Source: Schmidtea nova
Taxonomy: Eukaryota
DNA length: 64,000 nucleotides
Direction: 5' to 3'
NCBI GenBank assembly: GCA_044892505.1
Contig: CM097883.1
Location: 283,030,001-283,094,000, forward strand
Shown: positions 1 through 64,000 of the stretch, in pieces
Numbering within the stretch: position 1 is the first letter of the stretch
Layout of the letters: every line of letters begins with the position of its first letter
Translations under genes and position numbers: made by a program
The notes under the pieces: generated by a model
What the model saw: only the letters and a program-made list of their open reading frames with translations
Told to the model about the DNA's origin: nothing
Database searches by the model: none

Positions 1-1111
1 GCTCAATTTAGGATATTGGAGTCTGTTTTGAATGATAGTTTCTTCAGATAATGAGTCAGCGTCATTGTTTGAATTAGACAAAGCTGGTTCCTTGTGCGGC
101 ACTGCATAATCTAAAGCGGTTTCACTTGAATCTGCCAATTCATTCACATAACCTGTTCTTGTCTACGCTTTTCCACTTTCTCTTTTCTTTCCATTCTTCG
201 TTGCAATTGGGATGATACTTCTGCATCTATCGAGCCAATAATCATTTTCCTCTGAGTCTTTTGGTCTATCCAAAAGTTCCATTCAAGTATTGAGATTTTA
301 ATAGAGCATTGACATTTCGCTCTTTTGACAAATCCTTTATCCAAACATTTGCACGAATAAATGTCAAATAGCTCTTTGAAGCGATTTTTTTTTCCACAAA
401 ATAGTTTCGTTTTTTTCCTTGCAAGCGAGTGATTCCTTTCCATTTTCGATTAGTCTTTCTGCACTTTGAAGAACGTTTTCATAAGCAATCGTAGATATAC
501 TTGCTGTTTCCCAAATAGACAAAACGTCACTGACAACTACTTTGACAATTTCTGTGGTAGTTGTTGTTTTGCTTGTCTATGCCATAAGAAACATTTAAAA
601 ACTTCTTTTGTTGGAAGTTGAGCATCTGGTAGTTTGTTTGGCTGACCAAAAACAGAATTTCTTGTGTCTGATCTTGTGACTACACTTGAAGTATTCATCA
701 TGAGTAATAATCTATAAGAGAAAAGGTAACAATATTACTCAATATTACTAACATAAAGATTTTTAAACACGACAAACCAAAAACGTTAGTGTGTGTCGGA
801 CATATGGCTCCCATTCACCATCAACCAATGCACTTTCTGTCATACATTTCATTAATGCGTTATCCAAGTAAATAAAGCAACTGCTTTTATTTACTTAACT
901 TTAATTTTGTACAAGTGACAAACAGATAATGGTGAAAATAACGATCTCGCTCTGTAATTTGATGTCACCCACGCATATACGCAACTTTGAACAAAGTGTG
1001 GGACCCTAAACATCAATTTTCTTTATAATGATTATGTCAAATGATTTTACTAGCCCTTAAGGCAAAGATTAATCGCTGAAATGATATAACTTCGGATTTT
1101 TGCCCACCCTA
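1..1111 (-). mobile_element. Degenerate DNA-transposon 5' portion, tentatively hATm-like (superfamily uncertain)
   Basis: Broken minus-strand frames including ORF 144-443 (LFDIYSCKC...KCQC...DQKTQRKMIIGSID) resemble the N-terminal region of invertebrate DDE transposases; candidate terminus TAGGGTGGGCA ends at 1111. Assignment is from recalled motifs only; other end not in window. Confidence 0.35.
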
Positions 1112-1273
1112 GTGTTCAGTATACAAATAAGAATAGGAGAGGGTTGGGAAATCTCTCATTTAGGGCAAATATAGAAGACAATTCCATTAAACTTTAACGA
1201 TAAAAATTTTTCATAAGTTTATGACATTGAATGCCGTGTTTGCCCGATGAGTGGAAATAATTATAATATAGAG

Positions 1274-1652
1274 CAGTGTTTCTCAAACGGTATGTTTCTC
1301 AAACTATTGTGCCACAAGGTTGGGCCAGGTGTGCCGCGAGACTTTTTTTCCCAAAAAAGTTAGTAATAAAAAAATTTACAAAAACTATCAAGCTTTTTGC
1401 ATTTGATATCAAAATTTAGCTAAAAAACAACTAAAAAACTTTTTTTTTATTTTAATTTTTTTTAATTGTCTTTATTACCTTATAAAAATCTCTCGTAATC
1501 ATATTTAATTAGTATAGACTAAAAAGTAGCTTTTTTATATATCATTATTAAATCAAAAAATTTGTATAAATTTTTGATTTTTGGGCAGGTATGCCGCGAG
1601 CTTTTTTAAATTTTTTAGTGTGCCTCGAGCGAGAAAAGTCTGAGAAACACTG
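1274..1652. mobile_element. Non-autonomous hAT (Charlie-like) MITE
   Basis: TIRs CAGTGTTTCTCAAAC (1274-1288) and GTCTGAGAAACACTG (1638-1652, 1 mismatch); perfect 8-bp TSD ATATAGAG at 1266-1273 and 1653-1660. Confidence 0.88.
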
Positions 1653-3036
1653 ATATAGAGAGCCTGAATATACAAGGCAAAATTGTATTTAGGATAATAT
1701 AAAAATAAAATTATTATAAAATCATAAAAAATATTCCTAATATTAGAAGAATCATTATACTAACTATAATAAGTCGACGAACATTAAAAGTAACTTATTA
1801 TTAATATAAATGATTAAAAAATATAATATTGTCATATTATATTTCACTTGTATTTTTCATTAAAAAATTAAATCCCCATTATAAAATAAAATCTTTTAAA
1901 CTGATTGACTTCATCATCCGCAATAAATTCTGGTAATTATAATCGTCAGCTTTTACTTAAAGAAATCTATTTTAATATAATTATTATTACGTAATATATG
2001 ATAATTTATTATAATTTTAAAAATGCAAATAATGGAAACCGTAACATGAAAATTAATTGATATAAAAATATAAAATAACTTTTACAGTATTGTTAATGCG
2101 CTACCTCATCTAATTTAAACATTAATATGAAATTATTTTTAATTAAAATAACTACAATATAAATTATTCACAATTTATCATAATATAAATTTATCTCAAA
2201 AAATTTAATTAACAAAATTTACAAATAAGTTAATAAAATAAATTATAATAAAAATATTTTACCTCATGTTGATTGTTACGATACACGAAGATTCTTAAAT
2301 TTAGATATTTTGATAATATTAATCGTATTCTAAAATCAAAATTTAAAATTTAAAATTAATGAAAACTTACGATTTGTATATTATCTGTTCTTATGTAAAA
2401 CAGGGTTCTCATGTAGAAAATTATTTGATATTATTATTATTACAAAGGAAGATGAGTAAGTCAATGCAATGGTTAAACAGGTATAAATAGCAGTATTTTT
2501 GTGAATTTTTAAGGTGTTTGGGTCCGTAAATACTATTTGTGTTAATATGAATGATTTTAACATATATTTTAGTAAAAAGTTGAAAAGTTAGTTAGAAAGT
2601 TGTTCGATAACATACCTGTTTAATGAAAATACACCTGCTTTATGAAAACATAGTAGTAGTTTACGATTGAAATGTTGTTTTTTTCGTTATGTGTTATGTT
2701 ATGTTGGTATTGATAGTTGTTGATTTCTTAATTATTATATATAGTTATTGCTAGTGAATATTAGTTATCTGAAGTTGATTGGTAAGTGTTTAGTAGTAAG
2801 TGTTTGCTAGTAAAGGATATGTTGTAGAGCCCGAGAGAGTCCTCCAATATTAATTGGAGACTGTCGGGGTGCCTGTGTGTAATAGATTATAATATCACAA
2901 AATATGCAAAATGTAGAAAATGAAAAAACAAATTAGTAATAAACAACGAAAATGAACAAGGTATATTAATCAAAAGTTACTTCTGAGATAATTTAGATCT
3001 CCTTTTTTTCTGTATATTCTTTCTACTCCAATTATC

Positions 3037-3762
3037 GGCTTTCCGGAATAATCTTTATAATTTTGGGCTTTCGGAATAATCTTTATAATTTTGGGCATTC
3101 AGAATAATCTTTATAATTTTGGGCTTTCGGAATAATCTTTGTAATTTTTGGACTTTCGGAATAATCTTTGTAATTTTTGGACTTTCGGAATAATCTTTGT
3201 AATTTTTGGGGCTTTCCGAATAATCTTTATAATTTTTGGACTTTCGGAATAATCTTTGTAATTTTTGGACTTTCGGAATAATCTTTGTAATTTTTGGACT
3301 TTCGGAATAATCTTTGTAATTTTTGGGGCTTTCCGAATAATCTTTATAATTTTTGGACTTTCGGAATAATCTTTGTAATTTTTGGCTTTCAGAATAATCT
3401 TTATAATTTTGGGCTTTCGGAATAATCTTTGTAATTTTTGGACTTTCGGAATAATCTTTGTAATTTTTGGCTTTCGGAGTAATCTTTGTAATTTTTGGCT
3501 TTCGGAGTAATCTTTGTAATTTTTGGCTTTCGGAGTAATCTTTATAATTTTTGGGGCTTTCAGAATAATCTTTATAATTTTTGGACTTTCGGAATAATCT
3601 TTGTAATTTTGGGCTTTCGGAATAATCTTTGTAATTTTTGGACTTTCGGAATAATCTTTGTAATTTTTGGGGCTTTCGGAGTAATCTTTGTAATTTTTGG
3701 GGCTTTCAGAATAACCTTTATAATTTGTTTCTTTATAATTTGTTTCTTTATACTTGTTTCTT
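3037..3762. repeat. Minisatellite, ~27-30-bp unit (consensus GGACTTTCGGAATAATCTTTGTAATTTTT), roughly two dozen copies, decaying into a shorter unit at the right end
   Basis: Directly visible tandem repetition. Confidence 0.95.
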
Positions 3763-4969
3763 TATAATTGTTTCCAACAATCTTTAGTTAAATAAAATCG
3801 ATTTCATTAATTTGTAATTTGGCTTACTATAGCAATTTACTATAGCAAGCCAAATTCAAATTTACAAATAATAATAATTATTACAACTTGCCAATTATAA
3901 TAAAAATTAAAATCACACTGCGCCCAAATAAATGTGGGGGGAATCCAAACTGTCAATACTGACACCCACTATTCTAAAAACAAATAATTATACATGATTG
4001 GTGAGTACACCACAATAGTTATTGTAGAAGGTTGTAGAGTCCAGCAGAGTCTCCGGTAAAAATCTGAGTGTAAGCTATATAAATGTCTGTATGCGTGCGT
4101 GCGTGCGTATGTGATTGAATGCTTTAATCAAATAAACTAACTGATGATTATAATAAACAAAAGCAACTTTACAGAAATATTTTTATTTAATAAACTAATA
4201 AAAAATATTACTCACGGTGAATGGAGTTAATAACAAATATCTTTTTTTTAATTTAATATTCCTTTGTAATTTTTCTTTTTTCTTGCTCGGACAATATTTT
4301 TTTGAATCTTCAATTTCCTTTTTTCGATCGTTAATTTGTCTTTTTGGCAACGTTTCTATGCTTCTTTTGGTTATCGATTTCTTTTCGTATTTTTCAAATT
4401 AGTAATTTAATTACTATAGGAATTGATTTTTTGATTTTTAAAATTTTGTTTAATGAAAAATAATAAGTAAATATATAACAATGGGGGTAATCCTGTGTCC
4501 TACCGGACGCCCACAAAACTCACAGCGATAACAACAACAATTACAATAATAAAAATAATAATGATAATAACAGTACAACCTTTACACACCCCTGTTTAAT
4601 GAAAACACACATTAGTGATAATTCTAGTAAGAAACACGGTCAATTTCAGTGTGTATTTGAGTACCAGTTAGCTAAAAAATACTTGTCAGAGTAAATCAAT
4701 GCGGATTATAAGTATAACTAATTACTGACACACATAAATGGTAGTATAACCTGCAGTTGTATGACCTACAGCACCCTTTTGCATATATAAAAATTTCCGC
4801 CTCATATTATTTCTTTAACTTTTTAATAATATTATTTTTATTTAATATTTAAGAGTTCATTAAATCCATTAACAATAAAACCTATAAATAAGAAAATCAT
4901 AATTTAGTAAACTTATCTTCAAGAAATTTCCAAATCATAAGATATACTTACTGCTGTTAGTATGTTGAG

Positions 4970-7300
4970 TTAAAAACTAATCTTTCGAGCCTTTATAGTT
5001 GCAAAACTGTCAATTAATTCTTCTTCATTTAAATCTTTGGCAATTTTATATTCGATTAATAAAGTGGCCAGGGCAGTTAACCGGTCTTGTCTCATCGTAG
5101 AATGTATATAGGTTTTAATTAGTTTTAATTTTGAAAAGATTCTTTCAGCGCTAGCCACTGATGTCGGCAAAGTTAAAAAAAATTCTTAGGACTATTAAAA
5201 CATTGGCCAAAGATAATGCTTAATTATTTGAGCGTTTTATTCCAATATATTTGAAGGAGTGTAGCAGGATTCTTTAATATTATTTCTTGAAAACCTTAAT
5301 TCGTCGTATAAATCGGAACCCAATATATCTTTTTGGTCACGACCAAAATTATCGAAATGCATGCAATTTTTTTGAAGCTATTCATCACTCATTTCTGTAT
5401 TTAAATTATAAATGAAGTTAAAATTTTTATTGTGCTTCTGAATCAACGTAAACCTATAATTTGATAAAATAATTGCGTGATCAGGAATGTTATTAAAAAT
5501 ATATTCTTAAAATTTTTGTGTTTCATCATTGATTACTTCATCTGGATGCTCATAATCGAACTCCCTTCTCCTTCGACGATTTCTTATTTGCTCAAAAACT
5601 GGTCCAATTTCTAATTCTAGTGCAATTTTTTAGCTTCGTAAATAACTTCAATAAATTTATCATCTATTCTGTACTTTTTTAAATAGTCAATATTTTTAGA
5701 AAGCACTGTTGTAGCTTCCGAAACATTTAAATTTTCATTCTGAAGTACTTTGTTTGTGATATTTATTTGACTTAAAATATCATACCAGACTGCAATTAAA
5801 TTTACAACATTCCATTTTCCCAAAAATGAAAATTGCTTCAGATTTATTTTTTTGGCTGCTGTTTGAGTTGTCACATTCGTTGCTTCAAACTAAAAAATAC
5901 ATTAAGAGCATTTATAATTTCTTTTAATTGAAATTGAATCGGCTTTTGTGCCCATTTTGTTTCACACAGTCCTTTTAATGACAATCCATTTACATTTTTT
6001 CAAGATTTCCCATCTTTGTATAGAATACGAGAAAAAACGTACAGATGTTGTACAATATCGAAGAAAGTTACAGTTTCTTCACCATTGACAACTAAATTCA
6101 AAGAATGTGCGTAAGAGGTACGAAAAACGTTCTAGAATTTAATGTTAATATTCGCTATCCTTTCCTTGCATATTAAAGGCGTTGTCGTAACCTTCATATT
6201 CATTTAAAATTTCTAGGATATTCTCAACCATTCCAGCTTCTGTAAATTTATAAAAATCCCAGAAAATGCTCACAGATATCAACGTAATTACCATTTTTAT
6301 CGGGAGACGATAAAAATGATAGAAAACATACGATTAATGTCATTTGTTCTGAGTGCAATACATCCGATGTGCAGTCGACAGAATAATATTTACTTTCTTT
6401 TCATATAGTTATTATCTTTTCTTTAACGGATTTGCCCAAAATCTGTATATTTTCATTTTGAATATTTTTTTCCTAAATAGTGCTGATATATTTCTTTATT
6501 TTTTATACGTCTTAAATGTTCTTTCATTACTAAATCAAACTTTGCCAAAAACTCAATGATTTTCAAAAATTATCCATTGTCGTATTTGAATAATTTATGT
6601 GAATTGAAATATTTTGAAAACCGTGTAACTTAATTAAAGGAAATCATTCTAAAACGCTTTTCCAATGAATTTTGTTTTCATTCATTTCTTTTTGGAGTGT
6701 TGACCAGTGCTTTATTTGTTTAATCAAATGATTCTACGTTTCGAAGCAACTAAAATGATCAGAGCTCGTTTCATGCATATTCAATTTCCCATTAGTGTTT
6801 TTCCATTCTTTGAATCCTTGATGATTTATTGCAAAGTTATTTTTGGAAGACAACTTACAGAAGAAACAAAATAAAATGTCTTTTGATTTTGAATATACTA
6901 ACCAATCACGATTATATTTCTCTCCATTAGAAAGTTTTCTAAAACAGTTTTCGATGCAAATTTTTCTTTTATTTTCACCCTTGTCAAAAGATACAGTTCG
7001 ATTTGAAACAGTAAATCGGTTATTGGTGCAGTATTTTCTGGTCATTTCCCGATATCTGAATAATCGTTTTATTTTTTCACTTGTGTTAGATACAGGTAAA
7101 AGGTAGAAACATTCGAGCTAAATGATGATTATATCATAGGGATGAATAGGTACATTGTGCAAACACCAAACAATTCATAAAAATACGATTATTCTTTGCC
7201 GAACAATTTATCTTCGGGATCTTGACAATTAATTTTATGATCAATTTATCCTTGTTATTTTGACAATTTATTTTGTGATTTATCATTAGGACAATTTATC
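4970..7300 (-). mobile_element. Decayed hAT transposase (ZMYM1-like: TTF-type zinc finger to hAT C-terminal dimerisation domain)
   Basis: 4970-5170 PTSVASAERIFSKLKLIKTY..STMRQDRLTALA (hAT dimerisation motif); 6734-7045 NGEKYNRDWLVYSKSKDILFCFFCKL (TTF-type ZnF); many stops/frameshifts between; TIRs not found. Confidence 0.85.
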
Positions 7301-8828
7301 TATCAGCATCTCATTGTGTAACCAATTCATTAATAACTTAACAATTTATATATTGTGTTGATTTATATAATGTGATTTAATTTATTTGATAATCATTCTA
7401 AAATATAAGTATTAATAATTCAAAACATAAAGAAATAAAACTCTTACTATAAAAAAATAATTGACATAGAGCTAACAGACAATTTATCACATTTATCCGA
7501 TTTTGAAAGAGTATTGGTTACAGAATTATTATGCTAACAACATTAAAAGTTCACCATTCTTCCTACTGCAGACATGGATCAAACGATAAGATAAAAATGA
7601 ATTATTATCACTTTAAACATCTTCTATGTTGAACATAGACTCGTTCTCTTTATCGTATATTATTTGAAAACTGAATGATCTGCAGATCTTCCTGAACACC
7701 ATTGGGATAGGTGCCGAGGCAATGGTTTGATACAACTTTTAACTGCCATTGGATTCAGATCCGTTAGTTTGTAATATAGTCTTGAAAGCTTTACTATGAT
7801 ATGTGCATTCTCGAGACACTCTTTTTGCTGGCGTATAAGTGAGAGGTTCAGTTTGAGACTCGATGTTAATATTTAAGCCTAGTTCCTCAGTGAGTTTTCT
7901 CTCATGATTTGCATCATCATGTAAATATTCTGAGGATGACGTGTCTAAATTGTTCAAATCTTCAACGTCAAAGTCCATAACAATTTTTGTTTCTTTCATC
8001 GTCTGGTGGAGTCCTAAATATCGTCCAACAATATTTTTCTTGAGAAGTATTTTGCACAGCTCATTCAGTACTACCATACGCAGGTTTTTTCTGAACGTCT
8101 GCTGACTTTGTCTTTTAAATTTCCTCGCCAGTGACTTGAGCATTTGTTGACAGCATTTGCCGATAATTTAGATGCCATGATCTAAAAGTTAAAAACATTT
8201 ATTTAATTATTCATGCAAATTCACTAGGCATTTCTGTAGTTTTAATAATTGCTAATGAAAATCAGAAAACAAAAAAATCAGAAAAACTTAAAAAAATTAA
8301 AAAAAACTTAAAAATTCTCCACAAATGCTCGTTTGTACCTAATGGACTCTCAAATATGCCTTCAATTAACTTTACTTGAAAAATAATTCAATGCTTTAAA
8401 ATTTTGAATGAATAATCTTACCATTATCTACACCACAATTTTAAAAACCAAAACGCCACACAAAGAATAATCAATTTCATTCTATTAGTTGTCGTATATG
8501 CTTAATGACTTTGATACGAATTAACTAATTCATTCTTCTGATGAATTCTTCGATGTCTATTTATCTACTTTACCGATTTTAGATCTATAATTTTCATACA
8601 TTTGTTTACTTTGCAATCACGCTTACCCTGATTTTTCATGTATTTTATTCCTATTTTTCAAACTGATTGTAGATTATTGCATAAATTGCATGATATTGGT
8701 CCTAAAAATTTCTATGCGCGCCAGGTTTTTTCAAATTTTTCACAAAAGCATTTTAAAGTCTACTCAAAATACAAAAACTCATCAAAAGAAACCCCAGAGT
8801 CACAAAAATAAATAAAAGTGATATTTAG

Positions 8829-9992
8829 TCATAACCCTAATACACAAATAAGTATTTTACAGAGAAGATCTGAACCTCGCACATCATGTGGACAAATACC
8901 GTTTGTCAATGTGCGTCCAGGGGTTTCTCTTAATTTACATATTTTTTCAATGTAGGTTTTACTCATTGAGAGATAATTAATACCGGATAAAAGAGTTGTT
9001 GGATTCAAACGATAATGTGCATCGGTATTATAATATATTATTAAGTTTTCCCATGATTTTTGTGAGGCTATAACTGAAAAAATGACTTGTGCTTTAACAA
9101 GACATTCGTAGTTTGGAAATGTACTGACGTGTTGGGTACAATCATCGAGAATCGCCGTTGACATTGTTGCGTTTAACAAGATAAAATTCGGTGATAATTT
9201 AAAGTTGTTAAAATTTGATCATCAAGCTTCCCATTTATTGTGTCTAAGTTTAAACAGTTTTCATTTACTTGTTTTAATTTCAACGACTTTAGGGATTTTG
9301 TAGTATCATCAGGATCATCAATATTATTAAAAATTAACTTTTCTAATAAAGTAATGAAAAATGATGCCATTATGGCTGGTTCATCGGAAAATATTGGTGA
9401 GTAGCAAATCCCATGATCAACGATAAATTTAATTTTTCCCTGAAGGAAAAATTGATTCAAATAATCGGTCATATTTTCTCCTTCCGATAAGTATTTCATT
9501 CACGGTCTGAAAACCTGTAGTAAAGATGCGACTTTTCCGAGTTTAACAGAGCACAGAAATAAGCGGCAAAAGTTGTTATTTGGAATAATACTTATTACAT
9601 GTTCAATGTATCGAAATTGTTTGAAGGTCACGTTTTCAATATATGCATTAAAAAGCAATTTCTAAGATAGTTTTGAACATATATATCAAAACTCGGTTTA
9701 AAAATTAATTGAAGGGAATACCTTAATTTTAAATAATTTAGATAAAAAATTATGTCAACTAGCTTTTGGGATGAAATTGATTGATCAAGAAAAGAACTAA
9801 ACACATTATTCTCTTATGACATCTGAACAATGTTCAGTAACCCTAAATTAAACATAATGTCGGAGGCACCATCATCGTCCACCGCTAGTGAAGTTTGACT
9901 AAAGTTTTTAATAAAGTTGCCCCTTCTAGATGAAATCTGTTCAGGGTATTTATTTACAGATTTTAGTTTAACGATTAGATTATTGAATGCTT
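8829..9992 (-). mobile_element. Remnant of a fourth lineage (D) of the array retrotransposon: ORF1 middle fused by deletion to Ulp1-like domains 2-3
   Basis: DDDGASDIMFNLGLL (ORF1 motif), ENVTFKQF, GENMTDYLN, CPHDVRGS match lineages A-C. Confidence 0.85.
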
Positions 9993-10885
9993 GCATGCCG
10001 TTGATCAACAACCAAAGTGTGGGATGATCACATTATGAAGAAAGATTGGATTCCACGGCGCCATCTCTCGACGATGTTTGTAGTATGAGCGATGCCATCT
10101 TCAGCAGATACGTAATGGTTCCTCAGTGGGATTGGACATGTAGCAGCACCCTAATCCCTAACCCTAATAAGACAGCAGCTAATTTATTTTTTCGTGTTCA
10201 GTCGTGGATTTGGCGAGGTCAAATTCCTCGGCAACATCAATCTCTGGAACATGAGCTAGTGCCGACAAACACCTCGCACTTGCGTCATCGGAATCATAAT
10301 CGGTCTTCATACCCAACTCGTTGACTTGAAATGAAATGACTCGTTGATATGAAATTAGCATCCGGTTACGAAAGGATCCGATATACAGCCGAAAATGCCC
10401 CAATCGAAGCTGATTCATATTCGACAAGGATATTTTTAGATAAGCAGCTGGTAACAATATTTTGAGCTGAGCTATAAGACGGTCATATGTAGTATGAGAT
10501 TTATTAGTTAAGAAGAAGTATACATTGTAAAGCTGGAAATAGATGGCTGGAATTACTTTGAAAGTTCCATCGGCAAGCCATGTGTCAGACCTCGTTAAAC
10601 CATCCAGAAGATTGATGTTGCCTAGTAGATCTGCAAATTCATAGTTGAAGTCGGTTGGTGTTGGCGGTAATAATATCAGCCATCACAACACCCGAAGAAC
10701 TTGGTTGTGGCGATTATTGTGTTTTCATCTGTAAGCAGTTAAAACTTGATGCTTGCTACAGCACCACTCCTTCTGCATCTTGGCATTTTCACGAATTCTC
10801 CAGTATTCATAATTTAAATGAATTAGTGCTCTCTTACCGCGTTTCGAAGTTCCATACATGCAAGCTGCAATTATTCTTATTTTAA
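9993..10885 (-). mobile_element. Decayed MULE/Mutator transposase
   Basis: Minus-strand translation gives TWLADGTFKVIPAIYFQLY, ELGMKTDYDSDD..RCLSALAHVP, TTNIVERWRRG and HPTLW, typical of invertebrate MULE transposases; frameshifted and internally deleted. Confidence 0.8.
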
Positions 10886-11157
10886 ATATTTAGAATTTAA
10901 CTTTCTTGTAAAATAATCTCATATTACTATTATGCCAAAACTATATTTATATTATTACGTTCAATGTTTTTAAAATATTAGAATTCTTCTCTCTTTTAAA
11001 ATCATTAAAGATGGAATGAGATTCCATTGGAAACAATATTTGCAACATTATATATATAATATAATAATATTATTAACAATATCATTCTTAAAATTCATGT
11101 AAATTACGTTGGGTTAAATACATTTGAACAAAAACACAATATAAATTAAATTTGTTT

Positions 11158-11245
11158 TGATGAACAGTCCTTGATGAACAGACATTAGATGAACCGTCCT
11201 CTTGATGAACCGTCCTTTCATGAACAGTTCTTGATGAATAGTCCT
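11158..11245. repeat. Short imperfect tandem repeat (GATGAACAGTCCT-like), possibly MULE subterminal repeats
   Basis: About six imperfect copies visible; lies on the 5' side of the MULE remnant. Link to the MULE is inference. Confidence 0.6.
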
Positions 11246-11251
11246 AGAATC

Positions 11252-11490
11252 GAATAAAATTCCACGCAAACTCAGATAAATATCCTCTAAATAGTTTGAT
11301 GTATTACGTTTTTGTCATTTGATAAGATTGCATTATTTAGAGCTAAATGAATTTAATTTGACGTAGCTTTACAAAACGCCAAACTCAAAATATAAGTGCC
11401 ACGCATTTTTGTTGTTATATGAAGTGAGATTTCAATATCTTGCAATCGAAATGATAATTTAATATCATGAGTCTTTTCGAAAAATTGCAA
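11252..11490 (-). mobile_element. Orphan fragment of a lineage-C-like element (post-RT region)
   Basis: Aligns by eye to 61138-61420 (e.g. CAAAATATAAGTGCCACGCATTTTTGTTGTTATATGAAGTGA identical) with an internal deletion. Confidence 0.8.
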
Positions 11491-12215
11491 TACCAACGAT
11501 ACTTTGTAGCGGGCAACAAGATGGTTAAATAATGAAGGTTAAACTACTTTAAAACAACAACCTATTTTTAGCAATTGAAAAATTCCTATTTTTAGACCTT
11601 GCTATTTACTTAAAATAATATAAGCCTATTTTTATTAATTGTTTTATTTTCGATATTTAAAGTAATTTTTATTTAAAATATTTTTTAAAAATTAATTTGT
11701 TATTTCTATTAACCCATAAAAATAATCACCTTGTATATCAGAATCCTCTGGATTGAACTCATTTTCTTTAATAATTTCGTTTTCTCTTGATTCAGCTCCG
11801 TCTAAGCTTCATTACTCTTTTTCTATCGTCTTTTTATTCGATTGTTTCACCAATAGCTTTGTTTTTCTATTTCTTCTAACTATGCTGCCCTAACAGAGGC
11901 ACAATGCCGATTATTTTCGATTTTGAGTTACTAGGATAATCATTTTGATTAATTATTGTTTTGGTCAGGTCGCTTCTGTCTGACAATGCTTTGACGATTA
12001 ATTTTCTTGAATCTCGTTTGAGAACTAATATTGATTTATTACGTTCTTCTGTTATCTTTTCGTAAAAACCAATTTTATTTATTCTCATTACTCATGCTGT
12101 CGAGATAATGTACTTCCGAAATCCCCACTGTTCACTCTCATTGTTTGTTGATCAAGGTTTTTCTTCATCGCTCGGGTTCTCCATTGGCTCGTATTTTCCA
12201 TTATTTGATCAATAT

Positions 12216-13172
12216 CACATTTGTGATGACAACAGTTTCAGCAAGTTTATCTGATAAAACGTACAAGAAATTTTTAATTATCGAGGAAGCAGGAACGAAT
12301 GAAGTTTTATTATTGGACGACTTAACAATATTCGATCCAATAAGAACAGTTTTGAACGTTGATTTATAATTTTTATTAACAATAGTAACTTTATTTGTTT
12401 GAGTGAAATTTAAATTAACACATATTCTGATTTCGATAGAAAAAGTGGTCAAAATATAATATATTTAAGGGGTTATCTTTTCTAGAAATACTAAATAAAT
12501 CATTATTAATATTATTATATTTAGTTTTAGATTCTCTTAATTTTAAAAGTTGAGAATATTTAGGGTATATTTGAAACAATTTGTGTTTCTCTGTTTTAGT
12601 TAGTATTCTAACAGATTTTTCCAATTTCGATTTAATTTTATTAGATTTTAAAATTTTATCATTAATAATAAAATTTTCACCTTTTAAAATGCCTTTATTT
12701 AATAAAGCAATATCACTTTCATTAGAATAATTATTGGTAGAATTATCCAAGTCAATTACATTCACTTTAGTTGCATTACTTAGTTTATCTAATGGTAACA
12801 TATTAACTTTTCTAATGTTATTATCAATTATAATTTCAAGATTATTAATTCTAGAAAACTATTATAATTATCCTGAAAAGTATAAGCATTTTCACTTTTA
12901 TTGATATCTTTAATTTTTACATTACTGTTTATATCTAAATTACTTTGATCTCGAACATTACTTTTATCATTAAAATCATTTTCAATATCATAATCAAAAC
13001 TGCAAGCATTACCAAAATATTTGTTACGCAAAAGTTTAAATTTATTAACAAATAAATCAACCTTACATGAAATATTATGAAATCTTTCTTCAAGAGCATA
13101 GATTCGCGCATTCAATGACTGAGAATTTCATCACTTCTTTTTTTTGTGTCACAAATCCATAGAAGATGCATC
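12216..13172 (-). pseudogene. Duplicated 5' fragment of lineage-C ORF1
   Basis: Near-identical to 16254-17100; frameshifted into ORFs 12201-12452, 12415-12801, 12828-13115. Confidence 0.85.
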
Positions 13173-13194
13173 AACAGACCGAAGAAATGTTGGC

Positions 13195-16100
13195 CTCACT
13201 GAGAACAGGTAAGATTGACCTTATGGTATTCCCAATATCTCTCAAGTTTATATTTGCTAGTGGTCTGTCATGTGCATAGTTTTTGATGAAAGCACAAACA
13301 AATATGTTACAAATAAGACCTGAACCACGAACATCATGTGGACAGTTGCCAGTTACCACAGCACGATATAAAGAGCCTCGAATTTCAAACAGATGAGTAG
13401 TTATCATCAATTAATAATGTTGTTGGATTAAGATAATAATGCTCATCTGTGTTGTAGTCAATGACGAATAAAATTTCACGGGATTTAACGGGGGCCACAA
13501 TAGTAAATATGACTTGTGCCTTGGCAAGGTAATCAAAGTTTAGAAAATCACTCAAATATTGCGTGCAACCCTCAATGATAGCATTGCACATTGTGACGTT
13601 TAATAACATAAAGCTTTCTGATAAGTTTAAGTTTGTGTAGAAGTCTGTTATTGTTTTATCAGAGATTTTACAATTTATTAAGTTGAAGCCCTGACAAATC
13701 TCATTTGTTTGTTTGAGTTTAATAGATTTTAATGAGTTTAATACATCTTCATTCAAGATAATTTTACCAAAGATTAATTTTTCAAGCAAGGCCATAAAAA
13801 CTGAAGCAAGAAAGGTTGTATCCTCAGAATGAAAACAAGTGTGGCCGATATTATAATTAGGTTTAAATTTTACATTTTTACAGAGAAAAAATCTGTTTAA
13901 GTAGTCAGTGAGATTCTCACCAATACCTGATAGTCTTTCATTGATTATTCTACTTTGAAAATCAAACATGTAGCTGGCTTCATCAATGATGGAGAAAAGA
14001 AACAAGCACGAGTTCACACCATTAGGAATGACACTAATGATATGTTGAATACCAGTAAACTGTTTAAATGTCACATTTTCTCTTACAAACTCATCATTTT
14101 GTGATATTAACTGCATTGTCATTTCAGGTGTCAAAACGGAAATCTCACTTGAATTTTTAAACCAAACTTTAATAAGATACGATATACATGAATCTTGCTT
14201 ATATAAATATATCTGGTTTCCTTTGTTGGTGAAATTTGATAAATATTTAGGCTTAATAGGTTTGGAATCATGAAAAAGTAAACCACCACCAGATGTTTCT
14301 GGAATTTTTATTGATTGTTTCATTTGAAATTGATAAAGTTCTATCCTAATTTTTTCGATAAAGTTGTCAGGAAAGCATTTCCATTTCTTGCATATCATCA
14401 TGGCGTAGGCGCAGATGTAAGCCCCGCAATCGTAGTTGTTGTTTTGGTATTCAAAGTTATTATGAGGGTGGAAAGTTATTGAAGTTTTGAGATCAAATAA
14501 TCGATTAAGCGCCATATTGATTTTAAGGGCATTTGTTTTGTTTGTAAAGCTGTGCCGGTTCTGATAAATTGGATCGACAAATTACGACATCAGAGTGCAC
14601 TTACAATACACAAACAGGATCCAATGGGATTTATTTATGTTTATTGGACATAGTATAACTTGAGCTTTAAGAACATTTTCTGGAATTGGAAATATTTCTT
14701 CATCAAGAGTAGAGCACAAAATGCTCACAATAAAGCATTTAATAGGCGCATATTCTGGATTAGTGATGTGGCTCTCAAAATAATAATCAATATCATCATC
14801 AGTAAACCATATCTTTGTATCACGTATTACAGTTATATTATTTATTGTGCTTTCTGCATCAGTCTCTTTAGAGATTGGAGCAGATGTTGGGATTGATGCA
14901 GGCACGCGCCTTCATTTAGATTTGGATGTTGTTTTCTTGCTCTTGGTAGCTGGTTTAGCAAGGCAATTTTTCCAACTGAGCCGGGTTTGCTTCTGTATTA
15001 GTTGGTTCAATTTCATCTATATCTGTTGAAAGAATATTTTGAAAATATTGCTGTTTGTTTACTGGTGCTTAACTGGTCTGAGCATCAGCGGTGGTATAGG
15101 CTGATTCTTCGACATGAGTGTTGACAGTTTCACCAAGAATCTCCGGAATATCTGAGTCAGTTTCATTTATTTTCTCTTCAGCTGTGGTCTTGTTTATAAA
15201 TAATTCTAGAGTGCCAATTATTTGAGTGATGTATTTGCTCATTTCCATTGTACAAATCTTACGACAATGTTGTTTCTTATCTAATGACAAAATACAATAG
15301 CCACTTTCCCTATTTTCTTCAATATCGCTTGACTGAGATGTAAATTCATTTATGTTAATACTCAGTTTTTCAAGAGCTTTTAATTGCTCAGCCTTTTCAG
15401 GAAATAATTTCTCTATAACTGCTAGAAAGTTGTTGATTTCAACGATTGTTTTTGAAGGGATAATATTGTGTATTTTGTCTATCTCTCGTGATAATTTCAA
15501 CTGCTGAAGTTTTAAAAGTCGTTCTTGACAACTAGAAACATAGTATGAAGAGTCAGGAATCATAGCAACCATTTCTGGTCCCCATGTTTCAATATCGTCA
15601 ACATTCAATTATATACGAGTTTCTATGTTTACAATTGAATACATTAACAAGCAGTTACGGATATAGTTTTGCACATATTACTCATATGTCCCGTTTGATG
15701 TGTGTTTAAGATTGCCTTTTAATTTTAAGTCGTTAAGATAATATATTATATCAACCAGTTTCTGATTAGACTTTGGTTGATTCAGAATTGATCTGAATAC
15801 AACGTTATTGGCTGACATTTCAAGGAAGTTCAACAGGCCTAAGTTAAACATTATGTCGGATGCACCATCCTCTTCCAAGATAGCAGAATCATGAATTTTA
15901 TTGTTTATAATAAATTTACCCCCCCTCAAATGAGATTTGTTCAGGGAAGACCTTATGCAATTTTAAATCAATTATTAATTTAATAAGTAATTCAGGATTT
16001 TTTTCTATGTTTTTAGTAAAACATAGCATCTTTATTTCAGGAAATGAGTTAAATAAGTTTTTGATTTTTGAACAGGAAAGTTCTGAACTTGTTGGATTTG

Positions 16101-17100
16101 GATTAATACCATTAGATTCAGAGCCACTGAAAAGATCTAACATGAGAAAATCACCATCGGAAAACTTTATCTGAGATTTTATTAAGAAATCAGGAAGTTC
16201 TTTCCTCTGTTTCATGCTATTTAAAATGTTATTTATTTGAGAACCCTGGACTTTCACATTTGTGATGACAACAGTTTCAGCATGTTTATCTGATAAAACC
16301 CACAAGAAATTTTTAATTATCGACGAAGCAGGAACGAATGAAGTTTTATTATTGGACGACTTAACAATATTCGATCCAATAATAACAGTTTTGAACTTTG
16401 AATTATTATTTTTATTACCAACAGTCACTTTATTTATTTGAGTGAAATTTAAATTAACACATATATTCTGATTTCGATAGAAAAAGTGGTCAAAATATAA
16501 TATATTTAAGGGGTTATCTTTTCTTGAAATACTAAATAAATCATTATTAATATTATTATATTTAGTTTTAGATTCTCTTAATTTTAAAAGTTGAGAATAT
16601 TTAGGGTATATTTGAAACAATTTGTGTTTCTCTTTTTTAGTTAGTATTCTAACAGATCTTTCCAATTTCGATTTAATTTTATAAGATTTTAAAACCTTGT
16701 CATTATTAGTAAAATTTTCACCTTTTAAAATGCCTTTATTTAATAAAGCAATATCACTTTCATTAGAATAATTATTGGTAGAATTATCCAAGTCAATTAC
16801 ATTCACTTTAGTTGCATTACTTAGTTTATCTAATGATAACATATTAACTTTTCTAATGTTGTTATCAATTATAATTTCAAGATTATTAATTTTAGAAAAA
16901 CTATTATAATTATCCTGAAAAGTATAAGCATTTTCATTTTTATAGCCATCTTTATTTTTTACATTACTGCTTATATCTAAATTACTTTGATCTCGAACAT
17001 TACTTTTATCATTAAAATCATTTTCAATATCATAATCAAAACTGCAAGCATTACCAAAATATTTGTTACTCAAAGTTTAAATTTATTAACAAATAAATCA
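13195..17100 (-). mobile_element. Lineage-C non-LTR retrotransposon, broken copy (ORF1 + Ulp1-like domains; RT and RLE missing)
   Basis: 13195-13800 near-identical to 63360-63990; ORF1 pieces 14912-17073, ORF2 pieces 13171-14905 with HW/DP/QxxxxDCG protease motifs; 5' side joins tRNA-array spacer at ~17235. Confidence 0.9.
14847..14914 (-). promoter_or_regulatory. Putative UGA readthrough signal, lineage C (AAA TGA AGG CGC + 59-nt stem-loop)
   Basis: In-frame TGA at 14912-14914; arms GTGC-CTGCATCA and TGATGCAG-AAA-GCAC. Function inferred. Confidence 0.65.
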
Positions 17101-17343
17101 AACTTACATAAAATATTTTGAAATCCAAAGAAGAAAGATGGCCAATATCCATTTTTAAAATAATTAAAAGCCAATCGAAAATATAAAATTTGAAACTACT
17201 GATAAAATCAAGTAGTATATGATTGAAAATAATTGATGATGATTTATTGTCGAAATGATCTAGAAAAGTTGGGTTTTGAAATGAATTGGTTCGTAAAACT
17301 AAAAATAGCAAAATTGAAAATTGTTGAAAAATCCAAAAAATTA

Positions 17344-17398
17344 TGTCCCTGAGTGAGGATCGAACTCACGACCCTCAGATTATGAGACTGACGCGCTA
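17344..17398 (-). pseudogene. tRNA-Met: Degenerate 3' part (nt ~20-73) of tRNA-Met at the 3' junction of lineage B
   Basis: Matches array tRNA with a few mutations; stops at ...ACGCGCTA. Confidence 0.9.
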
Positions 17399-17732
17399 AT
17401 TAGACTTTTATTATTATAACAAATTTGATTTCAACAAAACACAAATGTTTTAAACGGAAAATCTATTCTACATGGAATAGTCCATAAGTGGTTTTTACAA
17501 CTTTCTGTGGATTTTATCTGAATATTTCTTCGGATATCTTCATCCGGCTCTGCGAATTTTCTTAGACTTGAATTTCAGGTCATCGGTCGGTTTTTCGCAG
17601 TCTCTCTCTCTACACTCTAACTCTCTTCAAAACGATTCATATAATTGCACAAACTAATTTATTTATTTACAAAAGTAATTTGGTATTTATAAACAAAGTT
17701 TAATTTTAATTACAAAAATTTATTTACATTAA

Positions 17733-20700
17733 TTACGCAAGGTCTGGAATAAAACCTCTAGTATGATGGTACCAGATTTTGGCCGCATATGCAATATTGC
17801 TTATATCACATTCTTTCAGCAGACCTTTACTTTGTTCTCTGGGACACCTGTTTTAACTAAAAGATAAGAGGTTTTTATGTCAACTGATCCTAAGGAGCCT
17901 ATTATGCATGTTAATAATTCAACTTTGTAATCTGGCATAACCTTTTGAATGTCTAATTTTAATTCATTATATTTATTTAAATTTAATTTATCAATCTGTT
18001 CATAGTTAGATACAGAACCGATTGGACACTTCACGTCAATTAGAAAGATAGTCTTTTTCTCTGTATTTGTGATTATCAAATCAACACGTTCAGTAGAGTT
18101 TGGGACAAGAGAGCACGCGTGATTAACAACTACAATTAAAGCTGGATTTTTTAGCTCTTTACAGATATTATCGAGACAGGAATTGTGACGACTAGTAGCA
18201 AGTGTCTGAATTATTTTACAGGTTTGAAGGACATGTAACATTGTCTCGTCTTCTAATTTACAACGACGACAAAGACGTTCCCCGTCAGTTTTAAACGGTT
18301 TGGCAAATGTTGAAAGTGTATTTGTCCGAGCACGATGGATAAATTTCCATTCAAACTCAGTCAAATCACTACGGAAAATTAATTTTATTGACGAATGGGC
18401 ACAGCTTTATTGCATATATCAGTAAGTTGCTGTTATTACTTTCTTCCCATTTTCCAAGTAAGAATCTTGAATGAAAAATCTTAGATACTGCTTTTCTTAA
18501 AGTTGGTAACACGATTCTTGTACCAGGTTCACCATTAACTGTTTCAAAAAGAATCTTGATATTATGAACTCTGCTAAAGTACGCGATTGATGTTCGTAGG
18601 CGATAGTATCTTGTTTTTCTGCTATTATGACTAGGTTTGCTTTCTTTTCCATTAACCCACTGCAAACTCTGAGAAAGAGTTGGGTTCTTTACTCCAAGTC
18701 CTGGACCTGTCACAAATAACAGTAAATCTGTGCTTATTTTTTTGAATAACCACAAGTCGACGTTAATAAACGAAAAAAAGTACACAATTGTTTGCGCGTG
18801 ATATACGTCTAAAAGATCAATGCATCCAGCTCCTCCATGTTCAACAGAATTATAGAAGTAACTGATCTCAGAGTGATTTAGTAGATTCAGTATCCTTCGC
18901 AACTGACTTCTCAATAAGCTGGTATTATTGACATTAATCTTTGGATTTTTAGATGGATCAGTAAGAGAGCTGGTTTTGATTTCTCTTGTCCTAAATAGGA
19001 ATATTAGACGAGAATGCAAAAAGATCTTGTAAGCCTTGAGTTTCTGCCAGCCATAGAGATCAGAGTTTGCAATTTTCTTTGTATCCTCAATGACTTTTTT
19101 TAACGATTTCGTATGGACTCTGATCATTGTTATCGCCTATTGGGACGCCCAGATATTGGTAAAAGTCATTGTTGGTAATTTTCTTAATATATTTGTTATT
19201 GACATGAATTTCGGTAATGGTTTCTGCTTTTGGGTATTCGATATAAGCACACTTTTCTGGACGATATTCGAATCCAATTTCATTAGCAGTATTAACAGAC
19301 ACGTCAAATAAATTTTGTAGATCAACAGTATTTGTGGCAACAAGAGCAATGTCACCAGCATATGCCAATACTTGTACAGAAGATGTACCAATCATGAATG
19401 GATTAATGCTAGATGAAGTAACAGCATTCAGTACAGGGTTTATGGCAATTGCAAAGAGGATCATTGATATTGGACAACCTTGCTTGACTCCTTGTTTAAT
19501 TTCAATGTTTGGAGACTGGAGTTTATTACAGCAGTAAAATGAACTTGTTCCAGTATACAAAAGTTTAATTATATCAACAAAGTCGTTACTAACAATTATG
19601 TGACGGAGAAGTGACCACATATAATCATATGGAACACTTCCAAAGGCATCCTTTATATCCAGCCAAGCAATAGAAACTGGTGATGATTTGCAAGATTTAG
19701 TGTATTCAACAATCGCAGAAAGTACTGAATTATGTTCAATGCAACCTTCATATTCTGAACCACCTTTCTGGCCAATATGCAACATGAAGTTATCTTTAGT
19801 CCAGGTGCCAAGACATTTTGCAAGAATAGAAGCAAAGAATTTATAGAATCCTGAAAGAAGAGCAATTGGACGCCATGAGGAGACTTTATGATACTGTTCA
19901 TTTTTATCCGGCTTAGGAATTAAAATTGTTTTGAATGATTTCCAGCTAGTTGGAATCATCTTTGTTTCGATAATTTTATTATAGAGAAATGATAAAAGTT
20001 TTCCCTCAGGATCAAGTAAAGCAAGGTCTTTATAGCATATATTATTGAGTCCTGGTGAAGTATTATCAGCTTTCTGAAGGATTGATAAGACATCTTTAGG
20101 CGTAATTTATCTAGATTTAATATTATTTTAGAGATCTTACTAAATTTATGAATATTCTCCCAATTATTAATTAAAGGATCAGGTAGACTGAATGAGTCGA
20201 TTATATCCTGAAAGCTAAGTTCCTCAGACACGCTGTCATCATTTAAAATTCTATATACTGTCCCTTCCATATTACTCATGAATTCAGTAGAATTTTAAAA
20301 TTTATTTACTTTATTAAATTTTGTCCCTAAATATGGTGTAGGGATTTTATTCTGAATTTGATTTTGAAGTCGTGGAATATTATCGATATGGTGTTGATAA
20401 TCTCGTCTAAATTGGAATTTGACAATTTAATTAAAAGTCTATTTACCTTTTCCTTACGCTGGAGTAAATTTAATGTTGAGGCCCTAACTGCTTTTAATTT
20501 GATGCGTCTCTCATTTTCGACATTATAGATTTTGGTAATTATTGGAACTAAAGATTCGATAACATTACCAATTTCATGTAACTTTATATTTGTTAAGGGT
20601 ATATCCAGCGTAAAGTTTCGAATAAAGGCACAGATTAGTAGTTTATTGAAAAGCCCAGACCCCTTTATGTCATGAGGACATGTAACATTAATCATTGCAC

Positions 20701-22277
20701 GTCCAACACTTTCTCTCAACTCATTGATTTTAAGTCGTATCCTATTGCAGTAGCGTTCTGTAATCGGATTTATTTCAAGAGTTACTGGACTTAAAATGTA
20801 GTGTTGATCTGCTTCATAATCAATTACCATAAGTAAATCATGAACTGTTGGAGGGGAAATTATTGTAAAATTTACGTCTGCTTTCATCATAGACTCAATA
20901 TTCAAAAAGTCCTTCAAATATTGAGTGCAATCATCAAAGATTGCACTGCGTAACGTTTTGTTAAACAGGATATATTTGTCAGATAATTTTAGATTAGTAA
21001 AATATTCATCTATGATGTTATCAGTTATTTTACCATTGATTAGACTGAGGCCAGGAGAAATTTCGCTGCACGCTTTGCTTTTAATTTTACTAAGCACCAC
21101 AAACACTTTATCATGATCGAAAATTCTCTGAAAAACTAATCTTTCAACTAGCACAATGAACATTGATGCAAAGTATTGATTATCATAAGAGAAGAATGTT
21201 GTATGCGAAATTTCATGATTAGCCTCAAATTCAATTCTTCGATTAAGAAAAAATTGATTGAGATAATCAGTAATTTTTCAGCCAATTTCCCTTAGCCTCT
21301 CATCTATATTTCGATAATTAAAATCAAAAATATAGCTTGTGTTTAATTTAGTAGAGTAGATAGAAAGGCACCAGTCATTGAATTTAGGGATAATACTGAT
21401 GACATGTTCAATTCCTTTAAATTGTTTGAAAGTTACGTAGTCTTTTATATAGTTGTCATTTTGCGCAATAAGATTATTTGTTAATTCCACACTCAGAACT
21501 GCTATTTGAGTATTAGTCTCATAATATTTCGTAATTAAGGATGATATGCATGGATTTTCGTTCATTAAGATTTTGGCAACTTTTACAGAGTTATTTATTG
21601 CTTTCTTTTTAGCAATTGCTTTCTTGATATTAATTGCTGTTACATCCATTGGCCGATTAGCACCCCCTAACAATTTCGGCGTCTGCTTTTGGTATTGATG
21701 AACATCTTCTCTAATTTCTTCGATGAACCCATCTGGAAAGTAGTTCCACTCTCTGCTAATAATCACTGCATAAGCGCAAGTGAAAGGCCCAGTCGAAGCT
21801 GTTGTCTTGGTATTTAAGATAGTTGTGGGGATTTGGTAATATTCTCGCGTTTAAGTTGAAGTCCATATTGATTGCAATGTTCAATTTTCGAGTCATTTGT
21901 TTATTGATCAGCTTGTTGCGAATATTAAAAATTGGATCAATGAAGTAGGAAGACAGAGATTTCCTACAATAGACAAAAAGGATCCAATGTGAGTTGTTGA
22001 TGTTGATGGGACAGAAGATAACTTAGGCTCTTGTAAGTGATGGGGGTATTGGAACAATCTCTTCTTGAATGTTTGAACAGAGAATGCTCACTAGATAACA
22101 TTTGATATGTGCATGGATTGGATTTTCAATGTGGTTCTCCAGATACCGGTCAATATCAAAATCGGCAAACCACATTTCAGAATCGCGATCTTTATGCAAT
22201 AAACTATTAATAATTATTGTGCTCTCTGCATCAGTCTCATTTGGAGAAACGACTGAGGCTTGAGCTGATGCAGGCAC
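17733..22277 (-). pseudogene. Lineage-B ORF2 (Ulp1-like x3, RT, CCHC knuckle, RLE), multiply frameshifted
   Basis: WRPIALL, QGVKQGCP, YAGD (degraded YADD), CRRC..H..C, ERVDL..DVKCP, ends KIWYHHTRGFIPDLA* at 17733. Confidence 0.9.
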
Positions 22278-22286
22278 ACATCCTCA
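22219..22286 (-). promoter_or_regulatory. Putative UGA readthrough signal, lineage B (AAA TGA GGA TGT + 59-nt stem-loop)
   Basis: In-frame TGA at 22284-22286; arms GTGC-CTGCATCAG and CTGATGCAG-AGA-GCAC. Function inferred. Confidence 0.65.
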
Positions 22287-24789
22287 TTTAGCAATTGAGG
22301 TTTGTTTCTTTAAAGCTGTTGTTTTTGATTTTGATGCAGTTTTTTTGGTTATTTTCTGAGTTTCATTTACGCAGTCAGTGTTGGATTCTAAGCTGGTAAT
22401 AGCATTTAGTAGGCAGTTTCCACAGACATTAACATTTACTCCTTCTTTAATAACTAGGCATTTTTCCAGTGTGTTTCCACATTTAATGCACTTGATATCG
22501 TCATTTATTATTATGACTTCTTGCGTATTGACGATTTCAACAGGTTCTTCAATGTTGTCAATATTTTCTTCGATTTTTTCTTCAGTATTAACTTTAATAA
22601 CAATTTGCGTCAGTTCTTTTACGATATTCGAAATTTCATTTGCCATTTCCGACGTGCAATGTTTTTTGCAGTTTTCAAAGAGACGAAACTTGATTTTTGC
22701 TTTTTAATCTTTTAAAGTCTCTCAACATAAAATAGATTAATCTCTTTGATTTTGATCCATGCATATCATCGGAAACCTTGATATTATTTAAAGTTTCCAT
22801 TAATTTATTTACAATTTTACCGTGTTCGATTTCATTCGGATATTTTATGTCAATAATATCAAGAAAGATGTTTAGAGAAGATATCTTTTCAGGAGAAATT
22901 AGGTTGTGAATCTTATTAATTTCACCAGATATCTTCCATTGTTTGAGTTTAAGGAGCTTTTCCTGGCAACTAACAAAATAATATGACAATTTTGGGATTT
23001 TTTCAACAATATTTGCCCCCAATATTCAAAGTCATCTATTGAAAGTAACGATATATCGTTTAGTGAACATGTCGATGTTATCAAGCTACAGTTTCTTATA
23101 TAGTTTCTAACATAGTCAGCATATGTTTGATTTTGTAAGAATTCCAGAGACCCTGTTAGTCCTAAATAATTAAGATAAAAAACAATTTCAACAGTTTTAG
23201 AATGACAGTTGTTTTTTAACAAAAGCAATTTTAAATTGTCATCATTGTTGGACATTGCCACAAGATCAAATAGACCAAGATTGAACATAATATCAGGTGC
23301 AGAAATTATTTCAGTTTTAGTTTCATTCGATTGGTAAAATTTCCCATCCTGATAGAAGATGTTGTTTGGAAATTTACTATTTTTCTTAAGATCAGTAATG
23401 ATTTTAACAATAAAAGATGATTTTGATACTGAATTCTCAACAAAGCAAGCTTTTGATAGAAGGAAACGTTGAATATAGTTTACTAGTCTAAGATCTCGAA
23501 CGTTCACTAGCATTCATCAAAAAGTCAATATTTTCTGTAGATTTAATATCTGGATTTGTCAAATCTAGCAGAACAAAATCACCGTTTTTGTATTTTATTT
23601 TAGACCTTATCAAGTAATTAGGCAGTTGTTTGTTATTTATCAATTCAGTTAATATTTTATTGATTTTATTTCCCCTCTGTTTCTCATCTTTGATTGATAC
23701 AGTTTCAGCTAAATCTGCAGATAAATTAAAAAGAAACTTTTTAATTGACATAGGAGCAGCAATATAAACTGAAGAGGGAAATATTTTAATTATATTATCA
23801 TCACTTAAAGTTATTCTTTTAGCCGATACTTCAAGTTTATAAGATTTCAATTTATTTCGATTTTCATTATTATTTGATATAGAATGACTTTCAATATTCA
23901 GGGCCACACATAAATTTGAATTTCTATAAAAGAAATATTCAAATTCATGGATATTTATTAGGTTATTTCTCAATTCACTTGTTAATAAAATGTTGTTTAT
24001 TTTATTTAATTTTTCTCTAGATTCTTTAAGTTAAACTAGAGTAATAATTTCAGGGAAAGCTTTGAAAAGTCGCTGCCGTTCCCGCCTTGTAATGATACGG
24101 ACAAACGTTTTAAAAGTATATGAATTTTTACCATTATAATATTTTGAACTTTCACAGATTTGTGATTGCCTGTGACAGAAATCCTCAAATTTTATATTTA
24201 GGTAATTTTAGCTTTAGAATTTTGTGATTTCTCTTCAGAATTTATTTCAGGATTTTATAGTTTAGAATCCTTGTAGATAATATTAGATTATTATCTAAAT
24301 TAATTAAGTTATTTACATTATCTTTATTTAAATTCAAAATATCGCAATCATTTTTATTTACATTAGATTTAATATTACAATTAAGGTATTTAAAATTACA
24401 TAAATTTGTGCAATTTTAATCATTCAAAAGAGAATGAAAATGAGACAAAAAAAATTCTAACTTTTCCGAAAATTTCGAAATCCGTATTTCCAAAGCATGA
24501 ATATGTGAATTAGAAAAATCATTATCAGCAGATGAACATAATCCAAGTACGTTAGTTTAAAGTAATTTTTTAACCGAGCAATCAAGATTCTGAATAGGAT
24601 CACCGACAGAAGAAAGATAAGTTGAATTTCCATGAGAAACGTAATCCAAAATCGCTTGAGAAAAACGAATTTGTGAATTCAAAATAGAAATTAGTCCAAT
24701 ATTGTAATTTAATTTACTTTCCATGGTTGATTGATTTTGATATTGACTGACTTCATTTCAGCAAGCATATCGGTTGATTGATTAGTCAT
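22284..24789 (-). pseudogene. Lineage-B ORF1, frameshifted
   Basis: Fragments share FFYRN, AP..I.KFL..LS..LAETV, DIMFNLGLFDL, SCQEKLLK motifs with lineage A/C ORF1; candidate ATG at 24789. Confidence 0.85.
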
Positions 24790-24988
24790 CAGCAATAGAA
24801 TTTCTAACTTGGCGTTAAGTAGAGTTACACTTTTCTTTTCTTTTCGTATTCAATGTTTCTTATTCAAGTCAAAATCATGATGATGATTTATTGTCGAAAT
24901 GATCTAGAAAAGTTGGGTTTTAAAATGAATTGGTTTGTAAAACTAAAAATAGCAAAATTGAAAATTGTTGAAAAAATCCAAAAAATTA

Positions 24989-25061
24989 TGCCCCGAGTGA
25001 GGATCGAACTCACGACCTTCAGATTATGAGACTGACGCGCTACCTACTGCGCTATCGAGGC
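24989..25061 (-). tRNA. tRNA-Met: Elongator tRNA-Met (CAT)
   Basis: GCCTCGATAGCGCAGTAGGTAGCGCGTCAGTCTCATAATCTGAAGGTCGTGAGTTCGATCCTCACTCGGGGCA; cloverleaf, G1:C72 and TTC T-loop indicate elongator; T6 terminator follows. Confidence 0.97.
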
Positions 25062-25231
25062 GTTAAGTAGAGTTACACTTTTCTTTTCGTATTCAATATA
25101 TCTTATTCAAGTCAAAATCATGATGATGATTTATTGTCGAAATGATCTAGAAAAGTTGGGTTTTGAAATGAATTGGTTTGTAAAACTAAAAATAGCAAAA
25201 TTGAAAATTGTTGAAAAAATCCAAAAAATTA

Positions 25232-25304
25232 TGCCCCGTGTGAGGATCGAACTCACGACCTTCAGATTATGAGACTGACGCGCTACCTACTGCGCTATCG
25301 AGGC
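25232..25304 (-). tRNA. tRNA-Met: tRNA-Met (CAT), T66A variant
   Basis: Array copy with one acceptor-stem mismatch. Confidence 0.9.
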
Positions 25305-25474
25305 GTTAAGTAGAGTTACACTTTTCTTTTCGTATTCAATATATCTTATTCAAGTCAAAATCATGATGATGATTTATTGTCGAAATGATCTAGAAAAGTT
25401 GGGTTTTAAAATGAATTGGTTTGTAAAACTATAAATAACAAAATTGAAAATTGTTGAAAAAATCCAAAAAATTA

Positions 25475-25531
25475 TGCCCCGAGTGAGGATCGAACTCACG
25501 ACCTTCAGATTATGAGACTGACGCGCTACCT
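25475..25531 (-). pseudogene. tRNA-Met: tRNA-Met nt 17-73, interrupted by lineage-A copy 1
   Basis: Truncated at ...GCGCTACCT. Confidence 0.93.
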
Positions 25532-25583
25532 TTTAAAATTTTATTAATACAACAAGTTTTTTTATCTTTCTTTTTGAGAGGGC

Positions 25584-28500
25584 TCAAGTGTATAGTTCTA
25601 CAGAAAAATTTGGTTTCGCGACTTGTATTTTCTTTTTCAAGCTTTCGTACTTGGTCAAATTATCTTTATCTACATTTTCAAAATTAACCAAAGAGTCAAA
25701 AGGACATTTTATATCAACCATAAGAATGATCTTTTTATCATTGTTTGTTATTATTAAATCAACTCGTTCATTAGAATCAGATACATAAGAACAAGTGTGA
25801 TCTACAACTACAATCAGTGAAGGATCTTTCAAATGATTTACAATCTGTTGAAGGCATTCATTGTGTCGCCTAAGTGCTAAGGTTTGATGAACTTTACACA
25901 TTTGCAGAACATGAGGTAAAGTTTCCTCTGCGCTATGACAACGTCTACATAACCTATCCTCAAGCTTCCTTTAAGACTTTGAAAAATTGGCCAACGTGTT
26001 TGTTCGAGCACGATGAATGAATCTCCAGGAACTTTCACGCAATTCCCCTCTAAATATTGCTTTATTAATTTTAGGCGATAAACTAAATGTTATAGAGCCA
26101 CTAGTATTACTATTTTTCCATTTAGTAAAGTAAGAGTCAGAAAGAGCAAGGTGAAAGATTTTAGATATTGAGCGTCTGTCTAAGCAGGTTAATATGATTG
26201 TTCCTTTTTCAATTGTTGTCAGACGAATAATAGGCTCATTCTTCAATACTTCAAACGATATTGAAATGTTGTGCATTTTTTCAAAAAATTGAATGGCTGT
26301 TCTTGGCCGATAGAATCTTGTTTTCTTACCATAATGTAGTCTAACATTATCAGCTCCATTAAGCCAGTTAAAGCTATCCTGGAGTGATGGGTTATTCTTT
26401 CCAAGTCGAGGTCCAGTTACGTATTTTAAGGAATCCAAATTAATCTTTTTGGTAAAAGGACAGTTTGATGTAAAAAGGCGGAAGAAATGACTTAATGTTT
26501 GTGTATGATATTCATCGAGAAGATCAGTACAAGATGCTCCTCCATTTTCAATTGAGTTATAAAAATAACTGATTTCAGAATGACCAGACAAACTCATCAT
26601 CTTTCTCAAATGACTACAAAGTTTTGTTGTACTGTTTCCAACATTAGCTGAAAGAGCACTAATTTTAATTTCTCTTGTTCTAAAAGGAAATATTAGACGC
26701 GAGTGTAGAAAAACCTTGTAAGCTTTCAGCTTTTGCCAACCATACAAGTCTGAGTCGGCAAGCTTTTTTGCATCACTGACTACCTTATCAAGTATTTCAT
26801 AAGGACTTTGGTCAGCATCTTCACCTACTGGTACTCCAAGATATTGATAAAATTCTTTAGTTAATAATTTCTTGATGTTTATTTTATCAATAGTAATTTC
26901 ACTCACTGTGTCCACACTCGGCAGTTGAATGTATGCACATTTTTCAGGTCGATATTTAAAGCCTATTTCAGATGCAGTGTCGTACGCAATATTTATAATC
27001 GTTTGCAAGTCCTTAGCATTATTAGCAATAAGAGCAATATCGTCAGCATATGCAAGAACTTGTATTGAAGATTCACCAATTCTAAAAGGACTGACATTTG
27101 AAAGACTAACCGCTTGAAGAACAGGATTGATTGCAATAGCAAACAAGACCATTGAAAGAGGACATCCTTGTTTGACTCCTTGTTTTATTGCAATGTTTGG
27201 TGTTACAATCGGACCACAAGTATAGAAAGAGCTAGTATCAGTGTACAAAAGTTTTAAAATCCTAGTAAATTTCTCACTCATTCCAATATGACGCAAAATT
27301 GCCCACATGTAATCATGAGGTACACTACCAAAGGCGTCCTTAATATCAAGAAATGCAATAGTTAAAGGTTTATTTTTACTGTATTTCGAATGTTCAAGAC
27401 AAGATGAAAGTATGGAATTGTGTTCAACACATCCATCATGAACAGAACCTCCTTTTTGTCCAACATGAAGAACATTATTTAGATTTACTCACACTGTCAA
27501 ACGTCTAGCTAAAATTGATGAGAATATTTTGTAGACAACAGATAAAAGAGCAATCGGACGCCAAGAAGAGATTAAAGTATATTTATCACCCTTGTTAGGT
27601 TTAGGAATCATTAACGTTTTGAAGGATTTCCAAACGTCTGGAATTGTATTTTCCCTAATGATTTTATTAAATAAAAAGGTCAACAATGTACCCTCTGGAT
27701 CAAGAATTTCAACGTCCTTATATTCAATTCCATCAAGCCCAGGAGAAGTATTATCAGCGTTTTTCAACTCATAGAGTACCTCCTTTTCATTGATCAAATT
27801 CAAATTTAGAATATTTAAAGATTTAATTGCAAATTTAAAAATATTGTCATAATTCTTTGAAGTTGGATCTCTATGACTAAAATTATCTATGTGATCTTTA
27901 ATTGTTGGCCTATCCTTTATGTCGTCACTCATAAATATTTTATTTATTGTCTTTTTCATATTTTTATTAAAAGATGACGTCAAATTAATTTTAGATGGCT
28001 TGTCGTTATTTGTTTTGTTTCCCAAGTATGGCCTACGTAATTTAGTTAAATTGGATACTTCTTTACTTTTTGCAATAGTACTAATAATAAATTCCGCTAT
28101 TTCGTTAACATTTGAATTTTGTAGATTTAACAAATGCTCATTTATTAAAATTATACGTTGATTTATTTTAAGTTTAACATGTTGTTTTTCAATTTGTAAA
28201 GCCGTTAATGGAATTTCCATACATTCTTTTACAGGTGGTAAGAGAGAATTCACAACATTACCAATGTCATGTAAATTAATGTTTTCAAGAGACAAGTCTA
28301 GAGCGTAGTGCTTGATGAAAGCACAGATGAGAACCCTGCTTACAAGACCAGAACCTCGAACATCATGTGGACAATTACCAGCTTTACTACAAAGACCAGG
28401 AGATTCTCTTATTTCATTGATTTTAGTTAATAAGGCTTTAGCAGTAGATAAATAAGAAGCATTATTCTGTAACGTTGTTGGGTTTAATAAATAATGTTCA

Positions 28501-29975
28501 TTATTGTTGTAGTCGATGACAAGCAGAATATGTTGAGCTTGTGGTGGAGCAATAATTGAAAAAACAACTTGTGCTTTAGTTAGAAGATCAATATTTAAAA
28601 AATCATTCAAATATTGAGTGCAGTCATCTAATATTGCAGTGCAAATTGTATTATTTAAAAATATGAAATTTTCACACAAATTTAAATTATTAAAATAATT
28701 TGTTAAAATATTATTTGTTATTTTAAAATTTAAAAAGTTTAGATTTATTGCCACTTCACCAAGTATTTTTGAATGAATAATGCCAAGTTTTTCAATTACT
28801 CTGTCTCTATTGCAAATAGATCCTGAAATATAGTGCTCCAAAAACAGTATGAAGGTCGTGGCATGTTCTATTGGATCATCAGAAAACATTGAAGTTCGAA
28901 AAAGAGTGTGACGATGTTGTTGAAATTTTATTGAATTTTCAAAGATAAATTTATTTAAATAATCAGTTATATTTTCTCCAATTCCTAACAATCTTTCAGT
29001 TATATTCGTAGAACGAACGTCAAAAATATAACTGCAGCCAAGACTAATAGAACAAAGAAAAAGACGCCAATAATTATCATTTGGAATAATACTAATGATA
29101 ATCCGAATATCCTTAAATTGTTTAAAAGTCACATTCTCTCTTATATAAATATTATTTTGATTAATCAAATTAATTGTTAGTTCAGGAGAAAATACAAGCA
29201 CGCTTGGATCGTTTTGAAACCATTTATTTAAGAGTGTAGAAACACAAGCTTTCTCGTTTGTAAGTTTTATTGGTTTAGCAATGTTGTTATTTTGCTGAGT
29301 ATTCTTTTTAAACGCCTTTGCTTTTTTTAAATTAATTTTATTAAGGAAATGATTCTTTGGCAATCCACCACCCGATAATTTGACATTGTGATTTGATTGA
29401 CCTTTTTTAAAATCGTGGATCTGTTCCCTAATATTCAAGATAAAATCATCAGGTAAACATTTCCATTCACCACTAACAATCATTGCGTATGCACAAATAA
29501 AAGGACCACAATCAAAATCATTATTTTGATATTTGAGATTTTTAATTGGATTGTCAGTTATTTGGTTGTGACGTTTAAATTTATTATTTAATACCGAGTT
29601 TATTTTTAGGGCACTAATTTTGCTGTCTAATCTATTCCTATAATTAAAGATTGGATCAATAAAATAAGAAGTCAAAGAAGTCTTGCAATAAACAAACAAG
29701 ACCCAATGGCAATTGTTAATATTGAGAGGACACAATATGACTTGGGCTTCAAAAATTGTTTGAGGTATCGGAAAAATAACATCGGTCATATTTGAGCATA
29801 AAATACTTACAACAAAACATTTAATGAAAGCAAAACTAGGGTTCCTGATGTGACGTTCAAAGAAATAGTCAATGTCATCATCAGTGAACCAACATTTTAA
29901 ATCATGAATGTCAAGAGTGCATTCTGCATCAGTCTCGTCAGACAATGCAGTACATGTAGAGGCTGATGCAGGCAC
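25584..29975 (-). pseudogene. Lineage-A ORF2, copy 1 (two internal stops, truncated RLE)
   Basis: ORFs 27489-29975, 25971-27308, 25584-25901 are one frame broken by stops. Confidence 0.92.
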
Positions 29976-29984
29976 ATCCCATCA
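29917..29984 (-). promoter_or_regulatory. Putative UGA readthrough signal, lineage A copy 1
   Basis: AAA TGA TGG GAT GTG CCT GCA TCA G...CTGATGCAG AAT GCAC. Confidence 0.65.
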
Positions 29985-32303
29985 TTTGGTGATCGCCTTT
30001 GATAATTTAACGTCTTTTCTAGTAGTCATCTTTCTACTGTCTGTATTTTTAATTGGCACACAAGATGTATTCTCCGCATCAATATCAGTTTCTAAAAGAG
30101 TCGGTTTAATGATACCTGTATTATTTGAATCTACGACATTGGAGCTAACGCTAACATCTTTACAAGTGTCTTTAGAAATTTCAATAACATCAACAGATTC
30201 ACTACTAGTCAGAAGATTTTCAAGAGAGTCAACAAGATCAAAGATAACCGAAGTCATTTCAGTATTACAAATTTTACGACATTTAATTGGAACCTGAAAA
30301 TCATCTATGTTCTTGTTCAAAAATCTTTTCTTGTCTCTTATTATAAAATATATCAGTCGTTTAGCCTTGATAATGTTAATGTCATCACACTCAGAACGGA
30401 ATTCATTAATATGTGAAAAGACAGAGTCTATTGCATTCAGTTGATCAATTTTTAGGGGAAACAAGTTATTAATTAAATTTAAAAATTTATTAATTTTTTT
30501 AATTGTATCTTTTGAAATTATATTTTTTAATTTATCAATCTCGCAGGTCAGCATCCATCGTTTGAATTTTATTAATTTTTCCTGACAACTAATTCTAAAG
30601 TATGAAGTCGAAGGTATTTTTTCAACAAATTCAGAGCCCCATATTTCAAAAGAGTCAATAGTCAAGGAACCACATTTAACACAGTCTATAACCGAATGAA
30701 TAAGTAAGGAATTACGGAAATAATTGAAAACATAATCATCGTAATTAATATTGCTTGAAAATTTAATATCACCCTTTAAGTTTAGATAATTAATATAGTA
30801 GATTAATTCCACAATCTTAATGGAAGAAGCAGGTGATGATAAAAGTTGATCTAAATGCTTATCAGTTCTAGACATTTCAAACAAATCAAATAACCCAATA
30901 TTAAACATAATATCAGAGGCATGGCTAGAGTCAGCTTCTTTTATTGTAGGTTTACAATCAACAGTAAATTTACCATCTAAAAAAGAAATGTCCTTTGGAA
31001 AATCCTTATTTAATTTTAAACAATTAATTAAATCAATTAATTTTTCAGGATTCTTTGAAATATTTTCAATAAAAACCATTTCTTTTAGTTCAGGGTAATC
31101 AAGATAGAGTTTATTTATTTGTGATCTTGAAAGATTATTTGAAGTTAATTCAACACCGGCATTATGACAATTATCAGAAGTGGAAAAGTCTCTCATTATA
31201 AAGTCACCGTCAATATACCTTATTTCTGATTTAACAAGAAAGTCTGGCAATTGTTTTTGTAATTTTAATAAATCTAAGGCTTTATTAATAACGCTTCCCT
31301 TTTGGATTTCATTTTTATTAGAGACGGTTTCTGCCAATTTGCTTGAGAGAGCAAATAAAAATTTCCTTATCGCTAAAGGTGCAGAAATCATTTTAGATGA
31401 AAGATTAATTGAATTTATAATATCGCAAATAAATGTTTTCTTACTACTTACAGAAATTGAATTTTGAGATATTTCAGTTTTAGTTTCAACTACTTTATGT
31501 TTTTGATTTTTAATAAGTTTAATTGAAACGCAGAAATTGCAATTTCGATAAAAGAAATGATCAACATCCTTAATACTCATGTTAAATTTTGAATTATTAA
31601 TAAGTGAGATTTCCTTGTCAATAAGATCAAATTTTAAAGTAGAATTTTTCATTTTAATTAAATCTTTAAGGCGTGGAAAATTATTCAATAATGTACGGCG
31701 CTCATTTTTTGTTAAAAGTCTAGGTAAGAAATTAAATTGAAAGTTATCAACTTTAACATTACGGGTACCCTTATTAACTGTGACTTTAAGAGATTTAACA
31801 GGTTTATTGAGAGGAGTCTGAAAATCATGGCTAATAACAGGGGCATCAGGAACATTAACAACTGCTTCAACAAAAGAATTATCAGAATTGATACATAAAT
31901 CATTTCTTGAAATAGGAACAAAAAGATTGTTATTTTTAGAAAAATCATTAATTGATAAATTATTACCAGAATCATAATTATTTAAAGAAACATTAGAAAC
32001 TTTAGTATTATCAAAACCATTAATGAAATCAGAGAAAATATTCAAATTACTCAAAATCAAATCAATTTTACCTTGAATTGAAATAAAATTCTTTTCCATC
32101 TGATCCAATCTCTTTGAAAGTCCTTCGTCAGAAGCAGGTTTTGAAAATTCAGTTGCAGTAATTGACTCCAAAATCGATTGATTTGAAATAATTTGATTTT
32201 TCAGAATATCAATTAATCCACGTTTTTGAAAATCTTGATTAATAATTACATGATTGCGCAATAGATCCTCATTAATTGGTTGCGTAATTTCAGTGTGCTT
32301 CAT
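29982..32303 (-). CDS. Lineage-A ORF1, 773 aa from MKHTEITQ, uncharacterised
   Basis: Open frame; homologous pieces in lineages B, C, D; no recognised domain. Confidence 0.85.
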   Translation of the reverse strand: MKHTEITQPINEDLLRNHVIINQDFQKRGLIDILKNQIISNQSILESITATEFSKPASDEGLSKRLDQMEKNFISIQGKIDLILSNLNIFSDFINGFDNTKVSNVSLNNYDSGNNLSINDFSKNNNLFVPISRNDLCINSDNSFVEAVVNVPDAPVISHDFQTPLNKPVKSLKVTVNKGTRNVKVDNFQFNFLPRLLTKNERRTLLNNFPRLKDLIKMKNSTLKFDLIDKEISLINNSKFNMSIKDVDHFFYRNCNFCVSIKLIKNQKHKVVETKTEISQNSISVSSKKTFICDIINSINLSSKMISAPLAIRKFLFALSSKLAETVSNKNEIQKGSVINKALDLLKLQKQLPDFLVKSEIRYIDGDFIMRDFSTSDNCHNAGVELTSNNLSRSQINKLYLDYPELKEMVFIENISKNPEKLIDLINCLKLNKDFPKDISFLDGKFTVDCKPTIKEADSSHASDIMFNIGLFDLFEMSRTDKHLDQLLSSPASSIKIVELIYYINYLNLKGDIKFSSNINYDDYVFNYFRNSLLIHSVIDCVKCGSLTIDSFEIWGSEFVEKIPSTSYFRISCQEKLIKFKRWMLTCEIDKLKNIISKDTIKKINKFLNLINNLFPLKIDQLNAIDSVFSHINEFRSECDDINIIKAKRLIYFIIRDKKRFLNKNIDDFQVPIKCRKICNTEMTSVIFDLVDSLENLLTSSESVDVIEISKDTCKDVSVSSNVVDSNNTGIIKPTLLETDIDAENTSCVPIKNTDSRKMTTRKDVKLSKAITK

Positions 32304-32378
32304 TGGGTTTTGAAATGAATTGGTTTGTAAAACTAAAAATAGCAAAATTGAAAATTGTTGAAAAAATCCAAAAAATTA

Positions 32379-32451
32379 TGCCCCGAGTGAGGATCGAACT
32401 CACGACCTTCAGATTATGAGACTGACGCGCTACCTACTGCGCTATCGAGGC
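32379..32451 (-). tRNA. tRNA-Met: tRNA-Met (CAT)
   Basis: Consensus array copy. Confidence 0.97.
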
Positions 32452-32621
32452 GTTAAGTAGAGTTACACTTTTCTTTTCGTATTCAATATATCTTATTCAA
32501 GTCAAAATCATGATGATGATTTATTGTCGAAATGATCTAGAAAAGTTGGGTTTTGAAATGAATTGGTTTGTAAAACTAAAAATAGCAAAATTGAAAATTG
32601 TTGAAAAAATCCAAAAAATTA

Positions 32622-32694
32622 TGCCCCGAGTGAGGATCGAACTCACGACCTTCAGATTATGAGACTGACGCGCTACCTACTGCGCTATCGAGGC
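32622..32694 (-). tRNA. tRNA-Met: tRNA-Met (CAT)
   Basis: Consensus array copy. Confidence 0.97.
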
Positions 32695-32864
32695 GTTAAG
32701 TAGAGTTACACTTTTCTTTTCGTATTCAATATATCTTATTCAAGTCAAAATCATGATGATGATTTATTGTCGAAATGATCTAGAAAAGTTGGGTTTTGAA
32801 ATGAATTGGTTTGTAAAACTAAAAATAGCAAAATTGAAAATTGTTGAAAAAATCCAAAAACTTA

Positions 32865-32921
32865 TGCCCCGAGTGAGGATCGAACTCACGACCTTCAGAT
32901 TATGAGACTGACGCGCTACCT
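32865..32921 (-). pseudogene. tRNA-Met: tRNA-Met nt 17-73, interrupted by lineage-A copy 2
   Basis: Same junction as 25531. Confidence 0.93.
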
Positions 32922-33419
32922 TTTAAAATTTTATTAATACAACAAGTTTTTTAATCTTTCTTTTTGAGAGGGCTCAGCTTGGAACCCGCCGTTCATTGAG
33001 TTTCTGCTCTAGAGAGACAAATTTCTTGTTTTTCGTAATTGAATTGTTGGAAGAAATATTGTCGTAACAGGCATCAATCTTTGAATGCTCTCTGGCTTCT
33101 CTGATGTTCTTCGGATAACAGTTCGGCTTTGCGCTTTCAGGTTTTTCAGGCTTATCTCTTGAAATTGGCAGATTTATTTAGATTGAATAATTTTAAGTAT
33201 GTCATTTTGGTTTGTAGTTCCATAGACTTTATATTCTTCATCAATCAGTTTTCGGTAATTCATTTCTCTGGAATAAAACAAAGTATTTCCTGACCAGGTT
33301 GACAGGTGTAGAATATATTTAATTATCAAAGTAATAATGATAAGATCATAAGCAAATAAACATTTATCTAATCTAAAAACAACAATGATAACGAAAATAT
33401 CTACAGTTTCTTTAAATAA

Positions 33420-36400
33420 TTAAACACTCGGAAGAATTCCTGTTGCATGAAAGTGCCATGTCTTTGCAGAATGTGAGATATTACTCAAAGCACATGCTTT
33501 CAAAAGACCATCTATTTTTCCGACAGGAACTCCCATTTTAGTAAGCAAATCATACGTGGCAGGTGGAACAGATCCTATTGAACTGATAATACAAGTGTAT
33601 AGTTCTACAGAAAAATTTGGTTTCGCCACTTGTATTTTCTTTTTCAAGCTTTCGTACTTGGTCAAATTATCTTTATCTACATTTTCAAAATTAACCAAAG
33701 AGTCAAAAGGACATTTTATATCAACCATAAGAATGATCTTTTTATCATTGTTTGTTATTATTAAATCAACTCGTTCATTAGAATCAGATACATAAGAACA
33801 AGTGTGATCTACAACTACAATCAGTGAAGGATCTTTCAAATGATTTACAATCTGTTGAAGGCATTCATTGTGTCGCCTAAGTGCTAAGGTTTGATGAACT
33901 TTACACATTTGCAGAACATGAGGTAAAGTTTCCTCTGCGCTATGACAACGTCTACATAACCTATCCTCAAGCTTCCTTTAAGACTTTGAAAAATTGGCCA
34001 ACGTGTTTGTTCGAGCACGATGAATGAATCTCCAGGAACTTTCACGCAATTCCCCTCTAAATATTGCTTTATTAATTTTAGGCGATAAACTAAATGTTAT
34101 AGAGCCACTAGTATTACTATTTTTCCATTTAGTAAAGTAAGAGTCAGAAAGAGCAAGGTGAAAGATTTTAGATATTGAGCGTCTGTCTAAGCAGGTTAAT
34201 ATGATTGTTCCTTTTTCAATTGTTGTCAGACGAATAATAGGCTCATTCTTCAATACTTCAAACGATATTGAAATGTTGTGCATTTTTTCAAAAAATTGAA
34301 TGGCTGTTCTTGGCCGATAGAATCTTGTTTTCTTACCATAATGTAGTCTAACATTATCAGCTCCATTAAGCCAGTTAAAGCTATCCTGGAGTGATGGGTT
34401 ATTCTTTCCAAGTCGAGGTCCAGTTACGTATTTTAAGGAATCCAAATTAATCTTTTTGGTAAAAGGACAGTTTGATGTAAAAAGGCGGAAGAAATGACTT
34501 AATGTTTGTGTATGATATTCATCGAGAAGATCAGTACAAGATGCTCCTCCATTTTCAATTGAGTTATAAAAATAACTGATTTCAGAATGACCAGACAAAC
34601 TCATCATCTTTCTCAAATGACTACGAAGTTTTGTTGTACTGTTTCCAACATTAGCTGAAAGAGCACTAATTTTAATTTCTCTTGTTCTAAAAGGAAATAT
34701 TAGACGCGAGTGTAGAAAAACCTTGTAAGCTTTCAGCTTTTGCCAACCATACAAGTCTGAGTCGGCAAGCTTTTTTGCATCACTGACTACCTTATCAAGT
34801 ATTTCATAAGGACTTTGGTCAGCATCTTCACCTACTGGTACTCCAAGATATTGATAAAATTCTTTAGTTAATAATTTCTTGATGTTTATTTTATCAATAG
34901 TAATTTCACTCACCGTGTCCACACTCGGCAGTTGAATGTAGGCACATTTTTCAGGTCGATATTCAAAGCCTATTTCAGATGCAGTGTCGTACGCAATATT
35001 TATAATCGTTTGCAAGTCCTTAGCATTATTAGCAATAAGAGCAATATCGTCAGCATATGCAAGAACTTGAATTGAAGATTCACCAATTTTAAAAGGACTG
35101 ACATTTGAAAGACTAACCGCTTGAAGAACAGGATTGATTGCTATAGCAAACAAGACCATTGAAAGAGGACATCCTTGTTTGACTCCTTGTTTTATTGCAA
35201 TGTTTGGTGTTACAATCGGACCACAAGTATAGAAAGAGCTAGTATCAGTGTACAAAAGTTTTAAAATCCTAGTAAATTTCTCACTCATTCCAATATGACG
35301 CAAAATTGCCCACATGTAATCATGAGGTACACTACCAAAGGCGTCCTTAATATCAAGAAATGCAATAGTTAAAGGTTTATTTTTACTGTATTTCGAATGT
35401 TCAAGACAAGATGAAAGTATGGAATTGTGTTCAACACATCCATCATGAACAGAACCTCCTTTTTGTCCAACATGAAGAACATTATTTAGATTTACCCACA
35501 CTGTCAAACGTCTAGCTAAAATTGATGAGAATATTTTGTAGACAACAGATAAAAGAGCAATCGGACGCCAAGAAGAGATTAAAGTATATTTGTCACCCTT
35601 GTCAGGTTTAGGAATCATTAACGTTTTGAAGGATTTCCAAACGTCTGGAATTGTATTTTCCCTAATGATTTTATTAAATAAAAAGGTCAACAATTTACCC
35701 TCTGGATCAAGAATTTCAATGTCCTTATATTCAATTCCATCAAGCCCAGGAGAAGTATTATCAGCGTTTTTCAACTCATAGAGTACCTCCTTTTCATTGA
35801 TCAAATTCAAATTTAGAATATTTAAAGATTTAATTGCAAATTTAAAAATATTGTCATAATTCTTTAAAGTTGGATCTCTATGACTAAAATTATCTATGTG
35901 ATCTTTAATTGTTGGCCTATCCTTTATGTCGTCATTCATAAATATTTTATTTATTGTCTTTTTCATATTTTTATTAAAAGATGACGTCAAATTAATTTTA
36001 GATGGCTTATCGTTATTTGTTTTGTTTCCCAAGTATGGCCTACGTAATTTAGTTAAATTGGCTACTTCTTTACTTTTTGCAATAGTACTAATAATAAATT
36101 CCGCTATTTCGTTAACATTTGAATTTTGTAGATTTAACAAATGCTCATTTATTAAAATTATACGTTGATTTATTTTAAGTTTAACATGTTGTTTTTCAAT
36201 TTGTAAAGTCGTTAATGGAATTTCCATACATTCTTTTACAGGTGGTAAGAGAGAATTCACAACATTACCAATGTCATGTAAATTAATGTTTTCAAGAGAC
36301 AAGTCTAGAGCGTAGTGCTTGATGAAAGCACAGATGAGAACCCTGCTTACAAGACCAGAACCTCGAACATCATGTGGACAATTACCAGCTTTACTACAAA

Positions 36401-37982
36401 GACCAGGAGATTCTCTTATTTCATTGATTTTAGTCAATAAGGCTTTAGCAGTAGATAAATAAGGAGCATTATTCTGTAAAGTTGTTGGGTTTAATAAATA
36501 ATGTTCATTATTGTTGTAGTCGATGACAAGCAGAATATGTTGAGCTTGTGGTGGAGCAATAATTGAAAAAACAACTTGTGCTTTAGTTAGAAGATCAATA
36601 TTTAAAAAATCATTCAAATATTGAGTGCAGTCATCTAATATTGCAGTGCAAATTGTATTATTTAAAAATATGAAATTTTCACACAAATTTAAATTATTAA
36701 AATAATTTGTTAAAATATTATTTGTTATTTTAAAATTTAAAAAGTTTAGATTTATTGCCACTTGACCAAGTATTTTTGAATGAATAATGCCAAGTTTTTC
36801 AATTACTCTGTCTCTATTGCAAATAGATCCTGAAATATACTGCTCCAAAAACAGTATGAAGGTCGTAGCATGTTCTATTGGATCATCAGAAAACATTGAA
36901 GTTCGAAAAAGAGTGTGACGATGTTGTTGAAATTTTATTGAATTATCAAAGATAAATTTATTTAAATAATCAGTTATATTTTCTCCAATTCCTAACAATC
37001 TTTCAGTTATATTCGTAGAACGAACGTCAAAAACATAACTACAGCCAAGACTAATAGAACAAAGAAAAAGACACCAATAATTATCATTTGGAATAATACT
37101 AATGATAATGCGAATATCCTTAAATTGTTTAAAAGTCACATTCTCTTTTATATAAATATTATTTTGATTAATCAAATTAATTGTTAGTTCAGGAGAAAAC
37201 ACAAGCACACTTGGATCATTTTGAAACCACTTATTTAAGAGTGTAGAAACACAAGCTTTCTCGTTGTTAAGTTTTATTGGTTTAGCAATGTTGTTATTTT
37301 GCTGAGTATTCTTTTTAAACGTCATTGCTTTTTTTAAATTAATTTTATTAAGGAAATGATTCTTTGGCAATCCATCACCCGATAATTTGACACTGTGATT
37401 TGATTGACCTTTTTTAAAATCGTGGATCTGTTCCCTAATATTCAATATAAAATTATCAGGTAAACATTCCCATTCACCACTAACAATCATTGCGTATGCA
37501 CAAATAAAAGGACCACAATCAAAATCATTATTTTGATATTTGAGATTTTTAATTGGATTGTCAGTTATTTGGTTGTGACGTTTAAATTTATTATTTAATA
37601 CCGAGTTTATTTTTAGGGCACTAATTTTGCTGTCTAATCTATTCCTATAATTAAAGATTGGATCAATAAAATAAGAAGTCAAAGAAGTCTTGCAATAAAC
37701 AAACAAGACCCAATGGCAATTGTTAATATTGAGAGGACACAATATGACTTGGGCTTCAAAAATTGTTTGAGGTATCGGAAAAATAACATCGGTCATATTT
37801 GAGCATAAAATACTTACAACAAAACATTTAATGAAAGCAAAACTAGGGTTCCTGATGTGACGTTCAAAGAAATAGTCAATGTCATCATCAGTGAACCAAC
37901 ATTTTAAATCATGAATGTCAAGAGTGCATTCTGCATCAGTCTCGTCAGACAATGCAGTACATGTAGAGGCTGATGCAGGCAC
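33420..37982 (-). CDS. Lineage-A ORF2: Ulp1-like protease + two degenerate repeats, reverse transcriptase, CCHC knuckle, restriction-like endonuclease; interrupted by in-frame TAA at 33978-33980
   Basis: NCHW/IDP/QNNDFDCG; WRPIALL, LDIKDAFGSV, QGVKQGCPLS, YADD, YLGV; CRRCHSAEETLPHVLQMC; ERVDL..DIKCP. No AUG at start (GTG). Confidence 0.9.
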
Positions 37983-37991
37983 ATCCCATCA
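37924..37991 (-). promoter_or_regulatory. Putative UGA readthrough signal, lineage A copy 2
   Basis: TGA 37989-37991; 59-nt hairpin 37924-37982. Confidence 0.65.
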
Positions 37992-40310
37992 TTTGGTGAT
38001 CGCCTTTGATAATTTAACGTCTTTTCTAGTAGTCATCTTTCTACTGTCTGTATTTTTAATTGGCACACAAGATGTATTCTCCGCATCAATATCAGTTTCT
38101 AAAAGAGTCGGTTTAATGATACCTGTATTATTTGAATCTACGACATTGGAGCTAACGCTAACATCTTTACAAGTGTCTTTAGAAATTTCAATAACATCAA
38201 CAGATTCACTACTAGTCAGAAGATTTTCAAGAGAGTCAACAAGATCAAAGATAACCGAAGTCATTTCAGTATTACAAATTTTACGACATTTAATTGGAAC
38301 CTGAAAATCATCTATGTTCTTGTTCAAAAATCTTTTCTTGTCTCTTATTATAAAATATATCAGTCGTTTAGCCTTGATAATGTTAATGTCATCACACTCA
38401 GAACGGAATTCATTAATATGTGAAAAGACAGAGTCTATTGCATTCAGTTGATCAATTTTTAGGGGAAACAAGTTATTAATTAAATTTAAAAATTTATTAA
38501 TTTTTTTAATTGTATCTTTTGAAATTATATTTTTTAATTTATCAATCTCGCAGGTCAGCATCCATCGTTTGAATTTTATTAATTTTTCCTGACAACTAAT
38601 TCTAAAGTATGAAGTCGAAGGTATTTTTTCAACAAATTCAGAGCCCCATATTTCAAAAGAGTCAATAGTCAAGGAACCACATTTAACACAGTCTATAACC
38701 GAATGAATAAGTAAGGAATTACGGAAATAATTGAAAACATAATCATCGTAATTAATATTGCTTGAAAATTTAATATCACCCTTTAAGTTTAGATAATTAA
38801 TATAGTAGATTAATTCCACAATCTTAATGGAAGAAGCAGGTGATGATAAAAGTTGATCTAAATGCTTATCAGTTCTAGACATTTCAAACAAATCAAATAA
38901 CCCAATATTAAACATAATATCAGAGGCATGGCTAGAGTCAGCTTCTTTTATTGTAGGTTTACAATCAACAGTAAATTTACCATCTAAAAAAGAAATGTCC
39001 TTTGGAAAATCCTTATTTAATTTTAAACAATTAATTAAATCAATTAATTTTTCAGGATTCTTTGAAATATTTTCAATAAAAACCATTTCTTTTAGTTCAG
39101 GGTAATCAAGATAGAGTTTATTTATTTGTGATCTTGAAAGATTATTTGAAGTTAATTCAACACCGGCATTATGACAATTATCAGAAGTGGAAAAGTCTCT
39201 CATTATAAAGTCACCGTCAATATACCTTATTTCTGATTTAACAAGAAAGTCTGGCAATTGTTTTTGTAATTTTAATAAATCTAAGGCTTTATTAATAACG
39301 CTTCCCTTTTGGATTTCATTTTTATTAGAGACGGTTTCTGCCAATTTGCTTGAGAGAGCAAATAAAAATTTCCTTATCGCTAAAGGTGCAGAAATCATTT
39401 TAGATGAAAGATTAATTGAATTTATAATATCGCAAATAAATGTTTTCTTACTACTTACAGAAATTGAATTTTGAGATATTTCAGTTTTAGTTTCAACTAC
39501 TTTATGTTTTTGATTTTTAATAAGTTTAATTGAAACGCAGAAATTGCAATTTCGATAAAAGAAATGATCAACATCCTTAATACTCATGTTAAATTTTGAA
39601 TTATTAATAAGTGAGATTTCCTTGTCAATAAGATCAAATTTTAAAGTAGAATTTTTCATTTTAATTAAATCTTTAAGGCGTGGAAAATTATTCAATAATG
39701 TACGGCGCTCATTTTTTGTTAAAAGTCTAGGTAAGAAATTAAATTGAAAGTTATCAACTTTAACATTACGGGTACCCTTATTAACTGTGACTTTAAGAGA
39801 TTTAACAGGTTTATTGAGAGGAGTCTGAAAATCATGGCTAATAACAGGGGCATCAGGAACATTAACAACTGCTTCAACAAAAGAATTATCAGAATTGATA
39901 CATAAATCATTTCTTGAAATAGGAACAAAAAGATTGTTATTTTTAGAAAAATCATTAATTGATAAATTATTACCAGAATCATAATTATTTAAAGAAACAT
40001 TAGAAACTTTAGTATTATCAAAACCATTAATGAAATCAGAGAAAATATTCAAATTACTCAAAATCAAATCAATTTTACCTTGAATTGAAATAAAATTCTT
40101 TTCCATCTGATCCAATCTCTTTGAAAGTCCTTCGTCAGAAGCAGGTTTTGAAAATTCAGTTGCAGTAATTGACTCCAAAATCGATTGATTTGAAATAATT
40201 TGATTTTTCAGAATATCAATTAATCCACGTTTTTGAAAATCTTGATTAATAATTACATGATTGCGCAATAGATCCTCATTAATTGGTTGCGTAATTTCAG
40301 TGTGCTTCAT
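37989..40310 (-). CDS. Lineage-A ORF1, copy 2 (773 aa)
   Basis: Open frame, translation appears identical to copy 1. Confidence 0.85.
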   Translation of the reverse strand: MKHTEITQPINEDLLRNHVIINQDFQKRGLIDILKNQIISNQSILESITATEFSKPASDEGLSKRLDQMEKNFISIQGKIDLILSNLNIFSDFINGFDNTKVSNVSLNNYDSGNNLSINDFSKNNNLFVPISRNDLCINSDNSFVEAVVNVPDAPVISHDFQTPLNKPVKSLKVTVNKGTRNVKVDNFQFNFLPRLLTKNERRTLLNNFPRLKDLIKMKNSTLKFDLIDKEISLINNSKFNMSIKDVDHFFYRNCNFCVSIKLIKNQKHKVVETKTEISQNSISVSSKKTFICDIINSINLSSKMISAPLAIRKFLFALSSKLAETVSNKNEIQKGSVINKALDLLKLQKQLPDFLVKSEIRYIDGDFIMRDFSTSDNCHNAGVELTSNNLSRSQINKLYLDYPELKEMVFIENISKNPEKLIDLINCLKLNKDFPKDISFLDGKFTVDCKPTIKEADSSHASDIMFNIGLFDLFEMSRTDKHLDQLLSSPASSIKIVELIYYINYLNLKGDIKFSSNINYDDYVFNYFRNSLLIHSVIDCVKCGSLTIDSFEIWGSEFVEKIPSTSYFRISCQEKLIKFKRWMLTCEIDKLKNIISKDTIKKINKFLNLINNLFPLKIDQLNAIDSVFSHINEFRSECDDINIIKAKRLIYFIIRDKKRFLNKNIDDFQVPIKCRKICNTEMTSVIFDLVDSLENLLTSSESVDVIEISKDTCKDVSVSSNVVDSNNTGIIKPTLLETDIDAENTSCVPIKNTDSRKMTTRKDVKLSKAITK

Positions 40311-40385
40311 TGGGTTTTGAAATGAATTGGTTTGTAAAACTAAAAATAGCAAAATTGAAAATTGTTGAAAAAATCCAAAAAATTA

Positions 40386-40458
40386 TGCCCCGAGTGAGGA
40401 TCGAACTCACGACCTTCAGATTATGAGACTGACGCGCTACCTACTGCGCTATCGAGGC
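40386..40458 (-). tRNA. tRNA-Met: tRNA-Met (CAT)
   Basis: Consensus array copy. Confidence 0.97.
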
Positions 40459-40628
40459 GTTAAGTAGAGTTACACTTTTCTTTTCGTATTCAATATATCT
40501 TATTCAAGTCAAAATCATGATGATGATTTATTGTCGAAATGATCTAGAAAAGTTGGGTTTTGAAATGAATTGGTTTGTAAAACTAAAAATAGCAAAATTG
40601 AAAATTGTTGAAAAAATCCAAAAAATTA

Positions 40629-40701
40629 TGCCCCGAGTGAGGATCGAACTCACGACCTTCAGATTATGAGACTGACGCGCTACCTACTGCGCTATCGAGG
40701 C
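40629..40701 (-). tRNA. tRNA-Met: tRNA-Met (CAT)
   Basis: Consensus array copy. Confidence 0.97.
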
Positions 40702-40871
40702 GTTAAGTAGAGTTACACTTTTCTTTTCGTATTCAATATATCTTATTCAAGTCAAAATCATGATGATAATTTATTGTCGAAATGATCTAGAAAAGTTGGG
40801 TTTTGAAATGAATTGGTTTGTAAAACTAAAAATAGCAAAATTGAAAATTGTTGAAAAAATCCAAAAAATTA

Positions 40872-40944
40872 TCCCCCGAGTGAGGATCGAACTCACGACC
40901 TTCAGATTATGAGACTGACGCGCTACCTATTGCGCTATCGAGGC
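40872..40944 (-). tRNA. tRNA-Met: tRNA-Met (CAT), C72G + G15A variant (probably defective)
   Basis: G1:G72 mismatch and altered D-loop. Confidence 0.8.
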
Positions 40945-41114
40945 GTTAAGTAGAGTTACACTTTTCTTTTCGTATTCAATATATCTTATTCAAGTCAAAA
41001 TCATGATGATGATTTATTGTCGAAATGATCTAGAAAAGTTGAGTTTTGAAATGAATTGGTTTGTAAAACTAAAAATAGCAAAATTGAAAATTGTTGAAAA
41101 AATCCAAAAACTTA

Positions 41115-41187
41115 TGCCCCGAGTGAGGATCGAACTCACGACCTTCAGATTATGAGACTGACGCGCTACCTACTGCGCTATCGAGGC
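41115..41187 (-). tRNA. tRNA-Met: tRNA-Met (CAT)
   Basis: Consensus array copy. Confidence 0.97.
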
Positions 41188-41357
41188 GTTAAGTAGAGTT
41201 ACACTTTTCTTTTCGTATTCAATATATCTTATTCAAGTCAAAATCATGATGATGATTTATTGTCGAAATGATCTAGAAAAGTTGAGTTTTGAAATGAATT
41301 GGTTTGTAAAACTAAAAATAGCAAAATTGAAAATTGTTGAAAAAATCCAAAAACTTA

Positions 41358-41414
41358 TGCCCCGAGTGAGGATCGAACTCACGACCTTCAGATTATGAGA
41401 CTGACGCGCTACCT
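41358..41414 (-). pseudogene. tRNA-Met: tRNA-Met nt 17-73, interrupted by lineage-A copy 3
   Basis: Same junction as other A copies. Confidence 0.93.
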
Positions 41415-41912
41415 TTTAAAATTTTATTAATACAACAAGTTTTTTAATCTTTCTTTTTGAGAGGGCTCAGCTTGGAACCCGCCGTTCATTGAGTTTCTGC
41501 TCTAGAGAGACAAATTTCTTGTTTTTCGTAATTGAATTGTTGGAAGAAATATTGTCGTAACAGGCATCAATCTTTGAATGCTCTCTGGCTTCTCTGATGT
41601 TCTTCGGATAACAGTCCGGCTTTGCGCTTTCAGGTTTTTCAGGCTTATCTCTTGAAATTGGCAGATTTATTTAGATTGAATAATTTTAAGTATGTCATTT
41701 TGGTTTGTAGTTCCATAGACTTTATATTCTTCATCAATCAGTTTTCGGTAATTCATTTCTCTGGAATAAAACAAAGTATTTCCTGACCAGGTTGACAGGT
41801 GTAGAATATATTTAATTATCAAAGTAATAATGATAAGATCATAAGCAAATAAACATTTATCTAATCTAAAAACAACAATGATAACGAAAATATCTACAGT
41901 TTCTTTAAATAA

Positions 41913-44900
41913 TTAAACACTCGGAAGAATTCCTGTTGCATGAAAGTGCCATGTCTTTGCAGAATGTGAGATATTACTCAAAGCACATGCTTTCAAAAGA
42001 CCATCTATTTTTCCGACAGGAACTCCCATTTTAGTAAGCAAATCATACGTGGCAGGTGGAACAGATCCTATTGAACTGATAATACAAGTGTATAGTTCTA
42101 CAGAAAAATTTGGTTTCGCCACTTGTATTTTCTTTTTCAAGCTTTCGTACTTGGTCAAATTATCTTTATCTACATTTTCAAAATTAACCAAAGAGTCAAA
42201 AGGACATTTTATATCAACCATAAGAATGATCTTTTTATCATTGTTTGTTATTATTAAATCAACTCGTTCATTAGAATCAGATACATAAGAACAAGTGTGA
42301 TCTACAACTACAATCAGTGAAGGATCTTTCAAATGATTTACAATCTGTTGAAGGCATTCATTGTGTCGCCTAAGTGCTAAGGTTTGATGAACTTTACACA
42401 TTTGCAGAACATGAGGTAAAGTTTCCTCTGCGCTATGACAACGTCTACATAACCTATCCTCAAGCTTCCTTTAAGACTTTGAAAAATTGGCCAACGTGTT
42501 TGTTCGAGCACGATGAATGAATCTCCAGGAACTTTCACGCAATTCCCCTCTAAATATTGCTTTATTAATTTTAGGCGATAAACTAAATGTTATAGAGCCA
42601 CTAGTATTACTATTTTTCCATTTAGTAAAGTAAGAGTCAGAAAGAGCAAGGTGAAAGATTTTAGATATTGAGCGTCTGTCTAAGCAGGTTAATATGATTG
42701 TTCCTTTTTCAATTGTTGTCAGACGAATAATAGGCTCATTCTTCAATACTTCAAACGATATTGAAATGTTGTGCATTTTTTCAAAAAATTGAATGGCTGT
42801 TCTTGGCCGATAGAATCTTGTTTTCTTACCATAATGTAGTCTAACATTATCAGCTCCATTAAGCCAGTTAAAGCTATCCTGGAGTGATGGGTTATTCTTT
42901 CCAAGTCGAGGTCCAGTTACGTATTTTAAGGAATCCAAATTAATCTTTTTGGTAAAAGGACAGTTTGATGTAAAAAGGCGGAAGAAATGACTTAATGTTT
43001 GTGTATGATATTCATCGAGAAGATCAGTACAAGATGCTCCTCCATTTTCAATTGAGTTATAAAAATAACTGATTTCAGAATGACCAGACAAACTCATCAT
43101 CTTTCTCAAATGACTACGAAGTTTTGTTGTACTGTTTCCAACATTAGCTGAAAGAGCACTAATTTTAATTTCTCTTGTTCTAAAAGGAAATATTAGACGC
43201 GAGTGTAGAAAAACCTTGTAAGCTTTCAGCTTTTGCCAACCATACAAGTCTGAGTCGGCAAGCTTTTTTGCATCACTGACTACCTTATCAAGTATTTCAT
43301 AAGGACTTTGGTCAGCATCTTCACCTACTGGTACTCCAAGATATTGATAAAATTCTTTAGTTAATAATTTCTTGATGTTTATTTTATCAATAGTAATTTC
43401 ACTCACCGTGTCCACACTCGGCAGTTGAATGTAGGCACATTTTTCAGGTCGATATTCAAAGCCTATTTCAGATGCAGTGTCGTACGCAATATTTATAATC
43501 GTTTGCAAGTCCTTAGCATTATTAGCAATAAGAGCAATATCGTCAGCATATGCAAGAACTTGAATTGAAGATTCACCAATTTTAAAAGGACTGACATTTG
43601 AAAGACTAACCGCTTGAAGAACAGGATTGATTGCTATAGCAAACAAGACCATTGAAAGAGGACATCCTTGTTTGACTCCTTGTTTTATTGCAATGTTTGG
43701 TGTTACAATCGGACCACAAGTATAGAAAGAGCTAGTATCAGTGTACAAAAGTTTTAAAATCCTAGTAAATTTCTCACTCATTCCAATATGACGCAAAATT
43801 GCCCACATGTAATCATGAGGTACACTACCAAAGGCGTCCTTAATATCAAGAAATGCAATAGTTAAAGGTTTATTTTTACTGTATTTCGAATGTTCAAGAC
43901 AAGATGAAAGTATGGAATTGTGTTCAACACATCCATCATGAACAGAACCTCCTTTTTGTCCAACATGAAGAACATTATTTAGATTTACCCACACTGTCAA
44001 ACGTCTAGCTAAAATTGATGAGAATATTTTGTAGACAACAGATAAAAGAGCAATCGGACGCCAAGAAGAGATTAAAGTATATTTGTCACCCTTGTCAGGT
44101 TTAGGAATCATTAACGTTTTGAAGGATTTCCAAACGTCTGGAATTGTATTTTCCCTAATGATTTTATTAAATAAAAAGGTCAACAATTTACCCTCTGGAT
44201 CAAGAATTTCAATGTCCTTATATTCAATTCCATCAAGCCCAGGAGAAGTATTATCAGCGTTTTTCAACTCATAGAGTACCTCCTTTTCATTGATCAAATT
44301 CAAATTTAGAATATTTAAAGATTTAATTGCAAATTTAAAAATATTGTCATAATTCTTTAAAGTTGGATCTCTATGACTAAAATTATCTATGTGATCTTTA
44401 ATTGTTGGCCTATCCTTTATGTCGTCATTCATAAATATTTTATTTATTGTCTTTTTCATATTTTTATTAAAAGATGACGTCAAATTAATTTTAGATGGCT
44501 TATCGTTATTTGTTTTGTTTCCCAAGTATGGCCTACGTAATTTAGTTAAATTGGCTACTTCTTTACTTTTTGCAATAGTACTAATAATAAATTCCGCTAT
44601 TTCGTTAACATTTGAATTTTGTAGATTTAACAAATGCTCATTTATTAAAATTATACGTTGATTTATTTTAAGTTTAACATGTTGTTTTTCAATTTGTAAA
44701 GTCGTTAATGGAATTTCCATACATTCTTTTACAGGTGGTAAGAGAGAATTCACAACATTACCAATGTCATGTAAATTAATGTTTTCAAGAGACAAGTCTA
44801 GAGCGTAGTGCTTGATGAAAGCACAGATGAGAACCCTGCTTACAAGACCAGAACCTCGAACATCATGTGGACAATTACCAGCTTTACTACAAAGACCAGG

Positions 44901-46475
44901 AGATTCTCTTATTTCATTGATTTTAGTCAATAAGGCTTTAGCAGTAGATAAATAAGGAGCATTATTCTGTAAAGTTGTTGGGTTTAATAAATAATGTTCA
45001 TTATTGTTGTAGTCGATGACAAGCAGAATATGTTGAGCTTGTGGTGGAGCAATAATTGAAAAAACAACTTGTGCTTTAGTTAGAAGATCAATATTTAAAA
45101 AATCATTCAAATATTGAGTGCAGTCATCTAATATTGCAGTGCAAATTGTATTATTTAAAAATATGAAATTTTCACACAAATTTAAATTATTAAAATAATT
45201 TGTTAAAATATTATTTGTTATTTTAAAATTTAAAAAGTTTAGATTTATTGCCACTTGACCAAGTATTTTTGAATGAATAATGCCAAGTTTTTCAATTACT
45301 CTGTCTCTATTGCAAATAGATCCTGAAATATACTGCTCCAAAAACAGTATGAAGGTCGTAGCATGTTCTATTGGATCATCAGAAAACATTGAAGTTCGAA
45401 AAAGAGTGTGACGATGTTGTTGAAATTTTATTGAATTATCAAAGATAAATTTATTTAAATAATCAGTTATATTTTCTCCAATTCCTAACAATCTTTCAGT
45501 TATATTCGTAGAACGAACGTCAAAAACATAACTACAGCCAAGACTAATAGAACAAAGAAAAAGACACCAATAATTATCATTTGGAATAATACTAATGATA
45601 ATGCGAATATCCTTAAATTGTTTAAAAGTCACATTCTCTTTTATATAAATATTATTTTGATTAATCAAATTAATTGTTAGTTCAGGAGAAAACACAAGCA
45701 CACTTGGATCATTTTGAAACCACTTATTTAAGAGTGTAGAAACACAAGCTTTCTCGTTGTTAAGTTTTATTGGTTTAGCAATGTTGTTATTTTGCTGAGT
45801 ATTCTTTTTAAACGTCATTGCTTTTTTTAAATTAATTTTATTAAGGAAATGATTCTTTGGCAATCCATCACCCGATAATTTGACACTGTGATTTGATTGA
45901 CCTTTTTTAAAATCGTGGATCTGTTCCCTAATATTCAATATAAAATTATCAGGTAAACATTCCCATTCACCACTAACAATCATTGCGTATGCACAAATAA
46001 AAGGACCACAATCAAAATCATTATTTTGATATTTGAGATTTTTAATTGGATTGTCAGTTATTTGGTTGTGACGTTTAAATTTATTATTTAATACCGAGTT
46101 TATTTTTAGGGCACTAATTTTGCTGTCTAATCTATTCCTATAATTAAAGATTGGATCAATAAAATAAGAAGTCAAAGAAGTCTTGCAATAAACAAACAAG
46201 ACCCAATGGCAATTGTTAATATTGAGAGGACACAATATGACTTGGGCTTCAAAAATTGTTTGAGGTATCGGAAAAATAACATCGGTCATATTTGAGCATA
46301 AAATACTTACAACAAAACATTTAATGAAAGCAAAACTAGGGTTCCTGATGTGACGTTCAAAGAAATAGTCAATGTCATCATCAGTGAACCAACATTTTAA
46401 ATCATGAATGTCAAGAGTGCATTCTGCATCAGTCTCGTCAGACAATGCAGTACATGTAGAGGCTGATGCAGGCAC
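41913..46475 (-). CDS. Lineage-A ORF2, copy 3 (in-frame TAA at 42471-42473)
   Basis: As copy 2. Confidence 0.9.
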
Positions 46476-46484
46476 ATCCCATCA
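46417..46484 (-). promoter_or_regulatory. Putative UGA readthrough signal, lineage A copy 3
   Basis: As copy 2. Confidence 0.65.
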
Positions 46485-48803
46485 TTTGGTGATCGCCTTT
46501 GATAATTTAACGTCTTTTCTAGTAGTCATCTTTCTACTGTCTGTATTTTTAATTGGCACACAAGATGTATTCTCCGCATCAATATCAGTTTCTAAAAGAG
46601 TCGGTTTAATGATACCTGTATTATTTGAATCTACGACATTGGAGCTAACGCTAACATCTTTACAAGTGTCTTTAGAAATTTCAATAACATCAACAGATTC
46701 ACTACTAGTCAGAAGATTTTCAAGAGAGTCAACAAGATCAAAGATAACCGAAGTCATTTCAGTATTACAAATTTTACGACATTTAATTGGAACCTGAAAA
46801 TCATCTATGTTCTTGTTCAAAAATCTTTTCTTGTCTCTTATTATAAAATATATCAGTCGTTTAGCCTTGATAATGTTAATGTCATCACACTCAGAACGGA
46901 ATTCATTAATATGTGAAAAGACAGAGTCTATTGCATTCAGTTGATCAATTTTTAGGGGAAACAAGTTATTAATTAAATTTAAAAATTTATTAATTTTTTT
47001 AATTGTATCTTTTGAAATTATATTTTTTAATTTATCAATCTCGCAGGTCAGCATCCATCGTTTGAATTTTATTAATTTTTCCTGACAACTAATTCTAAAG
47101 TATGAAGTCGAAGGTATTTTTTCAACAAATTCAGAGCCCCATATTTCAAAAGAGTCAATAGTCAAGGAACCACATTTAACACAGTCTATAACCGAATGAA
47201 TAAGTAAGGAATTACGGAAATAATTGAAAACATAATCATCGTAATTAATATTGCTTGAAAATTTAATATCACCCTTTAAGTTTAGATAATTAATATAGTA
47301 GATTAATTCCACAATCTTAATGGAAGAAGCAGGTGATGATAAAAGTTGATCTAAATGCTTATCAGTTCTAGACATTTCAAACAAATCAAATAACCCAATA
47401 TTAAACATAATATCAGAGGCATGGCTAGAGTCAGCTTCTTTTATTGTAGGTTTACAATCAACAGTAAATTTACCATCTAAAAAAGAAATGTCCTTTGGAA
47501 AATCCTTATTTAATTTTAAACAATTAATTAAATCAATTAATTTTTCAGGATTCTTTGAAATATTTTCAATAAAAACCATTTCTTTTAGTTCAGGGTAATC
47601 AAGATAGAGTTTATTTATTTGTGATCTTGAAAGATTATTTGAAGTTAATTCAACACCGGCATTATGACAATTATCAGAAGTGGAAAAGTCTCTCATTATA
47701 AAGTCACCGTCAATATACCTTATTTCTGATTTAACAAGAAAGTCTGGCAATTGTTTTTGTAATTTTAATAAATCTAAGGCTTTATTAATAACGCTTCCCT
47801 TTTGGATTTCATTTTTATTAGAGACGGTTTCTGCCAATTTGCTTGAGAGAGCAAATAAAAATTTCCTTATCGCTAAAGGTGCAGAAATCATTTTAGATGA
47901 AAGATTAATTGAATTTATAATATCGCAAATAAATGTTTTCTTACTACTTACAGAAATTGAATTTTGAGATATTTCAGTTTTAGTTTCAACTACTTTATGT
48001 TTTTGATTTTTAATAAGTTTAATTGAAACGCAGAAATTGCAATTTCGATAAAAGAAATGATCAACATCCTTAATACTCATGTTAAATTTTGAATTATTAA
48101 TAAGTGAGATTTCCTTGTCAATAAGATCAAATTTTAAAGTAGAATTTTTCATTTTAATTAAATCTTTAAGGCGTGGAAAATTATTCAATAATGTACGGCG
48201 CTCATTTTTTGTTAAAAGTCTAGGTAAGAAATTAAATTGAAAGTTATCAACTTTAACATTACGGGTACCCTTATTAACTGTGACTTTAAGAGATTTAACA
48301 GGTTTATTGAGAGGAGTCTGAAAATCATGGCTAATAACAGGGGCATCAGGAACATTAACAACTGCTTCAACAAAAGAATTATCAGAATTGATACATAAAT
48401 CATTTCTTGAAATAGGAACAAAAAGATTGTTATTTTTAGAAAAATCATTAATTGATAAATTATTACCAGAATCATAATTATTTAAAGAAACATTAGAAAC
48501 TTTAGTATTATCAAAACCATTAATGAAATCAGAGAAAATATTCAAATTACTCAAAATCAAATCAATTTTACCTTGAATTGAAATAAAATTCTTTTCCATC
48601 TGATCCAATCTCTTTGAAAGTCCTTCGTCAGAAGCAGGTTTTGAAAATTCAGTTGCAGTAATTGACTCCAAAATCGATTGATTTGAAATAATTTGATTTT
48701 TCAGAATATCAATTAATCCACGTTTTTGAAAATCTTGATTAATAATTACATGATTGCGCAATAGATCCTCATTAATTGGTTGCGTAATTTCAGTGTGCTT
48801 CAT
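46482..48803 (-). CDS. Lineage-A ORF1, copy 3 (773 aa)
   Basis: As copy 2. Confidence 0.85.
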   Translation of the reverse strand: MKHTEITQPINEDLLRNHVIINQDFQKRGLIDILKNQIISNQSILESITATEFSKPASDEGLSKRLDQMEKNFISIQGKIDLILSNLNIFSDFINGFDNTKVSNVSLNNYDSGNNLSINDFSKNNNLFVPISRNDLCINSDNSFVEAVVNVPDAPVISHDFQTPLNKPVKSLKVTVNKGTRNVKVDNFQFNFLPRLLTKNERRTLLNNFPRLKDLIKMKNSTLKFDLIDKEISLINNSKFNMSIKDVDHFFYRNCNFCVSIKLIKNQKHKVVETKTEISQNSISVSSKKTFICDIINSINLSSKMISAPLAIRKFLFALSSKLAETVSNKNEIQKGSVINKALDLLKLQKQLPDFLVKSEIRYIDGDFIMRDFSTSDNCHNAGVELTSNNLSRSQINKLYLDYPELKEMVFIENISKNPEKLIDLINCLKLNKDFPKDISFLDGKFTVDCKPTIKEADSSHASDIMFNIGLFDLFEMSRTDKHLDQLLSSPASSIKIVELIYYINYLNLKGDIKFSSNINYDDYVFNYFRNSLLIHSVIDCVKCGSLTIDSFEIWGSEFVEKIPSTSYFRISCQEKLIKFKRWMLTCEIDKLKNIISKDTIKKINKFLNLINNLFPLKIDQLNAIDSVFSHINEFRSECDDINIIKAKRLIYFIIRDKKRFLNKNIDDFQVPIKCRKICNTEMTSVIFDLVDSLENLLTSSESVDVIEISKDTCKDVSVSSNVVDSNNTGIIKPTLLETDIDAENTSCVPIKNTDSRKMTTRKDVKLSKAITK

Positions 48804-48878
48804 TGGGTTTTGAAATGAATTGGTTTGTAAAACTAAAAATAGCAAAATTGAAAATTGTTGAAAAAATCCAAAAAATTA

Positions 48879-48951
48879 TGCCCCGAGTGAGGATCGAACT
48901 CACGACCTTCAGATTATGAGACTGACGCGCTACCTACTGCGCTATCGAGGC
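48879..48951 (-). tRNA. tRNA-Met: tRNA-Met (CAT)
   Basis: Consensus array copy. Confidence 0.97.
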
Positions 48952-49121
48952 GTTAAGTAGAGTTACACTTTTCTTTTCGTATTCAATATATCTTATTCAA
49001 GTCAAAATCATGATGATGATTTATTGTCGAAATGATCTAGAAAAGTTGGGTTTTGAAATGAATTGGTTTGTAAAACTAAAAATAGCAAAATTGAAAATTG
49101 TTGAAAAAATCCAAAAAATTA

Positions 49122-49194
49122 TGCCCCGAGTGAGGATCGAACTCACGACCTTCAGATTATGAGACTGACGCGCTACCTACTGCGCTATCGAGGC
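49122..49194 (-). tRNA. tRNA-Met: tRNA-Met (CAT)
   Basis: Consensus array copy. Confidence 0.97.
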
Positions 49195-49364
49195 GTTAAG
49201 TAGAGTTACACTTTTCTTTTCGTATTCAATATATCTTATTCAAGTCAAAATCATGATGATAATTTATTGTCGAAATGATCTAGAAAAGTTGGGTTTTGAA
49301 ATGAATTGGTTTGTAAAACTAAAAATAGCAAAATTGAAAATTGTTGAAAAAATCCAAAAAATTA

Positions 49365-49437
49365 TCCCCCGAGTGAGGATCGAACTCACGACCTTCAGAT
49401 TATGAGACTGACGCGCTACCTATTGCGCTATCGAGGC
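49365..49437 (-). tRNA. tRNA-Met: tRNA-Met (CAT), C72G + G15A variant (probably defective)
   Basis: Same two changes as 40872-40944. Confidence 0.8.
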
Positions 49438-49607
49438 GTTAAGTAGAGTTACACTTTTCTTTTCGTATTCAATATATCTTATTCAAGTCAAAATCATGAT
49501 GATGATTTATTGTCGAAATGATCTAGAAAAGTTGGGTTTTAAAATGAATTGGTTTGTAAAACTAAAAATAGCAAAATTGAAAATTGTTGAAAGAATCCAA
49601 AAAATTA

Positions 49608-49680
49608 TGCCCCGAGTGAGGATCGAACTCACGACCTTCAGATTATGAGACTGACGCGCTACCTACTGCGCTATCGAGGC
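49608..49680 (-). tRNA. tRNA-Met: tRNA-Met (CAT)
   Basis: Consensus array copy. Confidence 0.97.
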
Positions 49681-49850
49681 GTTAAGTAGAGTTACACTTT
49701 TCTTTTCATATTCAATATATCTTATTCAAGTCAAAATCATGATGATGATTTATTGTCGAAATGATCTAGAAAAGTTGGGTTTTGAAATGAATTGGTTTGT
49801 AAAACTAAAAATAGCAAAATTGAAAATTGTTGAAAAAATCCAAAAAATTA

Positions 49851-49923
49851 TGCCTCGAGTGAGGATCGAACTCACGACCTTCAGATTATGAGACTGACGC
49901 GCTACCTACTGCGCTATCGAGGC
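49851..49923 (-). tRNA. tRNA-Met: tRNA-Met (CAT), G69A variant
   Basis: Change converts U4:G69 wobble to U:A pair; structure retained. Confidence 0.93.
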
Positions 49924-50093
49924 GTTAAGTAGAGTTACACTTTTCTTTTCGTATTCAATATATCTTATTCAAGTCAAAATCATGATGATGATTTATTGTC
50001 GAAATGATCTAGAAAAGTTGAGTTTTGAAATGAATTGGTTTGTAAAACTAAAAATAGCAAAATTGAAAATTGTTGAAAAAATCCAAAAACTTA

Positions 50094-50150
50094 TGCCCCG
50101 AGTGAGGATCGAACTCACGACCTTCAGATTATGAGACTGACGCGCTACCT
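50094..50150 (-). pseudogene. tRNA-Met: tRNA-Met nt 17-73, interrupted by lineage-A copy 4
   Basis: Same junction as other A copies. Confidence 0.93.
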
Positions 50151-50648
50151 TTTAAAATTTTATTAATACAACAAGTTTTTTAATCTTTCTTTTTGAGAGG
50201 GCTCAGCTTGGAACCCGCCGTTCATTGAGTTTCTGCTCTAGAGAGACAAATTTCTTGTTTTTCGTAATTGAATTGTTGGAAGAAATATTGTCGTAACAGG
50301 CATCAATCTTTGAATGCTCTCTGGCTTCTCTGATGTTCTTCGGATAACAGTCCGGCTTTGCGCTTTCAGGTTTTTCAGGCTTATCTCTTGAAATTGGCAG
50401 ATTTATTTAGATTGAATAATTTTAAGTATGTCATTTTGGTTTGTAGTTCCATAGACTTTATATTCTTCATCAATCAGTTTTCGGTAATTCATTTCTCTGG
50501 AATAAAACAAAGTATTTCCTGACCAGGTTGACAGGTGTAGAATATATTTAATTATCAAAGTAATAATGATAAGATCATAAGCAAATAAACATTTATCTAA
50601 TCTAAAAACAACAATGATAACGAAAATATCTACAGTTTCTTTAAATAA

Positions 50649-53600
50649 TTAAACACTCGGAAGAATTCCTGTTGCATGAAAGTGCCATGTCTTTGCAGAA
50701 TGTGAGATATTACTCAAAGCACATGCTTTCAAAAGACCATCTATTTTTCCGACAGGAACTCCCATTTTAGTAAGCAAATCATACGTGGCAGGTGGAACAG
50801 ATCCTATTGAACTGATAATACAAGTGTATAGTTCTACAGAAAAATTTGGTTTCGCCACTTGTATTTTCTTTTTCAAGCTTTCGTACTTGGTCAAATTATC
50901 TTTATCTACATTTTCAAAATTAACCAAAGAGTCAAAAGGACATTTTATATCAACCATAAGAATGATCTTTTTATCATTGTTTGTTATTATTAAATCAACT
51001 CGTTCATTAGAATCAGATACATAAGAACAAGTGTGATCTACAACTACAATCAGTGAAGGATCTTTCAAATGATTTACAATCTGTTGAAGGCATTCATTGT
51101 GTCGCCTAAGTGCTAAGGTTTGATGAACTTTACACATTTGCAGAACATGAGGTAAAGTTTCCTCTGCGCTATGACAACGTCTACATAACCTATCCTCAAG
51201 CTTCCTTTAAGACTTTGAAAAATTGGCCAACGTGTTTGTTCGAGCACGATGAATGAATCTCCAGGAACTTTCACGCAATTCCCCTCTAAATATTGCTTTA
51301 TTAATTTTAGGCGATAAACTAAATGTTATAGAGCCACTAGTATTACTATTTTTCCATTTAGTAAAGTAAGAGTCAGAAAGAGCAAGGTGAAAGATTTTAG
51401 ATATTGAGCGTCTGTCTAAGCAGGTTAATATGATTGTTCCTTTTTCAATTGTTGTCAGACGAATAATAGGCTCATTCTTCAATACTTCAAACGATATTGA
51501 AATGTTGTGCATTTTTTCAAAAAATTGAATGGCTGTTCTTGGCCGATAGAATCTTGTTTTCTTACCATAATGTAGTCTAACATTATCAGCTCCATTAAGC
51601 CAGTTAAAGCTATCCTGGAGTGATGGGTTATTCTTTCCAAGTCGAGGTCCAGTTACGTATTTTAAGGAATCCAAATTAATCTTTTTGGTAAAAGGACAGT
51701 TTGATGTAAAAAGGCGGAAGAAATGACTTAATGTTTGTGTATGATATTCATCGAGAAGATCAGTACAAGATGCTCCTCCATTTTCAATTGAGTTATAAAA
51801 ATAACTGATTTCAGAATGACCAGACAAACTCATCATCTTTCTCAAATGACTACGAAGTTTTGTTGTACTGTTTCCAACATTAGCTGAAAGAGCACTAATT
51901 TTAATTTCTCTTGTTCTAAAAGGAAATATTAGACGCGAGTGTAGAAAAACCTTGTAAGCTTTCAGCTTTTGCCAACCATACAAGTCTGAGTCGGCAAGCT
52001 TTTTTGCATCACTGACTACCTTATCAAGTATTTCATAAGGACTTTGGTCAGCATCTTCACCTACTGGTACTCCAAGATATTGATAAAATTCTTTAGTTAA
52101 TAATTTCTTGATGTTTATTTTATCAATAGTAATTTCACTCACCGTGTCCACACTCGGCAGTTGAATGTAGGCACATTTTTCAGGTCGATATTCAAAGCCT
52201 ATTTCAGATGCAGTGTCGTACGCAATATTTATAATCGTTTGCAAGTCCTTAGCATTATTAGCAATAAGAGCAATATCGTCAGCATATGCAAGAACTTGAA
52301 TTGAAGATTCACCAATTTTAAAAGGACTGACATTTGAAAGACTAACCGCTTGAAGAACAGGATTGATTGCTATAGCAAACAAGACCATTGAAAGAGGACA
52401 TCCTTGTTTGACTCCTTGTTTTATTGCAATGTTTGGTGTTACAATCGGACCACAAGTATAGAAAGAGCTAGTATCAGTGTACAAAAGTTTTAAAATCCTA
52501 GTAAATTTCTCACTCATTCCAATATGACGCAAAATTGCCCACATGTAATCATGAGGTACACTACCAAAGGCGTCCTTAATATCAAGAAATGCAATAGTTA
52601 AAGGTTTATTTTTACTGTATTTCGAATGTTCAAGACAAGATGAAAGTATGGAATTGTGTTCAACACATCCATCATGAACAGAACCTCCTTTTTGTCCAAC
52701 ATGAAGAACATTATTTAGATTTACCCACACTGTCAAACGTCTAGCTAAAATTGATGAGAATATTTTGTAGACAACAGATAAAAGAGCAATCGGACGCCAA
52801 GAAGAGATTAAAGTATATTTGTCACCCTTGTCAGGTTTAGGAATCATTAACGTTTTGAAGGATTTCCAAACGTCTGGAATTGTATTTTCCCTAATGATTT
52901 TATTAAATAAAAAGGTCAACAATTTACCCTCTGGATCAAGAATTTCAATGTCCTTATATTCAATTCCATCAAGCCCAGGAGAAGTATTATCAGCGTTTTT
53001 CAACTCATAGAGTACCTCCTTTTCATTGATCAAATTCAAATTTAGAATATTTAAAGATTTAATTGCAAATTTAAAAATATTGTCATAATTCTTTAAAGTT
53101 GGATCTCTATGACTAAAATTATCTATGTGATCTTTAATTGTTGGCCTATCCTTTATGTCGTCATTCATAAATATTTTATTTATTGTCTTTTTCATATTTT
53201 TATTAAAAGATGACGTCAAATTAATTTTAGATGGCTTATCGTTATTTGTTTTGTTTCCCAAGTATGGCCTACGTAATTTAGTTAAATTGGCTACTTCTTT
53301 ACTTTTTGCAATAGTACTAATAATAAATTCCGCTATTTCGTTAACATTTGAATTTTGTAGATTTAACAAATGCTCATTTATTAAAATTATACGTTGATTT
53401 ATTTTAAGTTTAACATGTTGTTTTTCAATTTGTAAAGTCGTTAATGGAATTTCCATACATTCTTTTACAGGTGGTAAGAGAGAATTCACAACATTACCAA
53501 TGTCATGTAAATTAATGTTTTCAAGAGACAAGTCTAGAGCGTAGTGCTTGATGAAAGCACAGATGAGAACCCTGCTTACAAGACCAGAACCTCGAACATC

Positions 53601-55211
53601 ATGTGGACAATTACCAGCTTTACTACAAAGACCAGGAGATTCTCTTATTTCATTGATTTTAGTCAATAAGGCTTTAGCAGTAGATAAATAAGGAGCATTA
53701 TTCTGTAAAGTTGTTGGGTTTAATAAATAATGTTCATTATTGTTGTAGTCGATGACAAGCAGAATATGTTGAGCTTGTGGTGGAGCAATAATTGAAAAAA
53801 CAACTTGTGCTTTAGTTAGAAGATCAATATTTAAAAAATCATTCAAATATTGAGTGCAGTCATCTAATATTGCAGTGCAAATTGTATTATTTAAAAATAT
53901 GAAATTTTCACACAAATTTAAATTATTAAAATAATTTGTTAAAATATTATTTGTTATTTTAAAATTTAAAAAGTTTAGATTTATTGCCACTTGACCAAGT
54001 ATTTTTGAATGAATAATGCCAAGTTTTTCAATTACTCTGTCTCTATTGCAAATAGATCCTGAAATATACTGCTCCAAAAACAGTATGAAGGTCGTAGCAT
54101 GTTCTATTGGATCATCAGAAAACATTGAAGTTCGAAAAAGAGTGTGACGATGTTGTTGAAATTTTATTGAATTATCAAAGATAAATTTATTTAAATAATC
54201 AGTTATATTTTCTCCAATTCCTAACAATCTTTCAGTTATATTCGTAGAACGAACGTCAAAAACATAACTACAGCCAAGACTAATAGAACAAAGAAAAAGA
54301 CACCAATAATTATCATTTGGAATAATACTAATGATAATGCGAATATCCTTAAATTGTTTAAAAGTCACATTCTCTTTTATATAAATATTATTTTGATTAA
54401 TCAAATTAATTGTTAGTTCAGGAGAAAACACAAGCACACTTGGATCATTTTGAAACCACTTATTTAAGAGTGTAGAAACACAAGCTTTCTCGTTGTTAAG
54501 TTTTATTGGTTTAGCAATGTTGTTATTTTGCTGAGTATTCTTTTTAAACGTCATTGCTTTTTTTAAATTAATTTTATTAAGGAAATGATTCTTTGGCAAT
54601 CCATCACCCGATAATTTGACACTGTGATTTGATTGACCTTTTTTAAAATCGTGGATCTGTTCCCTAATATTCAATATAAAATTATCAGGTAAACATTCCC
54701 ATTCACCACTAACAATCATTGCGTATGCACAAATAAAAGGACCACAATCAAAATCATTATTTTGATATTTGAGATTTTTAATTGGATTGTCAGTTATTTG
54801 GTTGTGACGTTTAAATTTATTATTTAATACCGAGTTTATTTTTAGGGCACTAATTTTGCTGTCTAATCTATTCCTATAATTAAAGATTGGATCAATAAAA
54901 TAAGAAGTCAAAGAAGTCTTGCAATAAACAAACAAGACCCAATGGCAATTGTTAATATTGAGAGGACACAATATGACTTGGGCTTCAAAAATTGTTTGAG
55001 GTATCGGAAAAATAACATCGGTCATATTTGAGCATAAAATACTTACAACAAAACATTTAATGAAAGCAAAACTAGGGTTCCTGATGTGACGTTCAAAGAA
55101 ATAGTCAATGTCATCATCAGTGAACCAACATTTTAAATCATGAATGTCAAGAGTGCATTCTGCATCAGTCTCGTCAGACAATGCAGTACATGTAGAGGCT
55201 GATGCAGGCAC
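50649..55211 (-). CDS. Lineage-A ORF2, copy 4 (in-frame TAA at 51207-51209)
   Basis: As copy 2. Confidence 0.9.
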
Positions 55212-55220
55212 ATCCCATCA
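55153..55220 (-). promoter_or_regulatory. Putative UGA readthrough signal, lineage A copy 4
   Basis: As copy 2. Confidence 0.65.
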
Positions 55221-57453
55221 TTTGGTGATCGCCTTTGATAATTTAACGTCTTTTCTAGTAGTCATCTTTCTACTGTCTGTATTTTTAATTGGCACACAAG
55301 ATGTATTCTCCGCATCAATATCAGTTTCTAAAAGAGTCGGTTTAATGATACCTGTATTATTTGAATCTACGACATTGGAGCTAACGCTAACATCTTTACA
55401 AGTGTCTTTAGAAATTTCAATAACATCAACAGATTCACTACTAGTCAGAAGATTTTCAAGAGAGTCAACAAGATCAAAGATAACCGAAGTCATTTCAGTA
55501 TTACAAATTTTACGACATTTAATTGGAACCTGAAAATCATCTATGTTCTTGTTCAAAAATCTTTTCTTGTCTCTTATTATAAAATATATCAGTCGTTTAG
55601 CCTTGATAATGTTAATGTCATCACACTCAGAACGGAATTCATTAATATGTGAAAAGACAGAGTCTATTGCATTCAGTTGATCAATTTTTAGGGGAAACAA
55701 GTTATTAATTAAATTTAAAAATTTATTAATTTTTTTAATTGTATCTTTTGAAATTATATTTTTTAATTTATCAATCTCGCAGGTCAGCATCCATCGTTTG
55801 AATTTTATTAATTTTTCCTGACAACTAATTCTAAAGTATGAAGTCGAAGGTATTTTTTCAACAAATTCAGAGCCCCATATTTCAAAAGAGTCAATAGTCA
55901 AGGAACCACATTTAACACAGTCTATAACCGAATGAATAAGTAAGGAATTACGGAAATAATTGAAAACATAATCATCGTAATTAATATTGCTTGAAAATTT
56001 AATATCACCCTTTAAGTTTAGATAATTAATATAGTAGATTAATTCCACAATCTTAATGGAAGAAGCAGGTGATGATAAAAGTTGATCTAAATGCTTATCA
56101 GTTCTAGACATTTCAAACAAATCAAATAACCCAATATTAAACATAATATCAGAGGCATGGCTAGAGTCAGCTTCTTTTATTGTAGGTTTACAATCAACAG
56201 TAAATTTACCATCTAAAAAAGAAATGTCCTTTGGAAAATCCTTATTTAATTTTAAACAATTAATTAAATCAATTAATTTTTCAGGATTCTTTGAAATATT
56301 TTCAATAAAAACCATTTCTTTTAGTTCAGGGTAATCAAGATAGAGTTTATTTATTTGTGATCTTGAAAGATTATTTGAAATTAATTCAACACCGGCATTA
56401 TGACAATTATCAGAAGTGGAAAAGTCTCTCATTATAAAGTCACCGTCAATATACCTTATTTCTGATTTAACAAGAAAGTCTGGCAATTGTTTTTGTAATT
56501 TTAATAAATCTAAGGCTTTATTAATAACGCTTCCCTTTTGGATTTCATTTTTATTAGAGACGGTTTCTGCCAATTTGCTTGAGAGAGCAAATAAAAATTT
56601 CCTTATCGCTAAAGGTGCAGAAATCATTTTAGATGAAAGATTAATTGAATTTATAATATCGCAAATAAATGTTTTCTTACTACTTACAGAAATTGAATTT
56701 TGAGATATTTCAGTTTTAGTTTCAACTACTTTATGTTTTTGATTTTTAATAAGTTTAATTGAAACGCAGAAATTGCAATTTCGATAAAAGAAATGATCAA
56801 CATCCTTAATACTCATGTTAAATTTTGAATTATTAATAAGTGAGATTTCCTTGTCAATAAGATCAAATTTTAAAGTAGAATTTTTCATTTTAATTAAATC
56901 TTTAAGGCGTGGAAAATTATTCAATAATGTACGGCGCTCATTTTTTGTTAAAAGTCTAGGTAAGAAATTAAATTGAAAGTTATCAACTTTAACATTACGG
57001 GTACCCTTATTAACTGTGACTTTAAGAGATTTAACAGGTTTATTGAGAGGAGTCTGAAAATCATGGCTAATAACAGGGGCATCAGGAACATTAACAACTG
57101 CTTCAACAAAAGAATTATCAGAATTGATACATAAATCATTTCTTGAAATAGGAACAAAAAGATTGTTATTTTTAGAAAAATCATTAATTGATAAATTATT
57201 ACCAGAATCATAATTATTTAAAGAAACATTAGAAACTTTAGTATTATCAAAACCATTAATGAAATCAGAGAAAATATTCAAATTACTCAAAATCAAATCA
57301 ATTTTACCTTGAATTGAAATAAAATTCTTTTCCATCTGATCCAATCTCTTTGAAAGTCCTTCGTCAGAAGCAGGTTTTGAAAATTCAGTTGCAGTAATTG
57401 ACTCCAAAATCGATTGATTTGAAATAATTTGATTTTTCAGAATATCAATTAAT
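55218..57453 (-). pseudogene. Lineage-A ORF1, copy 4, N-terminally truncated
   Basis: Begins ..LIDILKNQ; MKHTEITQ start missing; one T>I change. Confidence 0.8.
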
Positions 57454-57534
57454 ATATCAACTAAAAATAGCAAAATTGAAAATTGTTGAAAAAATCCAAA
57501 AAATTATGCCTATTATTATTAAAATTATTATTAA

Positions 57535-58169
57535 TAAATTTTGAATTATTAATAAGTGAGATTTCCTTGTCAATAAGATCAAATTTTAAAGTAGAATTTT
57601 TCATTTTAATTAAATCTTTAAGGCGTGGAAAATTATTCAATAATGTACGGCGCTCATTTTTTGTTAAAAGTCTAGGTAAGAAATTAAATTGAAAGTTATC
57701 AACTTTAACATTACGGGTACCCTTATTAACTGTGACTTTAAGAGATTTAACAGGTTTATTGAGAGGAGTCTGAAAATCATGGCTAATAACAGGGGCATCA
57801 GGAACATTAACAACTGCTTCAACAAAAGAATTATCAGAATTGATACATAAATCATTTCTTGAAATAGGAACAAAAAGATTGTTATTTTTAGAAAAATCAT
57901 TAATTGATAAATTATTACCAGAATCATAATTATTTAAAGAAACATTAGAAACTTTAGTATTATCAAAACCATTAATGAAATCAGAGAAAATATTCAAATT
58001 ACTCAAAATCAAATCAATTTTACCTTGAATTGAAATAAAATTCTTTTCCATCTGATCCAATCTCTTTGAAAGTCCTTCGTCAGAAGCAGGTTTTGAAAAT
58101 TCAGTTGCAGTAATTGACTCCAAAATCGATTGATTTGAAATAATTTGATTTTTCAGAATATCAATTAAT
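57535..58169 (-). mobile_element. Tandem duplicate of the 5' ~635 bp of lineage-A copy 4
   Basis: 716-bp offset duplicate of 56819-57453 including its junction. Confidence 0.93.
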
Positions 58170-58222
58170 ATATCAACTAAAAATAGCAAAATTGAAAATT
58201 GTTGAAAAAATCCAAAAAATTA

Positions 58223-58295
58223 TGCCCCGAGTGAGGATCGAACTCACGACCTTCAGATTATGAGACTGACGCGCTACCTACTGCGCTATCGAGGC
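58223..58295 (-). tRNA. tRNA-Met: tRNA-Met (CAT)
   Basis: Consensus array copy. Confidence 0.97.
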
Positions 58296-58465
58296 GTTAA
58301 GTAGAGTTACACTTTTCTTTTCGTATTCAATATATCTTATTCAAGTCAAAATCATGATGATGATTTATTGTCGAAATGATCTAGAAAAGTTGGGTTTTGA
58401 AATGAATTGGTTTGTAGAACTAAAAATAGCAAAATTGAAAATTGTTGAAAAAATCCAAAAAATTA

Positions 58466-58538
58466 TGCCCCGAGTGAGGATCGAACTCACGACCTTCAGA
58501 TTATGATACTGACGCGCTACCTACTGCGCTATCGAGGC
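58466..58538 (-). tRNA. tRNA-Met: tRNA-Met (CAT), C32A variant
   Basis: Anticodon loop ATCATAA. Confidence 0.88.
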
Positions 58539-58708
58539 GTTAAGTAGAGTTACACTTTTCTTTTCGTATTCAATATATCTTATTCAAGTCAAAATCATGA
58601 TGATGATTTATTGTCGAAATGATCTAGAAAAGTTGGGTTTTGAAATGAATTGGTTTGTAAAACTAAAAATAGCAAAATTGAAAATTGTTGAAAAAATCCA
58701 AAAAATTA

Positions 58709-58781
58709 TGCCCCGAGTGAGGATCGAACTCACGACCTTCAGATTTTGAGACTGACGCGCTACCTACTGCGCTATCGAGGC
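58709..58781 (-). tRNA. tRNA-Met body with CAA anticodon
   Basis: + strand AGATTTTGAG vs consensus AGATTATGAG: anticodon CAT>CAA. Confidence 0.85.
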
Positions 58782-58951
58782 GTTAAGTAGAGTTACACTT
58801 TTCTTTTCGTATTCAATATATCTTATTCAAGTCAAAATCATGATGATGATTTATTGTCGAAATGATCTAGAAAAGTTGGGTTTTGAAATGAATTGGTTTG
58901 TAAAACTAAAAATAGCAAAATTGAAAATTGTTGAAAAAATCCAAAAAATTA

Positions 58952-59024
58952 TGCCCCGAGTGAGGATCGAACTCACGACCTTCAGATTATGAGACTGACG
59001 CGCTACCTACTGCGCTATCGAGGC
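58952..59024 (-). tRNA. tRNA-Met: tRNA-Met (CAT)
   Basis: Consensus array copy. Confidence 0.97.
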
Positions 59025-59194
59025 GTTAAGTAGAGTTACACTTTTCTTTTCGTATTCAATATATCTTATTCAAGTCAAAATCATGATGGTGATTTATTGT
59101 CGAAATGATCTAGAAAAGTTGGGTTTTGAAATGAATTGGTTTGTAAAACTAAAAATAGCAAAATTGAAAATTGTTGAAAAAATCCAAAAAATTA

Positions 59195-59267
59195 TGCCCC
59201 GAGTGAGGATCGAACTCACGACCTTCAGATTATGATACTGACGCGCTACCTACTGCGCTATCGAGGC
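59195..59267 (-). tRNA. tRNA-Met: tRNA-Met (CAT), C32A variant
   Basis: Same change as 58466. Confidence 0.88.
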
Positions 59268-59437
59268 GTTAAGTAGAGTTACACTTTTCTTTTCGTATTC
59301 AATATATCTTATTCAAGTCAAAATCATGATGATGATTTATTGTCGAAATGATCTAGAAAAGTTGGGTTTTGAAATGAATTGGTTTGTAAAACTAAAAATA
59401 GCAAAATTGAAAATTGTTGAAAAAATCCAAAAAATTA

Positions 59438-59510
59438 TGCCCCGAGTGAGGATCGAACTCACGACCTTCAGATTTTGAGACTGACGCGCTACCTACTGCG
59501 CTATCGAGGC
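59438..59510 (-). tRNA. tRNA-Met body with CAA anticodon
   Basis: Same change as 58709. Confidence 0.85.
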
Positions 59511-59680
59511 GTTAAGTAGAGTTACACTTTTCTTTTCGTATTCAATATATCTTATTCAAGTCAAAATCATGATGATGATTTATTGTCGAAATGATCTAGA
59601 AAAGTTGGGTTTTGAAATGAATTGGTTTGTAAAACTAAAAATAGCAAAATTGAAAATTGTTGAAAAAATCCAAAAAATTA

Positions 59681-59753
59681 TGCCCCGAGTGAGGATCGAA
59701 CTCACGACCTTCAGATTATGAGACTGACGCGCTACCTACTGCGCTATCGAGGC
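59681..59753 (-). tRNA. tRNA-Met: tRNA-Met (CAT)
   Basis: Consensus array copy. Confidence 0.97.
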
Positions 59754-59923
59754 GTTAAGTAGAGTTACACTTTTCTTTTCGTATTCAATATATCTTATTC
59801 AAGTCAAAATCATGATGATGATTTATTGTCGAAATGATCTAGAAAAGTTGGGTTTTGAAATGAATTGGTTTGTAAAACTAAAAATAGCAAAATTGAAAAT
59901 TGTTGAAAAAATCCAAAAAATTA

Positions 59924-59994
59924 TGCACCGAGTGAGGATCGAACTCACGACCTTCAGATTATGAGACTGACGCGCTACCTACTGCGCTATCGAG
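59924..59994 (-). pseudogene. tRNA-Met: tRNA-Met nt 3-73 (G70T), interrupted at nt 2/3 by lineage C
   Basis: ...GCTATCGAG then TAAACATTT instead of GC. Confidence 0.92.
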
Positions 59995-62900
59995 TAAACA
60001 TTTATTAATTATAATAAGTTTGACAATTTGTGTACATGGGACTTTACTCTACTTGGAGTAAGCCATTGATTAGATTACAAAAACAAAGGAGACAGATTTT
60101 CAAAATAAATGATATACACAACATAGTTTGAGAAAAAGTTTGTCTCAAAAGTCTTGCATCTTTTCAGTTGTCCTTGGCACTGATGTGACATTGTCTTCGG
60201 ATTTTCCGGCTTTGCAATGACTGATCATTTTTTATTTTAATTTATTAGACATCTTTTTAAACTTAAATAATCTTGTATTTAAGACCATTTTTCCCGCAGG
60301 TTCTTCAATCAGTTGTGCAGCAATGTTTCTTTGTCTAAATTAGGCTTTTACAAAGTGTAAAAGTCAATTATATTTATGTTTCTCTTTTACGAGAAAGTAC
60401 TTTATACAAAAAAAATATTTACATTACCTACAAGTATATACATAGAAAAAAAAGGACACTTATATCTATGGTAATGCCTGCAGTTTCAACTTTTGATATA
60501 GTTTTTCTTGAAATAATTTTATTAATTAATCATATTTATGATATTCATTGAGTTTCCCTGTAATGTGATAATACCATATCTTAGCTGAATTTGTTATATT
60601 GCTTATCGCACATTGCCGCAATAAATCCTTTATAGATGAGCTACTAATTCCAATTTTCAAGAGCAAATCTGTAGTTTTTGGTGAAATTGATCCTAAAGAT
60701 CCGATAATGCATGTATCGAGTTCGACGGAAAAGTCCGGTTTGACAACCTGTATTTCATTTTGAAGATTTTTGTATTTATTAAGATTTAATTTATGGACTT
60801 GTTTAAAATTGACAACAGTGTCGATGGGACATTTGATATCAACCATAAAAATCTTTTTTTTTTCATTGTTGGTGATCAGTAAGTCAACTCTTTCATTGGA
60901 TGCTGGAACGTACGAACAAGCGTGGTCAACAACCACAATAATATTAGGATTTTTTAAGTTTTCTACAATCAATTTCAGACAGTCATTGTGTCGCTTTGAA
61001 ACTAAAGATAAGTTAACTGTACAAGATTGTAATGCATGCGTCATGGATTCGTCTTCAATGTGACATCTACGACAAAGTCTTTGAGCTCCTTGTTTGTAAG
61101 GTTTAGCGTTGAATGACAAGGAATTTGTGCGTGCACGATGAATAAAATTCCAAGCAAACTCAGATAAATCTCCTCGAAAAATAGCTTTGTTTATTATTGG
61201 GGATAGCTGAATCATATTTACTAAAAAGTTTGATGTGTTACTTTTTTGCCATTTGATTAGATATGCATCATTTAGAGCTAAATGAATTATTTTTGACGTA
61301 GATTTACGAAAGGCCGAACTCAAAATATAAGTGCCACGCATTTTTGTTGTTATATGAAGTGATATTTCATTATCGAGAAATTGAAATGATATTTTAATAT
61401 CATGAGTCTTTTCAAAAAATTTGATTGCTGTTCTTGCTCTTTGAAATCTTGTTTTCTTTCCTGAACTTGTATATTTGCATTCAAGACCATTGATCCAATT
61501 GAAACTTTCTTGAATTGAAGGATGTTTGAGTCTTAGTCGTGGACTAGTGACATAGTTCATTGAGTCGATGTTTATTTTCCTGGCATATTCACATTTAGAT
61601 GTAAAAAGACGAAAGAAATGTGTAATACTCTGTGTGTGATACTCATCAAGAAGATCAACACAAGCCGCGCCACCATTTTCAGTGGAATTGTAAAAGTAGG
61701 CATTCTCTGAATTATTAGGCAGATGCATCATTTTTCTTAAATGATTTCGTAATCTTCCAGTATTGTTAATGGAATGATCTTTATTCTTAAACGTATTTGA
61801 AAGGACAGTTGTTTTGATTTCCCTAGTTCGAAATGGGAAGATCAAGCGAGAATGAATAAACACTTTATAGGCTTTGAGCTTTTGCCACCCAAGAAGATCA
61901 GAATCAGCTATCTTCTTGGTATCCGAAATTACTTTCTCCAAAATTCCATATGGATTTTGGTCATTTTCCTCTCCTACTGGTACTCCTAGGTATTGATAAA
62001 ATTCATTTGAAAGTAATTTTCGAATTTTCGTGCCATTGATCGACATTTCACTGTCAATATGAACCTGGGGCAGTTGAAGATATCCGCATTTGTCAGGGCG
62101 ATATTCAAAGCCAATTTTTGTTGCAATGTCGACAGCAATATTTGTAATTTTTTGCAGGTCTTCAACAGATTTTGCAACGAGCGCAATGTCGTCGGCGTAT
62201 GCGAGTACTTGAACTGGCGATTTGCCAATCTTGAAAGGTGCAACATTAGATTTACTGATTGCTTCAAGAACCGGATTGATAGCCAAGGAAAACAATATCA
62301 TCGAAATAGGACATCCTTGTTTAACCCCTTGTTTGATTGGTATATTCGATGTTACAATTGGGCCACAACTATAGAAAGAACTTGTGTCCGTGTACAGCAT
62401 TTCTAAGATCAAAATGAACTCATTGCTTACTCCAATGAATCGAAGTAAAGTCCAGATGTATTGATGAGGGACGCTTCCAAAAGCATCTTTAATATCCAGC
62501 CAAGCAATTGCAAGTGGACGGGTTAAGCTATATTTTGAGTGCTCAAGTGCAGCTGAAAGAATGGAGTTATGTTCCACACATCCATCGTGACTTGAGCCTC
62601 CTTTTTGTCCCATGTGCAACAGATTATTGGAATATATCCAAGCAGTTAGACGACTAGCTAATACTGATGCAAAAACTTTGTATATGACTGATAACAAGGC
62701 AATTGGGCGCCAAGATGAAACACTGTCATATTTCCCATCTTTGTCAGGCTTCGGTATCAGCAAGGCTTTGAAGGACTTCCAGCTTGTTGGTATAATTTTA
62801 TCGGCAATGATTTTATTGTATAAATATGTAAGTAGTTTCGCCTCTGGGTCAAAAACAATGATATCACTGTATCGAAGGCCATCAAGGCCAGGAGAAGTGT

Positions 62901-64000
62901 TGCTAGCTCTTTTTAGTTCAAATAATACTTCCTTCGGTGTAAATACATTAAGATACAATGTGTTGAGAGAAACGTTGCAGAATTTAAGAATGTCATTACA
63001 GAATTCTAGTTTAGGCTGATGATGAGTAAAGAACTTAGTAATGTCCTGGATAGTTGGTCGGACATTTTCGTCAAAGTTGTTTAAAATTTTATTTATTGTT
63101 TCTTTCATCTCTGTTAGAAATAGCATTGTGAGTTTAGCCTTGTTTATTTTTACATTTGTTTTTGGTTTATTGCCTAAATACGGCTTATGTTCTGATTTTT
63201 CACGTTTAGGGATTTCTCTAATAAATACGTCAATGATTTCATCTATATTCAATTTAGAGATGGTTGTTAAGATTTCATTTATTTTATTTTTACGCTGTGT
63301 CAAATTAGGATTAGCAGATTTGATTAATTTAATTTTGTTTGTTGCTTTAAGTTTGTTGACCTCACTGAGAACAGGTAAGATTGACCTTATGGTATTCCCA
63401 ATATCTCTCAAGTTTATTTTTTCTAGTGGTCTGTCATGTGCATAGTTTTTGATGAAAGCACAAACAAGTATGTTACTAATAAGACCTGAACCACGAACAT
63501 CATGTGGACAGTTGCCAGTTACCACAGCACGATCTAAAGAGCCTCGAATTTCATTAATCTTATTTAAAAGAGTTTTACAAACAGATGAGTAGTTATCATC
63601 AATTAATAATGTTGTTGGATTAAGATAATAATGCTCATCTGTGTTGTAGTCAATGACGAATAAAATTTCACGGGATTTAACGGGGGCCACAATAGTAAAT
63701 ATGACTTGTGCCTTGGCAAGGTAATCAAAGTTTAGGAAATCACTCAAATATTGCGTGCAACCCTCAATGATAGCATTGCACATTGTGACGTTTAATAACA
63801 TAAAGCTTTCTGATAAGTTTAAGTTTGTGTAGAAGTCTGTTATTGTTTTATCAGAGATTTTACAATTTATTAAGTTTAAGTCCTGACAAATCTCATTTGT
63901 TTGTTTGAGTTTAATAGATTTTAATGAGTTTAATACATCTTCATTCAAGATAATTTTACCAAAGATTAATTTTTCAAGCAAGGCTATAAAAACTGAAGCA
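59995..64000 (-). mobile_element. Lineage-C non-LTR retrotransposon, apparently intact 3' part (continues beyond window)
   Basis: ~530-bp 3' UTR then uninterrupted ORF2; 3' junction in tRNA-Met. Confidence 0.96.
60526..64000 (-). CDS. Lineage-C ORF2 (partial at 5' end): Ulp1-like domain 3, RT, CCHC knuckle, RLE, uninterrupted
   Basis: >=1151 aa open; YADD, CRRCHIEDESMTHALQSC, ERVDL..DIKCP all intact. Confidence 0.95.
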   Translation of the reverse strand, partial: ASVFIALLEKLIFGKIILNEDVLNSLKSIKLKQTNEICQDLNLINCKISDKTITDFYTNLNLSESFMLLNVTMCNAIIEGCTQYLSDFLNFDYLAKAQVIFTIVAPVKSREILFVIDYNTDEHYYLNPTTLLIDDNYSSVCKTLLNKINEIRGSLDRAVVTGNCPHDVRGSGLISNILVCAFIKNYAHDRPLEKINLRDIGNTIRSILPVLSEVNKLKATNKIKLIKSANPNLTQRKNKINEILTTISKLNIDEIIDVFIREIPKREKSEHKPYLGNKPKTNVKINKAKLTMLFLTEMKETINKILNNFDENVRPTIQDITKFFTHHQPKLEFCNDILKFCNVSLNTLYLNVFTPKEVLFELKRASNTSPGLDGLRYSDIIVFDPEAKLLTYLYNKIIADKIIPTSWKSFKALLIPKPDKDGKYDSVSSWRPIALLSVIYKVFASVLASRLTAWIYSNNLLHMGQKGGSSHDGCVEHNSILSAALEHSKYSLTRPLAIAWLDIKDAFGSVPHQYIWTLLRFIGVSNEFILILEMLYTDTSSFYSCGPIVTSNIPIKQGVKQGCPISMILFSLAINPVLEAISKSNVAPFKIGKSPVQVLAYADDIALVAKSVEDLQKITNIAVDIATKIGFEYRPDKCGYLQLPQVHIDSEMSINGTKIRKLLSNEFYQYLGVPVGEENDQNPYGILEKVISDTKKIADSDLLGWQKLKAYKVFIHSRLIFPFRTREIKTTVLSNTFKNKDHSINNTGRLRNHLRKMMHLPNNSENAYFYNSTENGGAACVDLLDEYHTQSITHFFRLFTSKCEYARKINIDSMNYVTSPRLRLKHPSIQESFNWINGLECKYTSSGKKTRFQRARTAIKFFEKTHDIKISFQFLDNEISLHITTKMRGTYILSSAFRKSTSKIIHLALNDAYLIKWQKSNTSNFLVNMIQLSPIINKAIFRGDLSEFAWNFIHRARTNSLSFNAKPYKQGAQRLCRRCHIEDESMTHALQSCTVNLSLVSKRHNDCLKLIVENLKNPNIIVVVDHACSYVPASNERVDLLITNNEKKKIFMVDIKCPIDTVVNFKQVHKLNLNKYKNLQNEIQVVKPDFSVELDTCIIGSLGSISPKTTDLLLKIGISSSSIKDLLRQCAISNITNSAKIWYYHITGKLNEYHKYD

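What the first reader, a model, noticed from the sequence alone, without database searches (positions are those of the whole stretch)
14847..55220. Conserved in-frame UGA + 59-nt stem-loop between ORF1 and ORF2: candidate programmed stop-codon readthrough in a non-LTR retrotransposon
Seen: in all three lineages ORF1 and ORF2 share a frame and are separated by exactly one stop in the same context: A AAA TGA TGG GAT GTG CCT GCA TCA (29982, 37989, 46482, 55218); B AAA TGA GGA TGT GTG CCT GCA TCA (22284); C AAA TGA AGG CGC GTG CCT GCA TCA (14912). Starting 6 nt after the stop, GTGC-CTGCATCA(G) can pair with (C)TGATGCAG-nnn-GCAC; the hairpin is 59 nt in all three, both arms are conserved even at synonymous positions, while the ~30-nt loop and its encoded residues are unrelated (ASTCTALSDE / AQASVVSPNE / IPTSAPISKE). 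ORF2 has no conserved AUG upstream of the protease catalytic His. Known: UGA/UAG readthrough stimulated by a 3' structure a few nt downstream occurs in gammaretroviruses, alphaviruses and some LTR elements; non-LTR elements more usually use reinitiation or frameshifting. Inference: a ~2,300-aa ORF1-protease-RT-RLE fusion is made at low frequency. Alternative: GUG reinitiation aided by the hairpin. I am not aware of this signal being described for this group.
Basis: partly seen in the sequence, partly recalled or inferred. Interest (0 to 1): 0.92.

Follow-up and report, generated by a model that had tools for sequence, protein, structure and literature searches.

The report
Leaky stop signal in LINE retrotransposon
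A family of jumping genes that insert into tRNA genes keeps one stop codon, followed by a strongly conserved RNA hairpin, between its two protein-coding regions; it most likely lets ribosomes read through that stop now and then to make its copying enzyme, a trick known from retroviruses that we did not find described for this kind of element.

Summary
Observation confirmed, on the minus strand. Six junctions read AAA-TGA, 6 nt, then a 59-nt hairpin (4 bp, 3-nt bulge, 9 bp). The elements are R5/LIN-like non-LTR retrotransposons (ORF1; ORF2 = Ulp1 protease, RT, RLE) inserted in tRNA-Met arrays. The genome holds about 682 hairpin copies; only 4 singletons lack TGA, none has TGG, and no fused ~2,300-aa frame was seen. 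Across three lineages at 42-46% protein identity the arms keep 6 of 7 four-fold sites versus 7 of 66 elsewhere. 8 of 12 outside relatives (proteins only) can encode the same stem at their first residue (null 0 of 1,012), with an implied compensatory change. No DNA-level covariation was found, and there are no RNA or protein data. Best reading: hairpin-stimulated UGA readthrough giving an ORF1-protease-RT-endonuclease polyprotein, possibly self-cleaved at a conserved di-Gly (about 0.68). Main rival: non-AUG reinitiation at GUG (about 0.17). Corrections: the four A copies are near-identical and share a second, premature TAA; B and C are decayed. Not found described for non-LTR elements in ten searches, but the original R5 paper was not available.

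The parts
46482..46484 (-). In-frame TGA between ORF1 and ORF2, lineage A (same at 55218-55220, 37989-37991, 29982-29984); preceded by AAA
46476..46481 (-). 6-nt spacer (TGG GAT); genome-wide pattern xGx xxY, never a stop in the loci examined
46417..46475 (-). 59-nt hairpin: GTGC/GCAC lower stem, 3-nt 3' bulge, 9-bp upper stem, variable loop (copies 55153-55211, 37924-37982, 29917-29975)
22219..22286 (-). Lineage B TGA + spacer + hairpin (decayed element, about 17399-24800)
14847..14914 (-). Lineage C TGA + spacer + hairpin (decayed copy, one pair lost)
46485..48803 (-). ORF1 of A (773 codons from an ATG at the 5' junction; true 5' end uncertain); basic Lys/Arg-rich C-terminus; no Pfam, database or atlas match
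41913..46481 (-). ORF2 of A, interrupted in the window copies by TAA at 42471-42473; 1,522 codons in intact copies elsewhere
45972..46262 (-). Ulp1/SENP-like (Peptidase C48) domain, with His92, Asp109 and Cys158 invariant among 15 aligned relatives
29364..29375 (-). Conserved Gly-Gly(-Gly) 46 residues after the catalytic Cys, candidate self-cleavage site (Gly-Asp-Gly in the other three A copies, 45864-45875 etc.)
   Evidence: cleavage is inference
43329..44108 (-). Reverse transcriptase domain (PF00078, ORF2 residues 792-1051)
41916..42470 (-). CCHC knuckle and restriction-like endonuclease motifs (CRRC..H..C, RHN, RVD..DIK), downstream of the premature TAA
   Evidence: motif names from own knowledge; only a weak HSDR_N_2 Pfam hit, E 0.028
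40310..41414 (-). 243-bp tandem tRNA-Met(CAT) array, target of the elements (also 24811-25531, 32303-32921, 48803-50150, 58175-59994); A's 3' end joins the tRNA at about nt 17
59995..64000 (-). 3' part of a C-lineage element with open ORF2 to the RLE; LIN25-like 3' end joined to tRNA-Met nt 3; its TGA+hairpin junction lies just outside the window (L061)
   Evidence: PMC4640811 S6 Fig

Best explanation
The element is an R5/LIN-type (NeSL group), tRNA-gene-targeting non-LTR retrotransposon that expresses ORF2 by programmed UGA readthrough. Most ribosomes stop at AAA-UGA and release the ~760-aa ORF1 protein. With UGA in the A site, the hairpin sits at the mRNA entry channel: the 4-bp lower stem starts at +10 and the 9-bp upper stem at +14 counted from the U. 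It delays or disfavours termination, so a near-cognate tRNA occasionally decodes UGA and a ~2,300-aa ORF1-Ulp1-RT-RLE polyprotein is made, setting a high ORF1:ORF2 ratio as gag:pol in gammaretroviruses. The Ulp1-like protease directly after the stop may then cut at the conserved di-Gly just behind it and free the RT-endonuclease part. Shown: sequence, frame, conservation, selection on nucleotides, folding potential, absence of TGG or fused copies. Inferred: that the hairpin forms, that readthrough occurs and at what level, which residue is inserted, and self-cleavage.
For: (1) Stop identity: TGA in 89 of 89 fetched loci (loci overlap, and about half were picked with a TGA pattern, but the protein-picked ones agree). 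Among ~682 hairpin copies only 4 singletons differ (AGA x2, TTA, TAA) and TGB = 0. The two intact ORF2 ends read use TAA, and two-fold purine sites are G in all three lineages in only 2 of 45 cases, so UGA is held against the AT bias, which reinitiation would not need. [quoted passage not shown] (3) Arms are under nucleotide selection: 6 of 7 vs 7 of 66 four-fold sites, and they are the two longest three-way identical runs in 3 kb; synonymous-null z -2.5 to -4.5. (4) 8 of 12 outside clade proteins (32-49% identity over the aligned part) can encode the two-part stem anchored at residue 1, vs 0 of 1,012 internal V/M windows. Ser..Asp becomes Pro..Gly in one subclade (P0005, P0156-158), as a U-A to C-G swap requires; Ser/Cys and Asp/Glu swaps fall on bulged bases. 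(5) The conserved WFxD motif and the triad lie upstream of any conserved Met; the GUG is paired in the stem, with a pyrimidine at -3 in 14 of 15 variants and C at +4 in 15 of 15. (6) More distant relatives carry the Ulp1 domain inside one long ORF (P0014 2,421 aa, P0019, P0026, P0028), so a long N-terminal extension is tolerated.
Against: No RNA holder could be examined and there are no ribosome or peptide data. No pair with a change on both sides in 13 genome variants; covariation is no better than shuffles. The compensatory changes are deduced from amino acids, without DNA. +4 is A, G or U, never the C of the classic leaky UGA-C. The 6-nt spacer is shorter than the 8 nt or more of MoMLV, VEEV, SINV and CTFV. 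4 of 12 outside proteins fail the stem test (P0003, P0004, P0043, P0159), and a looser core-only test was weak (1-27 of 40 nulls as good). The GTG is invariant and is where gene callers start the outside proteins. The invariant A-TGA also spells an AUGA stop-start overlap, although its -1 frame closes after 15-24 codons. Tca2, with a similar junction, did not read through in a yeast reporter (PMC2194720). ORF1 shows no similarity to the N-terminus of the fused relative P0014. The structure model leaves the di-Gly region disordered (pLDDT < 50), giving no support for self-cleavage.
Confidence: 0.68

Rival explanations
1. Termination-reinitiation (or internal initiation) at the GUG 6 nt after the stop; the hairpin holds post-termination ribosomes, and ORF2 is made as a separate ~1,520-aa protein starting Met-Pro-Ala-Ser.
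For: GTG is invariant in 89 of 89 loci; 8 outside proteins are called from the equivalent codon. SART1 uses coupling with a downstream structure and L1 uses unconventional reinitiation (PMC5972666). P0043 could start with a true ATG (not checkable).
Against: The GUG is buried in the stem, in a poor context. The rest of the stem is equally invariant, so GUG needs no separate explanation. Reinitiation does not need UGA rather than UAA, an in-frame stop or a stop-free spacer. A 'Met' from a prokaryote-type gene caller is expected for GTG, so it is not evidence (own knowledge).
Confidence: 0.17
2. The hairpin is a non-translational cis signal (RNP assembly, RT binding, RNA processing or an internal promoter), and ORF2 is expressed by some other route.
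For: The stem is conserved in sequence rather than by covariation, as protein-binding sites often are; the Tca2 junction had a minor promoter.
Against: It does not explain the fixed 6-nt distance to an in-frame UGA, the conserved -1 A, or the lack of an AUG for any downstream-initiated RNA.
Confidence: 0.07
3. Spliced-leader trans-splicing supplies an AUG at the in-frame GAG|ACT acceptor in the hairpin's 3' arm.
For: GAG at codon 16 in 15 of 15 genome variants, after a pyrimidine-rich loop; flatworm leaders carry an AUG (partly recalled; the abstract start of PMC9851317 is cut at that point).
Against: GAG is a weak acceptor (own knowledge) and is explained by stem extension in most variants. 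The equivalent residue is I, L, V or A in several outside relatives, so no AG is possible there.
Confidence: 0.04
4. The stop is removed at the RNA level (A-to-I editing to UGG, or cis-splicing), or is decoded as selenocysteine.
For: UGA to UGI is one edit away; SEPN1's selenocysteine element has a 6-nt spacer.
Against: Edited or spliced RNA would be copied back into DNA: TGG/TGC/TGT copies 0 of ~682, and no open frame above 1,543 codons in 385 protein-search rows. The stop lies outside the duplex. No SECIS match at E<=10 over one whole A copy, 41400-48900, and the site is an unconserved linker, not a catalytic position.
Confidence: 0.04

Closest known systems
R5/LIN lineage of the NeSL clade (planarian LIN15_SM, LIN25_SM; PMC4640811)
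   Same: RLE-type RT; sequence-specific insertion inside tRNA genes of tandem arrays; the 3' end of the element at 59995 resembles LIN25_SM by eye and joins near the tRNA 5' end like it; A and B join near the D-loop like LIN15_SM.
   Different: Targets here are tRNA-Met and tRNA-Ala (L107) rather than Arg, Glu or 28S. In the passages, section 10 and S6 Fig read, the paper mentions no ORF structure, protease or stop signal for LIN ('ORF' and 'stop' occur 0 times in its main text).
NeSL-1 and Utopia-1_TSP (nematodes)
   Same: Ulp1-like cysteine protease upstream of RT and RLE (PMC4640811).
   Different: [quoted passage not shown]
Gammaretroviral gag-UAG-pro-pol readthrough (MoMLV)
   Same: In-frame single stop, 3' structure after a short spacer, protease directly after the stop, then RT and the integration enzyme.
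   Different: UGA not UAG, 6-nt not 8-nt spacer, bulged hairpin not pseudoknot, cysteine not aspartic protease, non-LTR element.
Type II UGA + stem-loop readthrough (alphaviruses, tobra/furoviruses, Drosophila kelch, SEPN1 element; PMC3159437)
   Same: UGA, -1 A, +5 G, G ending the third codon, 12-16-bp stem with unconserved loop, two peaks of synonymous conservation.
   Different: No C at +4; compact 59-nt element; no DNA-level covariation shown yet.
SART1 and L1 ORF2 reinitiation; Tca2 gag-UGA-pol
   Same: Bicistronic retroelement RNA; a structure 3' of the ORF1 stop (SART1, Tca2).
   Different: SART1 has an overlapping stop-start and L1 a 63-nt spacer before an AUG; here there is no in-frame AUG. 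Tca2 is an LTR element whose local signal did not direct readthrough in yeast.

Membership tests
RLE-type (R2 group) non-LTR retrotransposon | Non-LTR RT domain followed by a CCHC knuckle and restriction-like endonuclease | tested here: met
   PF00078 E 7e-30; CCHC and RLE motifs in the C-terminus (motif names from own knowledge); named database neighbours are R2-type retrotransposon proteins
NeSL clade | Ulp1-like cysteine protease upstream of RT (in NeSL and some Utopia) | tested here: met
   PF02902 E 1e-8; His, Asp, Cys invariant; model matches SENP5, NEDP1, Ulp1
R5/LIN lineage | RT phylogeny groups with R5 and LIN sequences | not testable with these tools
   No R5 or LIN sequence turned up in the searches; the tree shows only that the window elements form a supported clade (FastTree 1.0) with 11 unnamed relatives, apart from the named nematode and arthropod proteins
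R5/LIN lineage | Target-specific insertion in tRNA or 28S genes, with LIN-like AT-rich 3' ends | tested here: met
   Three lineages join tRNA-Met at nt ~3, ~17, ~20; by-eye match to LIN25/LIN15 ends in S6 Fig of PMC4640811
Structure-stimulated stop-codon readthrough site | Single in-frame stop conserved between two ORFs under selection | tested here: met
   (this genome only; no DNA for outside relatives)
Structure-stimulated stop-codon readthrough site | 3' stem 6-12 nt after the stop with synonymous-site conservation in both arms | tested here: met
Structure-stimulated stop-codon readthrough site | Compensatory base changes in the stem | tested here: inconclusive
   0 double changes in 13 DNA variants; implied at protein level in outside relatives
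Type II readthrough motif | C at +4 (UGA-CGG or UGA-CUA) | tested here: not met
   +4 is A, G or U in 89 of 89 loci; published exceptions exist
Structure-stimulated stop-codon readthrough site | Fusion product detected and dependent on the stem | not testable with these tools
   needs a reporter, ribosome profiling or mass spectrometry
Selenocysteine recoding | SECIS element in the same RNA | tested here: not met
   no SECIS match at the gathering threshold in the window or at E<=10 over 41400-48900; a divergent SECIS could be missed

The most novel reading that the evidence does not exclude
A whole clade of target-primed (non-LTR) retrotransposons has independently evolved the full gammaretroviral expression plan: hairpin-programmed UGA readthrough into a protease-RT-endonuclease polyprotein, followed by self-cleavage at a SUMO-like di-Gly by a captured Ulp1 protease. 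This would be the first programmed readthrough in a LINE and would give the NeSL-group protease a function.
Probability: 0.35. Interest if true: 0.88.

Novelty: new variant of a known kind. Interest (0 to 1): 0.72.

Why it matters
How bicistronic non-LTR elements translate ORF2 is settled for only a few families, and in the reviews read here it is by reinitiation or 2A skipping. A conserved readthrough cassette would add a further route and show convergence with retroviral gag-pol control. It supplies a compact (68-nt) UGA readthrough signal without the usual +4 C that can be tested directly in reporters, and a testable role (polyprotein processing) for the unexplained Ulp1 protease of NeSL-group elements. 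It also implies that ORF2 of these families is mis-started in automated annotation.

Tried and rejected
No RNA holder listed for the junction: no evidence either way. Laying four runs of unknown kind, contigs only, one study showed other subfamilies aligning mainly over the hairpin, and no interpretable splice joint. The metagenome scan gave 18 distant Ulp1-like loci at 26-35% identity, not examined further, and not the DNA of the close relatives; the viral scan gave 0 of 73 candidates. So no outside DNA and no true covariation test. ORF1: no homologue, no atlas hit, no match to P0014, low-confidence model, pLDDT 48.8, not fold-searched. A 75-nt sliding identity window does not single out the junction (0.60 vs 0.64 at the catalytic Cys): conservation is confined to the arms. 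A core-only protein stem test was weak and was then replaced by the full two-stem test. AUGA stop-start coupling rejected: the -1 frame closes within 15-24 codons in 15 of 15 variants. An alternative genetic code (UGA as sense) rejected as an explanation: internal TGA occurs only at this site and in broken copies, and the second stop in A is a TAA absent from intact copies. Earlier scan findings: none by words or by sequence. Papers on R5 (Burke 2003), NeSL-1, L1 (Alisch 2006) and SART1 (Kojima 2005) were not held. Repbase entries could not be searched.


Full report
OBSERVATION. The six junctions are in the window, on the minus strand (one search found 0 plus-strand and 6 minus-strand matches). 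Each reads AAA TGA, 6 nt, then a 59-nt stretch whose ends pair as GTGC/GCAC (4 bp), a 3-nt bulge on the 3' side and a 9-bp upper stem. In lineage A, ORF1 and ORF2 share a frame with this one TGA between them. Three corrections. The four A copies differ at only 0-43 of 6,300 positions, so the window offers three independent lineages. All four A copies carry a second, premature TAA just before the CCHC/RLE region, so they cannot make the full product. B and C are decayed copies.

WHAT THE ELEMENT IS. ORF2 has an Ulp1-type peptidase (PF02902, E 1e-8) and an RT (PF00078, E 7e-30). The protease model matches SENP5, NEDP1 and Ulp1. The C-terminus shows CCHC and restriction-like endonuclease motifs (motif names from own knowledge). 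ORF1 has no detectable relative. The elements sit in 243-bp tandem arrays of tRNA-Met genes, and three lineages join that tRNA at about nt 3, 17 and 20. The 3' end at 59995 resembles LIN25_SM by eye, and the D-loop junctions resemble LIN15_SM (PMC4640811, S6 Fig passages). That paper (passages and section 10) places planarian LIN families with R5 in the NeSL clade. I file the element as probable R5/LIN and infer a planarian host; RT phylogeny against named R5/LIN sequences could not be run.

GENOME-WIDE. The pattern TGA-N6-GTGCCTGCATCA has 699 matches with a control of 0; the two-arm pattern has 682. With the arms fixed and a 32-nt gap, the codon 6 nt upstream of the hairpin is not TGA in only 4 single copies (AGA twice, TTA, TAA) and is never TGG, TGC or TGT. 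These counts see only families with these exact arms. All 89 fetched loci read xxA-TGA-xGx-xxY-GTG with 10 different spacers; the loci overlap and about half were picked with a TGA pattern, but those picked by protein search (L031-L070, L074, L078-L080, L099-L105) agree. Many copies have intact ORF2 frames of 1,522-1,543 codons, and none of 385 protein-search rows has a longer frame. With ORF1 at 755-773 codons, a fusion would be about 2,300 residues.

SELECTION ON THE RNA. In three lineages at 42-46% protein identity, 6 of 7 four-fold sites in the arm codons are identical against 7 of 66 elsewhere (Fisher p=6e-5), and the arms are the two longest three-way identical runs (14 nt each) in 3 kb. 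The hairpin is the most stable of 2,088 windows in A's coding region and beats synonymous recodings in 13 of 13 variants (z -2.5 to -4.5). Against this, 13 DNA variants show no pair changed on both sides and a covariation score no better than shuffles: the stem is invariant, which shows constraint but not pairing.

OUTSIDE RELATIVES. Searches gave unnamed proteins that form one clade with the window elements (tree of 50 RT domains, none dropped, midpoint-rooted). Only proteins were available. Of 12 clade proteins, 8 can encode the same two-part stem when residue 1 is read as GTG, against 0 of 1,012 internal Val/Met windows; four fail (P0003, P0004, P0043, P0159, the last starting inside the protease). 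The loop keeps its length in four and is 2-5 codons shorter in four. In the shorter-loop subclade Ser4..Asp becomes Pro4..Gly, which is what a U-A to C-G swap requires, and Ser/Cys and Asp/Glu exchanges fall on bulged bases. This is deduction from the genetic code, and gene callers only show the motif where a GTG or ATG exists, which biases the sample. A looser core-only test was weak.

MECHANISM. The region right after the hairpin is translated (conserved WFxD motif, invariant His-Asp-Cys), and no Met is conserved before it, so ORF2 needs readthrough, a non-AUG start or RNA processing. Readthrough fits best. UGA is kept although the two intact ORF2 ends read use UAA and two-fold purine sites are rarely all G (2 of 45). 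The context matches xxA-stop-CGx-xxx-xxG of tobra-like viruses except at +4, and UGA-UGG and a 6-nt spacer have precedents (PMC3159437, passages and Discussion). The upper stem starts at +14, near the edge of the entry channel (PMC13517186, passages); the same review notes that known spacers are 8 nt or more. The GUG is paired and in a poor context. Editing and cis-splicing should leave TGG or fused DNA copies, because these elements copy their own RNA (own knowledge), and none were found. Rfam shows no SECIS. Reinitiation remains the serious rival: SART1 and L1 use it (PMC5972666, passages), and Tca2's similar junction failed a yeast readthrough test (PMC2194720, abstract and passages).

PROTEASE. 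A Gly-Gly lies 44-49 residues after the catalytic Cys in 18 of 25 rows (some redundant; background 10% per 50 residues), and in 11 of the 16 proteins with the DCG motif printed. Ulp1 enzymes cut after di-Gly (own knowledge), so this is a candidate self-cleavage site. It would make the layout ORF1-stop-protease-RT-endonuclease parallel to gag-stop-PR-RT-IN. The model leaves the site disordered, so this is untested inference. More distant relatives carry the protease inside one long ORF, though P0014's N-terminus does not resemble ORF1.

NOVELTY. Ten full-text searches (91 was on trans-splicing) listed no paper describing readthrough in a non-LTR element or this signal; most hits were seen only as listings. 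Passages of PMC5009743, PMC3956500 and PMC5911963 mention in-frame stops for LTR elements (Tj1, Tca2) and an unresolved four-stop spacer in the LINE Zorro3. The R5, NeSL-1, SART1 and L1 primary papers were not held and Repbase was not searchable, so the in-frame stop itself may have been noted before. Of PMC4640811's supplements only term hits were seen, all in S6 Fig.

VERDICT. Real, selected and clade-wide; most likely a hairpin-stimulated UGA readthrough site (0.68), unproven without expression data. New variant of a known kind; interest 0.72.

Noticed in passing
window 59995, 50151/41415/32922/25532, 17399: Three different lineages insert into the same tRNA-Met gene at different positions (about nt 3, 17 and 20), all in the tRNA's orientation; another family (L107) sits in a tRNA-Ala array. 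Neither target is among the LIN targets listed in PMC4640811.
   Followed up: partly
window 29364-29375 and 45864-45875 (-): Conserved Gly-Gly(-Gly) about 46 residues after the protease Cys, a candidate self-cleavage site; three of the four A copies have Gly-Asp-Gly.
   Followed up: partly
ORF2 residues ~245-590 (window ~44700-45750, -): Two further degenerate Ulp1-like repeats lacking the triad follow the active domain, judged by eye from the alignment; P0004 lacks one of them.
   Followed up: no
window 58709-58781 and 59438-59510 (-): Two tRNA-Met array copies have anticodon CAA and are called tRNA-Leu; if expressed they could misread UUG.
   Followed up: no
window 24811-59994: Four near-identical A units of about 8-8.7 kb with the same premature TAA and mostly the same 5' junction: tandem duplication of an already broken insertion together with its tRNA array, not independent insertions. 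57535-58226 duplicates part of ORF1.
   Followed up: partly
window 48803, 40310, 32303: A's ORF1 ATG sits at the junction with the tRNA spacer, with no visible 5' UTR; L107's ORF1 also starts only tens of bases after the array, suggesting co-transcription from the array or 5' truncation.
   Followed up: no
window 3037-3726: 29/59-bp tandem repeat array (about 24 copies) that gives spurious long ORFs.
   Followed up: no
window 8800-13100: Further decayed fragments of the same family (ORF1 and ORF2 pieces at 8838-9981, 11253-11508, 12418-12609); 12215-13084 duplicates 16254-17125.
   Followed up: no
all junctions (e.g. window 46482-46485): The invariant A-TGA forms an AUG in the -1 frame that opens a 15-24-codon mini-ORF across the hairpin; probably a by-product of the -1 A.
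   Followed up: partly

What the first reader, a model, noticed from the sequence alone, without database searches (positions are those of the whole stretch)
17399..64000. Three retrotransposon lineages partition one 73-nt elongator tRNA-Met gene
Seen: every element is in the tRNA's orientation and every 3' junction is inside the gene, but lineage-specific: A at nt 16/17 (25531, 32921, 41414, 50150), B at about nt 19/20 (17398, with nt 1-3 left at 24811-24813), C at nt 2/3 (59994). A and B destroy the Pol III A-box; C leaves both boxes. Known: RLE elements of the NeSL (SL1), R5 (28S) and Utopia (U2) group are sequence-specific, and from memory some planarian Repbase LIN families were reported in tRNA arrays, so tRNA targeting itself may not be new. 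Several co-resident lineages with offset cut sites in a single tRNA gene parallels R1/R2 niche partitioning in 28S and offers a natural series for studying RLE specificity.
Basis: partly seen in the sequence, partly recalled or inferred. Interest (0 to 1): 0.85.

Follow-up and report, generated by a model that had tools for sequence, protein, structure and literature searches.

The report
Flatworm retrotransposons hopping between tRNA arrays
A tandem array of tRNA-Met genes carries several related jumping genes, each at its own position, but only one is confined to this tRNA, and all share a conserved stop codon followed by an RNA hairpin that probably lets ribosomes read through into their protease, reverse transcriptase and nuclease.

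Summary
The junctions are real (A nt 16/17, B 19/20, C 2/3 of elongator tRNA-Met), but 'three lineages partition one gene' fails its own test. Only C is Met-specific (4 of 4 copies with a 3' end). A sits just before the D-loop GG of Met, Cys, Thr and Tyr genes (14 of 15 ends in tRNA, 7 in Met). Its four window copies share a nonsense codon and look like one insertion duplicated with the array. B is a dispersed TTA-associated family (62 of 62 other ends outside tRNA). Two further lineages hit the Met arrays outside the window. The elements resemble planarian R5/LIN (NeSL clade) families, already reported in tRNA-Arg and tRNA-Glu genes. What looks new: a radiation of at least ten lineages with offset cut sites; a 32-nt piece of Met spacer carried into a Cys array; and an in-frame UGA plus 3' hairpin between ORF1 and the protease-RT-endonuclease ORF (UGA in 462 of 479 motif matches; stem codons frozen). 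Programmed readthrough is my best reading (about 0.6), untested.

The parts
17347..17398 (-). Decayed tRNA-Met remnant (from nt 20) at the 3' junction of B
17399..24810 (-). Lineage B element, 7412 nt, many stops and frameshifts, 91-94% identical to a dispersed TTA-associated family
22219..22286 (-). B: ORF1 UGA (22286-22284) and 3' hairpin
24811..25531 (-). tRNA-Met units: nt 1-3 at B's 5' junction, two intact genes, remnant from nt 17
25532..32303 (-). A copy 1; internal deletion of about 615 nt near the 3' end; extra nonsense codons
32922..40310 (-). A copy 2: ORF1 773 aa from the ATG at 40310, UGA 37991-37989, ORF2 Ulp1-like protease, RT, zinc knuckle and RLE, with a nonsense codon at 33980-33978
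37924..37991 (-). A: in-frame UGA, 6-nt spacer and conserved stem-loop (same at 29917-29984, 46417-46484, 55153-55220)
40310..40341 (-). 32 nt of tRNA-Met spacer that also stand at the 5' end of A copies in tRNA-Cys arrays but not in intact Cys spacers
41415..48803 (-). A copy 3, 1 nt different from copy 2
50151..58169 (-). A copy 4, 5' end rearranged (about 690 nt duplicated)
32311..32921 (-). tRNA-Met units between A copies 1 and 2
40311..41414 (-). tRNA-Met units between A copies 2 and 3
48804..50150 (-). tRNA-Met units between A copies 3 and 4
58175..59994 (-). tRNA-Met units (two with CAA anticodon) and the remnant from nt 3 at C's 3' junction
59995..64000 (-). 3' part of lineage C (whole element 7584 nt, runs past the window; ORF1 797 aa, UGA, ORF2 1525 aa, both open)
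11252..17233 (-). Older, rearranged C copy (89-99% to C by piece) with the same 5' junction in the spacer; UGA and hairpin at 14847-14914; 3' end lost

Best explanation
The window is the edge of a large tRNA-Met tandem array used as a landing pad by a young radiation of R5/LIN-type RLE retrotransposons. Each lineage's endonuclease cuts at a short DNA motif, so its position in the tRNA is fixed but its choice of gene follows the motif. C takes nt 2/3 of tRNA-Met. A takes the base before the D-loop GG in any isotype that fits. B mostly takes AT/TTA-rich DNA and hit one tRNA once. Insertion is by target-primed reverse transcription, which gives a precise 3' junction and an upstream deletion without target duplication. 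Transcripts can begin in the upstream spacer; that would let the cDNA end anneal upstream and give uniform 5' junctions, and it let one A copy carry Met spacer into a Cys array. Copies then multiply passively with the array. ORF1 is the main product. The protease-RT-endonuclease is most likely made by leaky decoding of a conserved UGA, helped by the hairpin behind it, as an ORF1-ORF2 fusion that the Ulp1-like protease may process. Shown: junctions, target spread, shared lesions, the transduced spacer, and conservation of UGA and stem. Inferred: motif recognition, TPRT, cDNA annealing, readthrough (about 0.6), and self-processing (about 0.3).
For: Junction tables. A: 14 of 15 ends at the D-loop site (7 Met, 3 Cys, 2 Thr, 2 Tyr), elements 97-100% identical over the 3' end. 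A2, its sister, sits at nt 29/30 of tRNA-Thr in 27 of 27 listed ends and in AGT genes. A and A2 are 96% identical in the protease but 73% in the zinc knuckle-RLE. Passive duplication: window copies 2-4 differ by 1-2 nt in 7.4 kb, share a rare flank variant, and all four share the nonsense codon absent from 9 other copies. Transduction. UGA: 462 of 479 motif matches, reversed-pattern control 0; 100 of 100 listed when TAA, TAG and TGG were allowed. Hairpin: z -1.0 to -4.6 over 19 distinct variants, 18 below -2.4. Identical codons at 4 of 6 four-fold columns in the first 22 codons versus 3 of 118 in the rest of ORF2; all columns 5 of 8 versus 32 of 493, Fisher p 8e-5. The first ORF2 Met is at residue 57-171, behind the protease's WFxD motif in 8 of 8 lineages. 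Ten of the 12 closest outside homologues begin at the same V-P-A position or lack it; see the full report.
Against: No DNA-level compensatory change in the stem among 10 lineages; 418 of 500 shuffles reach the same pairing, and one central pair is a mismatch in 3 of 10. The base after UGA is A, T or G, never the C of classic leaky contexts. The B and E single hits both fall in the gene's first 27 nt rather than the AT-rich spacer, which hints at some general tRNA-gene attraction. C's specificity rests on about three independent events, all in one pair of arrays. No named R5 or LIN protein was available for the tree.
Confidence: 0.75

Rival explanations
1. One reading: three dedicated lineages stably partition the single tRNA-Met gene, as R1 and R2 do in 28S.
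For: Offset sites are real; C is Met-only in 4 of 4 copies; A has occupied the Met arrays at least twice and seeded the Cys copy from there.
Against: B: 62 of 62 other ends outside tRNA. A: 8 of 15 ends outside Met. D: 2 of 96 listed ends in Met. Window A copies are probably one event.
Confidence: 0.07
2. ORF2 is made by termination-reinitiation at the invariant GUG six bases after the UGA, the hairpin acting like the downstream structure of SART1, not by readthrough.
For: GTG is invariant in 10 of 10 lineages. A review states that SART1 coupling needs a downstream structure. R2 protein needs no Met start. No C at +4.
Against: The GUG is itself paired in the stem, which explains its conservation. 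The two frames are in phase with a fixed two-codon spacer. The stop is always UGA, although TAA would serve termination as well in this AT-rich genome. The AUG overlapping the stop is in another frame and closes within the stem (read).
Confidence: 0.25
3. The elements are drawn to tRNA arrays by chromatin or Pol III factors (TFIIIC), and the cut position is set by geometry rather than DNA sequence.
For: All 15 Met-array junctions lie in nt 2-27, in or near the A-box, including the stray B and E hits. A and D use equivalent positions across isotypes.
Against: D shifts from nt 19/20 in Asp to nt 13-15 in Met, where a similar motif lies; E is at nt 26/27 in Met, about nt 43 in Thr, and mostly in a non-tRNA repeat. 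Close relatives use microsatellites and satellites.
Confidence: 0.15
4. The hairpin and stop serve something other than decoding (packaging or protein binding, splicing, editing), or the pattern is an assembly artefact.
For: No covariation. The near-identical A copies and the three identical Cys contigs could include assembly duplicates.
Against: The motif recurs in hundreds of copies on all three large contigs and in lineages only 60-84% identical in RT-RLE. No conserved splice donor is visible. The UGA lies outside the stem.
Confidence: 0.1

Closest known systems
Planarian LIN families of the R5/LIN lineage, NeSL clade: LIN15_SM (tRNA-Arg), LIN25_SM (tRNA-Glu), LIN9/24/26_SM (28S); Kojima and Jurka 2015, PMC4640811 (seen: passages, section 6, parts 1-2 of 3 of S6 Fig)
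   Same: RLE elements inside tRNA genes in sense orientation. AT-rich 3' ends with AATAAA look alike by eye. LIN15 uses four Arg isoacceptors; LIN25 cuts near nt 4/5 and also hits another tRNA and tRNA-like sequence; the one LIN15 5' junction shown is not at the cut site.
   Different: The passages read say nothing of co-occupied tRNA arrays, cross-isotype D-loop targeting, or a two-ORF readthrough layout.
Utopia in Phytophthora U2 arrays (same paper, section 6)
   Same: Several families in one small-RNA array; precise 3' ends; intact gene upstream because the 5' fragment is deleted.
   Different: Utopia families share one site (U2 nt 38/39) and generally encode one protein; here the sites are offset and there are two in-frame ORFs.
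R2 and R1 in 28S rDNA (PMC5035012, PMC13580325; passages seen)
   Same: Upstream target replaced on insertion in some fish R2 (110-130 bp); upstream sequence kept on the RNA anneals as the cDNA end.
   Different: R2 is confined to one gene and encodes one ORF. No ribozyme family was found in the window (Rfam). Lineages here move between genes.
Dada DNA transposons (PMC8869645; passages seen)
   Same: Related families take orthologous A-box and anticodon sites in different tRNA genes by sequence similarity.
   Different: DDE DNA transposons with target duplications, not retrotransposons.
Readthrough signals with a 3' structure: alphavirus UGA, MuLV gag-pol, Drosophila kelch (Firth et al. 2011, PMC3159437; passages seen)
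   Same: Stop codon, short spacer, stem of 12 or more pairs, frozen synonymous sites, polymerase downstream.
   Different: Spacer 6 nt (up to 3 nt shorter where the stem extends) versus 7-9; no C at +4; host is a non-LTR retrotransposon; function not tested here.

Membership tests
R5/LIN lineage (NeSL clade, RLE non-LTR retrotransposons) | Non-LTR reverse transcriptase | tested here: met
   Pfam RVT_1, E 7e-30 (A) and 1e-27 (C)
R5/LIN lineage (NeSL clade, RLE non-LTR retrotransposons) | C-terminal CCHC knuckle and restriction-like endonuclease | tested here: met
   CxxC-x8-H-x4-C, RHN/RHD, RVD..D[IVML]K..KY visible in 10 of 11 lineage proteins (the eleventh is truncated). Motif names are recalled; Pfam gave only a weak nuclease hit (E 0.028).
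R5/LIN lineage (NeSL clade, RLE non-LTR retrotransposons) | Ulp1-like cysteine protease before RT (described for NeSL and Utopia-1_TSP) | tested here: met
   Peptidase_C48 above cut-off in 3 of 3 ORF2 proteins that include the region; His and Cys present in 8 of 8; paper passage
R5/LIN lineage (NeSL clade, RLE non-LTR retrotransposons) | Phylogenetic grouping with named R5 or LIN sequences | tested here: inconclusive
   No named R5 or LIN among 120 listed hits. Quick tree groups this genome's 11 lineages (SH-aLRT 94) inside a clade of unnamed protease-bearing proteins. 3' ends resemble LIN24/LIN25 by eye.
R5/LIN lineage (NeSL clade, RLE non-LTR retrotransposons) | Precise 3' junction in a multicopy RNA gene | tested here: met
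   A, C, D, A2; not met for B
R1/R2-type niche partition of one gene | Each co-resident lineage confined to that gene at its own site | tested here: not met
   Met only for C; A 7 of 15 ends in Met, D 2 of 96, B 1 copy against 62, E 1 copy
Programmed stop-codon readthrough with 3' structure | Conserved in-frame stop between two coding regions | tested here: met
   UGA in 462 of 479 matches and in 10 of 10 lineages aligned
Programmed stop-codon readthrough with 3' structure | 3' stem with synonymous-site conservation | tested here: met
Programmed stop-codon readthrough with 3' structure | Compensatory base changes | tested here: inconclusive
   None in DNA; one implied by paired Ser/Asp to Pro/Gly change in one outside clade, from protein only
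Programmed stop-codon readthrough with 3' structure | C or CUA/CGG directly after UGA | tested here: not met
   A, T or G in 10 of 10; Drosophila kelch also lacks it
Programmed stop-codon readthrough with 3' structure | Fusion protein made in cells | not testable with these tools
   needs reporter, ribosome profiling or proteomics

The most novel reading that the evidence does not exclude
Planarian R5/LIN elements are non-LTR retrotransposons expressed like a gammaretrovirus or alphavirus: ORF1, a leaky UGA with a hairpin, then protease-RT-endonuclease as one polyprotein. They have radiated into at least ten lineages that tile tRNA genes of many isotypes at offset sites, with a sister pair (A and A2) whose change of site maps to the endonuclease end of the protein.
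Probability: 0.45. Interest if true: 0.75.

Novelty: new variant of a known kind. Interest (0 to 1): 0.52.

Why it matters
RLE retrotransposon proteins are being developed as site-specific gene-insertion tools, and what sets their target choice is only partly known. This genome holds close relatives (60-84% identical in RT-RLE) that cut at nt 2/3, 16/17, 19/20 or 29/30 of tRNA genes, or in microsatellites, several with open ORFs. The A/A2 pair makes specificity directly testable by domain swap. If readthrough holds, it adds a mode of ORF2 expression that I did not find reported for non-LTR elements and gives the NeSL-type protease a plausible job.

Tried and rejected
Non-standard genetic code as the cause of the in-frame stops: rejected. 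The TAA before the endonuclease is a Tyr codon in 9 other copies, and ORF2 ends at TAA or TGA. Array variants as repair scars at cut sites: 34 variant rows tabulated; some fall at nt 1-2 or delete nt 8-19, but they are spread by array duplication and others lie elsewhere, so no conclusion. A separate tRNA-specific B subfamily: not needed, since B's 6-9% divergence matches the decay of the adjacent old C copy and tRNA remnant. ORF1 identity: no Pfam family, no homologue among 8000 scored candidates, no Atlas hit, model pLDDT 67 and pTM 0.34 with no fold match at E <= 0.001 in PDB or BFVD; Gag-likeness is therefore unsupported. Rfam found only tRNA. Expression: no RNA holder listed; no reads were laid, so splicing and editing at the UGA are untested. 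The original R5 and NeSL-1 papers are not held and Repbase could not be consulted. Earlier findings of the scan: none. The careful tree did not finish; the quick tree was used.
Full report
1. Observation. The window is G000:C2:283030001-283094000 of a 1.25-Gb genome. From 17347 onward it holds a minus-strand tandem array of a 73-nt elongator tRNA-Met gene in a 243-bp unit, broken by 7-8 kb elements on the same strand. The array goes on past the window: ARAGORN counts 295 genes in the 154 kb from the window start and 93 in a second 110-kb stretch 0.5 Mb away. In those stretches 15 elements have a readable 3' end and all 15 join within nt 2-27 of the gene. An independent genome-wide pattern search (AATAAA within 58 nt of the Met T-arm) returned the same 15: A x7, C x4, D x2, B x1, E x1. 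D (nt 13-15) and E (nt 26/27) are further lineages outside the window.

2. What the elements are. ORF2 carries Peptidase_C48 (Ulp1-like) and RVT_1 above cut-off and ends in a CCHC knuckle and a restriction-like endonuclease motif (motif names recalled). ORF1 (743-957 aa in 9 lineages) is conserved among lineages but matched nothing. A quick tree of RT-RLE (46 rows: 11 lineages from this genome and 35 of the 120 listed hits) groups the 11 together (SH-aLRT 94), with C sister to an Ile-array lineage and A sister to A2. Kojima and Jurka 2015 (PMC4640811; passages, section 6 and two of three parts of S6 Fig seen) report planarian LIN families of the R5/LIN lineage in tRNA-Arg, tRNA-Glu and 28S genes. 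Their 3' ends look like those here, and the tRNA-Glu sequence in the figure matches the flanks. I infer a planarian host and R5/LIN affinity; no named R5 or LIN protein was on hand to test it.

3. Lineage A is position-specific, not Met-specific. Its 3' end has 15 matches. Fourteen sit one base before the D-loop GG: 7 in Met, 3 in Cys, 2 in Thr and 2 in an intron-bearing gene that I read as Tyr(GTA) (ARAGORN labels it Pro). One 89%-identical copy is outside tRNA. The four window copies are weak evidence: copies 2-4 differ by 1-2 nt, are followed by the same rare spacer variant, and all four share a nonsense codon ahead of the endonuclease that 9 other copies lack. An element without its endonuclease spreading as a block with its flanks points to array duplication of one insertion (inference; copy 1 differs by 44 nt and could be a second event or a converted copy). 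The three Cys copies are identical and may be one locus.

4. A moved from a Met array into a Cys array. Met-array A copies join the spacer after 76 of 170 nt (7 of 8; window copy 4 is rearranged). The Cys copies begin with 32 nt of that Met spacer, which intact Cys spacers lack. So an A transcript included upstream Met spacer. The same feature could give uniform 5' junctions by annealing of the cDNA end upstream, as described for R2 (PMC13580325, passage); identical 5' junctions therefore do not by themselves prove duplication. No target duplication is seen; about 61 nt (C) and 110 nt (A) upstream of the cut are missing, like Utopia in U2 arrays and some fish R2 (PMC5035012, passage).

5. Lineage B is not a tRNA element. 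Its 3' end gave 213 candidates, 40 scored and 30 fetched; only the window copy touches a tRNA. An exact-pattern search lists 62 ends, none in tRNA, about 50 by eye running into TTA or TAA tracts (the pattern misses the window copy and copies with C at its last position). The tract is partly tail and partly target: of 10 full-length candidates, 7 showed a 5' end and 2 of these lie in TTA tracts. The window copy is broken in many places and as decayed as its neighbours. Its junction AAT|TAG resembles the family's AAT|TAT.

6. Lineage C is the one Met specialist. Four copies have a 3' end, all at nt 2/3, all with open ORFs of 797 and 1525 aa. They differ by 4-23 nt, so about three events. An older C copy with the same 5' junction lies at 11252-17233. 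C leaves both promoter boxes but replaces nt 1-2 and the upstream flank.

7. The wider radiation. D-type ends: of 105 matches 100 are listed, 96 of them D-type: 51 Asp, 28 Glu, 11 His, 2 Met, 1 Leu, 1 Thr, 2 non-tRNA. His and Asp copies are 98% identical to D; Glu copies were not checked. A2 sits at nt 29/30 of tRNA-Thr in 27 of 27 listed ends. The Thr(CGT/TGT) array also holds A, E and a lineage at nt 18/19. Others: Ile nt 1/2, Gly(TCC) nt 19/20, Leu and Arg near nt 5/6. E mostly enters a non-tRNA repeat (4 of 5 E loci with a 3' end). Co-occupancy with offset sites is thus a general property of these arrays, not of the Met gene. A versus A2 identity falls from 96% (protease) and 91% (RT) to 73% (knuckle-RLE).

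8. The ORF1-ORF2 junction. In every lineage ORF1 ends Lys-UGA and ORF2 continues in frame. The motif has 462 genome matches with UGA and 479 with any codon; the reversed control has 0. With TAA, TAG and TGG allowed, 100 of 100 listed (of 167) are UGA. Six bases on begins a stem of about 4+13 pairs with a 20-22 nt loop. Synonymous positions in it are frozen: 4 of 6 four-fold columns against 3 of 118 elsewhere in ORF2 (8 lineages, related, so the p-value of 8e-5 is indicative only). The first ORF2 Met lies behind the protease's WFxD motif in 8 of 8 lineages and behind the catalytic His in 4 of 8, so AUG initiation cannot give a whole protease. Among outside homologues (41-60% identical), 10 proteins (P0001-P0004, P0006-P0010, P0015) were called starting M-P-A or alike, the V-P-A position; 9 of them keep the second arm's peptide 9-14 residues on. 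P0005, P0011 and P0012 start elsewhere. Ser goes with Asp in 3, Pro with Gly in 5 and Thr with Gly in 1; the Pro/Gly change would restore a pair, but the five form one clade and their DNA was not seen. Against: no double change in DNA among 10 lineages, a central mismatch in 3 of 10, and no C at +4. This layout matches the readthrough signals described by Firth et al. 2011 (PMC3159437, passages). The main rival is reinitiation at the GUG, by analogy with SART1 (PMC5972666, passage).

9. What is in print. tRNA targeting by LIN families, multi-family small-RNA arrays and orthologous-site targeting by Dada (PMC8869645, passages) are known. Searches (listings only, apart from the papers named) found no account of these targets or of co-occupied planarian tRNA arrays. 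Searches found no readthrough report for such elements. The R5 and NeSL-1 papers were not held; Repbase Reports, the third part of S6 Fig, the other supplements of PMC4640811 and the STITCHR inventory were not seen and may bear on novelty.

10. Verdict. Observation confirmed; interpretation partly supported. A new variant of a known kind.

Noticed in passing
window 58709-58781 and 59438-59510: Two array units carry a CAT to CAA anticodon change on a tRNA-Met body (5 in the 154-kb stretch); if expressed and charged they could misread Leu codons.
   Followed up: no
G000:C2:283128000-283177000 (L090-L095): At least 24 array units have TG in place of GC at nt 1-2, the C cut site, and 9 have a 12-nt deletion between two TAGCGC repeats covering the A and D sites; scars, resistant alleles or ordinary drift.
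   Followed up: partly
ORF1 of 9 lineages; window about 38090-38100: An invariant Asp-Ile-Asp motif and a basic tail precede the UGA by 30-40 residues; a possible processing or RNA-binding signal.
   Followed up: no
L126, L132, L133, L135, L146, L147, L149: Lineage E and one other lineage insert next to the same dispersed GC-rich repeat with a heptamer tract, possibly a transposon end.
   Followed up: no
L142, L143, L144, L148: An abundant lineage inserts at one site of a clustered non-tRNA repeat on C1 (204-212 Mb); the target was not identified.
   Followed up: no
L099:1131-8480: An A copy in the Thr array is a mosaic: 5' part like A2, 3' half 99-100% A; it uses A's cut site, which fits the C-terminal half setting the site.
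   Followed up: partly
L108: D copies stacked head to tail, each followed by an Asp or Asp/Gly hybrid tRNA remnant.
   Followed up: no
window 3037-3726: 29-bp minisatellite, about 24 copies.
   Followed up: no
window 8838-9649: Fragments of a further, more distant element of the same family (41-52% protein identity to A) left of the array.
   Followed up: no
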